A stretch of 56,985 nt of DNA. Source: a virus (Duplodnaviria; Caudoviricetes). Numbering within the stretch: the first letter of the stretch is position 1; every line of letters begins with the position of its first letter. The DNA is taken from positions 1 to 56,985 of the IMG/VR virus record IMGVR_UViG_3300017752_004327; one strand, given 5' to 3'. The notes below the pieces were generated by a model, which worked only from the letters and a program-made list of their open reading frames with translations, ran no database searches and was not told the DNA's origin. Below, piece by piece: positions 1-56,985 of this stretch. The translations under genes and the position numbers were made by a program.

Positions 1-156
1 AACTGGTGTAAGAGCATCTATCTCAGTCTGTGTAAGTTGCGGTGGACCAATATATACTTCATCAAAGTTTTGATTGATTTTGTTAAAGGCAGTACGTAGA
101 TTATCGCCTGTTCTATCGTTTGCGGATGTTCCAATGTTTACTGTAAGTTTTGCCAT
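1..156 (-). CDS. Baseplate/tail structural protein, N-terminal part (runs off window start)
   Basis: Not in ORF track. ATG at 156 with GGAG SD reads MAKLTVNIGTSANDRTGDNLRTAFNKINQNFDEVY, the T4 gp9/gp10-like N-terminal motif G-x-x-N-D-x-T-G-D-x-L-R-x-x-F-x-K-x-N-x-N-F. Confidence 0.8.
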   Translation of the reverse strand, partial: MAKLTVNIGTSANDRTGDNLRTAFNKINQNFDEVYIGPPQLTQTEIDALTPV

Positions 157-166
157 CTATCCGCTC

Positions 167-2071
167 CTATACCCAACCGCCGATTGCAATTTTGCCCCAG
201 CCCGCACTCTTGCGGACATAGACATAATTGTCATCAACTCTAATTTCACCTACAGGTGCTGCTTCTGTTTCTGAAGCCGGAGCCGCTGCACCTGGTGCAA
301 TAGTTCCTAACACTGTACCTTCTTCATTAATAACTACAGATGAGTCATCACTAAACACTGTTCCTATAAATGATCCTCTAATATTGTCTGATTCAACTGG
401 ACCTACAATTTTACTTTCAGCACCATCTACTAGTTTTGTACTGTCATCGCCAAATACTGAACCCGTCATATCACCTGTATGATATCCTAACAAGTTACCA
501 GTTACATTCGCTGCTGTTACATTACCAATGGCAACAATATTTCCACCCATTTCAATGTGCTGCGATAGGAATAAGTTTTTATATTGTAGTGAACTAGATC
601 CTAAATCATATTGATTGTCTTGATCTGCAATAATGTTACTACTTACTGATCCATCTAAGTTAAAAGTACCATCAACAGCGTCAACTAGTTTTGTACTATC
701 ATCAGCAAATACACTACCTGTAACATCACCTGTGTGATATCCTGTTGTGTTTCCTGTAACATCACCTGTTACGTTACCTGTAACATTACCAAATACGTTA
801 GCATAAACATCAGCAACAATTCTACCCATAACACCGTCAACAAGCAACGTACTGTCATCAGCAAAAACACTACCATTAATGTCCACATTAGGATCAAAAG
901 CAAAAGTAATTTTATCATTAACACCGTCTGTACTAATTCCTATTCCGTACCCTGCAACAATTTCTAATGTATCTGAAGTGTTATCAGGTTGTATATCTGA
1001 TTGTCCTTGGACTGCAAATGTTCCAAATGTATTAACTGCCGGAGCAGCATTGGTTACTGTAACAATACCAGTTGCATCATCTCTTGAAAGTGTAATACCA
1101 AATCCGTCATCAAGATCAATGACACCTGTATTTGTCATAGTGACAACACCTGTAGTGTTATCTCTTGCAATACCTGATCCTACTGGAAGTCCTGTAGGTA
1201 GCGTACTAGCATTTCCTAGACTTGTAACACCTGTGTTAGTTAATGTAATATTTCCTGTGCCTGCACTTACACTTATACCTGTGCTACCTGCTAGTTGTGT
1301 TACACCTGTGTTTGTAAATGTTACACTCTCTGCTCCACTGTCTACAGTAAGTTGCATAGCAGTGCCGCTAATTAAATTTAAACTATCAACAAATTCATCT
1401 GCTACAACTGCGTTTCCGTTATCTACTTGCACTTCCTTAAAGAAAGTTTTATCTAGATCAATAATTTTTGTTCCGTCTACAGTCGAATCAACTGGAAGAT
1501 TAATTACAGTTCCGATACCTTCAACTTTAGCAAGTCCTAACCATAAACCATTATTCTCACTGCCTGGTACATCGCTTTTAGGTTCGACGTGTAATTCTTT
1601 CCACTGTTTTGTAAATGAACCTAAATTAAATTTACCTGTTTCTGCAGGGATAATATTATTTCTAAAGTTATCAAAATCTAAATTAGCAAATGGACTGTAT
1701 CCTTGTATTACACCGCCTGACGATGGATAAGCATCGTGTGCAGTACCGTCAACTGCTACAGTTAAATCTGCATCGGTATAAAGTAATACTTCGTCTGTAC
1801 TGCTAATAGTAACATAGTATTGATTAGTATCTAGTTGCGAAACGCCTGAACCTGTAATTGATACTCGTGCTCCTGCTTCTAAGTCGTGACTACCATTTGT
1901 AGTAACTTTAACAGGATTGCTTGCATCAATGTTTATAATAGTAACTGGTCGATACTGTGCAATTGCTGTACCAATTTGTGTAAAGTTAGCATTGATAACA
2001 TCAAAAGAATCTTTAATCTTTTGCCAATTAAGTGGTGGTGTTCCCGGACTAACGTTATTATTAAATGCCAT
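167..2071 (-). CDS. Tail fibre-like structural protein (634 aa)
   Basis: KDSFDVINANF N-terminal motif, Gly/Thr/Val-rich beta-strand repeats (TNTGVT, GNVTGDVTG), LGS..KQWK motif, 4 copies of G(S/T)VF(A/G/S)DDS(T/S); in a run of structural genes. Confidence 0.75.
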   Translation of the reverse strand: MAFNNNVSPGTPPLNWQKIKDSFDVINANFTQIGTAIAQYRPVTIINIDASNPVKVTTNGSHDLEAGARVSITGSGVSQLDTNQYYVTISSTDEVLLYTDADLTVAVDGTAHDAYPSSGGVIQGYSPFANLDFDNFRNNIIPAETGKFNLGSFTKQWKELHVEPKSDVPGSENNGLWLGLAKVEGIGTVINLPVDSTVDGTKIIDLDKTFFKEVQVDNGNAVVADEFVDSLNLISGTAMQLTVDSGAESVTFTNTGVTQLAGSTGISVSAGTGNITLTNTGVTSLGNASTLPTGLPVGSGIARDNTTGVVTMTNTGVIDLDDGFGITLSRDDATGIVTVTNAAPAVNTFGTFAVQGQSDIQPDNTSDTLEIVAGYGIGISTDGVNDKITFAFDPNVDINGSVFADDSTLLVDGVMGRIVADVYANVFGNVTGNVTGDVTGNTTGYHTGDVTGSVFADDSTKLVDAVDGTFNLDGSVSSNIIADQDNQYDLGSSSLQYKNLFLSQHIEMGGNIVAIGNVTAANVTGNLLGYHTGDMTGSVFGDDSTKLVDGAESKIVGPVESDNIRGSFIGTVFSDDSSVVINEEGTVLGTIAPGAAAPASETEAAPVGEIRVDDNYVYVRKSAGWGKIAIGGWV

Positions 2072-5000
2072 TATGATCTCCCTACCGCTACTTCAATTGT
2101 TCCTATATGATCACTATCATATGCTTCAATTGCTTTACCAATAATTGTTCCTGCTTTCGGATCATCTGACACTATTGCAACTCCTTCAATGTGCGAAGTT
2201 ACTAGGGTATCACCTTTTTCAATCTTACCTACTACTTTAACTGGAACTCTACCTTGTAGTGCTACAAGATTTTTAAATCCTGGACAAGCACTGTACATAA
2301 CATATGCTGCTCTATCTGAAACAACACCTGCTACCTTTCTACTCATTTTATCTTTTGTAGTTGTAACTTCCTTGTCACCGCCAAATACTAACACTGTTCC
2401 AACTTCATATTCCTTGTCACCTTCGTAGTATTCTGCAAGGTCAGCAGCATAAGTTGCTTCAAACCTTGATTCATTTGGACTGCTTCCTGTAAGACTCCAT
2501 CTACCTGTTACTGTACCAGTAGTAGTATTTCCGCCTGTTGTTAAAACAAGTGTTTCAACACTACTTGCTGTAATTGGAGCATTACTCAAACCGTCCTGTG
2601 TTTTAAATTCGTGTTTATTATTCCAGTACTGGTTAGTTTTATCAGATGATAGTGAACCATCTTGTAAGTAAATACCACCATTACCACCGTATGTATAAAG
2701 TCTAATAAATCCACCTGATGAAATAGTACCTGTATCAATTGCTGTTTTAGTGTCAATTTTTAATGTACTAAAGTCTGCATTATTTGCAGCAAAGTCACCA
2801 TTACTATCTCTTTGGATTAGTGTATTATTATCACCTGATCCAGTGTATGCTGCAACTGCTTCAATTACTGTATAATCTAAATCAGATGCATTACTTAAAG
2901 CGTTTGTTCTACGTACAAATCCTGTAGTACCGTATTGTGCTTTCTTAAGAGCACCACCGTTATCTACAACAGTTGTAAATGGAACGTCTGCTGCATCGTC
3001 AAGTGTAAGTTGATTGTTACCTATAACACTTCTTGCTGTAACTTGTGCTAATGCACTTCTTGGAGTTCCATTATCTTTAAGTGTAATCCAACCGTTACTT
3101 GCTACAAATTGTGCATCGTCAAAACTAACAACACCACTTGCTGCTTGTTTATCTGCTTGCGTACCTGTTGGCGCTGCTGCCGCAGTACCTGCAAGATTCA
3201 TTAACAGTTTGCTTTGTTCAACACCTGCTGTGCTGTTAATGTCTGCGTTTAAAATTGTGTCTGGATTAATCTGTGCATCAATTGTGTTTGCTGTCGAATC
3301 AATGTTAAAGTCAATGTCTCCAACAACAGTTGCGTTAATCGCTTGTTGTCCAACGCCAGTGAATACAATAAATTCATTTGCTTTAGTGTCAGTAAATCCA
3401 AAGTTTTGAATGTTTTCAAATGTTAAACTTCTTAAGTTAACAGCATCTGTACCATCAGTAGGATCAGCAAGATTAACAATCTTGTTGACCACATTCATAT
3501 CTACTGGACCTTTCATAGGAAGGCCGCCGTCTAGTGCTAAGAAGCCACCGCTTAGTGGCGGTAGTAAGTTACCTTGTGGTACTGCTGCACCATTATGTGT
3601 TTTACCTAAACGTCTTTCAATGTAAACACGAGCAGCGTTTTCTGTTGGAACTGTATCAACAGCGTTATCACTAAACCCTGAGTCTGTACTAAATTCAGCA
3701 ATCGGAACACCACGTTTAAATCCAAGTCCATCCAAGTTACTCAATGCAATCGCTGCTGAGAATGTAACCTGTCCTGTACCTTGGTCAACGCTAAAGAACG
3801 GACCAACTCTAAAGTTACCAAATTGGTCAGTTGTTACGTAGAACACACGTCCCACATCACGTTCATCTGTTTCAGTTGCTGCGTTTACAGAATTAACAGG
3901 TGGCCCGTAAATTTCATTTGGATAGTTAGTATCTGCATACGAACCTGTACCAATGTCTAATAAATCGTGTGATGTAACACGAGTCAACGAAATTCTAATT
4001 GTTAAGTTACCGTCTGCACCTACACTTCTTACTGGTACAGCACTTCTAATTGTATAAGTTGCACCATAGTCTAATACACTTTGTTCTAATGGTCTATCAA
4101 GTGTAATTCTTGCATATGGTCTAACGTTAATATCATCTTCTGATTCGTAACTACTAATTACGTATTCTTCACCTAGGAATAATACTCTTGAACCAGGAAC
4201 CCTTGATCTATCTGCTGGAGCAACCGGAACAACAGCAATTTCAGTATCACCTGCCTTACCTTTTACTTTAGCAAACGTGTGTGTACCTGCTTGTGGAACA
4301 CTTGATTCTGCCTGTGTAGCAGCAGCCAAAGCATACCATTCCGCACTTACTGTAAATGTATCAGGAGTTGGAACACTATAAACAAAATAGTGTATGCTTT
4401 CACTAAGACCTGTTGGCAATTTATCTGTTGTTTGGAATACAATACAATCACCTTGTACTAAACCGTGTCCTACAGCAGTAAAGACTGCCGGAGCAGCAAT
4501 ACTAATTGTAACTGGTGTTTTAGTCCCTTCCGAGAATGTTAACCCTGCACCTGTAGTACCAACAAGTTCACCTGGTTTGTAAAGTGTTAGGTCAATGTAA
4601 TCATAGTTTTCTCTAAGTGTAGTTTTACCTAGTCCTTCAACGTTTGCTGTAATAGTACCAGTACCTGCATCAGTTACACCAATAGCATTTGTTGTTAAAC
4701 TTTCACTAACTTGGAATGATGTTGTAGTTAGTCCTGTTTCTCTAACATAATACTTTTGACCTTCAATAATTCCTGTTGGCAAAGTACCAGTTGAGAGAAA
4801 CGTAAAGATGTAGTTACGCAATTGTTTGTGCGGAATTAAACCTTTAAGTCCTAAACTTGAACCAGTTGTAAGTCCTAATGTAACACCACCTGGTGATGTA
4901 GAAAATATTGCTTGGTCATACTTTGGAACATCTTTAACATAGTAAGTAACACCTGATGTCATTCCTATCTGTGTTGATGTTGGAACAAATGTGTCACCAG

Positions 5001-8000
5001 TTCTTAATCTATGAGGGAATGTAAACGTAGCAATATCTGTTCCGCTATCTGTACTATCAATAATAGCGTACATACGTATAGTTGCAATTGCACCCGGAGT
5101 AAATTCTACTTCAAAATTTCCTCTTGTATCACTATGGTCTTCAAACTGTAGTACACGATAAACATTCTTCGACTCAGCAAGTTTTAAACCTGTAGATGGT
5201 CTTGTAGCAACGTTAACAATATCACCTGTTAAAATAACCTGTGAGTTTGAACGCAACGATAGTTTAGTTCCATCTGGAATCTGTGCAAACAATCCATCAA
5301 AGTTTCCTGTTTCATCTGATGTTAAGTTAAGTCTTGCAACGCCTGCTGGCAAATCTTGTGTTGTTACAGATGTAACTGGATATCTAAATATTAAGTTTCC
5401 GTGATCAACTTCAAGTTCTGAGTTGTTTAATGGTGTGTAATCATAGTTTGTAACGTGAACAAACAATCCGTTTGTAGTTGTAGCAAATGCTGGAGTAGGT
5501 GCATAACAATCTACTCTTTGTGCAAGATCATTATACAATGAAACTGGTGTTGGTACCTCTAAAGGATCTGAACCTTCTGCAACAAGTGCGTAGATACCGT
5601 GTGCGGACGAACCGCCCACTGAACGTATTTGAGCACCGTTGATTGAATAGTATGATGCATAACAGTAATATGTAAACATTGATACTGATTCAGTTAAACC
5701 ACCGTTAGTTGCAATTAAGCCGTAACCCATATCAGCAACTTGTGTAAAGTCGTTTGATAGCATTGATCTGTTACCAGGCATCAACACTTCGTAAATTCTT
5801 TGGTACTGAATTGTTCCACTACCAGTTGTTGTAATCTCAATAGGTACACTTCCGTCAAAGTCTGCTTTGATTTGGAATGTGTTGTTTGTTAAACTATCTT
5901 CAAAAACATAGTAGTCTCTGTCTGCTATTAGTGGTGCTGGCAACCCGCCGCCTACTGATCTAAATCTAACAATAGCACCTGACTGTAGTCTGTGATCGTT
6001 TTTAGTAAACACACCTGGGTTAGCAACTGTTATACCTGTAAGTGTTTGGAAACCTGCAGGTCTTGTAAATGGTGTAGTTTCATCAAGTACAAATGTTGCT
6101 GTAGAACCACTAGGACTATAAACAAAGTCTCTAACATAGTTAATTCTAAACACAGCATCATCAACAATGAATGATGCAGGCAATTGTGGGAATCTTTCTA
6201 GTCCACCAATACCTAATCTTGTATCAGATGTTGATGTTAAGTGTTCAAACTGTAAGTTACCTGCGAAGCCGTCAACAAACATACCACCTGCAAATATTTG
6301 TTTGTTAATTGATCTACTAAATGCAGCACACTCTTGTGCATAAGGTGACTTAGCAAGAATTTGTCCTTCAGGGTCAAGTGTTAATGCAAAACCTCCGTGT
6401 CCTTGCATTGTAATACCTTGCCAACGTACTGCATCGTTTGCTAAGAATACATCTAAGTATTGGTTTTCTTCAGGATAGTTTACACTACCTGAACTACTAA
6501 TTACATCTACAACAGCATCAACTAGATCTGTGAATACAGTTTCTGTTCCAGTTTCTTTGACAAATGCAGTATCAATAATTTGTGGGAAAGTAGTTTGAAA
6601 TGAAGTACCTAACTCAACATTGTTAAGGATAAAACTAGCAAGGTAATCAATACGTCTAATACCTGCGATTGTTTCTGATAACTGTGTTGTAATTGCAAGT
6701 CTAGCACTAGCACTTTCAAAGTATTTTAATGCTGCTGATATAGTTCTGTTGTAACCGCCGTACTTCAAATCAAAGATCATACTATCAACTAGTAGTCCGA
6801 CGTCACGTTTACATAAATTTTTATTATATTGGAATGTAACATCAAACGGTGCAATACTATTTGCAATTTGATTATCAATCCATTCAACTACTTCGTTCTG
6901 AATAAACACTTTGTTTAGTTTTAAAAGTGTTGCAGAATTTTTGTAGTTACCAGCGTTATCAATTTTAGGATAAACAGGTTGTGATGTGTCGTGTAAGTAA
7001 TGATGACCATAAAGTCTATCAGTTACTTGGAGACCATCAATAACTGTATCACGTCTAAATTTACTAAACGCCCAAGGTGAACTTGAAGTTCCTGGCTTAG
7101 GTCGAATAATACAACGTCTAAATTCGTCACCAACAATTGATACGTTCTGTGGAACTTTCAATGGATAGTGTTCTTCGTAAATACCGCTTTCTACTTTAAT
7201 TGTTAAGTTAACTTGATTACTTACATCACCATAAGAAATAACTTCGCCTGGTGTAAAGTCACCAAACTTAATATCAACATCAAAAATTTCATTTCCAAGA
7301 CTATCAAGTTCACCAGTGTGTCCTAAAATCTGTGCAAGTGCACCTGAATCTTCACCACGTAAAAATAAGCCTTCTCTAATATCTCTTGTTCTAAATGCAA
7401 TCGGAGTATCAGTTAATACATCACCTGTAAAGTCTGTTCTTTGACCTTCTGTTGTAAGTAAAAATCTAGGTAAGTCAGCAACAACATTTGGAATAGTTGT
7501 AAAGCCACTACCTTGGTCTGTAATTTCAATACCAGTAATTTCGCCTGATACAACTTGTGCAATACCAAAGCCGCCTTTTGTTTCGCCGCCGCCGTTAATC
7601 CTAACAGATACTAAACTGTATCCGCTACCTGGATTGCTAATTGTTACGCCTGCAACTCTATATGTTATATTAAATGTTGCTCCAGCACCAAACTGTGAGT
7701 CAGATGTTGTAGGAACGTTTGTACTACCTGGAAGAGAACTATAATTACCTGAACTAATTTGTCTAAATGTTACAACAGCACCCGGTGTACTTGCTGTACT
7801 TAATACTTCATACTTTGCAACGGAACCTGCTCCACCATCTAGTGTAATAATATCACCTGGTAAGTAGTTAGCACCTACAGTTGCAATACTAATTGTATCA
7901 ACACTCAATGTAACTGTACCAGCAAATCCTGTACCACTGTCTGGCGAAGTTTCAATAGAGTTTAGTGTAACGTCATTGGCACCATTATTAAATGTTAAAA

Positions 8001-8790
8001 TCTTTTTGTATGGTCCAATTTCTTTTTGTGAATCTAAAACAATTTCTTCTGCACGTTTAAGTGCTGCTTCGATTGATCTATATGCATAAGCAAGAGCTCT
8101 ACCTTGTAGTTCTTCACTCACACCTGGACGTTCGTCTGCACCTGATGTTGCAACATATAAGTTTACACTAGATCCAAAAGATGATTTGTCAACATAACCT
8201 TTAGTTGCAGCAATTAAGCCATCGTATGTTGTATCGTCATCTGGTTCTGGATCTCTTGAAAGTATAAGTGGACCGCCCATAGTACCAAAAGCACTATTTG
8301 TTTGACCCGTCTCTGGATCAACAGCGTCTACACCTTGAACTGAAATCTTTGTATCTACGTAACCTTTGTTAGCACCTTCATCATCGCTAACTGGAGTAGG
8401 TAAATCTTGTATTCTATACTGGTTACCACCTGATCTTGCAGATAAGTTACCACCAAGTTGTGGTGATGTATCACCTGAAATTTCACTGAATTCTGTTGAA
8501 ATACTAATTTCACTTGAATTAGTAGTATCGTCAATAGCAACACCTACGCCACCAACAATATTTTTAAATACAATAGCATCTGTAGTAGGATTAACTGCTA
8601 GAATAGCACCTTCATTACCTAAGTAAGTTGCCGGTGAATCATTAAGTCCAATAAAAGTAAGTCTTTCACCTAAACCTAATGAACTATATAGTTCTCTAAA
8701 GTTATCGTTTACCTTTTGAAACGAATCTCTAATACTATCGCCGGTACCATCATTACCTACTGCGCCTGTATCAATAACTTTTCTTGCCAT
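2071..8790 (-). CDS. Very large baseplate/tail structural protein (2239 aa) with C-terminal autoproteolytic chaperone-like domain
   Basis: N-terminal GNDGTGDSIRDSFQKVNDNF (gp9/gp10-like); GSGY/GQGF beta repeats; 4 H-x-L..G....LPxG....YYV modules; C-terminal ADLAEYY..GTVLVFGGDKEVT..GVVS..ALQGRVPVKV..KGD resembles peptidase G2/IMC-type tail chaperone. Confidence 0.8.
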   Translation of the reverse strand: MARKVIDTGAVGNDGTGDSIRDSFQKVNDNFRELYSSLGLGERLTFIGLNDSPATYLGNEGAILAVNPTTDAIVFKNIVGGVGVAIDDTTNSSEISISTEFSEISGDTSPQLGGNLSARSGGNQYRIQDLPTPVSDDEGANKGYVDTKISVQGVDAVDPETGQTNSAFGTMGGPLILSRDPEPDDDTTYDGLIAATKGYVDKSSFGSSVNLYVATSGADERPGVSEELQGRALAYAYRSIEAALKRAEEIVLDSQKEIGPYKKILTFNNGANDVTLNSIETSPDSGTGFAGTVTLSVDTISIATVGANYLPGDIITLDGGAGSVAKYEVLSTASTPGAVVTFRQISSGNYSSLPGSTNVPTTSDSQFGAGATFNITYRVAGVTISNPGSGYSLVSVRINGGGETKGGFGIAQVVSGEITGIEITDQGSGFTTIPNVVADLPRFLLTTEGQRTDFTGDVLTDTPIAFRTRDIREGLFLRGEDSGALAQILGHTGELDSLGNEIFDVDIKFGDFTPGEVISYGDVSNQVNLTIKVESGIYEEHYPLKVPQNVSIVGDEFRRCIIRPKPGTSSSPWAFSKFRRDTVIDGLQVTDRLYGHHYLHDTSQPVYPKIDNAGNYKNSATLLKLNKVFIQNEVVEWIDNQIANSIAPFDVTFQYNKNLCKRDVGLLVDSMIFDLKYGGYNRTISAALKYFESASARLAITTQLSETIAGIRRIDYLASFILNNVELGTSFQTTFPQIIDTAFVKETGTETVFTDLVDAVVDVISSSGSVNYPEENQYLDVFLANDAVRWQGITMQGHGGFALTLDPEGQILAKSPYAQECAAFSRSINKQIFAGGMFVDGFAGNLQFEHLTSTSDTRLGIGGLERFPQLPASFIVDDAVFRINYVRDFVYSPSGSTATFVLDETTPFTRPAGFQTLTGITVANPGVFTKNDHRLQSGAIVRFRSVGGGLPAPLIADRDYYVFEDSLTNNTFQIKADFDGSVPIEITTTGSGTIQYQRIYEVLMPGNRSMLSNDFTQVADMGYGLIATNGGLTESVSMFTYYCYASYYSINGAQIRSVGGSSAHGIYALVAEGSDPLEVPTPVSLYNDLAQRVDCYAPTPAFATTTNGLFVHVTNYDYTPLNNSELEVDHGNLIFRYPVTSVTTQDLPAGVARLNLTSDETGNFDGLFAQIPDGTKLSLRSNSQVILTGDIVNVATRPSTGLKLAESKNVYRVLQFEDHSDTRGNFEVEFTPGAIATIRMYAIIDSTDSGTDIATFTFPHRLRTGDTFVPTSTQIGMTSGVTYYVKDVPKYDQAIFSTSPGGVTLGLTTGSSLGLKGLIPHKQLRNYIFTFLSTGTLPTGIIEGQKYYVRETGLTTTSFQVSESLTTNAIGVTDAGTGTITANVEGLGKTTLRENYDYIDLTLYKPGELVGTTGAGLTFSEGTKTPVTISIAAPAVFTAVGHGLVQGDCIVFQTTDKLPTGLSESIHYFVYSVPTPDTFTVSAEWYALAAATQAESSVPQAGTHTFAKVKGKAGDTEIAVVPVAPADRSRVPGSRVLFLGEEYVISSYESEDDINVRPYARITLDRPLEQSVLDYGATYTIRSAVPVRSVGADGNLTIRISLTRVTSHDLLDIGTGSYADTNYPNEIYGPPVNSVNAATETDERDVGRVFYVTTDQFGNFRVGPFFSVDQGTGQVTFSAAIALSNLDGLGFKRGVPIAEFSTDSGFSDNAVDTVPTENAARVYIERRLGKTHNGAAVPQGNLLPPLSGGFLALDGGLPMKGPVDMNVVNKIVNLADPTDGTDAVNLRSLTFENIQNFGFTDTKANEFIVFTGVGQQAINATVVGDIDFNIDSTANTIDAQINPDTILNADINSTAGVEQSKLLMNLAGTAAAAPTGTQADKQAASGVVSFDDAQFVASNGWITLKDNGTPRSALAQVTARSVIGNNQLTLDDAADVPFTTVVDNGGALKKAQYGTTGFVRRTNALSNASDLDYTVIEAVAAYTGSGDNNTLIQRDSNGDFAANNADFSTLKIDTKTAIDTGTISSGGFIRLYTYGGNGGIYLQDGSLSSDKTNQYWNNKHEFKTQDGLSNAPITASSVETLVLTTGGNTTTGTVTGRWSLTGSSPNESRFEATYAADLAEYYEGDKEYEVGTVLVFGGDKEVTTTKDKMSRKVAGVVSDRAAYVMYSACPGFKNLVALQGRVPVKVVGKIEKGDTLVTSHIEGVAIVSDDPKAGTIIGKAIEAYDSDHIGTIEVAVGRS

Positions 8791-8862
8791 TTTATCCCCT
8801 AAACACTCTGTTTCTTATCAATATTTATCTCTAAGTTCTATAAGCCGAATGTAAATACAAGT

Positions 8863-9150
8863 ATGTTTTTAGGCACAGAACAAAAAGAAACTACTCACAA
8901 ACGTAAGAGTAAACACGGTAAAGAGCACGTTTATAAACGTACCAAAACTGTAGTGCAACTCAAGTGTGACAATTGTGACAATGTATTTACCAGGGATTTG
9001 AAAAAGATCAGTCGCACTCGGCTAAACAATAATTATTTTCACGTTTGTACTGAATGTGACAGTAAGAGATTTGCCCAACGCAAAGGTGTTGAGCAAAAAC
9101 AAATGTGGGATATGCCTGTTAGTTCAGACGTTGTAATTGGGAATAATTAA
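8863..9150 (+). CDS. Hypothetical zinc-ribbon-like protein
   Basis: CDNC and CTEC pairs; TAAATA 5 nt before ATG. Confidence 0.65.
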   Translation: MFLGTEQKETTHKRKSKHGKEHVYKRTKTVVQLKCDNCDNVFTRDLKKISRTRLNNNYFHVCTECDSKRFAQRKGVEQKQMWDMPVSSDVVIGNN

Positions 9151-9473
9151 AACCCTACGCTTTCGCCGCAGCCACAACTTGATGTTGAGTTAGGATTTTT
9201 AATAGATAGGTAAGAACCGAACACTTCTTCTACGTAGTCTATCTCGGTCCCTATAAGATATAGTAAACTTGAACTATCAATAGCAAATTCACCACTTGGA
9301 AGTTTTATAATTTCGTCATCTAATTCTTTAGAATCACTCATCTGCCAATCGTATGAAAATCCGGCACACCCACCACCCTTCATTTGAAGTCGGACAATAG
9401 GCTTGCCGGTCTTTTCAATTAAGCCTTCCATATGCTTAATTGCAGAATCTGTAAGATTTACTGCGTCTGGCAT
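9147..9473 (-). CDS. iscA: A-type Fe-S cluster carrier (IscA/SufA/HesB family)
   Basis: GGGCAGFSY and C-terminal NPN..SSCGCGES motifs. Confidence 0.95.
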   Translation of the reverse strand: MPDAVNLTDSAIKHMEGLIEKTGKPIVRLQMKGGGCAGFSYDWQMSDSKELDDEIIKLPSGEFAIDSSSLLYLIGTEIDYVEEVFGSYLSIKNPNSTSSCGCGESVGF

Positions 9474-9477
9474 TCAA

Positions 9478-9651
9478 CTATTCGCTTTTCCAAATAGTCC
9501 AAGCGCCATATGCAATAGCAGCATATGCTAATAAACCTGCAAGAGGTTTTGCAATTAACACAATGATACCAAATGCAATTAAAACTGCACCATCCCAAGA
9601 AGTTCTTTCTTGAAATGCTTTTCCTACCCAAGATTTAAATTTATCTAACAT
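9478..9651 (-). CDS. Small membrane protein (57 aa)
   Basis: Not in ORF track. MLDKFKSWVGKAFQERTSWDGAVLIAFGIIVLIAKPLAGLLAYAAIAYGAWTIWKSE; AAGGAG SD upstream; fills the gap between neighbours. Confidence 0.8.
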   Translation of the reverse strand: MLDKFKSWVGKAFQERTSWDGAVLIAFGIIVLIAKPLAGLLAYAAIAYGAWTIWKSE

Positions 9652-9654
9652 AAT

Positions 9655-9849
9655 TTACTTCTCCTTTTTAGTAGTTTTCTTTTTAGCCGGCGCTTTTTTC
9701 TTTGCAGCAGGCTTCTTTTTAGCCGGTGCTTTTTTAGCAGCAGGCTTTTTAGCAGTAGGAGTCTTAGGTTTTGTTACCTTGACTTCTTCTGTTAAAACTA
9801 GTGGTTCAGTTTGCGCTGACCCGAATAGGTTTCTCAACCATTTTAACAT
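9655..9849 (-). CDS. Lys/Ala/Pro-rich histone H1-like small protein
   Basis: Repeated AKKPAAKKAP units; AGGAG SD. Confidence 0.7.
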   Translation of the reverse strand: MLKWLRNLFGSAQTEPLVLTEEVKVTKPKTPTAKKPAAKKAPAKKKPAAKKKAPAKKKTTKKEK

Positions 9850-9850
9850 A

Positions 9851-10408
9851 TTATTCTCCTTGTAGTCTGTCGTTGATTATCGACCAATTAATAACACGCC
9901 ATATATCATTTAGATACTTGTCTTTTGTTTTGTCAAGTAGATAACTGTGTTCCCACATATCAACTAACATAACAATTTCAGTTCCACGTTGGAAGTCTTG
10001 ATTAGCAATTAATCCTAACTTGCCTTTGACATCCATATAGACCCAACCTGATCCTTGTAGACTTTTGGCTTTGTCAATAAATTTCTCTTTGAAATTTTGA
10101 AAAGACCCAAACTTTTTGTCGATTAGTTCGAGCGAGTTTCCTGATGGTGTATTTCCTGAAGTGGGTGGTTGCAGGTGTGCCCAATATAAATTGTGCAGGT
10201 GTGCGCCACCAAAGTTAAATTTATCATCACCTTCTTTTTTGTTATAACGATCAACATATCCTTGAGACAGTTTTCCGTAGTGGAGGTCTACACTTTCTTT
10301 ACTCATTACCGGTTCTAATGCATCACGTGCATACGGTAATTTGTTAAGTACTAGTGTTGGACGCTTTGTGTCCGCTTCAATAACAATATCTTTCAGTTCT
10401 TTTAACAT
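9851..10408 (-). CDS. sod: Fe/Mn superoxide dismutase
   Basis: LPYARDALEP, LHYGK, H-x-x-YW, GSGW, DMWEH metal-ligand motifs. Confidence 0.9.
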   Translation of the reverse strand: MLKELKDIVIEADTKRPTLVLNKLPYARDALEPVMSKESVDLHYGKLSQGYVDRYNKKEGDDKFNFGGAHLHNLYWAHLQPPTSGNTPSGNSLELIDKKFGSFQNFKEKFIDKAKSLQGSGWVYMDVKGKLGLIANQDFQRGTEIVMLVDMWEHSYLLDKTKDKYLNDIWRVINWSIINDRLQGE

Positions 10409-10454
10409 CGTAATATATTTATGTTAAAATTGACAGTTGGAAAGGGAAATGGTG

Positions 10455-11483
10455 CTATATTGATTCGTAAAGAGCTCGACTGGCTAGATTCTTAGCCTTA
10501 CTTTCTACCATTATATCTGCGGAGTCTCTAAAAGACAAAGCCCAATCGTTAACAGCCCTATTCCACATAAAGTCACTATGAGCACGTAGTTTCTGTTTTT
10601 TGAATCCTTGTTCAAGTAATTCTCCCATATTAGGTAAAGTGTCTGGATTATGTCCTACAAGTAGATCTTCACGTGATACAGAATAATGTATCACAGGACG
10701 AACACCACGCCAACTATCAACTATGCGTAGAAATCTATCGTCGGTTGGTTGAATGTATTCACCACTAGCGACCCAGTGATGGTGTATGTCAAGAACGAGG
10801 GCAAGGTCGTTTGCAAGTTCGAGACTTGCGTCGATACCCCACGACATTTCGTCGTTCTCGATCGTAATAATATTTCGCGCCTCTTGAGATAATCTTGGGA
10901 GAGCTCGTTGGATACCGGCTGGACCTTGCCTACCGGATATGTGTACATTGCACTTCGCATCTTGGAAGGACTTGCCGTATCCCATCCAGCGGAAGACATC
11001 GGTGTGATATTCAAATTCTTCTATGCTCCTCTCTACAATTTCGGGTGTGTCACTTGCAAGTACAGTAAACTGACCTGGATGCATAGACACTCTAACATCA
11101 AGTTCTCTTGCACGTTTGCCTACGTTAGCGAAGTTCTTCTCACAGTATGCAACAACGTCAGGCTTGCGCCAGAAGTAAGACCAATCTGCTTGTGTATATA
11201 CCGGAAGTACATCACTTCCCAACCTAACCATTCGTAAGTCATCTTCTAGTCCTCCTACATAACAAATAAGATTCATATACGATTGTATGTTATGAACCAT
11301 AATGTCCCATAGTCGCTGTTCAGCAACTTCACGTGTTTGCCTATTCAACCATTGTACTGTAGTTGAACGTGTGTTCAACGGACGCTGTATCTCCTCTAGA
11401 AGTTTCTTCTTCTGAGTCTGATCAGGGTGCATATATTTGCAAGCAAAACCTATACGTTTATGTTGTGTATTCAATGTCGTCAT
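10455..11483 (-). CDS. uvsE: UV damage endonuclease
   Basis: RIGFACK, SMHPGQF, IENDE, LDIHHH, HYS, AHSD, DIMVESKAK motifs. Confidence 0.93.
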   Translation of the reverse strand: MTTLNTQHKRIGFACKYMHPDQTQKKKLLEEIQRPLNTRSTTVQWLNRQTREVAEQRLWDIMVHNIQSYMNLICYVGGLEDDLRMVRLGSDVLPVYTQADWSYFWRKPDVVAYCEKNFANVGKRARELDVRVSMHPGQFTVLASDTPEIVERSIEEFEYHTDVFRWMGYGKSFQDAKCNVHISGRQGPAGIQRALPRLSQEARNIITIENDEMSWGIDASLELANDLALVLDIHHHWVASGEYIQPTDDRFLRIVDSWRGVRPVIHYSVSREDLLVGHNPDTLPNMGELLEQGFKKQKLRAHSDFMWNRAVNDWALSFRDSADIMVESKAKNLASRALYESI

Positions 11484-12177
11484 TTAGTATTTTCCAAGTG
11501 TCTTCCCAATTTTTAATATTGTAGCACATTCCTAGGTCGTTGTCAATGATTTGTTTCTTTAATGGATAATCATTTCCTTCCGGATGCATTGCATCGCCAA
11601 AGAAGTGTAATTCGTCATTAGGGTCAAAGTCTCTTAGTATTTGTGACTTATCGTTGCCTTTTGGAAAAATATCAATACCTGTTTCGCCACCTACTTTTGC
11701 ATCAATATCTGGAAATATTGTACAAAACGCTTGTGCTATTGTGTTCCTTTCATCGAAACCAGTATCGTGTTTAACATATAGTTTGCGTTGTTCTGTATTA
11801 GCCATTCGACCAACAACACTAAAGTTACACATTCCAGGCCTGTGTTCAAAATGTAAACCTGTGCGTAACTCGAAAAAACTTTCATTCATACATTGTGTTA
11901 AAAAGTCTATTGCAAGATTTGGAAGTTTCCAGTTACTTGTGAAAATATTTTTATCTTGTTGATAAACATCACTGCCACTGCAATTGTAAACTGTGTGTGC
12001 AAAGTTATAAACTTTTGTTCCTACTTGCTCTACAGTCTTAGCACGATCGCTACCTGTAACAAGATAGACAAAATTATGTTCTTGGAAATGAAGGAACCAT
12101 TTTTGAAACTCTGGGTCCATTGGACCTCTGCTTGGTGTAAGTGTTCCGTCTACATCAAAAATAAACCTACGAGTCAT
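11458..12177 (-). CDS. HAD-IIB phosphomannomutase (eukaryotic PMM-type)
   Basis: FDVDGTLTPSR, VTGSD, NFSVVGR, VGGETGIDIFPKGNDK, FFGD...GNDY. Confidence 0.85.
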   Translation of the reverse strand: MTRRFIFDVDGTLTPSRGPMDPEFQKWFLHFQEHNFVYLVTGSDRAKTVEQVGTKVYNFAHTVYNCSGSDVYQQDKNIFTSNWKLPNLAIDFLTQCMNESFFELRTGLHFEHRPGMCNFSVVGRMANTEQRKLYVKHDTGFDERNTIAQAFCTIFPDIDAKVGGETGIDIFPKGNDKSQILRDFDPNDELHFFGDAMHPEGNDYPLKKQIIDNDLGMCYNIKNWEDTWKILNDDIEYTT

Positions 12178-12739
12178 ATGTATACCACCCAGTAATAATA
12201 TATTTGTAACCGTTGTAAATAGGGTTTCCTCTATGTGGATGAGTATAACCAGTAGGCCAAAATACTAATTTACCTTGTTCTGGTTTTACTTTCACGCCTT
12301 GATAGAGATATTCTGTTTCTCCACCTTCTTCGATATCGTTCAAGTATAGTGTGTAAGCAACTAGTCTATTACAACTTGCTTGTCCACCATCTTCAACGTG
12401 CCATACGTGATATCCTTGTCTAGGACCTGTTCTTTGAATACACATTCCTTTAGGACTGTGTCCTTCGATTGTTTCTAATATATCATACTCAGCGACATAC
12501 TTGTCATAGTATTGATGTACAGTTTGGAAAAAGTGTTGACAAAATGCGTGATCATAATATTGGATACCATTACTAGGTGCCCAGTCATACATAATTCTGT
12601 CATCTTGATTCTTCTTAATATTGTTTTGTTCAATAGTTTGTCGTTGAGACTTCATTGTTTCAAAAACTTCGATTGCTTTTTCACAGTACTCTGCATTAAA
12701 AGCGTTTTTATATTCTCTTATAAATGTGTCTTGTTTCAT
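12167..12739 (-). CDS. Fe(II)/2OG oxygenase (prolyl-4-hydroxylase-like)
   Basis: YHVWHVE, YLND..EGGET, THPHRG, KYIITGW; ATG at 12739 overlaps the upstream stop (ATGA). Confidence 0.85.
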   Translation of the reverse strand: MKQDTFIREYKNAFNAEYCEKAIEVFETMKSQRQTIEQNNIKKNQDDRIMYDWAPSNGIQYYDHAFCQHFFQTVHQYYDKYVAEYDILETIEGHSPKGMCIQRTGPRQGYHVWHVEDGGQASCNRLVAYTLYLNDIEEGGETEYLYQGVKVKPEQGKLVFWPTGYTHPHRGNPIYNGYKYIITGWYTYDS

Positions 12740-13539
12740 TTCCAATTTTCCACTACAAAACTATCTCGAACCTGTGCTGGGTTAGGATCACCGTGAAATA
12801 CTGCAATACAACATTCCTTATCTGGAACAATATCATCACGTACAGTTTTAAAGTTTCTTACTCCGTGTTGCATTCCTAAGTCGGATCTTGATCTAATTTC
12901 CCATTTGTAACTTTGTATCCACTTGTCAGGCCAAAACTTTAACTGTTTCTTAGCCTGCGCCCAAGTCCAATCTTGATCTCCTTGCATTCGCATAGCATAT
13001 TCCGGATTTTGTTTGAACTTATCAAAGATATAATTTTGACTTCCACTGTTCCACGCCATAACCGAACTATTCAAATACTTGTAACCTGGATGAAACTTCC
13101 TATTGAAATCTCGTATACCAACAAAGTCGTCTCTCCACATAGTTGCAAGTTTGTCTATATTATTATGTATCACAACATCGAGGTCCATATATAAAATTCT
13201 ACCTACAATAGGCATAGTACTTTCAAACATATGTACCTTGTGCCACCAGCCTTTTGCATATCCTCTATTAGGACGTACAATACTGTGTACTCCTTGTAGC
13301 GGAGCAGGATCGTCTGTTAAGCACCAAAACTTGTAAGGAACATTAAGATGTCTCTCAACCATATTCCTTAGTTTTACTACATATTCTTGCCCGTACTTAT
13401 TACCAAATCGAACACAAAGAACATTTATTTCAGGAGCATTACCAGACGCAACGTGTTGTCGGCCTTCTTGTTCTGCCCTGTACTGTGCTTTTCTTGCTTT
13501 TCGTTGTTCTTTAGTTTCTTTTGATTTGTCAAAAGCCAT
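12736..13539 (-). CDS. Glycosyltransferase (GT-A fold)
   Basis: CLTD, GWWHK, YMDLDVVI (DxD), NSSVM, GDQD, FHG-x-P motifs. Confidence 0.8.
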   Translation of the reverse strand: MAFDKSKETKEQRKARKAQYRAEQEGRQHVASGNAPEINVLCVRFGNKYGQEYVVKLRNMVERHLNVPYKFWCLTDDPAPLQGVHSIVRPNRGYAKGWWHKVHMFESTMPIVGRILYMDLDVVIHNNIDKLATMWRDDFVGIRDFNRKFHPGYKYLNSSVMAWNSGSQNYIFDKFKQNPEYAMRMQGDQDWTWAQAKKQLKFWPDKWIQSYKWEIRSRSDLGMQHGVRNFKTVRDDIVPDKECCIAVFHGDPNPAQVRDSFVVENWK

Positions 13540-13550
13540 TAACTATCTTC

Positions 13551-14327
13551 CTATCCCTTGTAAGAATATTTAACAATGTCTGCAACAACTGTTTTAAAAT
13601 CTTTTAAATGTAATGCATTAGGTCCATCGCTTGGTGCATTATCTGGATCTGAATGAACCTCTAAAAAGAAGTTTGTTATACCCATTGCAGATGCAGCACG
13701 AGCCAAGCCAGGCACATACTCACGATTACCGCCACTGCTAGTGCCCATACCTCCGGGTTTTTGAACCGAGTGCGTAATGTCATAAACAATGGGAACGTTA
13801 TAATTAGACAGCATAAACTGAAGGCCAGTGAAATCAGTGACCAAAGTATTATATCCAAAACTTGTTCCCCTTTCTGTAATCCAAACTTCTTTAGCACCTT
13901 CCGTTTTAGATAAAATGTTTTCAACGTCCCAAGGTGCAAGGAACTGTCCTTTTTTAATGTTTACAATCTTGTTTGTTTTACAGGCTGCACGTACCAAGTC
14001 AGTTTGTCTACACAAGAATGCAGGTATCTGTAACACATCGATTATATCATCATAGTACGCACCAATTTTTAGAATTTCATTGATGTTATGTACATCTGTA
14101 ATAATTTTTAGACTGGGTATAATCTGCTTAAGACTTTTAAAGTCTTGCATAGTGTCTGCTAATCCTCGGCCTCTAATGCCGTGAATATTCGACCTATTCG
14201 CCTTATCGTAACTTGCTTTAAAAATGTATTCGATACCGTGCTTATCACAAACACGTTTACATTCTTTTGCAATGGCGAGACTTTGTTCTTTTGTTTCGTG
14301 TTGGCAAGGTCCTGCAATTATTCTCAT
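13551..14327 (-). CDS. kdsA: KDO 8-phosphate synthase (metal-dependent type)
   Basis: AGPC, KASYDKANRS, QIPAFLCRQTDL, KKGQFLAP, ERGTSFGYN, THSVQKPG, PSDGPN. Confidence 0.95.
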   Translation of the reverse strand: MRIIAGPCQHETKEQSLAIAKECKRVCDKHGIEYIFKASYDKANRSNIHGIRGRGLADTMQDFKSLKQIIPSLKIITDVHNINEILKIGAYYDDIIDVLQIPAFLCRQTDLVRAACKTNKIVNIKKGQFLAPWDVENILSKTEGAKEVWITERGTSFGYNTLVTDFTGLQFMLSNYNVPIVYDITHSVQKPGGMGTSSGGNREYVPGLARAASAMGITNFFLEVHSDPDNAPSDGPNALHLKDFKTVVADIVKYSYKG

Positions 14328-14777
14328 CTATACCTCATATATTGCGGAGTTGGCTCCGTGTTCTGCACATTCTGCTCTTACGCAATAGCAACGATTGTCG
14401 CTCATATCACGTACAAGTTTATCTGCAAAGTTAAATGCGTGTTCTGCAAACTTCTCTGCACCAACACCATCCATTACAACAATCTCTGCTAGGTCAAGTT
14501 CTTGTAGTTCCATAAACTTGTCCAAGTGTGGATCGTTTTTATCAATTGCTGTCTTGTGATCAAAGTGATCTTCTAACCATTTCTTTAGTGGCTTCAATCC
14601 ACCAAAGTCTACAGCCCAGTTTTTGTTGTCTAGTTCATCACAACCAAATGTAAATGTAAATGCTAGACTATATCCGTGTAGCAAATGACAGTGTGAATGA
14701 TCTGCGTTAGGCTGACGGAACACTGCCGATAGTCCAATGTTGTGTCCGTAATGTTTTGTACTTAAATATTTTCCCAT
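14328..14777 (-). CDS. queD: 6-carboxy-5,6,7,8-tetrahydropterin synthase (QueD/PTPS family)
   Basis: HCHLLHGYS, VDFGGLK, FDHK, E-K-F-A, terminal E...NSAIY. Confidence 0.85.
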   Translation of the reverse strand: MGKYLSTKHYGHNIGLSAVFRQPNADHSHCHLLHGYSLAFTFTFGCDELDNKNWAVDFGGLKPLKKWLEDHFDHKTAIDKNDPHLDKFMELQELDLAEIVVMDGVGAEKFAEHAFNFADKLVRDMSDNRCYCVRAECAEHGANSAIYEV

Positions 14778-14802
14778 AATGTTCTCCTACTATAATGTTT
14801 TA

Positions 14803-14840
14803 TGGGCGGCAGAATTAGAAGGGTTGACGCCAAGTCCTTT
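14803..14840 (-). promoter_or_regulatory. Candidate cis-regulatory RNA (possible H-type pseudoknot) in the queD 5' leader
   Basis: AAAGG-ACUUGGCGUCAAC-CCUU-CUAAUUCUGC-CGCC: AAGG/CCUU stem, loop GGCG complementary to downstream CGCC; GC-rich island in an AT-rich leader. Confidence 0.4.
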
Positions 14841-14856
14841 GTTAAACATACTAATA

Positions 14857-14885
14857 ATTATACGTTCTATTTAGGCAAATGTCAA
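14857..14885 (-). promoter_or_regulatory. Sigma70-type promoter for the queD-kdsA run
   Basis: TTGACA (14885-14880) - 17 nt - TATAAT (14862-14857), perfect consensus. Confidence 0.85.
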
Positions 14886-15476
14886 GAGCTGATTAGCAAC
14901 ATTGGGCAGTTTCCATTGTGACGGAATTTGCCAATCTTTTGAATTGATAATATTAAATTGTATTTGTGGATTGTGTACAAAAACTTTTTGTGCTTGATAT
15001 ACCCAATAACTGTAGTCTACAGGCTTATCATCTTTCTTAGCATAGTGTTGTGTGTTTTTGTAAATGTTATTAACTTTGTCGTTTTTGTTATACAGATCAA
15101 ATCCAATAATTCTTACTTCGGACACATCAGGTAAACTTGCGGCAACTAATAAAGCATAAGTACCACTTCCCCAATGCAAGGGTTGATCTATTTTTTTATT
15201 ACCTTCGTACGGTAATTCAGGTAGATGTGTAATTCTTTTGTCCTTCTTAATCTTTCTAAAATATTTGAACCACATATCTCTAACATATATCTTAGTATTA
15301 GAAGTGTTGTTGCTTTTGATTGCTTCATCTACCATACGTCTATCACAACATATCAAGTGATCTACAGATAAATCTCTGTGCAATGCATTGCAACCAACTA
15401 TTGTTTTGTTTTCTGTAAGTTTAGGAAGGTTTAAGAATCTTCGGCTTTCACCATTACCTATTGCATAGGCAATCAT
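14871..15476 (-). CDS. Putative glycosyltransferase (Maf/DUF115/GT42-like fold)
   Basis: IGNGESR, GCNA, SG..AL, IIGFD motifs resembling CMP-sugar transferase-like proteins. Confidence 0.55.
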   Translation of the reverse strand: MIAYAIGNGESRRFLNLPKLTENKTIVGCNALHRDLSVDHLICCDRRMVDEAIKSNNTSNTKIYVRDMWFKYFRKIKKDKRITHLPELPYEGNKKIDQPLHWGSGTYALLVAASLPDVSEVRIIGFDLYNKNDKVNNIYKNTQHYAKKDDKPVDYSYWVYQAQKVFVHNPQIQFNIINSKDWQIPSQWKLPNVANQLLTFA

Positions 15477-15481
15477 TGTTA

Positions 15482-16315
15482 CTACCTAATGTCGCCGAAT
15501 GGTGCCCAGTTACCAGGATTACCAGCTCTAATACAAACCCATCCAATGTGACCTCTTTGTTGTGGACTTTCGTTCCACACAATATCACCTTGATTGAATT
15601 GTCCGCCTGTTGGTGGAGTATTTCCTGATAAATGTTTTTTATTGTTAAACTTGATAGCGCCTCTAACGTGTAAGTCTACATCGCTATCTGGATTATTAAC
15701 ACCAATAGCAAGTTTACCATTCACTGAAACTTTAACTGGAGAAGCATTTGGATTGCCTAGTGCAATATCGCCGCCTGCTTTGATTGATAATCTTGTAGTG
15801 TTATCTGTTTTAAGTTCTAAATCGTGACTAGCAAATGTACCAACAAACCCTTTAACGTGGTCTTCAGTACCTATCATTACTTCAATACCATCTTCTGCAA
15901 CTGCAAGTGCAGCATTTGGAGATTCAGTACCAACGCCTAGTCTATCGCTGTTTGCATCAAAATAAACATATTGATTAATGCTTACGCTGCCGTCTACAAT
16001 CAGACCTTTTAATCTACCTACTTCACGCAAGTTACTCTTGATAACACTTCTACCAAGTTCTTCTTCAGCAAGTACTTTGTTTCCATTAATTGCTAAATGC
16101 TTGTTACGTGCGATATCAATAGTTTCTGACGAAAATAATCTATCTTCATCAGCAACCATAACGAATTTTTTAGTGTAGTCTGTACCAGCCCAATAGAAAC
16201 CTTTATCATAAATGTTCCCACTGAAACTAACAGAAGAATTAGCAGTAATGCTGCCATCTTCAGTAAGTGCTAGTGTAAGATCTTGTAGTGCTTGTTCAAC
16301 TGCTGTACTGTTCAT
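15482..16315 (-). CDS. Structural/tail fibre-like protein
   Basis: RLGVGTESP..L.V and AIGVNNP..LHVRG repeats; C-terminal GDIVWN..P..GHIGWVC..G.PG.W..FG; late-type motif upstream. Confidence 0.65.
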   Translation of the reverse strand: MNSTAVEQALQDLTLALTEDGSITANSSVSFSGNIYDKGFYWAGTDYTKKFVMVADEDRLFSSETIDIARNKHLAINGNKVLAEEELGRSVIKSNLREVGRLKGLIVDGSVSINQYVYFDANSDRLGVGTESPNAALAVAEDGIEVMIGTEDHVKGFVGTFASHDLELKTDNTTRLSIKAGGDIALGNPNASPVKVSVNGKLAIGVNNPDSDVDLHVRGAIKFNNKKHLSGNTPPTGGQFNQGDIVWNESPQQRGHIGWVCIRAGNPGNWAPFGDIR

Positions 16316-16360
16316 AATAGTATTTATTCTCTTTATGTATATTGCGTCTTTTAGAAACGC

Positions 16361-17653
16361 TTAATATGCTGCTATTAATACAGTTTCAGCGTTTATACGA
16401 CCATTCATTTTTATTGGCGTTGTTGTAAGTTTTGCAAACCAATTCTCGAACTTCTTACGAGTATTTAGCGATTTTACTTCACGTAGTTGTTCTACGGGTT
16501 TTCTCAACGTACAAGCAACACTCTTGTTTTCATCAAAACGCTGTAGCGTAGTACCTTTGAGATCTAGTCCTGTACCATCACGCATACTTCCTAATGGATC
16601 TTCATTGCTTGTATAGTAAATTCCCAGTTTACGTGTTTTGCCATTGAACGTTACTAGACAACTTGCACCTATTAGTTTCCAACTTGGAATACTTGAAATG
16701 CTATATTTGTCATCTGTAATTTTGTACTTTAACTTGCTTACAAGTTGTTCAGGTGACTTTCTGCTTATTTTTCTAGGCTTTCTATTTGCTTTACTTTCTG
16801 CAATAATAGCATCACACGCACCTTGTACTGCAATATAAAATGCATAAATCTTTTTAAGTTGTGACTTGCTTAAATGTGCATAACCTTCTTTTAATTGTTG
16901 TGCATAATCTTTTTCTAAGTCTGTAGCATTTTTACCTAGTTTAGGTGGATTCAACAGTTCATCGTATTCTTTAACAGTACAATCGTAACTTGCTTTAATC
17001 ATTCTAGCGTGTGGTTGTTTACACTCCATACGTCTAAGTTGTGTTGCAGGCTTAATATCTTTGAAGTCGCTAATTTTACCTTCTAAAAAGTCATCGTGTG
17101 CTGCTTCGATAAATTCACACATATCATAAGTTGCTAGTCTAATTCTGTCCTGTATGCTCGGTGTATACTTTTCTTTTATCTCTGCTTTTTTTGCATTTTC
17201 AGCATCTTCTTTTTCTTTTTGTTCTGCTTTGTGGACACCTTCATTAAGTGCCATTGCAATTCTAGTTCTAATAAACTCACTGACAGGCCTCAATTCACCC
17301 ATTGTACCAGGCAAACTTTCCCAATACTCGGCAGCAGGCTTGTAGAAGTCAGGCATACCAGCATTTAACATTTGACAAGTAATTGCGGCAGTATTACTAA
17401 TTGTTGTATCATCTGCTGCTTTTGCTTTTTTAATTTCGTCTTTGCTGAAGCCGTTGGCTTCCATCCAGATCCATACCGCTGGCATAAGGTCTTTGAATGC
17501 AAAGTTAGCATAATACCAAGAGTGAGATCCTTGTTTCTTACGATGGAACTCTTCTCCAGTTAACTTTTCATAACCAGTCCATTCAGGCTCTTGCAATTTA
17601 GCGCCTTTACGGATTCTTGGTGCACCTCTTATTATTTTTTTCTTACCAGCCAA
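16361..17653 (-). CDS. Hypothetical phage protein (430 aa)
   Basis: Long ORF, TTG start with AAGGAG SD, own perfect sigma70 promoter. Confidence 0.75.
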   Translation of the reverse strand: MAGKKKIIRGAPRIRKGAKLQEPEWTGYEKLTGEEFHRKKQGSHSWYYANFAFKDLMPAVWIWMEANGFSKDEIKKAKAADDTTISNTAAITCQMLNAGMPDFYKPAAEYWESLPGTMGELRPVSEFIRTRIAMALNEGVHKAEQKEKEDAENAKKAEIKEKYTPSIQDRIRLATYDMCEFIEAAHDDFLEGKISDFKDIKPATQLRRMECKQPHARMIKASYDCTVKEYDELLNPPKLGKNATDLEKDYAQQLKEGYAHLSKSQLKKIYAFYIAVQGACDAIIAESKANRKPRKISRKSPEQLVSKLKYKITDDKYSISSIPSWKLIGASCLVTFNGKTRKLGIYYTSNEDPLGSMRDGTGLDLKGTTLQRFDENKSVACTLRKPVEQLREVKSLNTRKKFENWFAKLTTTPIKMNGRINAETVLIAAY

Positions 17654-17681
17654 TGTCAGTTTGCTCCTTAAACAAAATTAG

Positions 17682-17710
17682 ATTATATGATGATATATAT
17701 CCTTTGTCAA
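17682..17710 (-). promoter_or_regulatory. Sigma70-type early promoter
   Basis: TTGACA-AAGGATATATATCATCA (17 nt)-TATAAT. Confidence 0.85.
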
Positions 17711-17716
17711 GAGAAA

Positions 17717-17959
17717 TTACTTCTTTCCGAGTAATTTTAAATTCAAAACAAAGTTTTCTACCAAAAGTTTAACAATAATTGCTTTGTCTGCAAGCGGTTC
17801 ATTATTCATTTCTAAAACAGTAGCGGCAAACATTTTGTACGCTTCTTCTTCAGAAATGTTTAGTTCACCCCAATCAATAGGATCAGTGATCTCAGCCTCC
17901 ATTGCTATTTCGACCAAGTCCTCAATCATTTGATTTTGATTTTTTAAAAAATCGTTCAT
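17717..17959 (-). CDS. Hypothetical protein
   Basis: Start revised to ATG 17959 (MNDFLKNQ), which overlaps the upstream stop (TAATG). Confidence 0.65.
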   Translation of the reverse strand: MNDFLKNQNQMIEDLVEIAMEAEITDPIDWGELNISEEEAYKMFAATVLEMNNEPLADKAIIVKLLVENFVLNLKLLGKK

Positions 17960-18117
17960 TACCAAATTTCTAATGTTCTGCCATTGCCTGCTATAATAGC
18001 AATACAAGTAGCAATGTGCAATATAATCCACAAAGTCCGTAACATAGCAACTCGATCTGCTTTGCTGTCATTATCATAAGCCTTTCTTCCGATTGCTTTA
18101 CACCACATTTCCCACAT
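17959..18117 (-). CDS. Small membrane protein (52 aa)
   Basis: Not in ORF track. MWEMWCKAIGRKAYDNDSKADRVAMLRTLWIILHIATCIAIIAGNGRTLEIW; one hydrophobic helix; fills the gap between neighbours. Confidence 0.7.
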   Translation of the reverse strand: MWEMWCKAIGRKAYDNDSKADRVAMLRTLWIILHIATCIAIIAGNGRTLEIW

Positions 18118-18122
18118 AGTTT

Positions 18123-18485
18123 TTAGTCCCATAAGTTTTCGTAGTACTCGCCAAACAACTTAAATGCATTTGTAAGACGTTCTTGTGTATCTTTTAAACA
18201 AGCCTGGCAAATAGGATCGCCATAACTTGCACATTTATCACGACACATATCACCTGCGTCTATTTCTTTTGATTTGTGTTTGAATGCCCAAATCATTTCA
18301 TCTAGTATTTCGTTCCATCGTGCTTCTGTCAAGTCTGCAGGATGTCCGTTTTGTGTTGCTTTTAGTTGTACAAGCATAGGATGAATAATCATAGCAAGTG
18401 TATGATCCATACTCCAGGTGTCGTGTGGTTCTATCTCAACTCGTGTGGCACGGTTCTTTCGATAAGGACCTATTCTAACCTTCAT
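18123..18485 (-). CDS. Hypothetical phage protein
   Basis: DTWSMDHTLA..I.P.L, W..ILDEMIWAF, LFG.YY.NLWD pattern typical of T4-like phage hypotheticals. Confidence 0.7.
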   Translation of the reverse strand: MKVRIGPYRKNRATRVEIEPHDTWSMDHTLAMIIHPMLVQLKATQNGHPADLTEARWNEILDEMIWAFKHKSKEIDAGDMCRDKCASYGDPICQACLKDTQERLTNAFKLFGEYYENLWD

Positions 18486-18666
18486 ATTCAACCACCATTA
18501 CATTTTCTTCCTTTCCAGGTTCAATCCATTGCTCTGCAGCAATAAGTGCTTCGTCGAAATCGTCGAACAGAAGCGGTTGACGAATGAATTGTTTACCAGA
18601 ATCTTCAGTGACAAACATCCAGTCATCATCTCCATCTATGCATACCATTATACCAAATCTTTTCAT
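18475..18666 (-). CDS. Hypothetical protein
   Basis: 63-aa ORF packed between neighbours. Confidence 0.6.
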   Translation of the reverse strand: MKRFGIMVCIDGDDDWMFVTEDSGKQFIRQPLLFDDFDEALIAAEQWIEPGKEENVMVVEYEG

Positions 18667-18704
18667 TCAGTCACACTAAACGTATGATAAAAATTGTATT
18701 TCAT
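18663..18704 (-). CDS. 13-aa minigene MKYNFYHTFSVTE
   Basis: AAGGAGG SD before ATG 18704; TGA overlaps next ATG (ATGA). Confidence 0.4.
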   Translation of the reverse strand: MKYNFYHTFSVTE

Positions 18705-18716
18705 TGTTTAGCCTCC

Positions 18717-19379
18717 TTAGACTAAATCTTCTGCTAGTGGAAAAATATCAGCAATGACTTTAGCACAGGCGTGTGCAATATCCATATGCTCTTTTTGTGT
18801 TCCGTTTGCGCCACGTAGTTCAATGTAGTGAATCCACGAACGCAGTGTGCCGTTCATATATAGACGTGTTTTTGTATTACCTTCAGGCAATACAACACGA
18901 GCTTGCTCTTTAGCAATACCGTTGTTAATTGCCCAGTTGTATACTTCGGTTGCCTTATCAATAACTTCTTGTTGCTTTGATGCCCAATCATAGTGAAGTT
19001 CGTTTTCACTATCAAGTTCAATTGAATTTTGTCTGTTCTTAGTATCTTGTAAACGTGCTTCACGTGTTACAAACATTTCACCAAACTCTGCCGGATTAGC
19101 ATAACGTTGGCTAAACTCTTGGAAAGCAAAACTACGGTGCCGCACAACTTGGTGTGCAATATCACGTGTAGTATTAATTTCTAAACAAGCACTTACCATT
19201 TCAAGTGGTGACCAGTGTGCGTGTTTGATTAGATACTTAATTAGTTTTTCACTAGTTTCGCTATTCATTTGATTAGCAGGATTACTTACCCTAGCGCAGT
19301 AAGCAATTAGTTCTTGACAATCGTCTAGTCCTAATCCTTCTGGTGCTTTACTATAAGAAATTAATTTTACATCAGTCAT
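18717..19379 (-). CDS. thyX: FAD-dependent thymidylate synthase
   Basis: HWSPLE, RHRSFAFQEFSQRY, EQARVVLP, LRSWIHY..LR, TQKEH. Confidence 0.95.
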   Translation of the reverse strand: MTDVKLISYSKAPEGLGLDDCQELIAYCARVSNPANQMNSETSEKLIKYLIKHAHWSPLEMVSACLEINTTRDIAHQVVRHRSFAFQEFSQRYANPAEFGEMFVTREARLQDTKNRQNSIELDSENELHYDWASKQQEVIDKATEVYNWAINNGIAKEQARVVLPEGNTKTRLYMNGTLRSWIHYIELRGANGTQKEHMDIAHACAKVIADIFPLAEDLV

Positions 19380-19575
19380 TAGTTTGTCCTTTAATCTGTC
19401 TTACTCTACTGTTGAGCCACCCAATAGCGGTATTAATGTGGCCAGTGTCTTGCGGCCTTAGTTGTTTAGTTGCATATTCTATCTCATCTTCAAGAATCTC
19501 TATACGCATCATATCTCTAAATAATCTGTTCTTATCCTCAGAACGGGAGTTCTGGTTCTTCGTCATCAAGTTCAC
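19372..19575 (-). CDS. Hypothetical protein
   Basis: Short ORF with L-x-P-x-DTGHINTAI motif, packed in the operon. Confidence 0.65.
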   Translation of the reverse strand: MNLMTKNQNSRSEDKNRLFRDMMRIEILEDEIEYATKQLRPQDTGHINTAIGWLNSRVRQIKGQTND

Positions 19576-19924
19576 ATAACCTTTCTATGCTCTTATAGTG
19601 TTCGTATGCTTTTTGTAACGCTTGAAACTTTTCAAGTTTTGCAGGATCAGGTACTAAAATGTTTAGCCTGTTCTCAATTGCTTCAAGTCGTTTTTTCATA
19701 GCATCATTAGTATATATAGATGAAGGACTAGTAGTAAAACTATCGTCCCAACTGCTTGTGTCTACTGTAATATTGTCATCAGTATAGCACCAGTCTGTAC
19801 CTGTGTCAAGAACATTTCCAGTATCAAATGTAAAATTATTATTTAATGTTATGGTAGAGCCAGAAGCCCCACCATAACTGCAATCGTCTAAAGTGATTGT
19901 ATACTTGTCTGATTCATCATCCAT
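19538..19924 (-). CDS. Hypothetical protein
   Basis: Thr/Ser/Asp-rich N-terminus, C-terminal RL.IL.PD..K...LQKAYEHYK. Confidence 0.7.
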   Translation of the reverse strand: MDDESDKYTITLDDCSYGGASGSTITLNNNFTFDTGNVLDTGTDWCYTDDNITVDTSSWDDSFTTSPSSIYTNDAMKKRLEAIENRLNILVPDPAKLEKFQALQKAYEHYKSIERLCELDDEEPELPF

Positions 19925-20111
19925 TTAACTTAGACTCTTTGCGAGAGTTTTTAGTTTCAGTGATTTCCTTACGTCTTTCTTTGATAGCCTTGCCCATTGC
20001 TTGTAAAGCCTTTCTTGCGCGAGTTCCAGCAGCACCATTGCCTGCTTCAAATTTCTCATCCTCAGCAAGGAAGTCTTCCATTGCTGCTTTGATAGCGTCT
20101 GTATTTGACAT
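19917..20111 (-). CDS. Hc1-like small basic nucleoid protein
   Basis: GN-x-AAGTRARKAL..M....KE-R-K motif of the Hc1 family; AGGAG SD. Confidence 0.75.
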   Translation of the reverse strand: MSNTDAIKAAMEDFLAEDEKFEAGNGAAGTRARKALQAMGKAIKERRKEITETKNSRKESKLNG

Positions 20112-20154
20112 ATTATTTTTCTCCTAATAATAAAATGAACCTTATTTGTTCTTT

Positions 20155-20183
20155 ATTATATAAGCCTAGAATGCAATTGTCAA
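20155..20183 (-). promoter_or_regulatory. Sigma70-type early promoter
   Basis: TTGACA (20183-20178) - 17 nt - TATAAT (20160-20155). Confidence 0.85.
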
Positions 20184-20210
20184 GTTATATTGTGGTTAAA
20201 TATGCTTATA

Positions 20211-21191
20211 ATGAATGATTTTACACTTATACCGTTTCAAAACATAGTAAGTTTTGGACAGAAAACTATGTTAGACCAGCCTTTATTCAATGTAAGTTGG
20301 ATACTTGGTCGCTTCTGTAATTACAGTTGTAGTTACTGTTGGCCGTATGCTAGAACGGATAAACCGGATCATCAAGGACTAGAAGTCTACAAAAACACGA
20401 TAGATGAAATCAAACGGCAGGCGAGAGAAAATGGTTTTACTGAATTCCATTTTAGTTTTAGTGGAGGCGAGCCTACTGCGTACAAAAACTTTGGAGAGCT
20501 CGTAGAGCATTACTGTAGTGATACAGCAGCACCTTATCAAAGTATTCATATGACCACTAATCTATCGCCAGGTAGCAAATGGTGGGCTAGATGGATAGAG
20601 TCAACTAGCCAACTACAACGTAGAAGTATCACTGCTAGTTTCCATTCTGAGTTTGCCAAAGAGCAAGAGTTTGGAGACAAGTGCTTACAACTTATAAATG
20701 AAGGAGTATTAGTTACTATCAACCAAGTAATGGTTCCTGACCATTTTGATGAATACTACGAAAGATGTCAACGGTTTTCAGATAGGGGTATTAACGTAAC
20801 ACTCAAACCACAAAGTGATCCAACTGCAAGTTTTATTGTTGATGGATACACTATGAACCAACATTTGAAAATGCAAGAACAATTTCCACAACACATCAAA
20901 GGCGAACAAGTAATGCAGATGTATTTTGAAGACCACAAAGGTAATGACTACGGATTGGATCAAGCAGAAAGAATGAATGCTTTTAACTTCAATAAGTTCA
21001 AAGGATGGAAATGCGCAGCAGGGTATCAAAGTTGCGTTATAAGGGGTGGTGAAGTTAAAAGGGCATATAGTTGTGCGGAAGAACCTTTAGGTACGCTACA
21101 AGACGGTTTTACGCTGTTTAAGACACCATCTAAGTGTATAACTAGTACCTGTGTTAGCTCTGCAGACAGTAAGATACCAAAATCGAAATGA
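20211..21191 (+). CDS. Radical SAM enzyme with C-terminal SPASM/twitch-like Cys region
   Basis: CNYSCSYC, SGGEPT, C-terminal WKCAAG..C...C..C; ATG 20211 lies 8 nt after TAAATA. Confidence 0.9.
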   Translation: MNDFTLIPFQNIVSFGQKTMLDQPLFNVSWILGRFCNYSCSYCWPYARTDKPDHQGLEVYKNTIDEIKRQARENGFTEFHFSFSGGEPTAYKNFGELVEHYCSDTAAPYQSIHMTTNLSPGSKWWARWIESTSQLQRRSITASFHSEFAKEQEFGDKCLQLINEGVLVTINQVMVPDHFDEYYERCQRFSDRGINVTLKPQSDPTASFIVDGYTMNQHLKMQEQFPQHIKGEQVMQMYFEDHKGNDYGLDQAERMNAFNFNKFKGWKCAAGYQSCVIRGGEVKRAYSCAEEPLGTLQDGFTLFKTPSKCITSTCVSSADSKIPKSK

Positions 21192-21796
21192 ATATAGATA
21201 TACAAGATATAAAATTTTGGATGGATGCAATTCGCAACAGCGATGATAGAAGCCGTACACTTGATAGTTTTTGGGGCGGCCAACTACAATCCAAAGAATG
21301 GTTAATACAAGCCTTAGAAAAGAAATCACGTATTGCCAATGCAAGGATTGTAATATTTGGCGGATGGAATGGTGTACTTGCAAGTATGCTGTTTAACAGT
21401 GACGTAGGTGTTAAGAATATTACTAGTGTAGACATTGATCCTACGTGTGAAGAAATTGCACGAACTATGAATAAGCGACAAGAAATGGAAGGTAAATTTG
21501 TAGCAGTCACAGAAGATATGTGTAACTTTTATTACCATTCAAAACCTGATATCGTAATTAATACTAGTTGTGAACATATGACAAAAGCAAAGTATAAAAA
21601 GTGGTTGCGAAATGTTCCGAAAGACTGTAAAATAGTACTACAAAGTAATGATTACAAAGAACTAGATGAACACATAAATTGTGTATCATCACTTAGTGAA
21701 TTTAAAAAAACAAGTGGTCTTGATTCTATTATGGAAGAAGGCGAATTACAATTACAGAAGTATAAAAGATTTATGCTAATAGGACACAAACATTAA
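21188..21796 (+). CDS. Class I SAM-dependent methyltransferase
   Basis: VIFGGWNG motif I, SVDID, DIVINTSCEH. Confidence 0.8.
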   Translation: MNIDIQDIKFWMDAIRNSDDRSRTLDSFWGGQLQSKEWLIQALEKKSRIANARIVIFGGWNGVLASMLFNSDVGVKNITSVDIDPTCEEIARTMNKRQEMEGKFVAVTEDMCNFYYHSKPDIVINTSCEHMTKAKYKKWLRNVPKDCKIVLQSNDYKELDEHINCVSSLSEFKKTSGLDSIMEEGELQLQKYKRFMLIGHKH

Positions 21797-22794
21797 TGTA
21801 TGCATTAGATGAAATAAGATCAATACATCTTGAAGTTACATCTAAGTGTCAGGCCAAGTGTCCGATGTGTCCACGTAGAATACAAGGTGGTCCATTATTA
21901 GATACGCTTTACCTAGAAGAGATTGATTTAGAAACCTTTGTTAATTGGTTTCCAAAGGACTTCGTAAGGCAGTTAGATGATTTGAATATGTGTGGAAATT
22001 TAGGCGATCCTATTATTGCAAAAGACACACTGGAAATATATAGATATTTAAGAGAAACAAATCCTTCAATGCATTTACAGATGCACACTAATGGAAGTGC
22101 AAGATCTTTTAGTTGGTGGAAAGAACTTGCAAGTTTAAATGTACGGGTAGTATTTGGTATAGATGGATTAGCGGATACACACGCACTATATAGAGTGAAT
22201 ACTGACTTTCTCAAGATTATACAAAATGCGAAAGCATTTATCTCTGCTGGAGGTGATGCACGTTGGGATATGCTAGTGTTCAAACATAATGAACACCAGG
22301 TACACGATTGTGAAACTATGAGTAAAAACTTAGGATTTACACATTTCTACACAAAGCATACTAGTAGATTCAGAGATGGTAAACTAGATGTTATAGATGA
22401 TAATTACAATGTAACGCACACATTGTATCCAACAACTCACAGTGATAAAAACAGTGAAGGTGTTGAACAAGCAAAACAAGATGTGTTACCAAACATTAGT
22501 TGTAAAGCACAAACAAACAATCAAATATATGTTACTGCTAATGGCGGTGTAAGTGCTTGCTGTTGGTTAGACTTAGAATGGGTTCCGCAGCATAGTTTTT
22601 CTCGTATTGATTATATGAGCAAAGTTAAAGAATATCCTAATCTAAATAATAAAAGTCTAAGCGAGATATTTGCAAGTGGCTTTTTTAGTAAAATATCAAG
22701 TTGTTGGACAACAACAGGTTTGAAAGAATGCACCAAGCAGTGCGGCAACTTTGATAAATTAAATAAACAGTTTGTAGAGGTGAAACAACAGTGA
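21796..22794 (+). CDS. Radical SAM enzyme with C-terminal SPASM/twitch domain
   Basis: CQAKCPMCPR, CGNLGDP, HTNG, GIDG, C-terminal C...G.V..CC...C...CG. Confidence 0.9.
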   Translation: MYALDEIRSIHLEVTSKCQAKCPMCPRRIQGGPLLDTLYLEEIDLETFVNWFPKDFVRQLDDLNMCGNLGDPIIAKDTLEIYRYLRETNPSMHLQMHTNGSARSFSWWKELASLNVRVVFGIDGLADTHALYRVNTDFLKIIQNAKAFISAGGDARWDMLVFKHNEHQVHDCETMSKNLGFTHFYTKHTSRFRDGKLDVIDDNYNVTHTLYPTTHSDKNSEGVEQAKQDVLPNISCKAQTNNQIYVTANGGVSACCWLDLEWVPQHSFSRIDYMSKVKEYPNLNNKSLSEIFASGFFSKISSCWTTTGLKECTKQCGNFDKLNKQFVEVKQQ

Positions 22795-24113
22795 CTACTA
22801 GTAAAACTTTTTGCCCGTTACCGTGGATACATATGGCTACGAGACCTAACGGTGATGTTAGAGTCTGTTGTACAGCCAATGCTAGTGGTGCAGGAACAAA
22901 AGATAATAAAACAGCAGGCCTTGTAAAGAAAGATGGTATCGCTATGAACTTGCGAGATCATAGTATTGAAGAAGTATGGAATAGCGAACATATGCGTAAT
23001 ACAAGATTGCAAATGTTAAACGGTGAAGTACCTGTAAGTTGTACCAAATGCTTTGAAGAAGAAAGCAATGGAGTAGTAAGTAAAAGACAATGGGAAACAC
23101 GTGAATGGAAAGGAAAAATTAATATGGAAAACCTTGTTGATAAAACACAAGAAGATGGTAGTTTGGAAGTTGACATTCCGTACTTTGATTTACGTTTAGG
23201 AAATGTATGTAACTTGAAGTGTACTATGTGTTCACCGCACGATAGTTCCAGTTGGATCAAAGACTGGAAACTACAACAACCTGAATATAAAGATCCACTG
23301 CTTGCAAGCGATCAAGATTGGGATCAAAACTTTGATTACACTTGGTACAAGAAAGGAAGTTTCCTTGAAAGTATGATGGAACAGGCCGGTAACATTCAAC
23401 AGTTATACTTTGCAGGCGGAGAGCCATTAATGATTCCAGAGCATTGGAAAATTTTACAAGAATTAATTGCAGAAGGTCACGCAAAAAATATTAAGTTAAG
23501 ATACAACACTAATGGACATCCAGACAGTGCTATGAAGGCTGTAAACTATTGGAACCATTTTAAAGAAGTAGTTGTTAATTTTAGTCTTGATGGTACACAA
23601 TATGTAAACTCATACATTAGATATCCTAGTGATTGGCTTCAAACAATAGCATCATTACGATATATGGTTAATCAAGTAGACAAAAAACATCAGGTTAATA
23701 TTGCGTGTGCAGTACAAGCACTTAACGCACTTGATCTTGTAGATCTTGTAGATTGGAGTATAAAGAGAAATGATGTCAATAACAAAAGAACACATATGGC
23801 TGCGCCTTTCATAAACACGCATTTAGTATACTTCCCAAGTTATATGAATATCAAAGTGCTGCCTATGGAAATTAAAAATCAAGTACGAAGAAAGATTGAA
23901 GATTTTATTATACGCAACAGTAAAGACAAATACTTCAACGATCATCCAATGGGCAAACAACGTTGGGAAGGAATTATTAAGTTTATGTATTCAGAAGATT
24001 GGAGTGATAAACTTCCTGCACTAGTTGAGTATCTAGGCAGTTGTGATAAAACAAGAGGAACTAACTGGAGAGAAACATTTCCAGAGTTAGCGGCAGCAAT
24101 TGATGGACAATAA
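22791..24113 (+). CDS. Radical SAM enzyme with N-terminal twitch-like domain
   Basis: CPLPW..G.VRVCC..CTKC, then CNLKCTMC, FAGGEPL, YNTNG, SLDG. Confidence 0.9.
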   Translation: MTTSKTFCPLPWIHMATRPNGDVRVCCTANASGAGTKDNKTAGLVKKDGIAMNLRDHSIEEVWNSEHMRNTRLQMLNGEVPVSCTKCFEEESNGVVSKRQWETREWKGKINMENLVDKTQEDGSLEVDIPYFDLRLGNVCNLKCTMCSPHDSSSWIKDWKLQQPEYKDPLLASDQDWDQNFDYTWYKKGSFLESMMEQAGNIQQLYFAGGEPLMIPEHWKILQELIAEGHAKNIKLRYNTNGHPDSAMKAVNYWNHFKEVVVNFSLDGTQYVNSYIRYPSDWLQTIASLRYMVNQVDKKHQVNIACAVQALNALDLVDLVDWSIKRNDVNNKRTHMAAPFINTHLVYFPSYMNIKVLPMEIKNQVRRKIEDFIIRNSKDKYFNDHPMGKQRWEGIIKFMYSEDWSDKLPALVEYLGSCDKTRGTNWRETFPELAAAIDGQ

Positions 24114-24759
24114 TGAAATAGAAAGAGCATTGCGTTGGCAAAGTCTAGTAAACTTAGGCAACCAGGTTAAACTGAAATGGAGTATAGACCATTATGCTGT
24201 TGAGAAACAGTTAGAGCAGTTTAACAACAACTGGTGTCCTTACAATGCAAAGAAAGATACACACAACAATCGTTGGGGATTACCTATTACAAGTCATACA
24301 GGCGATGTTATGGACAACTATCATCTTAATAGTTTTGGCCATATGCAAAAGTATCACGATGTAGAAATGAAGGAAGAAAACTTTAATACTCCTACTGAAG
24401 TGTATCATAAGATTCCTGAACTTAAAAAATTAGTTGATCTATTCAATCCAGATATTGGCCGTGTACACCTAGTACGTGTAGACCAAGGAGGATTCTTTCC
24501 TCCACACAGAGATTTCCACGGTACTAGTCCAGAGTATTTTAGACTGTTAGTTGTATTTGGACGTTGTAGTCCTGAAAACTATGTTCAACTTATTGACGGC
24601 AAACCTTTGTATCCCGAAGCAGGTTACGTATACTTTACTAACTTCCAATTAGATCATAGTGTGTTTAGTTTTAGTGATAATTTGTACAGTCTTATTTTAA
24701 CAGTAAAACTTAATGAGCGTACACAACAACTAATATTAGACAACACGATGGCAGAATGA
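24103..24759 (+). CDS. Asp/Asn beta-hydroxylase-like Fe(II)/2OG oxygenase
   Basis: GRVHLV..GGFFPPHRD (HxD), distal H in DHSVF. Confidence 0.7.
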   Translation: MDNNEIERALRWQSLVNLGNQVKLKWSIDHYAVEKQLEQFNNNWCPYNAKKDTHNNRWGLPITSHTGDVMDNYHLNSFGHMQKYHDVEMKEENFNTPTEVYHKIPELKKLVDLFNPDIGRVHLVRVDQGGFFPPHRDFHGTSPEYFRLLVVFGRCSPENYVQLIDGKPLYPEAGYVYFTNFQLDHSVFSFSDNLYSLILTVKLNERTQQLILDNTMAE

Positions 24760-25661
24760 AGTTAACATATCAACAAAGTTCAAAAGAAAATTGGTTTTTA
24801 GTTAGTTGGACACTGTCTAACAAGTGTAACTATCGCTGCTCCTATTGTCCTGAACATTTACATAGTGGTAGCACAGGACAGCCTCGTTGGGAAACTGTTG
24901 AAAGATTTGTCAAAAATTTTACAGTACCCGGTAAAGACATATGCTATAGATTAAGCGGTGGCGAACCTACATACTGGAAACACTTTATGGATCTTGCTAA
25001 ACTTGTAAAAGCACAAGGGCATACATTTAGTTTTTTAACAAACGGCAGTAGAACTCCTGAATACTATAAAGAGATATCACAACACACTGATGGTTTTATT
25101 ATTTCTTATCATCCGGAGTATGCAGAAGTAACACATATCAAGGAAGTAATTAATGCAAGCGAGTGTCCTGTGTTTATTAATTTGATGCTGGCTCCTGAAA
25201 ATTTTAATGAGATGTTTGACATTGCAGAAGAACTATATCAATGTAGTGATAACGTAACTGTGTGGCCTAAAATAATTTTAGACAAGTCAAATGTAGATGC
25301 TATTACAAACAAACCTGCAAACTACACACAAGAACAACTAGACACTATTGGCAATTGGCCGTACTTTAGAAACTTACCAGATGTTAATTTACACAGAGGT
25401 GAACTAATGTTAGATGAGGCTCCAGTAACAGCAAACAATTTAATTGCCAACAATCAAAATACATTCTATGGTTGGAAGTGTTGGGCAGGACTACATATGA
25501 TTAATGTTGATATGTGGGGCAACATATATAGAGCTGACTGTAAAGAAGGCGGAGCATTAGGTAATATTGAACGCTATAAGTTGCCTACTGAAACTGTGCA
25601 GTGTGGTAAAGCAGTTTGTGCTTGTCTAAGCGATATCTATCTAAGAAAAGAGACTACTTAA
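24756..25661 (+). CDS. Radical SAM enzyme with C-terminal SPASM-like domain
   Basis: CNYRCSYC, SGGEPT, TNGSR, WKCWAG..C..LG..C...CAC. Confidence 0.9.
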   Translation: MKLTYQQSSKENWFLVSWTLSNKCNYRCSYCPEHLHSGSTGQPRWETVERFVKNFTVPGKDICYRLSGGEPTYWKHFMDLAKLVKAQGHTFSFLTNGSRTPEYYKEISQHTDGFIISYHPEYAEVTHIKEVINASECPVFINLMLAPENFNEMFDIAEELYQCSDNVTVWPKIILDKSNVDAITNKPANYTQEQLDTIGNWPYFRNLPDVNLHRGELMLDEAPVTANNLIANNQNTFYGWKCWAGLHMINVDMWGNIYRADCKEGGALGNIERYKLPTETVQCGKAVCACLSDIYLRKETT

Positions 25662-26726
25662 TTCAGGACATACATCAAGTATGTCTGTACCACGCAACTC
25701 ATCTACCTTACGTGTAAAGTCGACAAACTGTTCTAGTTGTATAGGACTGTCTTTGTGTCTGTATCCTGTTCCGTCAAGTATATGTTCAGGCAGTATTTGA
25801 GGATTTAGATAAGCCGGTGTTGTAACTACATTGTTTACATACAATTCGTAGTGCGGTTTTTTAATGCTGTAAAACCAATCTACAATATCTTTAACGTGGC
25901 ACACATTGTACGTCATAATAGTACCTGCAAAAATAAGTCTGTCCATTTTGTCTAGTTGCTGTAAGTTATCTACTAGTTGTTCAAACGGAAAGTTGTCGCC
26001 GCCTCTTATATATTCATACAGTTTGCCGGTGCCTTCAATACTAATGTGCCATTTAGTTTCTTTGAACTGATGTGCTAGTTCATCAAATTCTAAATCTACA
26101 ACAGTACCATTAGTGCTTATATCAAGTGTAATATTTTTTGCAAGATCAAGTTCAATTAGTTTTTGCATAATCTGTTTGTTAGCAGGTTCCATATATGGTT
26201 CACCGCCTTTAATATTAACATACTGTAAGTTCTTAAAATATTGAGGATATTCAAATAGTCTATCTACTATGTCAGGACTTAGATTTCTGTAACCAAAGTC
26301 AGGTTCGTGTATGGGTCGTTGTACGCCCATTTTGTCTAGTTTTAAATCTTCTTTGATCCAAGCAGTACTGTTTACACCACTACACATTCTGCACTTGAGA
26401 TTACACAGATTACTCATATTAAATTCTAAGAAATATATGTCATTTCGTAAGTTGCTCTCTGGTTTTAGCATAGGATTTAGAACTTGTTCAAAAAACTTTC
26501 TTCTGCTATGTCCGTTGGTGCTTTCTTTCAGTGTACATTGTGAACAGTTACTAGGAAACTGTCCTGATGCAATTGTACGTTGTGTATGTATCAATCCAGG
26601 ATTTCGTAAAATAGTAGGCAAGTCTTCCTTGAGTAAGTTACCGTGACGTCCTGTATAAACGCAGTCCGGTACAACATCTCCGTTGAATCTAATACTAAGA
26701 GCGTGCCAAGGTGCATAACACTTCAT
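25641..26726 (-). CDS. Radical SAM enzyme with N-terminal twitch-like domain
   Basis: CYAPW..G..PDC..CSQC, CNLKCRMC, KGGEP, STNG, SIEG. Confidence 0.9.
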   Translation of the reverse strand: MKCYAPWHALSIRFNGDVVPDCVYTGRHGNLLKEDLPTILRNPGLIHTQRTIASGQFPSNCSQCTLKESTNGHSRRKFFEQVLNPMLKPESNLRNDIYFLEFNMSNLCNLKCRMCSGVNSTAWIKEDLKLDKMGVQRPIHEPDFGYRNLSPDIVDRLFEYPQYFKNLQYVNIKGGEPYMEPANKQIMQKLIELDLAKNITLDISTNGTVVDLEFDELAHQFKETKWHISIEGTGKLYEYIRGGDNFPFEQLVDNLQQLDKMDRLIFAGTIMTYNVCHVKDIVDWFYSIKKPHYELYVNNVVTTPAYLNPQILPEHILDGTGYRHKDSPIQLEQFVDFTRKVDELRGTDILDVCPELSSLFS

Positions 26727-27840
26727 ATGTCAAGTCCTCCTTAATATGATACAACTGATGCTGCGAAGAAATAGTGTCGTAACCTATTACACAAAGTTTG
26801 TCATTGTGTATAATTGGTCTTCCAAATAACGTGTGTTCAAAAAATATACTTTGTATTTCATCTCCATCTTTGTTTATTCTAAATATAGGACAACTAGGAG
26901 TTCCGGCTGGCATAAAATACGCATACCCTTTGTATTCAATACCACTGCGATATCTATACTTGCCGCCGTGTGTAATGCCGATATCAAACTGTTTGCTTTC
27001 TTTTGTAACAGTATTAAATACCAGTCCCCAATTACTTTCCCCGTGTTCTGTTCCATAAGGTAGTGCAACTATATTATCGCCTACAAGCACACCACCGTTA
27101 TATTTTTTAGCAAAGTCTACTCCGTTCATATTATGATATGTAGCAGTGTTTGTTTCTGTATCAAACTCTACAATAGTGTTAAGTCCTTTAGTTTCTCCAA
27201 ATGGTAAACTGTATAGTGTTTTATCTTTAACAACAATATCGCTGTATTTTCTAGTAATATTAGGATCAACTTCTAGTTCGTAACTTGCAAACTTTTCTCC
27301 ATCAAAACTTAATAAACTTGTGTATCCTGGTTCGTCACCTCTTGGCATACTCCAGTATCGCCCATTGCAATATACTGTACCCATATGCAGTTTTTTACCT
27401 TGATAGGGTAACGGGTGTATAGATAGTTTTCCGTCTTTGATATAGATAGCATTGTTTGTGCCTTCGTACCCTAATGGAAAACTAAAAGCAGTATTCCATT
27501 CATAGTTTGTTGCTACACTGTAGTATTGTCCTTTGCCTGTAAACGGTAGTTTATGTTTTACAATTGCGCCAGGTTTTATTTCAGTAACAATGTTAAGGTC
27601 ATCATATATTCCGTAGGGTATAAGCCAAGCACTATCTCCTAAGACTGCAACAGCATTTGTTTTACTAGTACTAGGTGGTAAATCTAAATCAACACACTTT
27701 CCATCTATCCATACATCGCTGTAACTTTTACACAAGTTAGTAGCAAACGGAGGACTTAATAACTTGCCGTTATAATTAAAAAGTAATAGATGTTTAATCT
27801 TAGTTTCTTTATAATGATCTTGAAATTCTTTATATGCCAT
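26695..27840 (-). CDS. Beta-propeller (Kelch-like) repeat protein
   Basis: About 6 repeats of K(Y/L)...(Y/W)xxP(Y/F/R/L)G...hhxhD. Confidence 0.6.
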   Translation of the reverse strand: MAYKEFQDHYKETKIKHLLLFNYNGKLLSPPFATNLCKSYSDVWIDGKCVDLDLPPSTSKTNAVAVLGDSAWLIPYGIYDDLNIVTEIKPGAIVKHKLPFTGKGQYYSVATNYEWNTAFSFPLGYEGTNNAIYIKDGKLSIHPLPYQGKKLHMGTVYCNGRYWSMPRGDEPGYTSLLSFDGEKFASYELEVDPNITRKYSDIVVKDKTLYSLPFGETKGLNTIVEFDTETNTATYHNMNGVDFAKKYNGGVLVGDNIVALPYGTEHGESNWGLVFNTVTKESKQFDIGITHGGKYRYRSGIEYKGYAYFMPAGTPSCPIFRINKDGDEIQSIFFEHTLFGRPIIHNDKLCVIGYDTISSQHQLYHIKEDLTYEVLCTLARS

Positions 27841-29065
27841 TTAGATCTACCGTTTTAATTACTTGTTCTTTTACTGTATCAAATATTAGCACAGTTTGAA
27901 ATGTATCACTTTCACCATATGGAAATGCAAATATAACATCGTCTTTAATTACACAATTATTATATTTTTCTATTGTTGTACTATCTTTAAAATATTCTTT
28001 TACATCGACTGTATAAAAATCATTTGTATTAGTATCTACAACTAATACTTCTGCAAGATCACCTTGACTTTTCCAAGTGTCTTCAGGCTCGCATACACAG
28101 CCGCCACGTGGTATGTAGTATATTTTACCTTGGCTGTTTTCAACTCCTGCAAAATATTTTTTACTTTCTTTGCCTATACCGAGATCAATAGTTATCCAAG
28201 TATTTGTATCACTGTCAACAACAAGCATTTCGCTCCAATCTTCATCGTGTCCTGCAGGCGGAAAAAATATTTTATTATTGCGTGCTACTGTGTGTGCATA
28301 ATATTTTCTACTGGTTGTTTGCTGTCCTGTTTTATGATACAGCCAACCTGCTTCAGTTTTCATTGCAAGGAAATCAAAAAACTTACTTTCACTGTAAGGT
28401 GGAGCAAAAAGTTTATTACCGACTTTTGCAAGTGTTGTAAACTTTTTATTTGCTGTCCTATCTTTGTCATAGTCTGCCCATACATCACTTAGGTCAACAA
28501 GATTATAATTGTTTTTTAAACAATCATATTCTATTCTGTAAGGAAAAAATGTATCGTGTTTTTCTCCTCTTGGCAATCCGTATATTACACCATCAATCAT
28601 TTGTGTAGTATGCCACATTTTTGTATCTTGTACAGGTATGTCTAGTTGTAATAATTTGTAGGAGTGGTGCGTCATATTAAAGTCTAACACTAGATTATAA
28701 TGTTCGTGTTCGCCATATGGCATAGCAATTATACGGTCTCCGTAAATATGTCCTTGCACATACTTGCCTCGTCCTTTCGCTGCTATCTTAACATATTGTA
28801 CATTATCGTTATTAGTATCCACAATAAGAATACTGCTTTCATTGTAAGGTAAGAAATAAATTAAGTTACGGTGAACTATACCTTTTTGCCATTTTTCTGT
28901 AGAGTCATCTACTTGTAAAGGTATCTTGGTAATCTTATAAGTGTTTGGATCCATCTTTAACATATAGTCGATAGATTCTGTAAGTCCGTAAGGCGGAACA
29001 TATATCATACCGTTGTTTCCAACAGTTGCGTAACTAAATGCTTGCGGGGTCAAATAACTCTCCAA
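27830..29065 (-). CDS. Beta-propeller (Kelch-like) repeat protein
   Basis: About 8 repeats of K(W/Y/F)...IYxxP(Y/R)G...LxxD; start may be TTG 29053 (GGAG SD). Confidence 0.6.
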   Translation of the reverse strand: MESYLTPQAFSYATVGNNGMIYVPPYGLTESIDYMLKMDPNTYKITKIPLQVDDSTEKWQKGIVHRNLIYFLPYNESSILIVDTNNDNVQYVKIAAKGRGKYVQGHIYGDRIIAMPYGEHEHYNLVLDFNMTHHSYKLLQLDIPVQDTKMWHTTQMIDGVIYGLPRGEKHDTFFPYRIEYDCLKNNYNLVDLSDVWADYDKDRTANKKFTTLAKVGNKLFAPPYSESKFFDFLAMKTEAGWLYHKTGQQTTSRKYYAHTVARNNKIFFPPAGHDEDWSEMLVVDSDTNTWITIDLGIGKESKKYFAGVENSQGKIYYIPRGGCVCEPEDTWKSQGDLAEVLVVDTNTNDFYTVDVKEYFKDSTTIEKYNNCVIKDDVIFAFPYGESDTFQTVLIFDTVKEQVIKTVDLNGI

Positions 29066-29480
29066 ATGCTGATTGCAAGTCTGCTTTTAACTTTGTGTAT
29101 ATAGTTTTGGTATCGTATATACCAACGTTGTCCCAATCAACCATACGCATAGTATTACCGTCAACTATAATATTACTTAGTACCCAATCACCGTGTGCAT
29201 ACGGTAGTGTGCTGTTGATTTGATCTACACAAAATTTACACACCTCATCACGGAACTGCGGAGTATGTTTGAATGTACTTGCAGGCTGTCCTAAATATCT
29301 TGTGAAGTCGATATAGTTTTCTCCAACGTACTTGACATAGCCTGGTTGTACCTTGTTTAGCATTTCAGCGTGTTGTTGCATCCACACAGAATCTTTGTCA
29401 TACCAAAACTTTCTAATCGTGTCGCTATCTTTTAAAAATACAGCACGCTTCTTTTGTTTATTTTCTTTAATTAAGTCCAT
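29034..29480 (-). CDS. Minimal protein-kinase-like phosphotransferase
   Basis: HGDWVLSNI catalytic loop and VDWD metal-binding motif in only ~148 aa. Confidence 0.65.
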   Translation of the reverse strand: MDLIKENKQKKRAVFLKDSDTIRKFWYDKDSVWMQQHAEMLNKVQPGYVKYVGENYIDFTRYLGQPASTFKHTPQFRDEVCKFCVDQINSTLPYAHGDWVLSNIIVDGNTMRMVDWDNVGIYDTKTIYTKLKADLQSAFGELFDPASI

Positions 29481-30501
29481 ATGCTTGTGCAACCTCTGGC
29501 AGGTAATCTTTTATTTTTACGTTTCTAAAATTATCTAGTTTTGTAATATGTTTAACAAACTTTGCCTGTGCAGCAGTATCGGCTTCACCGTCTTTCCATT
29601 CGTCTATATATTTAAATTGTTTTCGCAAACTGTCTGGCGCATTTTTTACGTGTAGCCAATCAGGATATACAAGTAGATTATCCCATACTTTCATATTCAT
29701 TTTGTCTGCATACTCTTTAATCTCATCTTGGTACAGTGCATTAAGCACACTAGTACAAGGTGCAATATCGCACTTGTATAGATCTTTGTATATGTCAATA
29801 TTGCGACTGATGGTTTCCCAATTTGATCCATATCTAATATATTCAATTTTCTTATCTACTGCGTCAAGACTTAGACTCATTATAACACGAGGGAAACGTT
29901 TTAGCAACTGATGTATTTTAGGATTGTATAATGTTGCATTTGTATTAAACCTAACAGTAACACTGCTGTCTAATCTTTCTAAAAACTGTGGTAAGTGTTT
30001 TACCATCATAGGTTCACCACCTGTTAAGTAAACTTCTTGTAACGGTAAGTTTTCAAAGTAGTGTAGGTATCTTTCATCATACCAATTGTAGTTAGGTGTG
30101 TTAAATATTTGATGTACTGGAATAATACCTTGACGATCCATTGCTACTGCTTCTTCTGCAATACTGCTGCTTGCACCACTATGACAACTGATACATTGTA
30201 AATTACAACTGTTACCGAAACGTAAGTCTAAGTGCGACAAGCCTGGACCATAATTATCTTTTAACTGTCTACGACTTTTTAAACCTTTTTCTTCGTGTAG
30301 TTTACACCCTTCACACGCATCAGGCCATTCGTTACGAGCCAACTGCTCTTTTGCTTTTGTAACTGTATCGCTTGCTAGCCATTGCTGCGGTGTATGTGTA
30401 TGCACAGTTTCAGCATTGTTTGGTTCGTTACTAGTACAGCACATACGGTATTGACCGTTTGCTGCAATATAACTATGGCTTTCTAATAGTTTACATCTCA
30501 T
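29467..30501 (-). CDS. Radical SAM enzyme with N-terminal twitch-like domain
   Basis: MRC..G.YRMCC..CEGC, CNLQCISC, TGGEPM, NTNAT, SLD. Confidence 0.9.
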   Translation of the reverse strand: MRCKLLESHSYIAANGQYRMCCTSNEPNNAETVHTHTPQQWLASDTVTKAKEQLARNEWPDACEGCKLHEEKGLKSRRQLKDNYGPGLSHLDLRFGNSCNLQCISCHSGASSSIAEEAVAMDRQGIIPVHQIFNTPNYNWYDERYLHYFENLPLQEVYLTGGEPMMVKHLPQFLERLDSSVTVRFNTNATLYNPKIHQLLKRFPRVIMSLSLDAVDKKIEYIRYGSNWETISRNIDIYKDLYKCDIAPCTSVLNALYQDEIKEYADKMNMKVWDNLLVYPDWLHVKNAPDSLRKQFKYIDEWKDGEADTAAQAKFVKHITKLDNFRNVKIKDYLPEVAQAYGLN

Positions 30502-31361
30502 AACATTTTTGCCTGTTGCATAAGTTCTTGGGTGTTTTCTTTTACACTAGAAACTTTAACATCAACAATATCTTTATATTCACTTAGGAAGTATGTCCAC
30601 TCATCACGTTGTTGATTGTGCATATTATTCCAATCCAATGGCATAACAAGTTTACCTACTACAATATACCCTAGTGCCATATCTAGTGTAATTGGTTTGT
30701 GGGTATTGCGTTGATACCATTCAACAAAATGTTTACTAACAGTGAACGGAGTTTCGTACCCAGGTCGATATAACATATACCCTTCGCAGTTAATATGCTT
30801 TTGTGGTACAACACTATCAATTTTGTCGGCTTCACCTCTACCTGCAATTTCCAACCAATGCTTGCCTAAAGTATTGTAGCCCATACATAGATCGCCATAC
30901 CCTCTATCCATTTTAAAAAACAATAAATCTTCGTTACTGATATCCAAAGTAGTTGCGCCGTCAAATCTAAAGAAACTGTTTATGCGTGGTGTGCCTCTGT
31001 TGCTCAGATACTGCTCATAAACGTGTATAAGTCTATTAAGTTTATCATAGTCTTCATTAGGTTCTGCTTGCTCAACTAGTTCGTGTAATTCATTCAGTGA
31101 TAGTGATTTATCTAAACCTAACTTATCTATAAGTTGTGCTAACTGCTGAATAAGTTTTTCTTCGTCTTCATTGTCTAATACAAAACTAGTTTCTTGAACC
31201 AAAGGCTTTTGAATGTTTTCTTTAAGTAGTTGTAAAAATTTACAAGCAGGAGGATGATCATACAACACGTATGTCAATGGTAGTAAATCTTTTCCGTTAG
31301 AATACGTAACAGTTATGCTAGGCTTATTCCAATATATACTGTACTCATTTTGTGTACTCAC
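30498..31361 (-). CDS. Hypothetical protein
   Basis: Start revised to GTG 31361 (GGAG SD 6 nt upstream); LNELH..E, LNRLIH..E, GDLCMGYNTLGKH. Confidence 0.7.
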   Translation of the reverse strand: MSTQNEYSIYWNKPSITVTYSNGKDLLPLTYVLYDHPPACKFLQLLKENIQKPLVQETSFVLDNEDEEKLIQQLAQLIDKLGLDKSLSLNELHELVEQAEPNEDYDKLNRLIHVYEQYLSNRGTPRINSFFRFDGATTLDISNEDLLFFKMDRGYGDLCMGYNTLGKHWLEIAGRGEADKIDSVVPQKHINCEGYMLYRPGYETPFTVSKHFVEWYQRNTHKPITLDMALGYIVVGKLVMPLDWNNMHNQQRDEWTYFLSEYKDIVDVKVSSVKENTQELMQQAKML

Positions 31362-31373
31362 TAAATACTCCGT

Positions 31374-32357
31374 ATGCAACTTTCTAAATTAACAGACCAT
31401 CATCCAAGCGAATTAGTTAACATAAACTATCAAATGGGCAATACTTGTAATTATGCCTGTTGGTACTGCTTCCCTGGCAGTAATGAAGGAACATTTCGTT
31501 GGCCAGATTACGAATTAGCCAAAAACAATCTGGAACATATTATTGACTGTTACAAGAAAGCAGGAAAGACACGCTTTAACATTGACCTCATAGGAGGAGA
31601 GCCTACACTGTGGCCAGAACTAAGCAAGTTTACCAAATATTTTAGAGAGTTAGGCTGTACCTTTCATTTAAGTACAAATGGCAGTCGCAGTATTAATTGG
31701 TGGAAGAAACACGGTGGCGAGTTTGACACTATCTATATTAGTTGCCACCATCAACGTATTGATGTAGAACACGTGAGAGAACTTGCAGATATGTTATGGG
31801 AAGAACATAACAATGTAATATGTGATGTTTTAATGGATACAAAAGATTGGCAAAAATGTCAGAGTATTGTAGATACACTATTGCAAAGCAAAACTAGTTT
31901 TCCTGTAAATGTAAAACCTATCAAGTTAGGCGAAACTACACAAGATACAAACTATGAACAATCACAGTACTTGATAGATCAAAGAAAACGTAATCCTAAG
32001 CAAGAAGATATTTTCAAACCTAAAAGAAAGAAGCCACCTGTACAACTTACATATCAAGACGGGCATACTCAAGATGTTAGCAAGAACTTTGTACTGATAA
32101 ACAATCTAAATAAGTTTGAAGGTTGGACTTGTAACCTTGGAGTGGATACAATCTTTATAAACTTTGATGGTAGTATAGGAAGTGTCTGCGGTAATAGTTT
32201 ACTTGGATTTAAATCAGGTACTTACAATTTGTATGATGTTGAACTTCCTAAAAAGTTTGATCCTATTATTAAACCAGTTACGTGTGCGCAGAAAAAATGT
32301 ATGTGTCAAGTTGGCTTTCTATTAGAAAAGCACGATCCTACGTACCACACACTTTAG
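31374..32357 (+). CDS. Radical SAM enzyme with C-terminal SPASM-like domain
   Basis: CNYACWYC, IGGEPT, STNGSR, WTCNLG..C..C...CMC. Confidence 0.9.
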   Translation: MQLSKLTDHHPSELVNINYQMGNTCNYACWYCFPGSNEGTFRWPDYELAKNNLEHIIDCYKKAGKTRFNIDLIGGEPTLWPELSKFTKYFRELGCTFHLSTNGSRSINWWKKHGGEFDTIYISCHHQRIDVEHVRELADMLWEEHNNVICDVLMDTKDWQKCQSIVDTLLQSKTSFPVNVKPIKLGETTQDTNYEQSQYLIDQRKRNPKQEDIFKPKRKKPPVQLTYQDGHTQDVSKNFVLINNLNKFEGWTCNLGVDTIFINFDGSIGSVCGNSLLGFKSGTYNLYDVELPKKFDPIIKPVTCAQKKCMCQVGFLLEKHDPTYHTL

Positions 32358-33342
32358 AACAAATATCATATCTATTTTCGTTGTTCCAACTTTCAGGCAA
32401 GTAGGTTGCAAACCATTCACTGTTTAGTATATCTTCTAAACTAAGATCATTTACATTTAACCATTCTATACTTGCAACATCTTTAGCAAACGGACTATCA
32501 GGGTTGCGTGGCCATCTATCGCTTAGAAAATAGCAACAAGGAAACACTTCGCCTGTATGACTAACTTGTACCTTACGCTTCACTTGCCATTTGCATTTGA
32601 TAACACTGGTACTAAAATCGTCAATTGCTTTAATACGTTCTACGTTGTCTAAATATTTACTGTCATATTTGATAGTACGTGCTTGTTCTTTTTTATTTGC
32701 ATTAAACTTTTCTATTGCTGCATTGCTTAAACTGTTTAGTGCGCTGAATGTGTGTCCACCATTAATATCAAACTTTTTGAAACCTAAGGTAAACGCAAGT
32801 TCTTCACATTCTTCTATCTGATGTGCATTGTGTTCAAACACAAGCATACGCCATCTAGCAAGACCGCCTGCACCTATGTATGTTTGTGCGTTTGCCATAA
32901 TCTTGTCCCATAGCACTCCACGTCTGTAAAGGTGATTAGTATCTTCTAATCCGTCAATTGAAAATGTAACGTGACTTGGCTCTGGAAACTTTTGCATTAC
33001 TTCTGCTAGTTCTTTCCATTGTGTTCCTAGTCCGCCATTTGTGTGTATAGTAATTACAGGCGGAGTGTCTGCTACTTCCAAAATATATTCTAGTGCAGGA
33101 ACTAAATTTGGATTGAATATTGGATCACCATAACTACCATTGAATATTACTTCTTTAATTTGGTTAGCAACTTCAGGTGTAAACAGTTTTTTCCAAGTTT
33201 CTAAACTCATATGCTCTAAAGGCATTCTAGGATTAACAGTAACTCCGTCAATATTCCTGCTACAATTTCCACACATAGAATTACAGTGACTAGTAAAATC
33301 TATCACAATCGCTTCTAAATCATTCAACTTTAGGTATGGCAT
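32338..33342 (-). CDS. Radical SAM enzyme with C-terminal SPASM/twitch domain
   Basis: CNSMCGNCSR, NGSYGDP, HTNG, SIDG, G.VFPCC..CSKVCG; paralogue of 21796..22794. Confidence 0.9.
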   Translation of the reverse strand: MPYLKLNDLEAIVIDFTSHCNSMCGNCSRNIDGVTVNPRMPLEHMSLETWKKLFTPEVANQIKEVIFNGSYGDPIFNPNLVPALEYILEVADTPPVITIHTNGGLGTQWKELAEVMQKFPEPSHVTFSIDGLEDTNHLYRRGVLWDKIMANAQTYIGAGGLARWRMLVFEHNAHQIEECEELAFTLGFKKFDINGGHTFSALNSLSNAAIEKFNANKKEQARTIKYDSKYLDNVERIKAIDDFSTSVIKCKWQVKRKVQVSHTGEVFPCCYFLSDRWPRNPDSPFAKDVASIEWLNVNDLSLEDILNSEWFATYLPESWNNENRYDICSKVCGT

Positions 33343-33354
33343 AAGTATACTTAT
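33341..33354. promoter_or_regulatory. Perfect 14-bp palindrome giving late-type ATAAGTA on both strands
   Basis: ATAAGTATACTTAT between divergent radical SAM genes starting at 33342 (-) and 33375 (+). Confidence 0.55.
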
Positions 33355-33374
33355 ACTAGAAAAGTGCTACTATT

Positions 33375-34670
33375 ATGAATCAAGAACCGATTAAATTCGT
33401 CGATGCTGCTAAGGCTGCCAACCTAGATAAAACTCTAGATGGTAGTTCTATGTGCGCTATGAAGTGGATACATTTTTATATTCACCTCAAAGAAGGCATT
33501 GTAAAGAACTGTCACAATGTTCCACATAGGCATATTTCGCAACAAGAACTAGATGAGTATGGCAAAGATGTATTCGTAAATCATCCTTACGAGATTGAAC
33601 GAAGAAAAGAAAAACTTGCAAATATAAAACATACAGACTGTAGTGCGTGTTGGCGTAATGAAGAGAGAGGCATCAGAAGTCCTCGATTACCTAAAGCATA
33701 TTATGACTTTCATAGAAAGAGATTTGACGAACCAATTGATGAATTAAAAGCAATGCCAAGTCAACTAGAATTATATTTTAATAACACTTGTGACTTAAAG
33801 TGTGTGTATTGTAATGAAACTTTCAGCAGTCAATGGGAAATAGAGAATCGTAAGTTTGACATAAAGCCAAGTGAGAAAAACGTAGCACCAGAAGGTTTTC
33901 AAGACTTGTTCTACGAATGGTTAGAACAAGATGCTGTACCTTATATTTTACAGTATTATATACTTGGCGGAGAACCTTTGATACAAAACGAAGTGTATGA
34001 GTTTATTGATAGACTAATACCTATGTTAAAAGCAAAACAGAATAAATTTAAAATTAAACCTGTACTAATTGTTATCAGTAACGGTAACACTCCACAAGCA
34101 TATCTAGACAAGTGGTTACGTAAGGTAAAAGAAATAGAACCTTATGTAACTGTGCAGATGGATATCAGTATGGAAAGTTTTGGACGCAGGGCAGAATTTA
34201 TTAGAACAAATTTAATTTGGGATCGTTTTGCAAAAAACATAGAACGCATTATAGAATTTAGTGCTGATAAAGATATGCGTATTAGATTCAGTACAACTCA
34301 TAATGTTTTAAGTATAACAAGTTGTCTAGACTTAGTAAAATGGCTGCACAGTTTATCAAAGCAGTATAATGTAAAATTAGATTTGATACGTAGTAATGTA
34401 TCATATCCTAAACATCTAAGTCCGTGGATGCTAACTAATCAGTATAACACATTTATTGATAACATAGTATCTTGGATAACTGAACACGCACCTGAGTGGA
34501 AAGACTATGCAGACTTTATGCAATCTATAGGCGACAGTTTTGGTAAGCACACTGAAGCAGATAGAATTGCAGCAGCAGTATGGATAGACACAATGAAAGC
34601 AAGACGTAATTTAGACTTGCTTGAATACTTTCCGGAGATGCGTTCTTGGGAGGAATATGTCAATGGATAG
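33375..34670 (+). CDS. Radical SAM enzyme with N-terminal twitch-like domain
   Basis: CAMKW..NCH..CSACW, CDLKCVYC, LGGEPL, SNG. Confidence 0.9.
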   Translation: MNQEPIKFVDAAKAANLDKTLDGSSMCAMKWIHFYIHLKEGIVKNCHNVPHRHISQQELDEYGKDVFVNHPYEIERRKEKLANIKHTDCSACWRNEERGIRSPRLPKAYYDFHRKRFDEPIDELKAMPSQLELYFNNTCDLKCVYCNETFSSQWEIENRKFDIKPSEKNVAPEGFQDLFYEWLEQDAVPYILQYYILGGEPLIQNEVYEFIDRLIPMLKAKQNKFKIKPVLIVISNGNTPQAYLDKWLRKVKEIEPYVTVQMDISMESFGRRAEFIRTNLIWDRFAKNIERIIEFSADKDMRIRFSTTHNVLSITSCLDLVKWLHSLSKQYNVKLDLIRSNVSYPKHLSPWMLTNQYNTFIDNIVSWITEHAPEWKDYADFMQSIGDSFGKHTEADRIAAAVWIDTMKARRNLDLLEYFPEMRSWEEYVNG

Positions 34671-35439
34671 ATATATTGTCGATTATGATCCTGCACAAAT
34701 CACTAGTAGATTTATAGATAGCACATCGTGGGACATAATCGAACTTCCTTGGACTATTGACGTTGTACAGTTACAAGACTGGTACAGCATAGTAGATAGA
34801 GAATACGAAGATTTATATTTTAGTTGGCGCAAGTCGCAATATCTAAAAGACAAGTATCACTTAGAAAACATCGACAATGCGTTTGACGGAGATACAGGAC
34901 AAGCAGGTAGAGGTGTTTATGATCAAGGGTATCATATTGTAGATTATATTAAGAACACACATCTTGCAGAAATACTTGTAATGGAAATAAGTTGGTTTTG
35001 CGAAAAAGATATACCTGGAGTACCTAGTTGGGCTGCACGACAGGATCTTTATCCTGAATGCTGGACTGGCGAAAACAAAAGAATACAAGAAAAGTTTGAT
35101 TTTGGGTTTGTAAAGTTTATGAAAAATACACTGGGTGAAGAAATACTAAAAGACCTTAGCATTAGGAAACATCAGCCTACTGCTTTACTAGGTAAACATA
35201 TTGACGGACCTAATGTGCAAAGACTACACATACCAATTAACACAGATGACGATGCTAAATTTTTATACGGCGAAGACCTGGACAGAGAGTATAACTTGTT
35301 ACCTGGAAAGGCATATATTATTAATGCAGCAGTACCACACGGAACAGTAAATAAGAGTAAAAACAACAGAGCGCACTTACAGTCAAAACCTGTAAATGAA
35401 ACTGTTGTTAAAATAGCAGGAATGCAATGGAACAGTTAG
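34657..35439 (+). CDS. Asp/Asn beta-hydroxylase-like Fe(II)/2OG oxygenase
   Basis: KHID, RLHIPI, YIINAAVPHGTVN..RAH; start revised to ATG 34657 (GGAGG SD). Confidence 0.75.
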   Translation: MSMDRYIVDYDPAQITSRFIDSTSWDIIELPWTIDVVQLQDWYSIVDREYEDLYFSWRKSQYLKDKYHLENIDNAFDGDTGQAGRGVYDQGYHIVDYIKNTHLAEILVMEISWFCEKDIPGVPSWAARQDLYPECWTGENKRIQEKFDFGFVKFMKNTLGEEILKDLSIRKHQPTALLGKHIDGPNVQRLHIPINTDDDAKFLYGEDLDREYNLLPGKAYIINAAVPHGTVNKSKNNRAHLQSKPVNETVVKIAGMQWNS

Positions 35440-36122
35440 AAAAATATTGGCAAGAGCATAACAAAGAATACAGTTATGAATATCCAGAACAGTTTGATCC
35501 TAAATGGATTGTAATGGAAAGTGGTTGGCCATTCCTTAGATTAAGTGCTTTGGACAATCAGCCTTGGAAAGAAATGCACAAGGAAGCAGAAGCACTTGCA
35601 GACAAGTTTCACGTGCATAGAGACGACTATGGTAACGGTTGGCGCAGTCTAACATTACACGGACTAGACGAAGATACCCAAACATTAAACAGTTACGGTG
35701 ATAGAGCAAATACTATAAAACAACTAGACTGGACCTGGGTAGCAGACGAATGTCCTATTACTAAAAAGTTTTTAACAGATGTATGGCCTGCGGAGTTTTT
35801 AAATCGTGTAAGATTTATGTATCTTGAACCGGGCGGGTATATACTTCCACATCAAGATAGAGCAGATGAAGAAAAGCGTTTAACTGTTTGCAATATAAGT
35901 TTGAATAATCCGGAAGGTTGTGAATTTGTAATGAAGGATCAAGGTCGTGTACCATTTGATGACAATGGCAGTGCATTCTTAATGGATATTAGCAATGTAC
36001 ACAGCGTATGGAATAGAAGCGATAAGCCACGCATACATATGATTATTCACTACGAACTAGGTAGACGCATTAGAGATTTCTTCTATGTGCTTAGACAAAG
36101 TTATTATACTAATAGAGGTTAA
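35427..36122 (+). CDS. Asp/Asn beta-hydroxylase-like Fe(II)/2OG oxygenase
   Basis: W.SLTLHG, RVRFM.LEPGG.I.PHQD, HSVWN....RIHMI. Confidence 0.85.
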   Translation: MEQLEKYWQEHNKEYSYEYPEQFDPKWIVMESGWPFLRLSALDNQPWKEMHKEAEALADKFHVHRDDYGNGWRSLTLHGLDEDTQTLNSYGDRANTIKQLDWTWVADECPITKKFLTDVWPAEFLNRVRFMYLEPGGYILPHQDRADEEKRLTVCNISLNNPEGCEFVMKDQGRVPFDDNGSAFLMDISNVHSVWNRSDKPRIHMIIHYELGRRIRDFFYVLRQSYYTNRG

Positions 36123-37598
36123 ATGAAAGATTGGAATAGCATAACTGTTGATAGATATTGGGAACAAATTAAAGTTTCCAATGATATTGCTATAGGTATA
36201 CTTGATACACGTAGAGACATAGACAGCGACATTGTAAGTAAGCGTTCATTTGATATGACTTACTTTTATATTAACCGAATGGTCAAGATGGGTTTGAGCA
36301 AGTATGTAGGAAGTGCAATTACTGTACACGAAATACTAGAACGTGCTGTAAAAGAAAATAAAAAGTATTGTATGATTGCTGCACAAGGATGTTTGCTGTA
36401 CAGAGGACCTAGTCTAGTTACACAAAGTTTAGCCTACGCACAAAAGAATCCAGACTTCTTTGTTGTTGGACATATTATGGACAAAAAGAAACAGCACTAT
36501 CTTACTATGGGTGCGTATCCCGGCTTGCATAGACAGTATCTATTTGTTAATATTGCAAAGTGGCAAGAATTAGGTAGTCCAGTGTTTGATGAAATGGGCG
36601 TATTCCAAGATCGTAAACCTATACTACAAAACTATGAATTGAGCGAAAACACAATGAACAGTAACTATACACCTGCGTGGGTACGTAGAGCAGGTGGCGC
36701 AACAGAGTATCCAGTAACCAGTGATGGTAGTAACTGGATTGACATTGCATTACGTAAAGATATTGTTATTGACAACTTAGATAATGATATGCGTGATTGC
36801 AAAGTGTATTTGTACCCATACATTGATACAAAACAGTTAGAAGGAGTATGGTATGAAAAAGATGTGGAAAAAATTGACAAGTTATCTAACCAATCTCAAC
36901 GTGCTTGGATTAGAAAACTCCAATACCAAGAAGACATCGAAAAAGACAGAGTATATGCATTCAACACGGAGACACTTTCATCTGAAGGAGTAAGAACAGG
37001 CGGCAAACACATTGATCATCTGTTTACTGCTGCTGCTGGATTCAAACCTTTAGCAATACTAAATGCTAATGGCTTTCACGAAGGCACTACTGTGCATTAC
37101 TTTGATTGGTGTGAATCAAGTTTAAACTACAAGAAGCATTTATTAGAAACGTGGGACGGTTATGATTTGGATAAATGGCTCTTAGAACACGATTTAACTT
37201 ATAACTTCAGTAGCACTTATCGTGCAAACTATAAAGAGTTTTGGGATCAAGAAGTAGCAGAACACGGTGGTAGTTTAGCATTTCAAAGATTGTGGGCAAG
37301 GTATAGAGAACTAAGACACGAGTTCTATGTAATAGATATTGTAAATGAAAGTGATAAATTGTTTAATGAAATAAACAAGTACCACGGAACCAAAGTACTA
37401 TGGACTACAAATATTTGGTCAAGCGAAATGCTACATTGGAATGTAGAGCCCGAAGTATTAGAAACAAAATGGAAACAGTTTGAAAAACAAATTCCAAATG
37501 ACCTTGTATTATACGGACACGACTATGTTGCAGTAGATATGAATTCAAGAGTTAGGGACGGAGTGCAACTAACACACCCGAGATATAATGACAATTAA
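36123..37598 (+). CDS. Hypothetical enzyme (491 aa); C-terminal half possibly SAM/Rossmann-like
   Basis: VVGHI.D..Y..LHRQY..VN region; AAAGFK, VHYFD, DIV, WTTNIW; no firm family match. Confidence 0.6.
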   Translation: MKDWNSITVDRYWEQIKVSNDIAIGILDTRRDIDSDIVSKRSFDMTYFYINRMVKMGLSKYVGSAITVHEILERAVKENKKYCMIAAQGCLLYRGPSLVTQSLAYAQKNPDFFVVGHIMDKKKQHYLTMGAYPGLHRQYLFVNIAKWQELGSPVFDEMGVFQDRKPILQNYELSENTMNSNYTPAWVRRAGGATEYPVTSDGSNWIDIALRKDIVIDNLDNDMRDCKVYLYPYIDTKQLEGVWYEKDVEKIDKLSNQSQRAWIRKLQYQEDIEKDRVYAFNTETLSSEGVRTGGKHIDHLFTAAAGFKPLAILNANGFHEGTTVHYFDWCESSLNYKKHLLETWDGYDLDKWLLEHDLTYNFSSTYRANYKEFWDQEVAEHGGSLAFQRLWARYRELRHEFYVIDIVNESDKLFNEINKYHGTKVLWTTNIWSSEMLHWNVEPEVLETKWKQFEKQIPNDLVLYGHDYVAVDMNSRVRDGVQLTHPRYNDN

Positions 37599-38334
37599 AA
37601 TAGGCGTAAGGGGAAGTAAACTAGCAATTGCATACGCTGATCGTGTATGTGCAGAACTTAATTGTAGTACTGAGATAATTGCTATTAAAACAGAAGGCGA
37701 TCTAAACCCAGATACTCCAATACACGAAATTGGCGGCAAGGGTGTATTCTGTAGTGCTATTGAAAAAGCATTGTTGGAAGGGTCTATTGATGTTGCTGTA
37801 CACAGTTTAAAAGATATCCCAGGAGATATAGAAACAGAGGGATTGGAAATATCTGCTGTACTAGAACGTAACAGACCTTATGATGTCCTTATAGGTAAAG
37901 TGTTTGATGGATTTGTATTAGGTACAAGCAGTCCAAGGCGCAAGGCACAACTAGAAGAATTGTATGCTGATCAGCACATACAAATAAAACCTATAAGAGG
38001 TAATATAGATACAAGACTTGCAAAACTAGATGCAGGCGAATATGATGCTATTGTCCTTGCAGAAGCAGGATTAGATGCATTAGATATTAAAAGAGACTAT
38101 GAACGCTTATCTATTACACCAGCAGTTGGACAAGGAATCATTGCACTACAAACAAGAACAGGCAGTGATGCAAGTAATATTGTTAAAGAGATAAATCACG
38201 ATCTAACATATAGACAAGCAATGTTAGAAAGAGCATTACTAAAAGGTATAGGCGGTGATTGCACAACTAAGGTTGCAGCATTTGCAAGTGAAGACAATCC
38301 TATTAAACTAGAGGCTGTGTATTACAATGCTTAA
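37588..38334 (+). CDS. hemC: Porphobilinogen deaminase (hydroxymethylbilane synthase), C-terminally short
   Basis: RGSKLA, GGKGVF, VHSLKD, GTSSPRRKAQL, IRGNIDTRL, LAEAGL, PAVGQG, GGDC (cofactor Cys). Confidence 0.92.
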   Translation: MTIKIGVRGSKLAIAYADRVCAELNCSTEIIAIKTEGDLNPDTPIHEIGGKGVFCSAIEKALLEGSIDVAVHSLKDIPGDIETEGLEISAVLERNRPYDVLIGKVFDGFVLGTSSPRRKAQLEELYADQHIQIKPIRGNIDTRLAKLDAGEYDAIVLAEAGLDALDIKRDYERLSITPAVGQGIIALQTRTGSDASNIVKEINHDLTYRQAMLERALLKGIGGDCTTKVAAFASEDNPIKLEAVYYNA

Positions 38335-38977
38335 ACGCTATTTAGAAAAACACGATCCTATTGATTTAGGTTGGAGATACAAGCGTTGGTTTCCAGTCGA
38401 TGTTGAAAAAATGCAATCGTGGTATAAAGACTTAGAAGATAGTTATAGTGATTGGAAGTTTATTGTTGGGGACAATCAGCATATATGGCAGGAACCTATT
38501 GTTGACCCTGCAGGTATAACAGGACATCGCTTAATGGACGACACATCATATTATACATTGTGTTGGAACAGTGATGAAGCAGGACCAAAACCATTTGAAC
38601 AAGGACAAGCGAAACCAGAGTACAGAGATAATGATGATGACAATCTAAATCCACGCAAATGTTTTAGTGGGTATGCATTAGATATTGTACAGAATTTACC
38701 TGTGCGTAGTAAAAAATGGTTAGTTACAATACATACACCTGGGACTAAATTAATTACTCATCAAGACTCGCCTGATAAAATTAGAGTACACATTCCAATA
38801 TACACAAACAAGGATAGTAATTGGATTATAGATGGTGAAGAAATACATATGGAGCCAGGTTGGGCATACCTAGTAAATACTACATTACCACACAGTGTGG
38901 AAAATAAAGGTACTACAGAAAGAATACACTTATACGGCAAAGTATGGACTAACGATGTTAAGGAACTAGATATATGA
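38327..38977 (+). CDS. Asp/Asn beta-hydroxylase-like Fe(II)/2OG oxygenase
   Basis: PGT...HQD, RVHIPI.TN, YLVNTTLPHSVEN.G..ERIH. Confidence 0.85.
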   Translation: MLKRYLEKHDPIDLGWRYKRWFPVDVEKMQSWYKDLEDSYSDWKFIVGDNQHIWQEPIVDPAGITGHRLMDDTSYYTLCWNSDEAGPKPFEQGQAKPEYRDNDDDNLNPRKCFSGYALDIVQNLPVRSKKWLVTIHTPGTKLITHQDSPDKIRVHIPIYTNKDSNWIIDGEEIHMEPGWAYLVNTTLPHSVENKGTTERIHLYGKVWTNDVKELDI

Positions 38978-39585
38978 AGGTAGTAATTATCGGCGGCAAA
39001 GAAAGTGGTATAGCACCAGGCATTCATAATATGAATAATTGGTTACACGAATATTTTGCACAATATGATCTAGTACAATTGAGCAGAGTTACAGGTTACG
39101 ATCTTGACACCAAGTACGATGAAATAGTTGAGATAGCAAGAACTGCTGATATCTTTATTAACAGTGCGTGTGTAAAAGATTACCAAATAAAACTATTAGA
39201 TGATGTGTACGGACACGTTCCGTTCCTAATATGTTTAGGAAGTATTGCAGGTGATATGTATCCTGCTCCTCAAAACTATCCCAATCATCCTAACTATCCA
39301 GAAGTAAAACATAAATTAAAAGAGCGTTGTAAGTGGATACAGTTAGAGAAACAAGATGCTACTACTAACTTATTGCATCTAAATGTTACAGAAACTGAAG
39401 ATCATAAGTATAACGTAAAAGGGTTACAACAGCCACAGTTGTTTAAAATATTAGATTTTTGGTTTGATAATCCTTACATAGCAAATATGGACTTAAAGTT
39501 TTGGACAGAAAGTTATGTTAAAGAATATAAACAAAAGAAAATAAAAGGAATTATAGATTATTTTAATAATCAGAGGAACAAATGA
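38974..39585 (+). CDS. Short-chain dehydrogenase/reductase-like protein
   Basis: VVIIGG..SGI, DIFINSA, LGS, YPEVK (YxxxK). Confidence 0.65.
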   Translation: MKVVIIGGKESGIAPGIHNMNNWLHEYFAQYDLVQLSRVTGYDLDTKYDEIVEIARTADIFINSACVKDYQIKLLDDVYGHVPFLICLGSIAGDMYPAPQNYPNHPNYPEVKHKLKERCKWIQLEKQDATTNLLHLNVTETEDHKYNVKGLQQPQLFKILDFWFDNPYIANMDLKFWTESYVKEYKQKKIKGIIDYFNNQRNK

Positions 39586-40517
39586 AAACTATACTACAGA
39601 GAACTATTAAAGATAGAGAAACAAATTTATACCCTGTTTGGTTGATGCGTCAAGCAGGAAGGTATATGCCTGAGTATATGCAAATGAAACAAAACAGTAA
39701 TGGATTTTTAGATATGGCACTTACTCCACACAAGGCCAAAGAAATTACTTTGCAACCTATTAATGCATTTGATATGGATGCAGCAATAATTTTTTCTGAT
39801 ATACTTATTATTCCTTATGCACTTGGACAAGAGTTAGATTATACTCCTTCACCAGTACTTGGACCATTCAACGAAAAAATGTTTGAAACTGATATGTGGA
39901 CGTTTGTGAAAAAATGTCAACCTGTGTACGATGCAATTAAACAGACTAGAGTAAAACTAAATGAAAGTAAAAGTTTAATCGGATTTGCAGGAGCACCTTA
40001 TACACTTTGCAAATATATGACAAAGACTAAAAATCGAAATGTTGTAGATAAACTAGTTCCATACATTGTGGAACACCTATCAAAACAAATTGATGCAGGT
40101 TGTGATACAATACAGATATTTGATAGTTGGGCAGGAGATTTGTCAGATCAAGAACTAGATACTTTATGTTATAAACCAACAGCAAAGATAGTAAATGCTA
40201 TTAGACGTCAATATCCTCAAGTAGGCATCATTGCTTTTCCAAGGTTAATAGGCAAAAACATAAATGAGTTCGCTGACATTGTAAAACCTGATTGTATTAA
40301 TTTAAGTGATGATATTCCTGTTGAAGACGTTACTACTGATGTTGTGTTACAAGGTGGTATTCCTTGGCAAGGATTATTAGTCAATGAAGACATTACTCCT
40401 ATGCTGCAAAAAATGAAAGACAAATCATATATTGTTAATCTAGCACACGGAGTTAATAAAGAAACTCCGGTAGTAAATGTTAAGAACTTTGTACAAACTG
40501 TGAAAGATTTTAGATGA
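39582..40517 (+). CDS. hemE: Uroporphyrinogen decarboxylase
   Basis: PVWLMRQAGRYMPEY, DAAIIFSDIL, LIGFAGAPYT, QIFDSWAG, LQGG, NLAHGV. Confidence 0.93.
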   Translation: MKTILQRTIKDRETNLYPVWLMRQAGRYMPEYMQMKQNSNGFLDMALTPHKAKEITLQPINAFDMDAAIIFSDILIIPYALGQELDYTPSPVLGPFNEKMFETDMWTFVKKCQPVYDAIKQTRVKLNESKSLIGFAGAPYTLCKYMTKTKNRNVVDKLVPYIVEHLSKQIDAGCDTIQIFDSWAGDLSDQELDTLCYKPTAKIVNAIRRQYPQVGIIAFPRLIGKNINEFADIVKPDCINLSDDIPVEDVTTDVVLQGGIPWQGLLVNEDITPMLQKMKDKSYIVNLAHGVNKETPVVNVKNFVQTVKDFR

Positions 40518-41104
40518 TAAGAGAAACAAAAAAACTTAATACAACTGTTGATATTAGTGAACTGCAAAATTACTATGCACAGTTAGAAACAGAATATCAA
40601 CATTTGTGTTGGCGATACCAAGACAACGTTAGCCAAGGTGTAGGCGGACATATATTTGATGATGCATATGGTTGGGCATTGCAAAGTAATTTAGAAGATC
40701 TAACTGTACCTTGCCCTCCATATAATATAACAGAAGAGCGTAAAATGCATCCATACAGAGATACTGAAATGATGTTTGGTGTTGTAAGTAGATTACAAGA
40801 AGCATTTCCTTTTGCACACCAATTCAGTGTTGCTGTACACCCGCCAGGGACATTTATTAATTTTCATAGTGATAGCGATAACTATCTTAAAGTGCATATA
40901 CCTATCTTAACTAACAGTAAAGCATACTTCCAATTTCAGCCTATGCGTAGGTTCGTATTGCCAGCAGACGGAAGTATGTTTCTTGTAAATACTAATATTA
41001 AACACGGTACACACAACGAAGGTGATACTGATAGAATACATCTATACTTCAAAATACCTGTAGACAAGGAAAAAGAAGTGTTAGATAAGGAAGGTAACAT
41101 ATGA
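40514..41104 (+). CDS. Asp/Asn beta-hydroxylase-like Fe(II)/2OG oxygenase
   Basis: PPGT.I.FHSD, KVHIPI.TN, LVNT..KHGTHN.G..DRIH. Confidence 0.85.
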   Translation: MIRETKKLNTTVDISELQNYYAQLETEYQHLCWRYQDNVSQGVGGHIFDDAYGWALQSNLEDLTVPCPPYNITEERKMHPYRDTEMMFGVVSRLQEAFPFAHQFSVAVHPPGTFINFHSDSDNYLKVHIPILTNSKAYFQFQPMRRFVLPADGSMFLVNTNIKHGTHNEGDTDRIHLYFKIPVDKEKEVLDKEGNI

Positions 41105-41391
41105 TATTTTGGATAGGATTTATGGTAATGGTTTTAAACGAAGGGTTTGTAATTATGAGACACGTACACCCTTGGTTCGCTAACAAAAGAGATCATCTTA
41201 TCGCAAAGTATGGTACGAATTGGAAGAAGTTTCACGGTGCATTAGATTATGTTTGGATAGTTGGTATAACATTAGGTATAGCAGTAGACATTGCTAACTG
41301 GAAGTTCTATGCTACAGTATTAGCAACCTTTTGGACTGTTGTGGGCGTTTGCGTATATCTGCCATTACTAATTAAAAGGTTACGAAAATGA
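41101..41391 (+). CDS. Small membrane protein
   Basis: Three hydrophobic segments; NEGFVIMRH and FH..LD..W motifs. Confidence 0.7.
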   Translation: MIFWIGFMVMVLNEGFVIMRHVHPWFANKRDHLIAKYGTNWKKFHGALDYVWIVGITLGIAVDIANWKFYATVLATFWTVVGVCVYLPLLIKRLRK

Positions 41392-42095
41392 GAGTAATAC
41401 AAAACTATGATCCTAAAGATATAACAATGGACTTGTTATACAATGACGATACGTGGGGTGCTATTGAATTAAACGTTGATTTAGATATCGATCAATTACA
41501 AAGTTATTATTTTGATATCAAAAATAAACACAGCCACCAGTATTTTAACTTCCAAGATTTTCCTGAAAGATTATCTATAGAAATTAGTAAACAGTATATG
41601 GAACTAGGATACTGCGGATATTACTGCGGACCTATAGCAGGATATACACTTGCGTGGCCTGTAGAACGTTATGAACCTATACCACCTTCTAGTCAAGCAA
41701 ATGTTGATATGTTTCCAGAAACACTTGATCCAGAATTTTATGAAAAGTGTAATGTGTTGCCTAGGTTTAGATTTGGTTATATGAATACACTATTAGATAT
41801 GTTAGGTGAAGATAGTTTTAAACAGTGTATTATAACAGAACACGGTCCTGAGGCTACAATTCAAACACACAAAGATTCAAATGCTAAAAAGTTACATATA
41901 CCTTTGGCAACTAATGAACAAGCCTTGTTTACATTTGGTGAAAACAGAGAAGTAAAATTTAATATGCGTGTGGGCAAGATATACATTCTGAATACAAGTG
42001 CATTTCACGGAACAGAAAACTACGGCGAATCAACTAGAGCGCATTTTATTACAAGAGTAGATGAAACTCGTATACAAGATGTTATAGCACTATAA
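41388..42095 (+). CDS. Asp/Asn beta-hydroxylase-like Fe(II)/2OG oxygenase
   Basis: THKD, KLHIPL.TN, YILNTS.FHGTEN.G..TRAH. Confidence 0.8.
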   Translation: MRVIQNYDPKDITMDLLYNDDTWGAIELNVDLDIDQLQSYYFDIKNKHSHQYFNFQDFPERLSIEISKQYMELGYCGYYCGPIAGYTLAWPVERYEPIPPSSQANVDMFPETLDPEFYEKCNVLPRFRFGYMNTLLDMLGEDSFKQCIITEHGPEATIQTHKDSNAKKLHIPLATNEQALFTFGENREVKFNMRVGKIYILNTSAFHGTENYGESTRAHFITRVDETRIQDVIAL

Positions 42096-42638
42096 GCCTA
42101 AAGACTTATTTCTTTCTTCATAATACTTACTAACATTAATACGCCACAAATTTTGTTGAACATTATACAGTTCCATCTGTCTGTCTAATTCCCATATACC
42201 ACGCTTTGCCATTAATGGCATTAGTGTATTATTCATACGTTGACTTTTTCCGCCGTCATCGTTTATGTTTGTACTAATGTATAATTGTGTTAAATGCGGT
42301 ACCCATTCTATTTGCATTTTTAATAAATGTCCTAATTGAATTCCTGTCTTTAACATATCTTTACCTACGCCTAGTGTATATCCAGGTAACTGCGCACCTC
42401 GAAACAAACAACGATATGCATCAGGTCCTAATTCGTCTAACTGATGTACACCTGCAATACTTACAATTTTATCTTCGTGTGTAGCAATAGTCCAAGCACC
42501 TTCTTCTAGTACCCATTCCCATTTCATTTTTTTAAGAGATGTATTATTACTATAGTTTTGTGATTTACAAAATTGTTCTGCTAAAGACTCATCGTCTTGA
42601 GTAGCAAATCTAAACTGTAGTTTTCCAAGTGTCGCCAT
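42090..42638 (-). CDS. GNAT-like acyltransferase
   Basis: FRFAT..D start, IVSIAG, RCLFRGAQLPGY..G motif A-like segment. Confidence 0.5.
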   Translation of the reverse strand: MATLGKLQFRFATQDDESLAEQFCKSQNYSNNTSLKKMKWEWVLEEGAWTIATHEDKIVSIAGVHQLDELGPDAYRCLFRGAQLPGYTLGVGKDMLKTGIQLGHLLKMQIEWVPHLTQLYISTNINDDGGKSQRMNNTLMPLMAKRGIWELDRQMELYNVQQNLWRINVSKYYEERNKSLGL

Positions 42639-43281
42639 TTAATTTTTTCATCCGTTGTGCAAAGCGACAAGGACCTAATTTAAATAAGTCGCCTGTTGCT
42701 TTTCCGTTTATATAACATTGTTGCAAGTCGCCGCTGTATCCGCCAGCAGGCATAAACATAATATGATACCGGTCTTGATCAACTGTAGATAGGTCAAACT
42801 CTGGTGTGTTGTATCCAACAAATACCGGCGGAGGAACTTCTGTCATACCATACCAGTTAGCAACTGTTTGTACACCCTTGCTTGTAAATGCATCTATAAA
42901 GTCTTGTGTAATAGTACTACTTCCTGTAACCATATAGCGTACACAGCTCATATCTAAATCAGCAAAGCCTTTTGTATTTTTAAGCAGTTCTAGATGTTTT
43001 GGTATAAGTGATAGATATGTAGGTTGGAACTTCTTAAAGTTTTCTATATAACTGTAAGGATTGAAGTTTGCACTTAGTAGTTTCGCACCTGCTAGTTGTG
43101 CAGGATACGCTGTAATAGTATAGTGTGCAATTGTGTTTGCTGGAAACACATCTAATACTCTATCTTGAGATGTAAGTTGTATTTCTTTGATACTGGCTGC
43201 TGCACATTCTTTTATATAATCCCAAGAGTGTGTTACCTGTTTTGGTTCGTCAGTACTACCGGAAGTGAATAAAGTCAGCAT
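42610..43281 (-). CDS. Minimal AMP-binding (ANL/adenylation) enzyme core
   Basis: LFTSGSTDEPK (A3 P-loop), YGMTE (A5), TGDL (A7); only 223 aa. Confidence 0.8.
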   Translation of the reverse strand: MLTLFTSGSTDEPKQVTHSWDYIKECAAASIKEIQLTSQDRVLDVFPANTIAHYTITAYPAQLAGAKLLSANFNPYSYIENFKKFQPTYLSLIPKHLELLKNTKGFADLDMSCVRYMVTGSSTITQDFIDAFTSKGVQTVANWYGMTEVPPPVFVGYNTPEFDLSTVDQDRYHIMFMPAGGYSGDLQQCYINGKATGDLFKLGPCRFAQRMKKLNGDTWKTTV

Positions 43282-43324
43282 ACTATAATTTATGCTGACT
43301 TTTGTTTATTCTAAGTTAATCTGA

Positions 43325-44791
43325 TTATGCTTGAATTGCTATTTGTACCCAGGCAGTTCCTAAGTAGATAACTGCTTGTTGCTTAGTTGGGTTAGCACCA
43401 CTTGGATCCCAAGTAGCACCGTCTGCAATAGCAATCATACCTGCTGCTGGACTTGTTGGCTCTGCTGTTAAAACAGCAAGTTTTGCGAAACCATTAACAT
43501 CAAGTGTTGCTGCTGCATTTTGCTGATTAATTGCAACTTGGCCTTTTGCATCAAATGTAAAGTATTTAAGATCTGGTGTTGATCCTGTACCGCCATTGTT
43601 TGATAATACAATCTTACCTTTTACAGTATCACTAGCAACTGTTTCGTTTGGATCAATTTGGAAACCAAAAATACTTGTTCCTACATAACTGTTGGCACCT
43701 GTTTCAAATGCTCTTGCGGATAAACTACCAATAAATTCGCCTGCTGCTGGATTAGTTGGTGTTACAATGTTATTGTGTCTTGAACTAAATGTAAATTTAG
43801 TTGTATCTGTAATACTTGTACCACCTAGTGCTACAATTTCAATTGGTTGTGAATAATCAAGGTTTGTAATTTGTAATGTAGGACTCGGTGCAGAATCTGC
43901 AACATCACCAATCTTAATAAGTGTTTCAGGAAGTTGTACTCTTAAAATGTTATCAACAAAGTTTACTGTACCGTTGTTTAAGTTAACAGTTCCGTCCATT
44001 GCATTAACAAGTTGTGTACTGTCATCTGCAAACACGCTACCGTATACATTACCAAATACTGATTCAGCAGTAATGTTTCCGTTGCTACTGTTTACAATAA
44101 CAGTTGAGTCATCACCTACAATATCAACATTTAATGAGCCGCCGCTTCCTGCGCCGCCAATTGGTCCACCGTCAATAGTTGAGTTAGCAGGAATATTAAT
44201 TCCGCCTGCTGCGTTACGTGAAATCTGTGATGTACCTAAGTTTATAGTAGAACCGCTTAGATACAAGTCTTTGAATCTAGCACTAGCACTACCGATATCG
44301 TATACTTCATTACCGTTAGGTATAATATCTGTTCCTACGGTACCATTTAAATTAAAAGAGCCCTTTACTGCATCCAACATAATAGTTGAATCATCTGCAC
44401 TTATAGAACCTTGATAGTCGCCTGTGAAACGTGTAGCGGTTACATTGCCAGTAATATTTACGTTACCGTTTCCTGTAATATCAAAACTGTTCATATCTAC
44501 GTTTTGGCGTAGTTGATCTAATGATACTGTAGCGTCAAGTGTTCCTGCGCTGTCGTTGTAATTAAAACTAATTCCTGCGTGGGTACTTGCTGTACCAAGC
44601 ATATCGCCGATTGCATCTTCTGCATCCTCAGCATTAAATCCCGTAATCGGGGTTAAATCTTTTAATAATGTAGCACCATCGCCGATATACAGTTTCTGAT
44701 CATCTGTAACCCAGATCATCTCACCCATTTGTGGGGGTGATGCAAGTACCTGTCTCTCTGCTTCAGTGCCGCGTCTAATTTGTAATGGCAT
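43325..44791 (-). CDS. Tail fibre-like protein (488 aa)
   Basis: MPLQIRRGT..GE..W.TD..KL.IGDG N-terminus (Mtd/hyaluronidase-like anchor), YDIGS..RFKDLYLSG, 3 DDST-type repeats. Confidence 0.8.
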   Translation of the reverse strand: MPLQIRRGTEAERQVLASPPQMGEMIWVTDDQKLYIGDGATLLKDLTPITGFNAEDAEDAIGDMLGTASTHAGISFNYNDSAGTLDATVSLDQLRQNVDMNSFDITGNGNVNITGNVTATRFTGDYQGSISADDSTIMLDAVKGSFNLNGTVGTDIIPNGNEVYDIGSASARFKDLYLSGSTINLGTSQISRNAAGGINIPANSTIDGGPIGGAGSGGSLNVDIVGDDSTVIVNSSNGNITAESVFGNVYGSVFADDSTQLVNAMDGTVNLNNGTVNFVDNILRVQLPETLIKIGDVADSAPSPTLQITNLDYSQPIEIVALGGTSITDTTKFTFSSRHNNIVTPTNPAAGEFIGSLSARAFETGANSYVGTSIFGFQIDPNETVASDTVKGKIVLSNNGGTGSTPDLKYFTFDAKGQVAINQQNAAATLDVNGFAKLAVLTAEPTSPAAGMIAIADGATWDPSGANPTKQQAVIYLGTAWVQIAIQA

Positions 44792-44868
44792 ATTAATTAA
44801 CTCCTGGCAACATCATATTCGTTCTTATGCTTAGTATTTATGTCTAAACGTAATATAATGAAATGTTT

Positions 44869-45438
44869 CTAAGACAGCACATCTACATCTGCTGCAATTA
44901 TATAACGGTATTTATCGCTTTGCGGTATGCCCGGACGATGCCAATAACTACTTGGGTATATTAACCAAGTAAAATCGCTAGGTTTTACAAAGAATTTACC
45001 ATCGTTTTCAGGACCATTAGGCGCTATCTCAGTGCCTGCAAGATCTCTGTGTTCTACATCTTCGGGTATGTGTAGATACCATATTCCGCTAAAACTTGTT
45101 GGGGTTGGTTTATGTTGGTGGTTGTGCCAAAGGATATCTCTATCTTCTTGTGTAGCCTTGTTTGTTTTAAAACTCCAAGCCTGCATATTAGCAATTTGCA
45201 CTTCTTTGCCGTGCCACATAAACACACTCATAAGAAAACTCATTCTAAACTTCAACCAGAACGGTTCAGGCCTAGCAAATATGTTTTCTTTAGTTTGATA
45301 CTTGGGACTGTTCTCCCAATAGTTACCTGCATCAATAATGCTATCAATTGTTTGAATAGCACTATTAACATCCTGTTGTCCTATAATAGAACTCCAGTCA
45401 TACTTCTTGAATACTTCAGATTGGTCTATTGTAATCAA
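44869..45438 (-). CDS. Putative Fe(II)/2OG oxygenase-like protein
   Basis: WHNH, SGIWYL, GTE, IYPS..WHRP, RYIIA. Confidence 0.65.
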   Translation of the reverse strand: MITIDQSEVFKKYDWSSIIGQQDVNSAIQTIDSIIDAGNYWENSPKYQTKENIFARPEPFWLKFRMSFLMSVFMWHGKEVQIANMQAWSFKTNKATQEDRDILWHNHQHKPTPTSFSGIWYLHIPEDVEHRDLAGTEIAPNGPENDGKFFVKPSDFTWLIYPSSYWHRPGIPQSDKYRYIIAADVDVLS

Positions 45439-46172
45439 TGTTCTTGTTGCCAGACAGAAGCAGCGTATCCTTTACCGTTAGTGTCACCACCGCAGTTGTC
45501 TAGTTCTTCGTTGTTATACATAATAGTATGTATCACATCTTCACCATTAGGTGCTTCACTATAGGATATCTTTAACTTCTTAGGATCAAAGTCGCCTACA
45601 GTTTCAATGACGCTGTCAAAGAATGTACCTTTTTCCATACTCAACATTTGCACAATGTACGTGCCTTTTTTAGGATATAGATCTTCTGTAGGATTAAGTA
45701 TTTCAACTTCGTAATCTGTGTCTTCACTAATCTTGTTTACAAAGTCATTTATGTCTTGACTTTTTACAATTTCAGCAATATGTTTAGAATCATAGTCCAT
45801 ACTATCTACTTCATCAATAACAATGTTTCCGCTATCAAGAGTTACACTATTAATGTGTTCAAATTCAGTTGGCATCTCAAACCAATTGCTACGCCATTCT
45901 TCTCCGTCACTGCCCGGGCTCATTAAAAAGTCTGCTTCAGGTGGTACACTATCGATGTCTTCGAATTCAAACTCGCCATCTTCTGCATTAAGCATATAGT
46001 TTACTAGGTCACTGTCACCGTGATCATCGTGTACTTTTTTCCAAAAGTCGTATGCTTCTTTTGTAAGCGATCCATAAGCGTGTTCTCCACCGTACCCATA
46101 AATCTGTACGTGATAGTATCGCTTGCCTTTAATATTATCAACAAGTTCTTGCTTTTGTTCTTGAGTAGCCAT
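45435..46172 (-). CDS. Hypothetical acidic protein
   Basis: GYGGE, EKGTFF, GGDTNGKG motifs; long ORF. Confidence 0.7.
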   Translation of the reverse strand: MATQEQKQELVDNIKGKRYYHVQIYGYGGEHAYGSLTKEAYDFWKKVHDDHGDSDLVNYMLNAEDGEFEFEDIDSVPPEADFLMSPGSDGEEWRSNWFEMPTEFEHINSVTLDSGNIVIDEVDSMDYDSKHIAEIVKSQDINDFVNKISEDTDYEVEILNPTEDLYPKKGTYIVQMLSMEKGTFFDSVIETVGDFDPKKLKISYSEAPNGEDVIHTIMYNNEELDNCGGDTNGKGYAASVWQQEH

Positions 46173-46552
46173 TATTCGTGTTCTCCGCCTGGGTCATTTG
46201 GGTCTAGTGGCACCTTATGAGCAACACCATCTTTGTCACGATAGATAGTATATGTTCTACCTCGACCGTGTGAGTGATATCCGTTCTTAAATTTAAAAGA
46301 TCCTGGATATTTTTCTGCTGCCTTAAACGTTGCTACAGTAATAACAACTGCTCCAACAAAGATAACGTGTCCAATGGCACTGTACATAAATGCTGTTACA
46401 CTGTTTACAATCATAATAGCAAATACGCTTGACCACATAAATGCTAGTATCTGCATAATCATATGCCTAACGTTTAAATCCGGAATATTCCGCAAAGGAT
46501 TATGATTGTGATCCATTACCACATTCCAACTATTAACTACAAACTCTCTCAT
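46172..46552 (-). CDS. Hypothetical membrane protein
   Basis: NPLRNIPD..RHMIMQILAFMWS, two hydrophobic helices, C-terminal DPGGEHE. Confidence 0.7.
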   Translation of the reverse strand: MREFVVNSWNVVMDHNHNPLRNIPDLNVRHMIMQILAFMWSSVFAIMIVNSVTAFMYSAIGHVIFVGAVVITVATFKAAEKYPGSFKFKNGYHSHGRGRTYTIYRDKDGVAHKVPLDPNDPGGEHE

Positions 46553-46633
46553 CTATTCGCCTTTCCTTGCACTTATCAAGATGTAAAGTACAACTATACT
46601 AAATGGAATTCCTATAAAGAAGAGTCCTATCAA
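46553..46633 (-). CDS. 26-aa membrane peptide
   Basis: Not in ORF track. TTG start overlapping upstream TGA; MIGLFFIGIPFSIVVLYILISARKGE; fills the gap exactly. Confidence 0.45.
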   Translation of the reverse strand: MIGLFFIGIPFSIVVLYILISARKGE

Positions 46634-47190
46634 AGGACCCCTTCTTCAGTTAAAATTGCAACGGTATCATCCGATAAAGGAATCTCCGTCTTAAAGTTTA
46701 AGTCAAGAGTTTCATCTTGAACTTTTTGCTTTTGCTTGGTAAGATTTTTTACCTCTGCTTTCGCTTGAGCAATTTGATCCTTACCAAGGATTGACGTACT
46801 TACAGCATCTCTACTGTAACCGTCTTTATCGTCTCGATTCTTAATACGCTCAAGACGACCTTTAATAACTTCCATAGAAGTCATTGGCCTTTGACCTGCA
46901 ATAGATCGAAGTTGCTGAATACGCTTTTCAATAAAAGCCGCTTTAGCAAGATTAGTTGAGATACCGCTACTTGCATTTGCAGCCGCAACTAAGGCACGAA
47001 TATTATAAAATGCTTGAAGCAGTTTCTGCCTACGAGCATCATTACCAAAGAAAGTATCATTGGCAACTTGGATTATATCAACGGGGTTTTCAAACTCGTT
47101 GACTTCGATTTGAGAGTCCATCTCAATAGTATTAATAGTATCTTGGATACTATTCTGGAGAGCGTTCGCTTTCCTCAGATTGATATTCAT
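46630..47190 (-). CDS. Hypothetical coiled-coil protein
   Basis: MNINLRKANALQ.. helical heptads; AGGAGG SD 6 nt before ATG 47190. Confidence 0.75.
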   Translation of the reverse strand: MNINLRKANALQNSIQDTINTIEMDSQIEVNEFENPVDIIQVANDTFFGNDARRQKLLQAFYNIRALVAAANASSGISTNLAKAAFIEKRIQQLRSIAGQRPMTSMEVIKGRLERIKNRDDKDGYSRDAVSTSILGKDQIAQAKAEVKNLTKQKQKVQDETLDLNFKTEIPLSDDTVAILTEEGVL

Positions 47191-47437
47191 CATCATCCTC
47201 CTGTGATTGTTGATCTAATTCATATTGTGTTTGTTCTACACCGTGGAAATGATCTTGTGTATATTTCCCTTCTTCAATTTCGTGTAGTGCAATTACCCCT
47301 GGCTTAACTGCTGGACTGTCTACTTCAGGCTTTGCACCTTTAGATAGTTGTCGTCCTCGCTTTGCTGCCATCAGTATCAGATCAAATGGACTTGCCTCTG
47401 AAACTTCTAGTGCCTTTTCTACAAATACTCTTGCCAT
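47150..47437 (-). CDS. rpoZ: RNA polymerase omega subunit homologue
   Basis: MARV.VE.AL....FDLILMAAKRGRQL..G..P.VD....KP.VIAL.EI.EG; start revised to ATG 47437. Confidence 0.85.
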   Translation of the reverse strand: MARVFVEKALEVSEASPFDLILMAAKRGRQLSKGAKPEVDSPAVKPGVIALHEIEEGKYTQDHFHGVEQTQYELDQQSQEDDDEYQSEESERSPE

Positions 47438-47720
47438 ATCTTGCCTTTCTAAAAATAAGTTAACAGCACAGTAAAAGGTCAAGTATTGGACAAAACAAAA
47501 TTCAACAGCCCCGTCCAGGCCTTGTACAATCTACACATAAACAAACTGCATAAACTGCTTACCTCCGACTTACAATATACAAGTAAAATAAAGTCGGTTC
47601 ACACAGCACGGATTTTTATATCCTGTTCTATGAGACACTGATTACTCAATATCGTGTCCAACCTAGTCTACCCTCTACTACGCCGGCTACCTTAAAATGC
47701 TGATGCACTTCTTAGTAACA
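47438..47720 (-). ncRNA. Candidate ~280-nt structured non-coding RNA or long leader upstream of rpoZ
   Basis: Largest non-coding, non-tRNA gap in the window; follows a sigma70 promoter; hairpins CCGACUU/AAGUCGG, GACAC/GUGUC, GGAU/AUCC; GUGCUGU occurs twice. Confidence 0.4.
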
Positions 47721-47726
47721 GTATAC

Positions 47727-47755
47727 AATATAGCAGGTATTACTGCGAAAGTCAA
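47727..47755 (-). promoter_or_regulatory. Sigma70-type promoter
   Basis: TTGACT - 17 nt - TATATT. Confidence 0.65.
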
Positions 47756-47758
47756 GTG

Positions 47759-48379
47759 TTATTTTTCTATTTTGGACATTAATCTTACGTCCCAAGCCAA
47801 AATAGTTCTAGTACCTTCACCTTTCCACGGATATACTGTATGTGGAATATGGCTAGGAAAGATAATCATTTTGAGCGGCTGCGGATGGAATCTCCACTGG
47901 TCTGTAAAAATTAAGTGTGCAGGATTTCTTACTACTGGAAACCTAAATTCTATTTGGGAATCTGAAGATTTTGACTCACTATCTAGATCAGGCACATCAA
48001 TATATATGTTTCCGCTGATATGTGCTTCGTGATTGTGTAATGCTTGATAATCACCTTGTGTTTGCTTAATGGTCCAAGCACTAATCAGTTCAGGATCATA
48101 GCCTGCAAGATCAACAACACCTTGTGTTCTTACTACATTATCAATATATTCTTTACAACGACTTTCAATAAATGTTTTAAGAAAGTCAGTGTCTAGTCCA
48201 AACTCATTAGGGACTAGTTGTACTTGTTGACCACCTCTGATACTAATGTTAGGATTGCCCTCGTCATTATGTTCGTGCTGTTCGTGTGCGTGGTCGACAA
48301 TATGTTTTAGTTGAATATGGACTTCAGACGAAATATCGTCTACTGCCATTACTGTTGGATTAAAATAAGCATACTTCAT
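47759..48379 (-). CDS. Fe(II)/2OG oxygenase-like protein (TIGR02466-like)
   Basis: SAW.....GDYQ.LHNH, ISGNIYI, IFPSHIPHTVYP, R.ILAW. Confidence 0.75.
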   Translation of the reverse strand: MKYAYFNPTVMAVDDISSEVHIQLKHIVDHAHEQHEHNDEGNPNISIRGGQQVQLVPNEFGLDTDFLKTFIESRCKEYIDNVVRTQGVVDLAGYDPELISAWTIKQTQGDYQALHNHEAHISGNIYIDVPDLDSESKSSDSQIEFRFPVVRNPAHLIFTDQWRFHPQPLKMIIFPSHIPHTVYPWKGEGTRTILAWDVRLMSKIEK

Positions 48380-48390
48380 ATCAATATTTA

Positions 48391-48417
48391 TGGGGCAGCA
48401 CTATTAGTACTACCCCA
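48391..48417 (-). terminator. Stem-loop after dnaK (possible terminator or stabiliser; no U tract)
   Basis: UGGGGUAGUAC-UAAUA-GUGCUGCCCCA, 11-bp stem with two G-U pairs, followed directly by TAAATA. Confidence 0.45.
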
Positions 48418-48423
48418 TTCTGA

Positions 48424-50310
48424 TTACTTCTGTTCTTCGTTGACAACTTCAGCATCAATAACTTCGCCTTCGTCACTGTTACCATTTGCTTCAGGTGCTT
48501 GTTGCGCCTGTGCATCTTTATAAATGGCTTCACCTAACTTTTGGCTTGCTGTAATTAATGCTTCTTGTTTAGTTTTAATATCATCGACATTGTCTTGTTT
48601 AATTGCTTCAGCAAGTTCTTCTTTTGCTTTTACAATACTGTCTTTGATTTCAGCATCAACTTTGTCACCGTGTTCTTCTAAAGTTTTATCTGTTGAATGT
48701 ACAAGTGCATCTGCCTGATTTTTTACATCAATTGCTTCACGCTTGGCTTTGTCTGCTTCTGCATTTGCTTCTGCATCTTTAACCATTTGTTCAATCTCTA
48801 CATCACTTAGTCCACCGTCGGACTTGATTGAGATTGTTTGTGCTTTGCCTGTGCCTTTATCAGTTGCACTTACATTAACAATACCGTTTGCATCAATATC
48901 AAATGTTACTTCAATCTGTGGCATACCTCTTGGTGCAGGAGCAATTCCTTCTAGATTAAAATTACCAAGACGCTTGTTGTCGTTGGCCATTTCTCTTTCA
49001 CCTTGCACAACACTAATTGTAACAGCACTTTGATTGTCGTCTGCTGTTGAGAACACTTGTGACTGCTTAGTTGGAATCGTTGTGTTCTTTTCAATTAGTT
49101 TAGTTGTTACACCACCAAGTGTTTCAATACCTAATGATAATGGAGTTACATCTAGTAACAGCACATCTTTAACATCGCCACTTAGTACACCTGCTTGAAT
49201 AGCAGCACCTAGTGCTACAACTTCATCTGGGTTTACACCTTTGTTAGGTTCTTTACCAAAGTAGTTTTGTACTGCTTCTTGTACTTTAGGCATACGTGTT
49301 TGTCCGCCTACAAGAATTACTTCTGTAATGTCTGACTTACTAACACCTGCATCTTTCATTGCTACTTCACAAGGTTTAATACTGCGTGTCACAAGTTCAT
49401 CTACAAGACTTTCAAACTTTGCTCTAGTAATTTTTAAGTTTAAGTGTTTAGGTCCTGTTGCATCTGCTGTAATAAATGGCAAACTGATATCTGTTTGTGT
49501 TGCACTTGAAAGTTCAATCTTTGCTTTCTCTGCTGCTTCACGCACACGCTGTAGTGCAAGTTTATCGTTTGCTAAGTCTACTGCATCAGACTTTTTAAAT
49601 TCATCGATGATATACTGTGTAAGTGCAGCATCAAAGTCTTCACCACCTAGTGTTGTATCACCATTTGTTGAAAGCACTTCGAATACACCGTCACCTAGTT
49701 CAATGATAGATACATCAAATGTACCACCACCTAAGTCATATACAACAATTTTACCTGCGTCTTTTTTATCAAGACCGTATGCAAGTGCTGCCGCAGTTGG
49801 TTCGTTTACAATACGTAGAACTTCTAGTCCTGCAATCTTACCTGCGTCTTTAGTTGCTTGACGTTGTGCATCATTAAAGTATGCTGGTACTGTAATAACT
49901 GCTTTGTCTACAGTTTCGCCTGAATATTTTTCAGCAGTCTCTTTCATCTTTGTAAGAACTTGTGCTGAGATTTGTTGTGGCGATAGTTCTTTGCCGTTGG
50001 CTTCTACCCACGCATCTCCTGCATTTGATTTTACAATTTTATACGGAAGTGTCTTTGCGTCCTTCTTAACTTCTGGACTATCAAACTTTCTACCAATCAA
50101 ACGTTTGGCAGCGTAAATTGTGTTTTCTGCATTTGTGATTGCTTGACGTTTTGCTGCAACACCAACAAGTGTTTGCTCGTCAGTATACCCTACAATACTT
50201 GGTGTAGTACGTGCGCCTTCTGCATTTTCGATTACTTTTGGGTCTGCGCCGCTTAGAATAGCAACACAAGAATTTGTCGTACCGAGATCGATACCTATTA
50301 CTTTACTCAT
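48424..50310 (-). CDS. dnaK: Hsp70 chaperone DnaK
   Basis: [61 protein letters not shown]; full length. Confidence 0.98.
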
Positions 50311-50367
50311 CTCTTTTCTCCTTTATTAAGCGAGTTATATTTTGAACCTTTTCAGCGTTCAAATATA
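50311..50367 (-). promoter_or_regulatory. ROSE-like RNA thermometer in the dnaK 5' UTR
   Basis: Hairpin UUUGAAC/GUUCAAA followed by CUC-G-CU-UAAUAA-AGGAG: the U(U/C)GCU motif pairs with the SD leaving a bulged G. Confidence 0.6.
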
Positions 50368-50415
50368 TTTATCATACACATATTATATATGCATTTATAT
50401 CTGAATTACAAGAGA

Positions 50416-51477
50416 TTATTTTACCAAATACGGATCAACGTCTATATACTTCCCCCATTCGCTGTAATAATGGCGCATACCTACTTCATCGTGTATTGTT
50501 CCGTTTTCGTGTCTACCGTGTAGTATACGTCTGTTTTCAGTACCTTCACGCATTGTTGTTCCTTGTCCTGCTACACCAATTAGGTCTTCGTGTAGGTTAC
50601 GTCCAAACGGTCCCCATATGCTGTTGTGATGGTTGATACGTGTGCGTCTTTCTTCTGGTGTGTCTTTGCGTAGACCATAACCTCTAAACTCTATAAGCAC
50701 TTTGTTCGGACCTAATGGTGTTACTGAGTCTGAACGATATGCGGAACCCCGTAAGTTAAAATTAAAGCCTGGAAACAAGTCTACCATATACCATTGGTTA
50801 GGTGGTAGATTAGGAAAGGACAGTTCGCCTCTATCTTCGAAGCCTTCATACTCTTCGTAGTTTACAGTAAAACTACTAACGTTAACGTGTCCGTTATCAA
50901 AGGGTATGTTCTTGCGAGCAAAGTATTCATCGTTAAATCCACTTACACGATTGAAGTAGTGCATAAAGTCGTGATAGAACTCACTGTTAGTATCGTGCCA
51001 CAGTTTGTAGTTTGTATCTATAATTGCTTTGTGGTAATGAAATACTTCCATTTCTTCTGTGTCAATAGCATCAGCAATGCAATCAAATGCTCCTGCTGTC
51101 CATTGTTCTACACTTTGCGTTGGATTAGGATCAAGTGTTACCCATACCATACCTCCGTGCTTTACTTCGCAATGTAGTTGTGGTTCAACTGTTACAATAG
51201 GTGCTCCTAGTGTTCCACTAGGTGACCAACTGCCATAGTTACGATATGCTCTAACACCATCGCCTGTGTTGTATGCAATAACATTAATACCTGCTATCTG
51301 TGTTGTACGGTAGTCTAGTTTGTTATACATCTCAGAGATGTGGCACATAGGCACCCATACTTTACTAAAGATACGTTCTTGTTCTTGTGCAAATATTTCT
51401 GGATCGTTGTAGGCTGTGCTACTAATTGATTCTACGTTTGGTTGTGCTAACCAACTCTTATGATTACGTGGCGGCAT
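50416..51477 (-). CDS. Ring-hydroxylating oxygenase alpha-subunit homologue (methanesulfonate monooxygenase MsmA-like) lacking Rieske ligands
   Basis: Y.D..IF..E...IF...W, NYKLWHDTNSEFYHDFMH, HED catalytic-domain motifs; no CxH...CxxH. Confidence 0.75.
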   Translation of the reverse strand: MPPRNHKSWLAQPNVESISSTAYNDPEIFAQEQERIFSKVWVPMCHISEMYNKLDYRTTQIAGINVIAYNTGDGVRAYRNYGSWSPSGTLGAPIVTVEPQLHCEVKHGGMVWVTLDPNPTQSVEQWTAGAFDCIADAIDTEEMEVFHYHKAIIDTNYKLWHDTNSEFYHDFMHYFNRVSGFNDEYFARKNIPFDNGHVNVSSFTVNYEEYEGFEDRGELSFPNLPPNQWYMVDLFPGFNFNLRGSAYRSDSVTPLGPNKVLIEFRGYGLRKDTPEERRTRINHHNSIWGPFGRNLHEDLIGVAGQGTTMREGTENRRILHGRHENGTIHDEVGMRHYYSEWGKYIDVDPYLVK

Positions 51478-51505
51478 ATAATTCTCCTTATGCTATATTT
51501 AAATT

Positions 51506-51549
51506 ATTATAACAGAGAAAAACGCCTAAGTCTAATAGGCTGTATCTAT
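51506..51549 (-). promoter_or_regulatory. Sigma70-type promoter with adjacent LysR-type inverted repeat
   Basis: TAGACT - 17 nt - TATAAT; ATAG-N7-CTAT (51535-51549) abutting the -35. Confidence 0.45.
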
Positions 51550-51563
51550 TACTACATAGACTG

Positions 51564-51638
51564 TGGCTGGAACGATAGGACTCGAACCTATACTCTGCGC
51601 TACCAAAAAGCGATGCATTACCATTATGCTACGTTCCA
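51564..51638 (-). tRNA. tRNA-Gln(UUG)
   Basis: Cloverleaf TGGAACG..CGTTCCA-GCCA, anticodon loop TTTTGGT, TTCGAGT T-loop, encoded CCA. Confidence 0.9.
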
Positions 51639-51649
51639 TTGCCAGTAAC

Positions 51650-51725
51650 TGGTGCCGGCGACAAGATTCGAACTCGTGACCTACTGATTACAAATCAGTT
51701 GCTCTACCAACTGAGCTACGCCGGC
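51650..51725 (-). tRNA. tRNA-Thr(UGU)
   Basis: GCCGGCG..CGCCGGC-ACCA, D-arm AGCTCAGTTGGTAGAGC, loop TTTGTAA, TTCGAAT. Confidence 0.95.
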
Positions 51726-51731
51726 TTCGTA

Positions 51732-52400
51732 TTAATTATTGTAGTTTTCTTCCCACTTAGAAAGATCTGATAGTGTATTGATTTCAATGCCTTTGAATTC
51801 TACTTCAACTACACCAATCTCTATATCATTTTGAATCCAGCGCAACTGTTCTAGTTTTTCAATATCTTCTTCAGGATATTGTACAAGGTCTTTGTAACTA
51901 GTCAGTTCAACATTCTTGTATCCGTAGATACCCAGGTGATGATCACCGTAACCAGTTATGCCTCTACCAAACCATTTGGCTGTTTTGTTGTTGTGTAAAA
52001 TCTTTACACTGTTAGGATCACTACGCTGTTCTTCTGTCATAGTAGTATATGCAGTTGCTACATTATATTCTTCTAATACACTATGCACACTATGAATAAT
52101 ATCAGCAGTAATGTCAGGCATATCGCCTTGTACATTTATAAAGTTTGTATAATTAATGTACTCTGTTGCTAACACACATCTAGCAGTGCCGTTTTCTGCA
52201 TCACCGACTAGTAGTGTGTTGTCTTTGCCTATTACATCTACAATTTCTTTATCTGGTGTAACTACAAATGTATCAAAGCCTGTTTCAATACAGCGATTAT
52301 ATACGTGCTTGATTAAAGGCACACCATTTAGTTCTGCTAACATTTTGTTAGGAAATCTTGTACTGGCTAGTCTAGCCGGTATTGTTATCGCTGTGTTCAA
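51732..52400 (-). CDS. kdsB: CMP-KDO synthetase (3-deoxy-manno-octulosonate cytidylyltransferase)
   Basis: IPARLASTRFPNK.L, NGTAR, INVQGD.P, HLGIYGY, EKLEQLR, EINT..DL. Confidence 0.92.
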   Translation of the reverse strand: MNTAITIPARLASTRFPNKMLAELNGVPLIKHVYNRCIETGFDTFVVTPDKEIVDVIGKDNTLLVGDAENGTARCVLATEYINYTNFINVQGDMPDITADIIHSVHSVLEEYNVATAYTTMTEEQRSDPNSVKILHNNKTAKWFGRGITGYGDHHLGIYGYKNVELTSYKDLVQYPEEDIEKLEQLRWIQNDIEIGVVEVEFKGIEINTLSDLSKWEENYNN

Positions 52401-52611
52401 CTTGTTTTCCTTTTTGTAAAAATACTATAAGTTCATCTGACTTTCTTAGAAGGCCATTTGGCTGGACAACAAACACATCACCTGGCTTATATAAATGACT
52501 ACCTTTATAGGTTCCATCTTGATTTAGTCCCATTACTTCGCCTTCCCAGTCGCCTTTGACAGTAAAACTACCATCAGGATAACTCTCAACTAGATAATCC
52601 ATCCATAACAT
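52372..52611 (-). CDS. Hypothetical protein
   Basis: 79-aa ORF with AAGGAG SD and upstream TAAATA. Confidence 0.65.
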   Translation of the reverse strand: MLWMDYLVESYPDGSFTVKGDWEGEVMGLNQDGTYKGSHLYKPGDVFVVQPNGLLRKSDELIVFLQKGKQVEHSDNNTG

Positions 52612-52647
52612 ATAACGTACTCCTTTTATCTGCGTACTTTATATTTA

Positions 52648-53142
52648 TTAGAATCCGCCTATCTGTTGTTGAGCTATCCTGACAAGTGTTTGATCTGCTT
52701 TAGTTAACACATCAAGCAAAGCAATCTTCTCTTGCTTGTATATTTTCCAGAAGCTCGGATCGTGCCTTTCGATACTGTCCGTATTATGGATCAAGTCAGC
52801 AACCTTTATAGTCTGTGCTTCAGCAGGTGCTTGAGCACTGTGTTCTCTATCAAGAGCCTTCCTTGTCTTTCTATTACCATCTTCCGGTTTACTTACATCA
52901 GTCAACCAACCTACAAGTTCAGCAACCTTGTAACCAAACTTTGCTTCAACTTGTTCAATAGTAACATCAGTATCTTCCACAACATCGTGAAGTAATGCAG
53001 CCGCAACCATTTCGTCCGTATGTTCTACAGTCTTAACAATTTCAGATACAGCAATAGGGTGGACAATATACGGATCTCCCGTGTACTTCCTTTTCTGATC
53101 TATGTGTGCCAATGTGGCAAATTTTAAAACTTCATCTAACAT
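52648..53142 (-). CDS. HD-domain small alarmone ((p)ppGpp) hydrolase-like protein
   Basis: AH..QKRK..G.PYI.HP, AALLHDVVEDT, IK.AD..HN. Confidence 0.85.
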   Translation of the reverse strand: MLDEVLKFATLAHIDQKRKYTGDPYIVHPIAVSEIVKTVEHTDEMVAAALLHDVVEDTDVTIEQVEAKFGYKVAELVGWLTDVSKPEDGNRKTRKALDREHSAQAPAEAQTIKVADLIHNTDSIERHDPSFWKIYKQEKIALLDVLTKADQTLVRIAQQQIGGF

Positions 53143-53161
53143 ACTACACCTCCGTGGTGTT

Positions 53162-53236
53162 TGGTAGTCCCTAGGAGAATCGAACTCCTCTTTTCAGGAT
53201 GAAAACCTGATGTCCTAACCGATAGACGAAGGGACC
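53162..53236 (-). tRNA. tRNA-Glu(UUC)
   Basis: GGTCCCT..AGGGACT-ACCA, TCAGG-TTTTCAT-CCTGA anticodon arm, TTCGATT. Confidence 0.93.
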
Positions 53237-53241
53237 ATAAT

Positions 53242-53317
53242 TGGCAGAGGTACACAGATTTGAACTGCGACTTACAGTTTTGGAGACTGTCGTGCTAACC
53301 GTTAACACTATACCCCT
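53242..53317 (-). tRNA. tRNA-Trp(CCA)
   Basis: AGGGGTA..TACCTCT-GCCA, ACAGT-CTCCAAA-ACTGT anticodon arm, TTCAAAT. Confidence 0.92.
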
Positions 53318-53332
53318 TTACTTTAAGTTAGT

Positions 53333-53361
53333 ACTATACTGTCTTTGATTTGGTTTGTCAA
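53333..53361 (-). promoter_or_regulatory. Sigma70-type promoter for the tRNA-Trp/Glu pair
   Basis: TTGACA - 17 nt - TATAGT, ~15 nt upstream of tRNA-Trp. Confidence 0.75.
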
Positions 53362-53645
53362 CCATTATCTTCTGGATTATATTGTGTCATTAAGATATTC
53401 TTACCTATCTCAAACAATCCAATGCCAGCAGCAACATCGCCTACATAGCAATGTATTTGTGCATCACCGTGTTTATCTAAACTAGTTGCAACTAGTTCAG
53501 TAATATTGCCTTCTTCAATTTCTTCTTTTATATGTTCAAGGATGTCTAAAAGATTTTGCTTTCGTAATGCAACTCTTTCTTCATTTTCCTGTTCCGGCTT
53601 TTTAATAATGTCGTTTATGCTAATTACTTTCATTTTGTGCCTCAT
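53358..53645 (-). CDS. Hypothetical protein
   Basis: 95-aa ORF packed in the operon. Confidence 0.65.
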   Translation of the reverse strand: MRHKMKVISINDIIKKPEQENEERVALRKQNLLDILEHIKEEIEEGNITELVATSLDKHGDAQIHCYVGDVAAGIGLFEIGKNILMTQYNPEDNG

Positions 53646-53650
53646 ATGCT

Positions 53651-54211
53651 TTAAAGTACTTTATCTGCAAGATCCATATCAACCATTTGCTTTGCTGTGT
53701 AATACTGGTCGCTTTTACTATTGAATCTCTCCTTGGCTTCTGATAACGATATGCCTGCGCCATCTTTGATAATGTTTAATGCTCTTGTTTCACAATTAAC
53801 ATTCTCAGCCATTGCCGCTTTCATATCGTGCATTTTACTTTCCCAACTATCAGTATGTTGGTGATTCATAATTCCTGCGTTCTTACCTATATAACGATGT
53901 CCTTTCGTTCCTGAAATAAAAATCAAAAATGCTGCACTCATTACAGCACCTATACCTATTGTACTAATTGTGTGCTTGCTATTTTTCATTGTGTCAATAA
54001 GTGCAAAACACTCGTACAAGTCACCGCCTGTACTATTGACATACAATTTTAATGTCTTTTTAGTAGATTGTAAATCACGTGATACTATAAACTTAATAGC
54101 ATCTGCAATGTTTTCGCTACTAATGTCTCCGCATAGATAATGAATATCATTATCCAAGAGACTTTTGTCAATTGCATCGCTTGCTGTCCAATTATCATAG
54201 TTCTGAGCCAT
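53651..54211 (-). CDS. clpP: ClpP-family protease subunit
   Basis: LYVNSTGG, GAVMSAA (Ser), IMNHQ (His), SDQYYTA (Asp), LADKV. Confidence 0.85.
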   Translation of the reverse strand: MAQNYDNWTASDAIDKSLLDNDIHYLCGDISSENIADAIKFIVSRDLQSTKKTLKLYVNSTGGDLYECFALIDTMKNSKHTISTIGIGAVMSAAFLIFISGTKGHRYIGKNAGIMNHQHTDSWESKMHDMKAAMAENVNCETRALNIIKDGAGISLSEAKERFNSKSDQYYTAKQMVDMDLADKVL

Positions 54212-54224
54212 ACTGTATTATACC

Positions 54225-54458
54225 TTAAACTGTGGTTGTTGTCAACTGTTCTTGTGTTCCAAAATAACTTGCATACTTTAGTGCAAACATAGTTGCATCC
54301 TTATGATCTGCAAAGAAAAATTTGTTACCTCGATTGTAGAATTTAAATTGGCAATTTTTTAGAGCCCACGCTAACATTTCTGCGTTAGCATAATAGTCAT
54401 TTTCTGTGTCTATTTTGTGCCAATTATTTACAACCTTTAATATATTGTCATCTCTCAT
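54225..54458 (-). CDS. Hypothetical protein
   Basis: C-terminal FF....DATMFALK motif; TAAGTA 5 nt before ATG. Confidence 0.65.
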   Translation of the reverse strand: MRDDNILKVVNNWHKIDTENDYYANAEMLAWALKNCQFKFYNRGNKFFFADHKDATMFALKYASYFGTQEQLTTTTV

Positions 54459-54495
54459 ATAATTACTTATCTACTATGTGGTTATAGTAGTACAT

Positions 54496-54524
54496 ATTAT
54501 AACATAGCATATTTCAAGTGTCAA
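54496..54524 (-). promoter_or_regulatory. Sigma70-type early promoter
   Basis: TTGACA (54524-54519) - 17 nt - TATAAT (54501-54496). Confidence 0.85.
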
Positions 54525-54568
54525 GTGCTAAATACAAGCATAGTAAGTTATTACTAGGAGCGAAAATA

Positions 54569-54847
54569 ATGGATTTTTTAACTTTTGTAGGGGAAGTCGG
54601 TTTCCCTATAGCAGGAGCAATAGCCGCGGGCTATTTTGTCTTTCTTACCTTAAAATTTATATTAGCATCTGTTACGGGTAGCGTTAATGGACTCAAGAAC
54701 ATTATCGGTGCTTTAGACAATCGTGTTCAAACTATGAACAACGATCTAATTAAAATTGACGCATTGCTTAGTCACGTTGTTGGAGTAAAACCTAACATCG
54801 ACAGACTTGCAGCCAACGAAGGAAAGGAGGACGCTAGACGTGATTAA
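54569..54847 (+). CDS. Small single-pass membrane/coiled-coil protein (GFPI type)
   Basis: Start revised to ATG 54569 (AGGAG SD); VGFPIAGAIAAGYFVF..LDNRV..MNNDLIKID. Confidence 0.75.
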   Translation: MDFLTFVGEVGFPIAGAIAAGYFVFLTLKFILASVTGSVNGLKNIIGALDNRVQTMNNDLIKIDALLSHVVGVKPNIDRLAANEGKEDARRD

Positions 54848-54968
54848 GACAGGACACAAAACTTCAGACTTATGGATATCTAAACAAGCAATATGGATGG
54901 ATAAAGATATGTTTATCTGTGGTGCAGTTTGTTTAGTTATTGGTTTAGTTATTGGAGTATTAGTATAA
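54840..54968 (+). CDS. 42-aa membrane peptide
   Basis: Not in ORF track. GTG start after AGGAGG; MIKTGHKTSDLWISKQAIWMDKDMFICGAVCLVIGLVIGVLV; TAATG overlap with next gene. Confidence 0.55.
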   Translation: MIKTGHKTSDLWISKQAIWMDKDMFICGAVCLVIGLVIGVLV

Positions 54969-55300
54969 TGACAACAGAACTAGCAACTGCAATTAAAGAC
55001 TTTGGTTTTCCTATTGTCGCAGCAATGGGTCTTGGTTACTTTGTATACTATGTATGGAAATGGGTAACTGTAGAAATTAAACCTGTAATTGGGCAAGCCA
55101 ATTCAACACTTATAAAACTAGTTGATCGTATTAGAATGTTAGATAATGATATGATTAGACTTAACACTAAATTGTCGATGGTGTTAGAACACTATCAACA
55201 AAAGGGTATGCAGAAAGATAAAGACCTAGAAGATATCATTCAGCGATACTCATCAAAAAGTGAATCATTTGATTCATCAGGAGCGAAGAAAGACAAATAG
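54968..55300 (+). CDS. Small single-pass membrane/coiled-coil protein, paralogue of 54569..54847
   Basis: FGFPIVAAMGLGYFVY..LVDRI..LDNDMIRLN; start revised to ATG 54968. Confidence 0.75.
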   Translation: MTTELATAIKDFGFPIVAAMGLGYFVYYVWKWVTVEIKPVIGQANSTLIKLVDRIRMLDNDMIRLNTKLSMVLEHYQQKGMQKDKDLEDIIQRYSSKSESFDSSGAKKDK

Positions 55301-55323
55301 CCAGAGACGAAAGGAGCGATTCG

Positions 55324-55746
55324 ATGAAGGCAGTAATAGCAATAGTAGGGACAGTACTTTTTTGTACAACTATATGGTCCTTTGCAGCACACGCAACACC
55401 CAGCAATGACGCAATGAAACAGTGTCTTGCTAAATTTAATTATACACCAGACCAATTTGATACATTTGATTGGAGTAAAGCCGCAGGCTGCCATTCAGAT
55501 TATAGAACAGCAGTCAACAAAGCAAACCTTGAAGAGTTGAAAGACTTTCTAAAGCATAATCCAAGATACAGAGTGCCAGGACAAAGTATGAACCGTTGTT
55601 GGGGCAAGCCTAGAGAAATGCCATTTGAAAGTGCATACATTGAACGCAATGGTGACGGATTCAAAGCAGGTGTAAGTTACAAAGATACAATGCCAGCAGG
55701 ATGTTATGAAAATGCACCTTGGGACAACAGAGACCTAAATGATTAA
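55324..55746 (+). CDS. Hypothetical secreted protein
   Basis: Signal-peptide-like N-terminus ending AHA, 4 Cys in mature part; AAGGAG SD. Confidence 0.7.
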   Translation: MKAVIAIVGTVLFCTTIWSFAAHATPSNDAMKQCLAKFNYTPDQFDTFDWSKAAGCHSDYRTAVNKANLEELKDFLKHNPRYRVPGQSMNRCWGKPREMPFESAYIERNGDGFKAGVSYKDTMPAGCYENAPWDNRDLND

Positions 55747-55879
55747 AGTTGTAGTATTCATATTAGCTCTAATGTTTTGTGGGTACCTATTCGCAAACAA
55801 TCCTAGCAAAGACTATTGGGAAAATGTTGGACCACGTTGGGACAAGATGCTAAATCCTTGCGACACTAAGCAGTGCTAA
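55739..55879 (+). CDS. 46-aa hypothetical membrane/secreted peptide
   Basis: Not in ORF track. MIKVVVFILALMFCGYLFANNPSKDYWENVGPRWDKMLNPCDTKQC; fills the gap. Confidence 0.55.
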   Translation: MIKVVVFILALMFCGYLFANNPSKDYWENVGPRWDKMLNPCDTKQC

Positions 55880-55898
55880 ATTTAAATAAATATGTGTG

Positions 55899-56261
55899 AT
55901 GGAACTAGCAACACTAGCAACTTTTGCATATTTACTTACTGTTAAGCACACTGTATGTGATTTAGCATTGCAACGCCTGTATTCTGCAGACAAGAAACGT
56001 TATTTTGATCCAGGTGCGCACACGCATTATTTTCATCACGGACTAGGAAGTTTGCTGTGTGGACTTGTAGTAGGTATAGAGTTTGCATTACTAATCGGAG
56101 TAATAGATTATATTGCACACTGGCATATAGATCATTACAAAACACGCATTAGGATCCACTACAATATGCAGTCTTCAGAAGATAGATACTGGATACTACA
56201 AACACTAGACCAAGCACTGCATTTTTCTACGTATTATATTTTTGTGTTGATGTCTATTTAG
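55899..56261 (+). CDS. DUF3307-like membrane protein
   Basis: KH..CD..LQ, H...H, HWHID..K, DQALH motifs. Confidence 0.75.
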   Translation: MELATLATFAYLLTVKHTVCDLALQRLYSADKKRYFDPGAHTHYFHHGLGSLLCGLVVGIEFALLIGVIDYIAHWHIDHYKTRIRIHYNMQSSEDRYWILQTLDQALHFSTYYIFVLMSI

Positions 56262-56985
56262 ACTGTGCAATAAACGTACCATTCCAATCATCTGGTAGTT
56301 CTTGCGTTTTCATATACTCGCAACGTTCTATCCACATTGTGTAATAGCCGGACATCTTTGCTTCAAAGTGACGCATTAATTTGTTGCTCAAATCAATTGC
56401 TTCGTCAAACTTTTGATTTCTATATGCTTCGTGCATACGCTTATGCATTTCTTGACTTTTACGTGTAGCAGGTTTAACATTTATATCTAAAACTGTGTAT
56501 ATAGAAACACCTACGCTCTTGCCTTTAACTTGCAAGTCGTCTATCTTTAGATAAAAGAATTCATCTTTAGTTGCTTCATAAGTTGTTTCGCCAACTAGTA
56601 ATAAGCAACCGTACTCTTTACATTTACTTTCTATTCTTGCGGCTGTACTGACGGCATCACCAAGTACATCGTATGAGTGTCTTGCTGTGCTGCCCATTTC
56701 TCCAAGGTACCCAAGTCCGGTATTAATACCCGCTCCCATACCAATGGGCGGTCTGCCTTCGCTTGTAATTTTTTCATTGAACTTCTCTACTGCGTGTAAC
56801 ATATTCAATCCTGTGCGGACTGCACTTTTAGGATGATTAGGATCGTCTATTGGTGCACCGTGAACGTGCATACTAGCATCTCCTATATACTTAATTATCA
56901 TTCCATTTTCGTTTAAAACAGGTAAAGTAATAGCGTCCATATATTGGTTCATAAGTGTTGTCAATCCTTTTACATCATCTCCAAA
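56254..56985 (-). CDS. Class III adenylate/guanylate cyclase, C-terminal part (gene starts beyond window end)
   Basis: KYIGDA, G.GINTG....GEMGS..R.SYDVLGDAV..AARIES, VKGK; frame open to the window edge. Confidence 0.9.
   Translation of the reverse strand, partial: FGDDVKGLTTLMNQYMDAITLPVLNENGMIIKYIGDASMHVHGAPIDDPNHPKSAVRTGLNMLHAVEKFNEKITSEGRPPIGMGAGINTGLGYLGEMGSTARHSYDVLGDAVSTAARIESKCKEYGCLLLVGETTYEATKDEFFYLKIDDLQVKGKSVGVSIYTVLDINVKPATRKSQEMHKRMHEAYRNQKFDEAIDLSNKLMRHFEAKMSGYYTMWIERCEYMKTQELPDDWNGTFIAQSK

What the first reader, a model, noticed from the sequence alone, without database searches (positions are those of the whole stretch)
20197..43292. 23-kb phage island of 9 radical-SAM enzymes, 6 Asp/Asn-hydroxylase-like oxygenases and tailoring enzymes: candidate late-expressed virion or metabolite modification system
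Seen: 9 CxxxCxxC radical-SAM genes with extra Cys clusters, 6 HxD...H jelly-roll oxygenases, a methyltransferase, an SDR, a mini-kinase, a GNAT, an adenylation core, two propellers, hemC and hemE, with almost no intergenic space. Four of its five start junctions/directions carry a T4-late-like TAAATA/TAAGTA/TAAATT (20197, 31362, 33341-33354 both ways, 43287), and the island abuts a tail-fibre gene (43325). Known: SPASM/twitch enzymes (anSME, AlbA, PqqE, MftC, NirJ, AhbC/D) modify peptides, proteins or cofactors, and AspH-type enzymes hydroxylate protein side chains. Inference: this is a biosynthetic-cluster-like system expressed at assembly time that decorates virion proteins (or their glycans) or makes a small molecule. 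I found no RiPP precursor ORF inside it, which favours structural proteins as substrates. I do not know of a characterised phage pathway of this composition.
Basis: partly seen in the sequence, partly recalled or inferred. Interest (0 to 1): 0.92.

Follow-up and report, generated by a model that had tools for sequence, protein, structure and literature searches.

The report
Radical-SAM and hydroxylase island in marine phage
A 23-kb block of a large uncultivated marine T4-like phage packs nine radical-SAM enzymes, six iron-dependent hydroxylase-like enzymes and a sugar-transferase-like protein; related phages and some predatory bacteria carry the same kit, which most likely builds or remodels a surface sugar-containing molecule whose identity is unknown.

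Summary
The gene inventory is real. Nine radical-SAM genes in three old families, six HxD...H cupins, hemC, hemE and a short adenylation-like protein sit with almost no intergenic space at 20190-43281. HMMs did not confirm the SDR and GNAT calls. The canonical T4 late box TATAAATA is absent from the window. The phage's own enriched box ATAAATA never occurs inside the island, only one-mismatch versions at its operon heads.

The island is conserved in order at 50-90% protein identity in many IMG/VR contigs of a T4-like clade with an estimated genome of about 350 kb. It ends at the same fibre-like gene wherever that end was seen.

hemC and hemE are separable insertions, so this is not a tetrapyrrole pathway.

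A 491-aa protein models as a GT-A-like plus methyltransferase-like enzyme. Its relatives are repeatedly fused to PF05118 cupins, and it is predicted to bind the neighbouring cupin.

The same rSAM families, cupins and GT-MT protein co-occur in Bdellovibrionota genomes, beside lipid- and sugar-tailoring enzymes.

Best reading (0.45): a glycoconjugate-tailoring island linked to host recognition. Virion-protein modification remains a live rival (0.25). Expression timing is untested.

The parts
20190..21191 (+). radical SAM, family A (viperin/MoaA-like N-terminus, Cys-rich C-terminus)
   Evidence: PF04055 53.4 bits. CxxxCxxC at residue 43 and 11 Cys; paralogue of 24756 and 31374. 64-100% identical homologues in 29 distinct complete ORFs in the fetched loci. 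About 50% identical to Bdellovibrionota genes.
21188..21796 (+). small class-I methyltransferase-like protein
   Evidence: Methyltransf_25 19.2 bits, below cut-off. Conserved next to the rSAM genes in 80 of 95 loci at >=50% identity. 36% identical homologue in bacterial locus L103.
21796..22794 (+). radical SAM, family B (C-terminal SPASM)
   Evidence: PF04055 31.9 and SPASM 22.3 bits. 30% identical paralogue of 32338.
22791..24113 (+). N-terminal-twitch radical SAM (NF033640)
   Evidence: NF033640 412.9 bits, cut-off 170. AF2 model pLDDT 90.7. Nearest solved folds are anSME, BlsE and SuiB.
24100..24759 (+). cupin, divergent paralogue of the PF05118 set
   Evidence: No Pfam hit. BLASTP links to 38327 and 35427. 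H-x-D...H kept; the Arg after the distal His is missing.
24756..25661 (+). radical SAM, family A
   Evidence: PF04055 49.4 bits; paralogy.
25641..26726 (-). N-terminal-twitch radical SAM (NF033640)
   Evidence: NF033640 234.2 bits.
26695..27840 (-). Kelch-like propeller, paralogue of the next gene
   Evidence: BLASTP repeats against 27830. Conserved at 49-87% in 19 distinct complete ORFs in the fetched loci.
27830..29065 (-). Kelch-like propeller
   Evidence: PF24681 25.2 bits, below the cut-off of 50.
29034..29492 (-). 152-aa kinase-like protein
   Evidence: APH 16.5 bits, below cut-off. HGD...N...DWD motif visible. Conserved at 43-88% in 20 distinct complete ORFs in the fetched loci.
29467..30501 (-). 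N-terminal-twitch radical SAM (NF033640)
   Evidence: NF033640 215.6 bits.
30498..31379 (-). 293-aa protein of unknown fold, partner of the GT-MT/cupin pair
   Evidence: No Pfam or Atlas hit. Homologues lie between the GT-MT and cupin genes in bacterial loci L124 and L125. The domain is fused to GT-MT family members.
31374..32357 (+). radical SAM, family A
   Evidence: PF04055 44.8 bits; 13 Cys.
32338..33342 (-). radical SAM, family B (C-terminal SPASM)
   Evidence: PF04055 39.5 and SPASM 28.8 bits.
33375..34670 (+). N-terminal-twitch radical SAM (NF033640)
   Evidence: NF033640 210.9 bits. PF04055 28.1 bits, just under cut-off.
34621..35439 (+). PF05118-like cupin
   Evidence: PF05118 19.5 bits, below cut-off. 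Paralogue of 41388 at E 1e-29. Triad kept.
35427..36122 (+). PF05118 Fe(II)/2OG cupin, partner of the GT-MT protein
   Evidence: PF05118 54.4 bits. Predicted to bind 36123 (score 0.68, best control 0.00). 43-44% identical bacterial homologues next to GT-MT genes.
36123..37598 (+). 491-aa two-domain protein: GT-A-like N-domain, class-I methyltransferase-like C-domain
   Evidence: AF2 pLDDT 92.7. Foldseek domain-level matches to GT-A transferases and methyltransferases. 6 of 10 long relatives are fused to PF05118.
37588..38334 (+). hemC (porphobilinogen deaminase), short form; separable insertion
   Evidence: PF01379 206 bits. The cofactor-Cys motif GGDC aligns with E. coli GGC, and most of domain 3 is missing. 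No match in the closest relative L090 or in records G001, G002 and G004.
38327..38977 (+). PF05118 cupin
   Evidence: 46.7 bits.
38974..39585 (+).
   Evidence: Only an N-terminal VIIGGxxSGIA motif. No Pfam hit at E<=0.1. Hits in 4 of 95 loci.
39582..40517 (+). hemE (uroporphyrinogen decarboxylase); separable insertion
   Evidence: PF01208 226 bits. Also found in T4-like contigs without the island.
40514..41104 (+). PF05118 cupin
   Evidence: 32.0 bits.
41101..41391 (+). 96-aa hydrophobic, probably membrane, protein
   Evidence: Sequence shows hydrophobic stretches. 76-84% identical copies next to rSAM-B in L019 and L022.
41388..42095 (+). PF05118 cupin
   Evidence: 33.1 bits.
42090..42638 (-).
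   Evidence: No Pfam hit at E<=0.1.
42610..43281 (-). 223-aa adenylation-core-only protein
   Evidence: AMP-binding 66 bits, profile positions 168-330 of 384. Starts at the TSGSTxxPK loop. A 222-aa, 64% identical copy sits beside the fibre-like gene in G001.
43325..44791 (-). fibre-like protein with Mtd_N domain: the island's conserved right neighbour, not an island enzyme
   Evidence: Mtd_N 28.5 bits. An exact ATAAATA box lies upstream at 44841. Homologues sit at the island's right end in G001, G004 and G005.

Best explanation
The island is a conserved, co-inherited enzyme kit of a clade of uncultivated marine T4-like jumbo phages. It sits in the variable host-recognition part of the structural region and has four layers.

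1. A radical-SAM module: three anciently diverged families (4 N-terminal-twitch NF033640, 2 C-terminal-SPASM, 3 of a third Cys-rich type) plus a small methyltransferase.
2. A hydroxylase-transferase module: PF05118-type Fe(II)/2-oxoglutarate cupins working with a 491-aa GT-A-like/methyltransferase-like protein and a 293-aa partner.
3. Accessories: two Kelch-like propellers, a kinase-like protein and a short adenylation core.
4. Unrelated auxiliary genes that have landed inside it: hemC, hemE and a Rossmann-like protein.

Inferred mechanism: a sugar-containing acceptor (nucleotide-sugar, glycolipid/LPS-type molecule, or a glycan already on a carrier) is glycosylated and O-methylated by the GT-MT protein. 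It is hydroxylated by the bound cupin and its paralogues, and further altered at unactivated carbons by the radical-SAM enzymes (dehydrogenation, epimerisation, C-methylation or C-C bond formation). The product is an unusual surface glycoconjugate that affects adsorption or superinfection.

Shown: gene content, conservation, fusions, the predicted cupin/GT-MT contact, and co-occurrence in bacteria. Inferred: the substrate class, every reaction, and the place where the product ends up.
For: Conservation. 133 of 135 candidate IMG/VR stretches encode a relative of the 22791 rSAM. The order 20190-21188-21796-22791-24100-24756-25641-26695-27830-29034-29467-32338-35427-36123 is largely kept, with local rearrangements and insertions, at about 45-90% identity in the 20 long loci centred on it and in G001. 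The protein has 4302 relatives at E<=1e-5, on contigs up to 379 kb.

Module 2. The 36123 model has pLDDT 92.7. Its domain-level Foldseek matches are to GT-A transferases: best PDB hit the PBCV-1 capsid glycosyltransferase at E 3.6e-3, prob 0.99; in BFVD, GT25/GT2/GT34 and an FkbM methyltransferase. Of 10 long family members, 6 are fused to PF05118, 1 to a radical-SAM domain, 1 to GNAT, 1 to RibD_C, and 1 has no Pfam hit. The predicted 36123+35427 complex scores 0.68 against a best control of 0.00. That mark was reached by 58 of 80 solved complexes and 2 of 110 mismatched pairs; runs agree in >=97% of contacts and partner pLDDT is >=84. My own alignments were used, so those counts hold only roughly. 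The u293 domain is fused to GT-MT relatives.

Phage records. PF05118 has 3-6 copies in 4 of 4 island-bearing records and 0 in the island-less G003.

Bacteria. In 301 genomes of one phylum, NF033640 is over cut-off in 78, PF05118 in 37 and the GT-MT family in 10. Overlaps are 24/37, 8/10 and 9/10 (Fisher p 9e-8, 4e-4, 2e-8, not corrected for phylogeny). Bacterial clusters hold the same three rSAM families (10 rSAM genes in a row in L123) together with FA_desaturase, FA_hydroxylase, TauD, GT1 and GT2 genes.

Window flanks. A KdsA-type synthase, a CTP_transf_3 cytidylyltransferase, a PMM-like HAD and a glycosyltransferase.

Literature. In PMC7029224 (passages read) this region of pelagimyophages holds LPS-type genes and radical-SAM cassettes.
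Against: No substrate is identified.

The GT-A similarity is domain-level and weak: no PDB match at E<=0.001 and TM 0.18/0.38. A DxD motif was not checked.

The nearest solved folds of the twitch rSAM include protein- and peptide-modifying enzymes (anSME, SuiB, SkfB) as well as a nucleoside-sugar enzyme (BlsE), so they do not decide.

PF05118 is named for protein Asp/Asn hydroxylases.

The island always abuts a fibre-like gene, which fits a protein target equally well.

The bacterial trio loci L124 and L125 gave no recognisable sugar or lipid context.

The co-occurrence statistics ignore shared ancestry.
Confidence: 0.45

Rival explanations
1. Virion-protein modification. The cupins hydroxylate side chains of the adjacent fibre or baseplate proteins. 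The GT-MT protein glycosylates and methylates the new hydroxyl. The SPASM/twitch radical-SAM enzymes add crosslinks, epimerisations or oxidations during assembly.
For: The island's right end abuts the Mtd_N fibre-like gene in every lineage where that end was seen. In G001 its left end abuts large structural genes. A hydroxylase fused or bound to a glycosyltransferase matches the logic of collagen lysyl hydroxylase/glycosyltransferase enzymes (recalled, not tested). The best fold match of the twitch rSAM is the protein-modifying anSME. The best fold match of 36123 is a capsid-glycosylating viral enzyme. One-mismatch late-type boxes stand at 5 of 6 operon heads.
Against: The same enzyme families cluster in non-viral bacterial genomes. 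The adjacency is shared by descent within one clade, so it counts once. No collagen-like or Cys-rich repeat substrate was found in the window's proteins. The exact late box is absent from the island. Other fusion partners of the GT-MT family (GNAT, RibD_C reductase) point to small-molecule or sugar chemistry.
Confidence: 0.25
2. A diffusible small molecule (secondary-metabolite-like, for example an aminoglycoside- or nucleoside-type or lipid product) made during infection to act on the host or on competitors. The island would not be physically linked to virion or envelope.
For: Cluster-like density of tailoring enzymes. The short adenylation core. BlsE, GDGT-MAS and viperin-like enzymes are among the twitch rSAM's fold neighbours. 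TauD and fatty-acid desaturase/hydroxylase genes lie in the bacterial clusters. PMC12801897 (passages read) notes an rSAM next to a sugar aminotransferase and an amidinotransferase in a cyanophage. PMC2853527 (passages read) notes five-rSAM modules with an amidinotransferase in Campylobacter phages.
Against: No scaffold-forming enzyme (PKS, NRPS, cyclase, aminotransferase) is in the window's island. The adenylation piece lacks its N- and C-terminal parts. No exporter is present.
Confidence: 0.15
3. Tetrapyrrole (heme-type) pathway: hemC and hemE together with NirJ/AhbC/AhbD/HemN-like radical-SAM enzymes make or modify a porphyrin.
For: hemC and hemE are bona fide (206 and 226 bits). hemC keeps the cofactor Cys. 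In some relatives hemC sits between the methyltransferase and the twitch rSAM.
Against: No hemC match in the 85-90% identical relative L090. hemC is also absent from G001, G002 and G004, present in G005, and present in G003, which has no twitch rSAM. No rSAM reaches the NCBIfam cut-off for any heme-pathway family: the best is 28.6 bits against cut-offs of 500-650. No hemD, hemB or chelatase was seen in the window.
Confidence: 0.03
4. Nucleic-acid hypermodification: the oxygenases, kinase-like protein, methyltransferases and rSAMs decorate phage DNA bases.
For: A thymidylate-synthase-like gene (18717-19379) and a PTPS/QueD-like gene (14328-14777) lie in the left flank. A kinase-like protein and methyltransferases are in the island.
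Against: No base-exchange, glycosylase or DNA-binding domain was found. QueE models score far below cut-off. The bacterial homologue clusters carry lipid and sugar enzymes.
Confidence: 0.05

Closest known systems
Host recognition cluster (hypervariable structural-region island) of pelagimyophages and cyanomyophages (PMC7029224; passages read)
   Same: T4-like marine myovirus. Large variable block inside the structural region, next to tail-fibre genes. Holds LPS-type genes. [quoted passage not shown]
   Different: That paper gives no anatomy or function for the cassettes. Here the island is not hypervariable within its clade but syntenic at about 45-90% identity. The phage belongs to a larger-genome lineage: G001 is 268 kb at an estimated 75% completeness. 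That lineage has no DNA match, and three of its proteins (167-2071, 35427, 20190) have no protein match, in the isolate-phage collection.
Campylobacter phages CP220/CPt10: 11-12 radical-SAM genes, exchangeable five-rSAM module (PMC2853527; abstract and passages read)
   Same: T4-like phages with an unusually large number of rSAM genes grouped in a module of unknown role. rSAM-B 21796 has a weak tblastn match to a CP220 rSAM (24.6% identity, E 1e-9).
   Different: Those modules carry an amidinotransferase, and the passages read do not mention cupins or the GT-MT protein. The twitch rSAM found no Campylobacter-phage match at E<=1e-5.
Chlorovirus PBCV-1 capsid-glycan glycosyltransferase (PDB 2P6W/2P72/2P73)
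   Same: Best PDB fold match of the N-domain of 36123. A virus-encoded GT-A enzyme. That the full-length chlorovirus protein also carries a methyltransferase domain is recalled, not tested here.
   Different: Similarity is weak (E 3.6e-3, about 150 aligned columns, 8% identity). No family membership is shown.
Collagen lysyl hydroxylase/glycosyltransferase enzymes (human LH3, mimivirus L230) (recalled, not tested)
   Same: A 2OG/Fe(II) hydroxylase and a GT-A domain in one polypeptide or complex, which suggests hydroxylation coupled to glycosylation.
   Different: The hydroxylase family differs (PF05118 here). These enzymes were not among the 39 PDB matches printed (ranks up to 50). No collagen-like repeats were found in the window.
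SPASM/twitch radical-SAM enzymes with solved structures (anSME, BlsE, SuiB, SkfB)
   Same: Radical-SAM core plus an auxiliary Fe-S domain. They are the nearest folds to the 22791 model (E 1.6e-5 to 1e-4).
   Different: The auxiliary Cys cluster is N-terminal (C8, C26, C84, C87 before the CxxxCxxC at 140). TM is only 0.3-0.44. NF033640 carries only the generic name 'twitch domain-containing radical SAM protein'. One literature search on that name found nothing specific to the family.
PF05118 family (AspH; lipid hydroxylases LpxO/OlsC and free-proline hydroxylase are recalled members)
   Same: 4 of 6 cupins pass the Pfam cut-off and all 6 keep the iron triad. The only PDB sequence hit of 35427 is L-proline cis-4-hydroxylase (E 0.0024).
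   Different: Short soluble proteins of 196-272 aa without TPR or membrane parts. The substrate is unknown.

Membership tests
Radical SAM superfamily (PF04055) | CxxxCxxC cluster motif and a Pfam score over 29.5 bits | tested here: met
   Motif in 9 of 9. Score over cut-off in 8 of 9; 33375 scores 28.1 bits.
N_Twi_rSAM (NCBIfam NF033640) | Whole-protein score over the curated 170 bits | tested here: met
   22791 412.9, 25641 234.2, 29467 215.6, 33375 210.9 bits. The other five rSAMs score 25.9-48.9 bits and are not members.
N_Twi_rSAM (NCBIfam NF033640) | N-terminal auxiliary Cys cluster ahead of the radical-SAM core | tested here: met
   C8 invariant and C26, C84, C87 nearly invariant in 28 aligned sequences, with the CxxxCxxC at 140-147. 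Pfam SPASM hit at residues 8-87. Cluster binding itself is not testable here.
SPASM-domain radical SAM (PF13186, C-terminal) | SPASM score over 21.5 bits, C-terminal to the core | tested here: met
   21796: 22.3 bits at 236-316. 32338: 28.8 bits at 250-329.
Asp/Asn beta-hydroxylase family (PF05118) | Pfam score over 22.6 bits | tested here: inconclusive
   Met by 35427 (54.4), 38327 (46.7), 41388 (33.1) and 40514 (32.0). Not met by 34621 (19.5) or 24100 (no hit).
Asp/Asn beta-hydroxylase family (PF05118) | H-x-D...H iron triad | tested here: met
   Invariant in 6 of 6.
Asp/Asn beta-hydroxylase family (PF05118) | Hydroxylation of protein Asp/Asn (EGF-type substrate) | not testable with these tools
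   No substrate assay is possible. No EGF-like or Cys-rich repeat was looked for beyond a collagen-repeat scan that found none.
Porphobilinogen deaminase (HemC) | PF01379 score, catalytic Arg/Asp positions and the cofactor Cys | tested here: met
   206 bits. The alignment to E. coli and Vibrio enzymes keeps the KD, RR and RGN..R motifs and GG-x-C. The C-terminal domain is truncated (PF03900 22 bits, below 26).
Uroporphyrinogen decarboxylase (HemE) | PF01208 score over cut-off along the full profile | tested here: met
   226 bits, profile positions 6-345 of 346.
Heme-pathway radical SAM enzymes (HemN, AhbC, AhbD, NirJ) | NCBIfam equivalog score over cut-off (500-650 bits) | tested here: not met
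   Best scores are 15.7-28.6 bits.
RiPP maturation cluster | A precursor-peptide gene next to the maturases | tested here: not met
   Only three gaps of 25 nt or more at or inside the island, the longest 62 nt. Overlapping small ORFs and RRE domains were not examined.
T4-type late transcription unit | TATAAATA (or the window's own ATAAATA) box upstream of the operon | tested here: not met
   TATAAATA occurs 0 times in the window. ATAAATA occurs 9 times, none within 20190-43281. Only one-mismatch versions stand at 5 of 6 heads. Timing itself is not testable here.
GT-A fold glycosyltransferase | GT-A fold of the N-domain of 36123 | tested here: inconclusive
   Foldseek prob 0.99 but E 3.6e-3 and TM 0.18/0.37 against PDB. 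Several GT25/GT2/GT34 matches at E 2e-4 to 8e-3 in BFVD. No Pfam GT hit.
GT-A fold glycosyltransferase | DxD metal/nucleotide-sugar motif and transferase activity | not tested
   The motif was not mapped on the model. Activity needs an assay.
ANL adenylate-forming enzymes (PF00501) | Complete N-domain plus C-terminal domain | tested here: not met
   42610-43281 covers only profile positions 168-330 of 384 and has no AMP-binding_C. The short form is conserved in G001.

The most novel reading that the evidence does not exclude
Phages and predatory Bdellovibrionota share one toolkit: three radical-SAM families plus a hydroxylase-glycosyltransferase-methyltransferase complex. It hyper-modifies their prey-recognition fibres by side-chain hydroxylation coupled to O-glycosylation, with radical-SAM crosslinks or epimerisations. 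That would be a new class of enzymatic maturation of receptor-binding proteins, tuning host or prey range.
Probability: 0.12. Interest if true: 0.9.

Novelty: new variant of a known kind. Interest (0 to 1): 0.62.

Why it matters
This phage clade is common in aquatic metagenomes. The twitch rSAM alone has 4302 relatives at E<=1e-5, on contigs up to 379 kb. The clade spends about 23-30 kb on an enzyme set whose chemistry is unknown.

The work here turns 'many radical-SAM genes' into separable modules. It points to a small testable core: cupin 35427, the GT-MT protein 36123 and the 293-aa partner 30498. It also shows that culturable-type bacteria (Bdellovibrionota) carry the same modules, which opens a genetic route that the uncultivated phage does not offer.

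If the product is a surface glycoconjugate or a modified fibre, it bears on how abundant marine phages recognise hosts or block superinfection. NF033640, whose NCBIfam name gives no reaction, would gain a first functional context.

Tried and rejected
Searches that found nothing or too little.
- Megablast of the island against isolate phages: no match.
- tblastn of 167-2071, 35427 and 20190 against the phage collection: no match.
- tblastn of the twitch rSAM: only 5 distant records.
- PDB sequence searches: nothing for 22791. For 36123, 21796 and 35427 only single weak matches (lysozyme C at E 0.67; a peptidoglycan deacetylase at E 0.0082; L-proline cis-4-hydroxylase at E 0.0024).
- The genome contigs pattern scan found a single locus; the wider bacterial picture came from the genome search.
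- Atlas search for 30498: no usable hit.
- Cluster look-ups returned almost no names.
- PDB searches on two bacterial neighbours gave nothing, or a nitrilase/GNAT-like protein of no help.

Expression. One RNA-library run held 14% of the sampled words. Laying it gave contigs of a 90-95% similar relative over much of 26-44 kb. The tool states that contigs in an RNA library do not show transcription, so this is no evidence either way.

Rejected or not decided.
- Tetrapyrrole pathway rejected: hemC and hemE are separable, and no heme-type rSAM reaches a cut-off.
- RiPP reading is not favoured because there is no room for a precursor gene.
- Cyanophage origin is not supported: psbA in 0 of 5 related records, which are fragments.
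- The twitch-rSAM fold search did not discriminate between protein, sugar and lipid substrates.
- G006, which has eight twitch rSAMs, gave no PF05118 or GT-MT match, but it is an incomplete genome.

Limits.
- Supplements of PMC7029224 (tables of protein clusters) could not be seen and may list these genes.

Full report
WHAT THE WINDOW IS. The window is a whole IMG/VR record of 56,985 bp, rated 15% complete. Related large records carry a T4-type major capsid gene: G001 (268 kb, 75% complete), G002 and G003. That is 3 of the 5 records searched. None of the 5 has psbA.

The window holds a 2239-aa protein with a T4 gp9/10 N-domain and a fibre-like protein. It also holds many auxiliary genes: SOD, a PMM-like HAD, two or three 2OG oxygenases, a glycosyltransferase, a KdsA-type synthase, PTPS, a thymidylate-synthase-like gene, DnaK, a Rieske oxygenase, a cytidylyltransferase, an HD protein, ClpP and a cyclase. 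The isolate-phage collection has no DNA match. So this is an uncultivated T4-like phage with an estimated genome of about 350 kb.

THE OBSERVATION. The ORF map and HMM scans confirm nine radical-SAM genes. All-against-all BLASTP sorts them into three old families at 22-30% identity:
- A: 20190, 24756, 31374.
- B, with a C-terminal SPASM: 21796, 32338.
- N-terminal-twitch NF033640: 22791, 25641, 29467, 33375, at 211-413 bits against a cut-off of 170.

Four cupins pass PF05118, one is just under, and one is linked by paralogy. All six keep H-x-D...H. hemC, hemE and a short adenylation core are solid. The methyltransferase, kinase-like and Kelch-like calls are below cut-off but conserved. The 'SDR' and 'GNAT' have no HMM support. 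The island is almost gap-free.

PROMOTERS. TATAAATA is absent from the window, against 7.6 expected. The 7-mer ATAAATA occurs nine times. Seven of the 70 called genes have it within 60 nt upstream, including the baseplate gene, two fibre-like genes, SOD and DnaK. It is therefore probably this phage's late-type box. None lies inside the island.

That is more than chance if taken at face value, but they were picked after the fact and the mismatches fall at different positions. Timing stays open. The RNA-library data were contigs only.

CONSERVATION. 133 of 135 candidate viral stretches encode a relative of the 22791 rSAM. tblastn of all island proteins on the 95 fetched loci and a gene map of G001 show a syntenic core, with local rearrangements and insertions: rSAM-A, MT, rSAM-B, twitch, cupin, rSAM-A, twitch, two Kelch-like, kinase-like, twitch, rSAM-B, cupin 35427, and the 491-aa protein. 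Identity is about 45-90%.

The right end is the short adenylation protein and/or the Mtd_N fibre-like gene in the window, L090, L019/L022, G001, G004 and G005. In G001 the left end touches large structural genes. This matches the 'host recognition cluster' described for pelagimyophages and cyanomyophages, where radical-SAM cassettes were noted in passing (PMC7029224, passages read). Campylobacter T4-like phages with 11-12 rSAM genes are a second precedent (PMC2853527, abstract and passages read).

WHAT IS NOT PART OF IT. No hemC match lies between 36123 and 38327 in the 85-90% identical relative L090. hemC is also absent from G001, G002 and G004. It is present in G005, and in G003, which has no twitch rSAM and no PF05118. 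hemE likewise occurs in T4-like contigs without the island. No rSAM approaches a heme-family cut-off. The hem genes are therefore auxiliary genes that landed in the island. The hemC is a short form that keeps the cofactor Cys.

THE HYDROXYLASE-TRANSFERASE MODULE. The 491-aa protein has no Pfam hit but 467 representative relatives. Of 10 long ones, 6 are fused to PF05118, 1 to a radical-SAM domain, 1 to GNAT, 1 to RibD_C, and 1 has no hit.

Its AlphaFold model (76-row alignment, pLDDT 92.7) has an N-domain whose matches are GT-A transferases and a C-domain like class-I methyltransferases. The best PDB match is the chlorovirus capsid glycosyltransferase (E 3.6e-3, prob 0.99), but no PDB match reaches E<=0.001. 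BFVD adds GT25/GT2/GT34 and an FkbM methyltransferase, plus three full-length uncharacterised phage proteins at TM 0.67-0.78.

A complex prediction with cupin 35427 scored 0.68 against a best control of 0.00. That mark was reached by 58 of 80 solved complexes and 2 of 110 mismatched pairs; contacts agree in >=97% and partner pLDDT is >=84. My own alignments were used. This supports binding but does not show it.

The 293-aa protein 30498 has homologues between the GT-MT and cupin genes in two bacterial loci. Its domain is fused to GT-MT relatives (pairwise E 2e-7 and 6e-9).

BACTERIAL COUNTERPARTS. A pattern scan found one locus, titled as an Oligoflexia MAG. That genome has eight twitch rSAMs on four contigs, with housekeeping neighbours. 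In 301 genomes of its phylum:
- NF033640 is over cut-off in 78.
- PF05118 is over cut-off in 37.
- The GT-MT family is present in 10.

Overlaps are 24/37, 8/10 and 9/10 (Fisher p 9e-8, 4e-4, 2e-8). These figures are not corrected for shared ancestry. Of the 13 PF05118 genomes without a twitch rSAM, 12 have only one strong full-length match of a different, longer type.

The clusters contain the same three rSAM families (ten in a row in L123; rSAM-A about 50% identical to the phage's) and cupins. Among ten neighbour families that I could still scan, they also contain FA_desaturase, FA_hydroxylase, TauD, GT1 and GT2. The two modules also occur alone: G006 has only rSAMs, while L124 and L125 have only the trio.

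INTERPRETATION. The system is not virion-specific, because free-living bacteria have it. Its conserved centre is transferase-like. The other fusion partners and neighbours are typical of sugar and lipid tailoring.

I therefore favour a glycoconjugate-tailoring role (0.45). The product may sit on the virion or on the infected cell. The protein-modification reading (0.25) keeps real support: constant adjacency to a fibre-like gene, the hydroxylase-plus-transferase logic known from collagen-modifying enzymes (recalled), and anSME as the nearest fold of the twitch rSAM. Small-molecule (0.15), DNA-modification (0.05) and tetrapyrrole (0.03) readings follow.

NOVELTY. Radical-SAM cassettes in this genome region are in print, but searches for a description of this enzyme set found none. 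NF033640 carries only a generic name. I rate it a new variant of a known kind (phage surface/auxiliary tailoring islands), with a small chance of something categorically new.

Noticed in passing
window 20155-20183, minus strand: A perfect sigma-70 consensus (TTGACA, 17 nt, TATAAT; 12 of 12) points leftwards, away from the island, towards a small ORF and the thymidylate-synthase-like block. It may be an early promoter for the left-hand auxiliary genes.
   Followed up: no
window 8828, 10422, 16327, 44841, 44915, 48391, 50372, 52648 (minus strand) and 55886 (plus strand): ATAAATA occurs only nine times. Seven called genes have it within 60 nt upstream, while TATAAATA is absent against 7.6 expected. 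This looks like the phage's own late-type box, with avoidance elsewhere.
   Followed up: partly
window 43275-43300: An inverted repeat (8-bp arms, 10-nt loop) with T-rich runs on both sides lies between the fibre-like gene and the adenylation-core gene. It overlaps the latter's ATG, so it could be a two-way terminator or mean that the true start is further in (read; not folded).
   Followed up: no
window 37588-38334: The phage hemC is 248 aa and lacks most of the C-terminal domain while keeping the cofactor Cys. Homologues in related contigs are 273-280 aa.
   Followed up: partly
window 38329-38678: A contig of run X2 replaces 348 nt of cupin gene 38327 with 795 other letters. This indicates cassette-level variation among close relatives (table 5).
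   Followed up: no
window 13551-14327, 51732-52400, 11458-12177, 12736-13539: A KdsA-type synthase, a CTP_transf_3 cytidylyltransferase, a PMM-like HAD phosphatase/mutase and a glycosyltransferase flank the island. Together they could supply an activated 3-deoxy-ulosonic acid.
   Followed up: no
window 48424-50310, 53651-54211, 9851-10408, 50416-51477, 56254-56964: The phage encodes DnaK (64-65% identical to Pseudomonas, Salmonella and Acinetobacter sequences present in the phage collection), ClpP, Fe/Mn SOD, a Rieske-type oxygenase and an adenylate/guanylate cyclase domain protein.
   Followed up: no
genomes G006-G304 (phylum of the Oligoflexia-titled MAG): NF033640 twitch radical-SAM genes are strongly expanded: 78 of 301 genomes over cut-off, many with 5 or more copies, and four to ten rSAM genes in a row in some loci. 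In L096 and L101 they sit beside an ABC transporter with ABC_transp_aux and DUF4340 proteins.
   Followed up: partly
L120 14932-15729 and 18283-19206; G001 148932-149816 and 156620-157294: A further protein family of about 225-305 aa without a Pfam hit is shared between a bacterial cluster and the G001 phage island, but is absent from the window.
   Followed up: no

Follow-up and report, generated by a model that had tools for sequence, protein, structure and literature searches.

The window analysed here, 56,985 nt in length and equal to an entire virus record (IMGVR_UViG_3300017752_004327) with a CheckV completeness of 15%, carries hemC, for porphobilinogen deaminase (hydroxymethylbilane synthase), and hemE, for uroporphyrinogen decarboxylase. 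We consider it probable that the two are auxiliary genes which behave like cassettes and increase flux via the canonical pathway of the host, with the host supplying HemB, HemD and the late steps. This reading draws on gene identity, intact residues, purifying selection, a cassette-like distribution and the conservation of a short form of HemC. On this account a large marine tailed phage would possess hemC and hemE as working auxiliary metabolic genes; both proteins would be enzymatically active, would depend on host HemD and would benefit the phage. During infection, the phage would supplement the host pathway with these two enzyme activities, by which the flux from porphobilinogen through coproporphyrinogen III and protoporphyrin to heme would be raised or maintained. 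The genes would have landed as independent cassettes in an island that is hypervariable and contains genes for radical-SAM proteins, hydroxylases and tail fibres, and their interleaving with hydroxylases would mark a site where cassettes are tolerated, not a common pathway.

Both genes lie on the + strand in a single run of overlapping ORFs (36123-37598, 37588-38334, 38327-38977, 38974-39585, 39582-40517, 40514-41104, 41101-41391 and 41388-42095), neighbours overlapping by 4-11 nt throughout. A preliminary description of this DNA had placed HemC and HemE in one such run with an oxygenase and an SDR between them, and the ORF coordinates, Pfam and the SDR residue pattern and model confirm this. 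Immediately 5' of hemC lies the gene for a 491-aa protein (36123-37598) of a virus-only family, which has no match in Pfam, PHROG or NCBIfam, falls in viral clusters only in the Atlas, and shares 89% identity with its counterpart in L030 and 65% with that in G021, two of the related records. The two genes between hemC and hemE encode a 216-aa Asp/Arg-hydroxylase-like cupin of the 2OG/Fe(II) oxygenase type (38327-38977; Pfam PF05118, E 4e-12, and Cupin_2) and a small, 203-aa SDR-like Rossmann protein (38974-39585). The latter has no Pfam match; the label SDR stands because N63, S90 and Y108-x3-K112 are invariant in 12 sequences and because the Foldseek PDB matches listed for its model (pLDDT 88) are all SDR-type reductases (TMq 0.34-0.59). 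In the Atlas it falls in viral clusters annotated in part as Epimerase or adh_short. No uroporphyrinogen-III synthase is among the Foldseek PDB matches listed. Downstream of hemE, the run continues with a 196-aa Asp_Arg_Hydrox-like protein (40514-41104; PF05118, E 1e-7), a 96-aa ORF with a hydrophobic translation (41101-41391) and a 235-aa Asp_Arg_Hydrox-like protein (41388-42095; PF05118, E 6e-8); this end (40514-42095) is 78-89% identical to L030. Two further Asp_Arg_Hydrox-like proteins (34621-35439 and 35427-36122, +; PF05118) belong to the upstream start of the run, as does the N-terminal-twitch radical-SAM protein before them (33375-34670, +; NF033640, 210.9 bits against a cut-off of 170). 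The remainder of the radical-SAM island (20190-33342) holds eight more radical-SAM genes (Pfam Radical_SAM and SPASM) together with methyltransferase-like, Kelch-like and unknown ones. In two DNA runs, either of which may be the window's own source, positions 36000-41188 lie on a contig of 5,360 nt, which differs from the window at no position in one run and at 1 position in the other. Contigs from RNA libraries derive from relatives 90-95% alike, with DNA carry-over possible. DnaK is also encoded in the window.

The hemC product (37588-38334) is a short viral 'type A' enzyme of 248 aa. It matches the Pfam family Porphobil_deam (PF01379, E 5e-61) and, by phmmer against the PDB, E. coli PBGD (E 9e-38), and the C-terminal domain PF03900 is matched at profile positions 3-38 of 74 only, with 22 bits, under the 26-bit cut-off. 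The protein comprises domains 1 and 2 followed by the first helix of domain 3, the cofactor-Cys loop and a beta-hairpin; the chain stops once the second strand of domain 3 is complete, without the last strand and helix of that domain. The cofactor Cys had been described as kept in GGDC, which is correct (C225), with the end of HemC about 21 aa later, which we amend to 23 residues. Across viral and bacterial sequences, R8, S10, K75, D76, R117, R118, R137, R143 and C225 are invariant. HemC shares with bacterial HemC (E. coli/Salmonella PBGD, 1pda; 34-38% identity) the three-domain layout, the cofactor Cys and every catalytic and substrate-binding residue, and its predicted model (pLDDT 92.5) superposes on E. 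coli PBGD 1pda with a TMq of 0.88 and an rmsd of 1.8 Å. Nevertheless, the bacterial enzyme has 313 aa, and about 48 C-terminal residues of the Salmonella enzyme are missing from the viral one.

This shortness is a family trait. The best 120 matches to the short HemC are all 244-258 aa long, 70-99% identical and of marine metagenome origin, and no close or equally short homologue was found in the cellular genomes searched. Among the best 150 representatives at 50% identity three are shorter than 270 aa, one of these being an N-terminally cut fragment. Other viral forms have 273-280 aa and a full PF03900 match. Seventeen genes agree in where they stop and in their C-terminal motif, the tail NPIKLEAVYY being kept and the stop following after 1-5 codons. 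Values of dN/dS are 0.03-0.19 for short-HemC genes in the 40 lowest-dS of 111 usable pairs, and 0.12-0.22 for the window's hemC against its relatives. As judged from its sequence, the short HemC is a member of a large conserved family, not a broken gene, and appears as a naturally minimised form of the enzyme.

The hemE product (39582-40517) is a compact but full-length uroporphyrinogen decarboxylase of 311 aa. It matches URO-D (PF01208, E 9e-67) over profile positions 6-345 of 346 and UROD structures in the PDB with a best E of 2e-35. The motifs WLMRQAGRYMPEY, IIFSDIL, IFDSW and NLAHG do not vary among 15 viral sequences; dN/dS is 0.16 against both L021 and L022 and 0.12 against L030, with an overall range of 0.11-0.22. 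Like the bacterial and human enzymes (e.g. PDB 4zr8 and 1r3q), viral HemE covers the full URO-D profile and keeps the active-site motifs, but its length is reached via internal deletions rather than truncation, and its identity to bacterial matches is about 26-35%.

When the window was searched by protein family, there was no match to HemD (PF02602), HemF (PF01218), ALAD/HemB (PF00490) or ferrochelatase (PF00762), in agreement with the earlier remark that hemB, hemD and hemF are not visible in it; given the 15% completeness, these absences are uninformative on the whole genome. HemB, HemD and HemH were likewise found in none of 36 related viral records, all of them fragments of 0-73% completeness, and HemD is a divergent family of which a Pfam search may miss members. 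Absence from fragments does not prove the phages to lack the genes; taken as it stands, it would leave the supply of these three enzymes to the host. HemC and HemE occur together in 15 of the records and HemF in eight, with no HemF in G000, G021, G022 or G030. The nearest relatives of the window's HemC lie in T4-like contigs, frequently in the order hemE-hemF-hemC: in L005 and L018 no called ORF separates hemF from hemC, and in L017 a 117-aa ORF follows hemE. Such clusters represent consecutive steps of the canonical route, and HemE and HemF require a cyclised tetrapyrrole. In E. coli fed with ALA, the HemE step is limiting, as is the HemD step, with accumulation of uroporphyrinogen I (PMC11943725, in the text available). 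Extra HemC without extra HemD could by analogy leak to the I isomer, in line with the preliminary description.

That description had offered two purposes for the genes, a boost of host heme flux or a non-canonical scaffold for the radical-SAMs and oxygenases nearby to modify. The former agrees with the intact residues, purifying selection, hemE-hemF-hemC clusters and absence of HemB, HemD and HemH. The latter would be a dedicated pathway in which the porphyrinogen made by HemC and HemE is converted by radical-SAM enzymes, cupin oxygenases and the SDR-like protein to a non-canonical tetrapyrrole or, as a variant, in which a twitch-type radical-SAM performs the oxidative decarboxylation of HemF, HemN or AhbD; we regard it as unlikely. 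It would account for the operon-like run, with its one radical-SAM, five Asp_Arg_Hydrox-like and one SDR-like gene, and for the lack of HemF in the four records named above. In G021, the gene for a 278-aa HemC of a different type, 44% identical and sited among other island genes, shares a 4-nt overlap with a twitch/SPASM radical-SAM gene, and another radical-SAM gene is three genes distant from hemE. Two hemC types have thus settled in the same island, and in the window's lineage both types and hemE all stand in tight co-directional runs with radical-SAM genes, which could reflect a functional link. However, the co-occurrence of hemC and hemE with radical-SAM genes in phage contigs, to which the preliminary description had looked, stays within that lineage: radical-SAM genes occur in four of the 36 records and Asp_Arg_Hydrox in three, all of the window's own lineage, and none of the 20 records found via the short HemC (L001-L020) has a radical-SAM gene. 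The closest syntenic relatives lack hemC at the window's hemC site. L030 corresponds to the island in gene after gene (67-93% aa identity), but at that site it has 156 aa of unrelated sequence, and its 40-kb record contains no HemC; in both L030 and G021 the 491-aa gene stands right before the cupin homologue (73% and 71% identical), without an intervening hemC. In G030 the island and hemE are present, with hemC not seen; island identity to G021 and G030 is 49-92% at the aa level. The immediate neighbours of hemC and hemE also differ between the window and G021.

The radical-SAM proteins themselves argue the same way. The radical-SAM enzymes AhbC, AhbD and NirJ work in alternative heme synthesis and in that of heme d1, and their SPASM/twitch-type architecture is found in the island. 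Yet the nine window proteins score 19-29 bits against the AhbC, AhbD and NirJ models, which require 500-650 bits, the models listed for them at E <= 0.001 include none of HemN type, and four, the 33375-34670 product and three in 20190-33342, pass NF033640, an N-terminal-twitch radical-SAM family. Moreover, T4-like marine phage genomes are described as rich in radical-SAM genes with no tetrapyrrole link stated in the text available (PMC5332604). A further reading, which seems doubtful to us, is that loss of the end of domain 3 alters HemC chemistry, e.g. to shorter oligopyrroles, faster product release or some loss of regulation, so that the protein is not a plain substitute for host HemC. In its favour are the incomplete PF03900 match, the missing C-terminal residues and the rarity of such lengths; the equivalent part of human HMBS is functionally important, as nonsense variants are almost all damaging and G346, which precedes the C-terminal helix, is intolerant of change, so activity without this part is not to be taken for granted (preprint, 10.1101/2023.02.06.527353, in the text available). 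Nevertheless, no substrate-binding or catalytic residue varies, nor does the Cys loop, the PBGD core is preserved in the model, and the 273-280-aa viral forms indicate graded shortening, not a switch. Release of a different chain length is less likely because the short HemC regularly accompanies HemE and HemF, which use the cyclised product.

Little probability likewise attaches to a phage-encoded consumer, whereby the extra flux would feed heme-derived products (for example via heme oxygenase with bilin reductase, or through a heme protein that the phage encodes in the 85% of its genome not seen here) and not host respiration. Heme oxygenase (PF01126) does occur in G007 and G012, each also carrying a short hemC, and aquatic phages have cassettes of viral alaS, hemO and bilin reductase (PMC11480375, in the text available); heme oxygenase was not seen in the window, G021, G022 or G030, nor in 34 of the 36 records overall, and this reading is a non-exclusive variant of the flux-raising one. 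That the truncated hemC, and perhaps hemE, are decaying, inactive remnants of captured host genes is very improbable. Part of domain 3 is indeed missing, but pseudogene-like behaviour, for which the preliminary description had allowed, is contradicted by dN/dS of 0.03-0.22, intact frames, invariant catalytic residues, the shared stop and C-terminal motif, and membership of a large family; near-identical DNA was also present in 18 runs, which belong to 11 coded studies dated 2017-2025, every run being flagged as a possible source.

Phages with comparable genes have been described. The pelagimyophages, marine T4-like phages, include coproporphyrinogen oxidase and porphobilinogen deaminase among their genes, gain radical-SAM cassettes in a 'host recognition cluster' that is hypervariable and includes tail fibres, and count an Asp/Asn beta-hydroxylase among their core genes (Zaragoza-Solas et al., 2020; PMC7029224). 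In the text available, their heme genes take up one sentence, and hemE, a short HemC and placement in a radical-SAM island are not mentioned; relative to the heme genes in print in 2020, the mini-HemC is a new element. The genome behind the window, 15% complete at 57 kb, would also be much larger than their 132-164 kb. Viral alaS, hemO and pcyX (Wegner et al., 2024; PMC11480375) are likewise phage auxiliary genes on the tetrapyrrole pathway, argued to sustain flux in the infected cell; they act at the first step and in heme breakdown, whereas hemC and hemE act mid-pathway, and the available text does not mention hemC or hemE, with no occurrence of hemC, hemD or hemF. In G032, HemE relatives (60-67% identity) adjoin a curli operon (CsgG, CsgF and curlin), an operon assigned to pelagimyophages in the available text of PMC7029224.

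The hemC gene (37588-38334, + strand) encodes a porphobilinogen deaminase (EC 2.5.1.61) of 248 aa assigned to PF01379 (E = 5e-61). This profile of domains 1-2 is matched over positions 1-203 of 207 with 206 bits (cut-off 22.1), whereas PF03900, the profile of domain 3, is covered only at positions 3-38 of 74 with 22 bits, under the 26-bit cut-off; domain 3 is thus incomplete. In the alignment with E. coli PBGD, which spans residues 7-251 of that enzyme, C225 falls on the cofactor Cys, and it likewise aligns with the dipyrromethane-cofactor Cys of the bacterial enzymes. These results confirm the preliminary description of a HemC that keeps its cofactor Cys while domain 3 is cut short. In E. coli PBGD, D84 is the catalytic residue, K83 its neighbour, and R11, R131, R132, R149 and R155 bind the substrate carboxylates. 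The catalytic Asp/Lys and substrate-binding arginines of the viral protein are D76, K75, R8, R117, R118, R137 and R143, all of which, together with S10 and C225, are invariant in an alignment of viral and bacterial sequences including that of Salmonella. The AlphaFold model (pLDDT 92.5, pTM 0.88) superposes on E. coli PBGD with a TMq of 0.88 and an r.m.s.d. of 1.8 Å; its part of domain 3 consists of one helix (205-221), the Cys loop and a hairpin of two strands (229-234 and 240-245). Compared with Salmonella HemC, this short form, here called type A, ends after the second strand of domain 3 and has ~48 residues fewer.

Type A HemC occurs at 20 viral loci, with lengths of 245-256 aa and 66-76% identity to the window's protein. 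A longer viral form, type B (273-280 aa), is 44-47% identical to it and covers positions 1-72 of 74 in PF03900, as does the 278-aa type B protein of the related viral record G021. The best 120 matches to the short family in a collection of 5.8 billion proteins are all 244-258 aa long, 70-99% identical and of marine metagenome origin. In a library of representatives at 50% identity the family forms a single 252-aa representative, followed by four of 276-285 aa and then by ordinary proteins, mostly of 285-320 aa; only three of the best 150 representatives are under 270 aa, one of them an N-terminally cut fragment. Judged by sequence, the short HemC is a family and not an accident. No close cellular homologue of it was found in a scan of species-representative genomes or among the matches listed from a sample of 301 alphaproteobacterial genomes. 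The former gave only two matches, in Alphaproteobacteria MAGs at 38% identity; in the latter 243 of the 301 genomes have a match, and the 150 matches listed show 38-47% identity and open frames of at least 281 aa. A further 104 matches lie beyond those 150, and the tally includes the unpublished G077 and G277, of which the claim is independent. A tblastn search of INPHARED supplied no phage context, as every hemC or hemE match was below 40% identity and lay in a record resembling a bacterial contig. The possibility that the C-terminal part of HemC is encoded separately further downstream was considered and rejected: the genes 3' of the short hemC vary by locus (a cupin in the window, a PD-(D/E)XK nuclease at the viral locus L005, small or unrelated ORFs at loci L017 and L018), and no conserved partner was seen.

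The hemE gene (39582-40517, + strand) encodes a 311-aa protein of the URO-D family PF01208 (E = 9e-67). It scores 226 bits against a cut-off of 23.9 and spans profile positions 6-345 of 346, and is thus full-length. The active-site residues of human UROD are R37, R41, D86, Y164, S219 and H339; the viral motifs RQAGRY, FSDIL, the Y of KYM, FDSW and AHG align with the active sites of solved URODs, and the motifs around them do not vary among 15 viral sequences. The dN/dS values of hemE against its three nearest relatives are 0.16, 0.16 and 0.12. Among the short hemC genes, dN/dS is 0.03-0.19 in the 40 lowest-dS of 111 usable pairs, and between the window's hemC and its relatives it is 0.12-0.22 with dS near saturation. 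All 17 of 17 short HemC sequences conserve an NPIKLEAVYY-type tail, with the stop 1-5 codons after it. On these sequence measures hemC and hemE are both intact and under selection, and enzyme activity is predicted for both. Pseudogene-like behaviour, which the preliminary description had named as evidence against its reading, was not seen, given the dN/dS range of 0.03-0.22, the invariant residues and the conserved stop.

Almost every nonsense variant of human HMBS is damaging, and a Gly just ahead of its C-terminal helix does not tolerate change (doi:10.1101/2023.02.06.527353). Since the human enzyme is sensitive at its C-terminal end, a natural enzyme without that part is of some enzymological interest. 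Nature has in effect run an experiment here: should the mini-HemC be active, building and releasing the tetrapyrrole would not require the final strand and helix of domain 3.

The window, which is a complete IMG/VR record of 56,985 bp, is classed as linear with a CheckV completeness of 15%, so that the phage genome it comes from must be far larger. It carries a full-length DnaK/Hsp70 gene (48424-50310, − strand; 628 aa, ~65% identical to bacterial DnaK), and homologues of this protein at 49-56% identity are found in uncultured phages of 480-735 kb and in Lak phages, consistent with the large genome size that the completeness implies. Also present are a ThyX-type thymidylate synthase (18717-19379, − strand; phrog_85, E = 1e-70), a fragment-sized AMP-binding enzyme domain of 223 aa (42610-43281, − strand; profile positions 168-330 of 384), a head-protease-like gene and four tRNA genes (51564-53317, − strand; Gln-TTG, Thr-TGT, Glu-TTC and Trp-CCA). 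Glutamyl-tRNA also serves as the precursor of 5-aminolevulinate in the C5 pathway, but genes for tRNA-Glu are frequent in phages.

Both hem genes lie in an island (20190-42095) with nine radical-SAM genes and five cupins of the Asp_Arg_Hydrox-like oxygenase type, flanked on both sides by tail-fibre and baseplate-like proteins (a 2239-aa protein and an Mtd_N protein). Their place is the last + strand run of the island (33375-42095), in which successive ORFs overlap, by 4-11 nt from 36123 on, and the order is radical-SAM, cupin, cupin, a 491-aa gene, hemC, cupin, SDR-like, hemE, cupin, a 96-aa hydrophobic ORF and cupin. ORF calls, Pfam matches and the SDR motifs and fold thus bear out the earlier observation that hemC and hemE share one overlapping run with an oxygenase and an SDR between them. 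A scan of 33000-43500 gave 47 promoter-like sites against 45.7 expected and two terminator-like sites against 4.6 expected. The 491-aa protein (36123-37598, + strand) belongs to a virus-only family; as a lead only (Atlas score 0.84), its look-alike is a 688-aa viral cluster with Asp_Arg_Hydrox in 97% of members, which hints that the protein works with the adjoining cupins. In pelagimyophages a hypervariable host recognition cluster with radical-SAM cassettes has been described (Zaragoza-Solas et al., 2020; PMC7029224). [quoted passage not shown]

Comparison within the lineage indicates that hemC has moved. The closest syntenic relative, locus L030, matches the window's island gene for gene at 67-93% amino-acid identity. 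At 8281-9399 of L030, the frame read for the cupin homologue has 372 aa, of which an N-terminal stretch of 156 aa belongs to no recognisable family; this stretch stands exactly at the window's hemC position. It was rejected as a hemC remnant (BLASTP E = 0.84), and no HemC was found by profile search in the 40-kb record of L030. G021 has the 491-aa gene and the cupin side by side, without a hemC between them; its type B hemC lies between a methyltransferase-like gene and a twitch radical-SAM gene, and its hemE has neighbours different from those in the window. The layouts of L030 and G021 thus mark the window's type A hemC as a lineage-specific insertion and non-orthologous replacement, which argues for selection on having any hemC, wherever it is placed. 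The radical-SAM island of G021 also holds a UDP-glucose/GDP-mannose dehydrogenase-like gene (locus L038, 14351-15289), two genes upstream of the type B hemC with the methyltransferase-like gene between; the window has no counterpart there.

The profile survey covered the window and 35 related viral records, all of them fragments and several near-duplicates of one another (L015/L016/L017/L020, L021/L022, L006/L007, L011/L012 and L002/L004). HemC was found in 27 of the 36 records, HemE in 24, both together in 15, HemF in eight and heme oxygenase in two, while HemD, ALAD and ferrochelatase were found in none. For HemD (PF02602, the HEM4 profile) this means no match in the window or in any of the 35 relatives, with a control that matched 12 of 14 known genomes. 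The window gave no match to the HemF, ALAD and ferrochelatase profiles either, so the earlier statement that hemB, hemD and hemF are missing from it holds; the absences carry little weight because 85% of the genome is unseen. The SDR-like gene (38974-39585, + strand; 203 aa) was considered as a divergent hemD and rejected by motifs and fold. Its N63, S90, Y108 and K112 follow the Asn-Ser-Tyr-Lys pattern and are invariant in a 12-sequence alignment, and the Foldseek matches listed for its model (pLDDT 88) are SDR-type reductases only, U3S being absent among them. No Pfam family was matched at E ≤ 0.01, hence neither adh_short nor Epimerase, and in its look-alike Atlas clusters only a share of members carry adh_short or Epimerase. 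The two heme oxygenase genes (G007:C1:26279-26845 and G012:C1:31870-32436; PF01126, E ~1e-20) are in viral records that both contain a short hemC.

The nearest HemC relatives lie in T4-like contigs that encode a UvsW helicase, a gp46-like Rad50 ATPase and an Mtd_N fibre, often in the order hemE-hemF-hemC, with a hemE only ~30% identical to that of the window. HemE relatives with 60-67% identity adjoin the curli operon of a 156-kb record, a feature described in the pelagimyophage paper (PMC7029224). In that record (G032; locus L032, 5656-12980), hemE adjoins genes for CsgF, CsgG and a curlin-repeat protein, and a FecR-like protein and a CHASE2-adenylate/guanylate cyclase are also beside it.

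Two readings of these genes were proposed at the outset: a boost to host heme flux, or the supply of a non-canonical scaffold tailored by the neighbouring radical-SAM enzymes and oxygenases. The insertion of two hemC types can also be interpreted as two separate recruitments into a single functional island. It is conceivable, if quite improbable, that hemC and hemE feed a tetrapyrrole-tailoring pathway encoded by this phage lineage, with twitch radical-SAM, cupin and SDR-like enzymes acting on uro- or coproporphyrinogen. Such a pathway would replace HemF/HemN-type oxidative decarboxylation or yield a new modified porphyrin, and would explain the recruitment of two unrelated hemC types into the same island. 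However, the nine radical-SAM proteins fall far short of AhbC, AhbD and NirJ: against these NCBIfam equivalogs they score at best 19-29 bits, with cut-offs of 500-650. Four paralogues (22791-24113, 25641-26726, 29467-30501 and 33375-34670) instead pass NF033640, an N-terminal twitch domain family, with 211-413 bits (cut-off 170), and the remaining five give generic matches only. Nor do hemC and hemE generally co-occur with radical-SAM genes in the records surveyed: Radical SAM is confined to four of the 36 records (the window's G000, G021, G022 and G030), which form a single lineage with a common island, and Asp_Arg_Hydrox to three (G000, G021 and G030). Tight overlapping runs in a phage hypervariable island do not alone indicate a shared pathway, a caution for genome reading. 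The scaffold part of the proposal is not supported; the host-flux part is.

An ordinary contribution to host heme flux has the advantage that hemC and hemE are consecutive parts of the canonical route, intact and selected, and are joined by hemF in relatives. In the infected cell, the phage would add capacity at the HemC and HemE steps, and the host's HemB, HemD and late enzymes would complete the route. The substrate of HemF is coproporphyrinogen III; hence the hemE-hemF-hemC sets presuppose the III isomer and, with it, HemD activity. If HemC activity rose and HemD activity did not, some of the flow could escape to the I isomer, a caveat already raised in the preliminary description. In ALA-fed E. 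coli, the HemD and HemE steps were both limiting and uroporphyrinogen I accumulated (PMC11943725); the limiting HemE step offers a reason for phages to carry hemE. The gain to the phage could be sustained respiration or a supply for heme-derived products.

Coproporphyrinogen oxidase and porphobilinogen deaminase are listed among the genes of a putative deep-ocean pelagimyophage (Zaragoza-Solas et al., 2020; PMC7029224), and 12 radical-SAM genes have been reported in the genome of a T4-like marine virus (Nishimura et al., 2017; PMC5332604). A viral alaS has been characterized in an article whose main text is without hemC, hemD and hemF (Wegner et al., 2024; PMC11480375). Nothing in print was found on viral hemE or a short viral HemC, with subscription journals and supplements outside the scope of the search. 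What is new is the conserved, virus-associated mini-HemC, together with the way hemC types are swapped like cassettes within a single phage island. Work on phage tetrapyrrole genes has so far dealt with the first step (alaS) and with heme breakdown (hemO and bilin reductases). A widespread, conserved set of hemC, hemE and hemF among marine myovirus-like phages would show mid-pathway steps to be tuned by phages as well, probably those that limit flux in the infected cell.

Seawater, marine and viral metagenomes of 2017-2025 (18 runs, 11 coded studies) contain DNA near-identical to 36000-42100, each run being a possible source of the record. One 5,360-nt contig, present in two of these runs, spans the 491-aa gene through hemE with 0-1 differences. 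Two libraries, X19 (metatranscriptomic, word share 0.10) and X20 (guessed to be RNA, 0.05), have contigs that partly cover the 491-aa gene, hemC and hemE; nine of the 12 X19 contigs are only 90-95% alike and thus derive from relatives, and DNA carry-over is possible, so that they are silent on transcription either way. In two DNA runs, short contigs stack over 41164-41236 at 4-6 times the flanking depth and long contigs break there. A repeat was considered, and no second copy was found in the window; the segment is probably common to other abundant phages in those samples.
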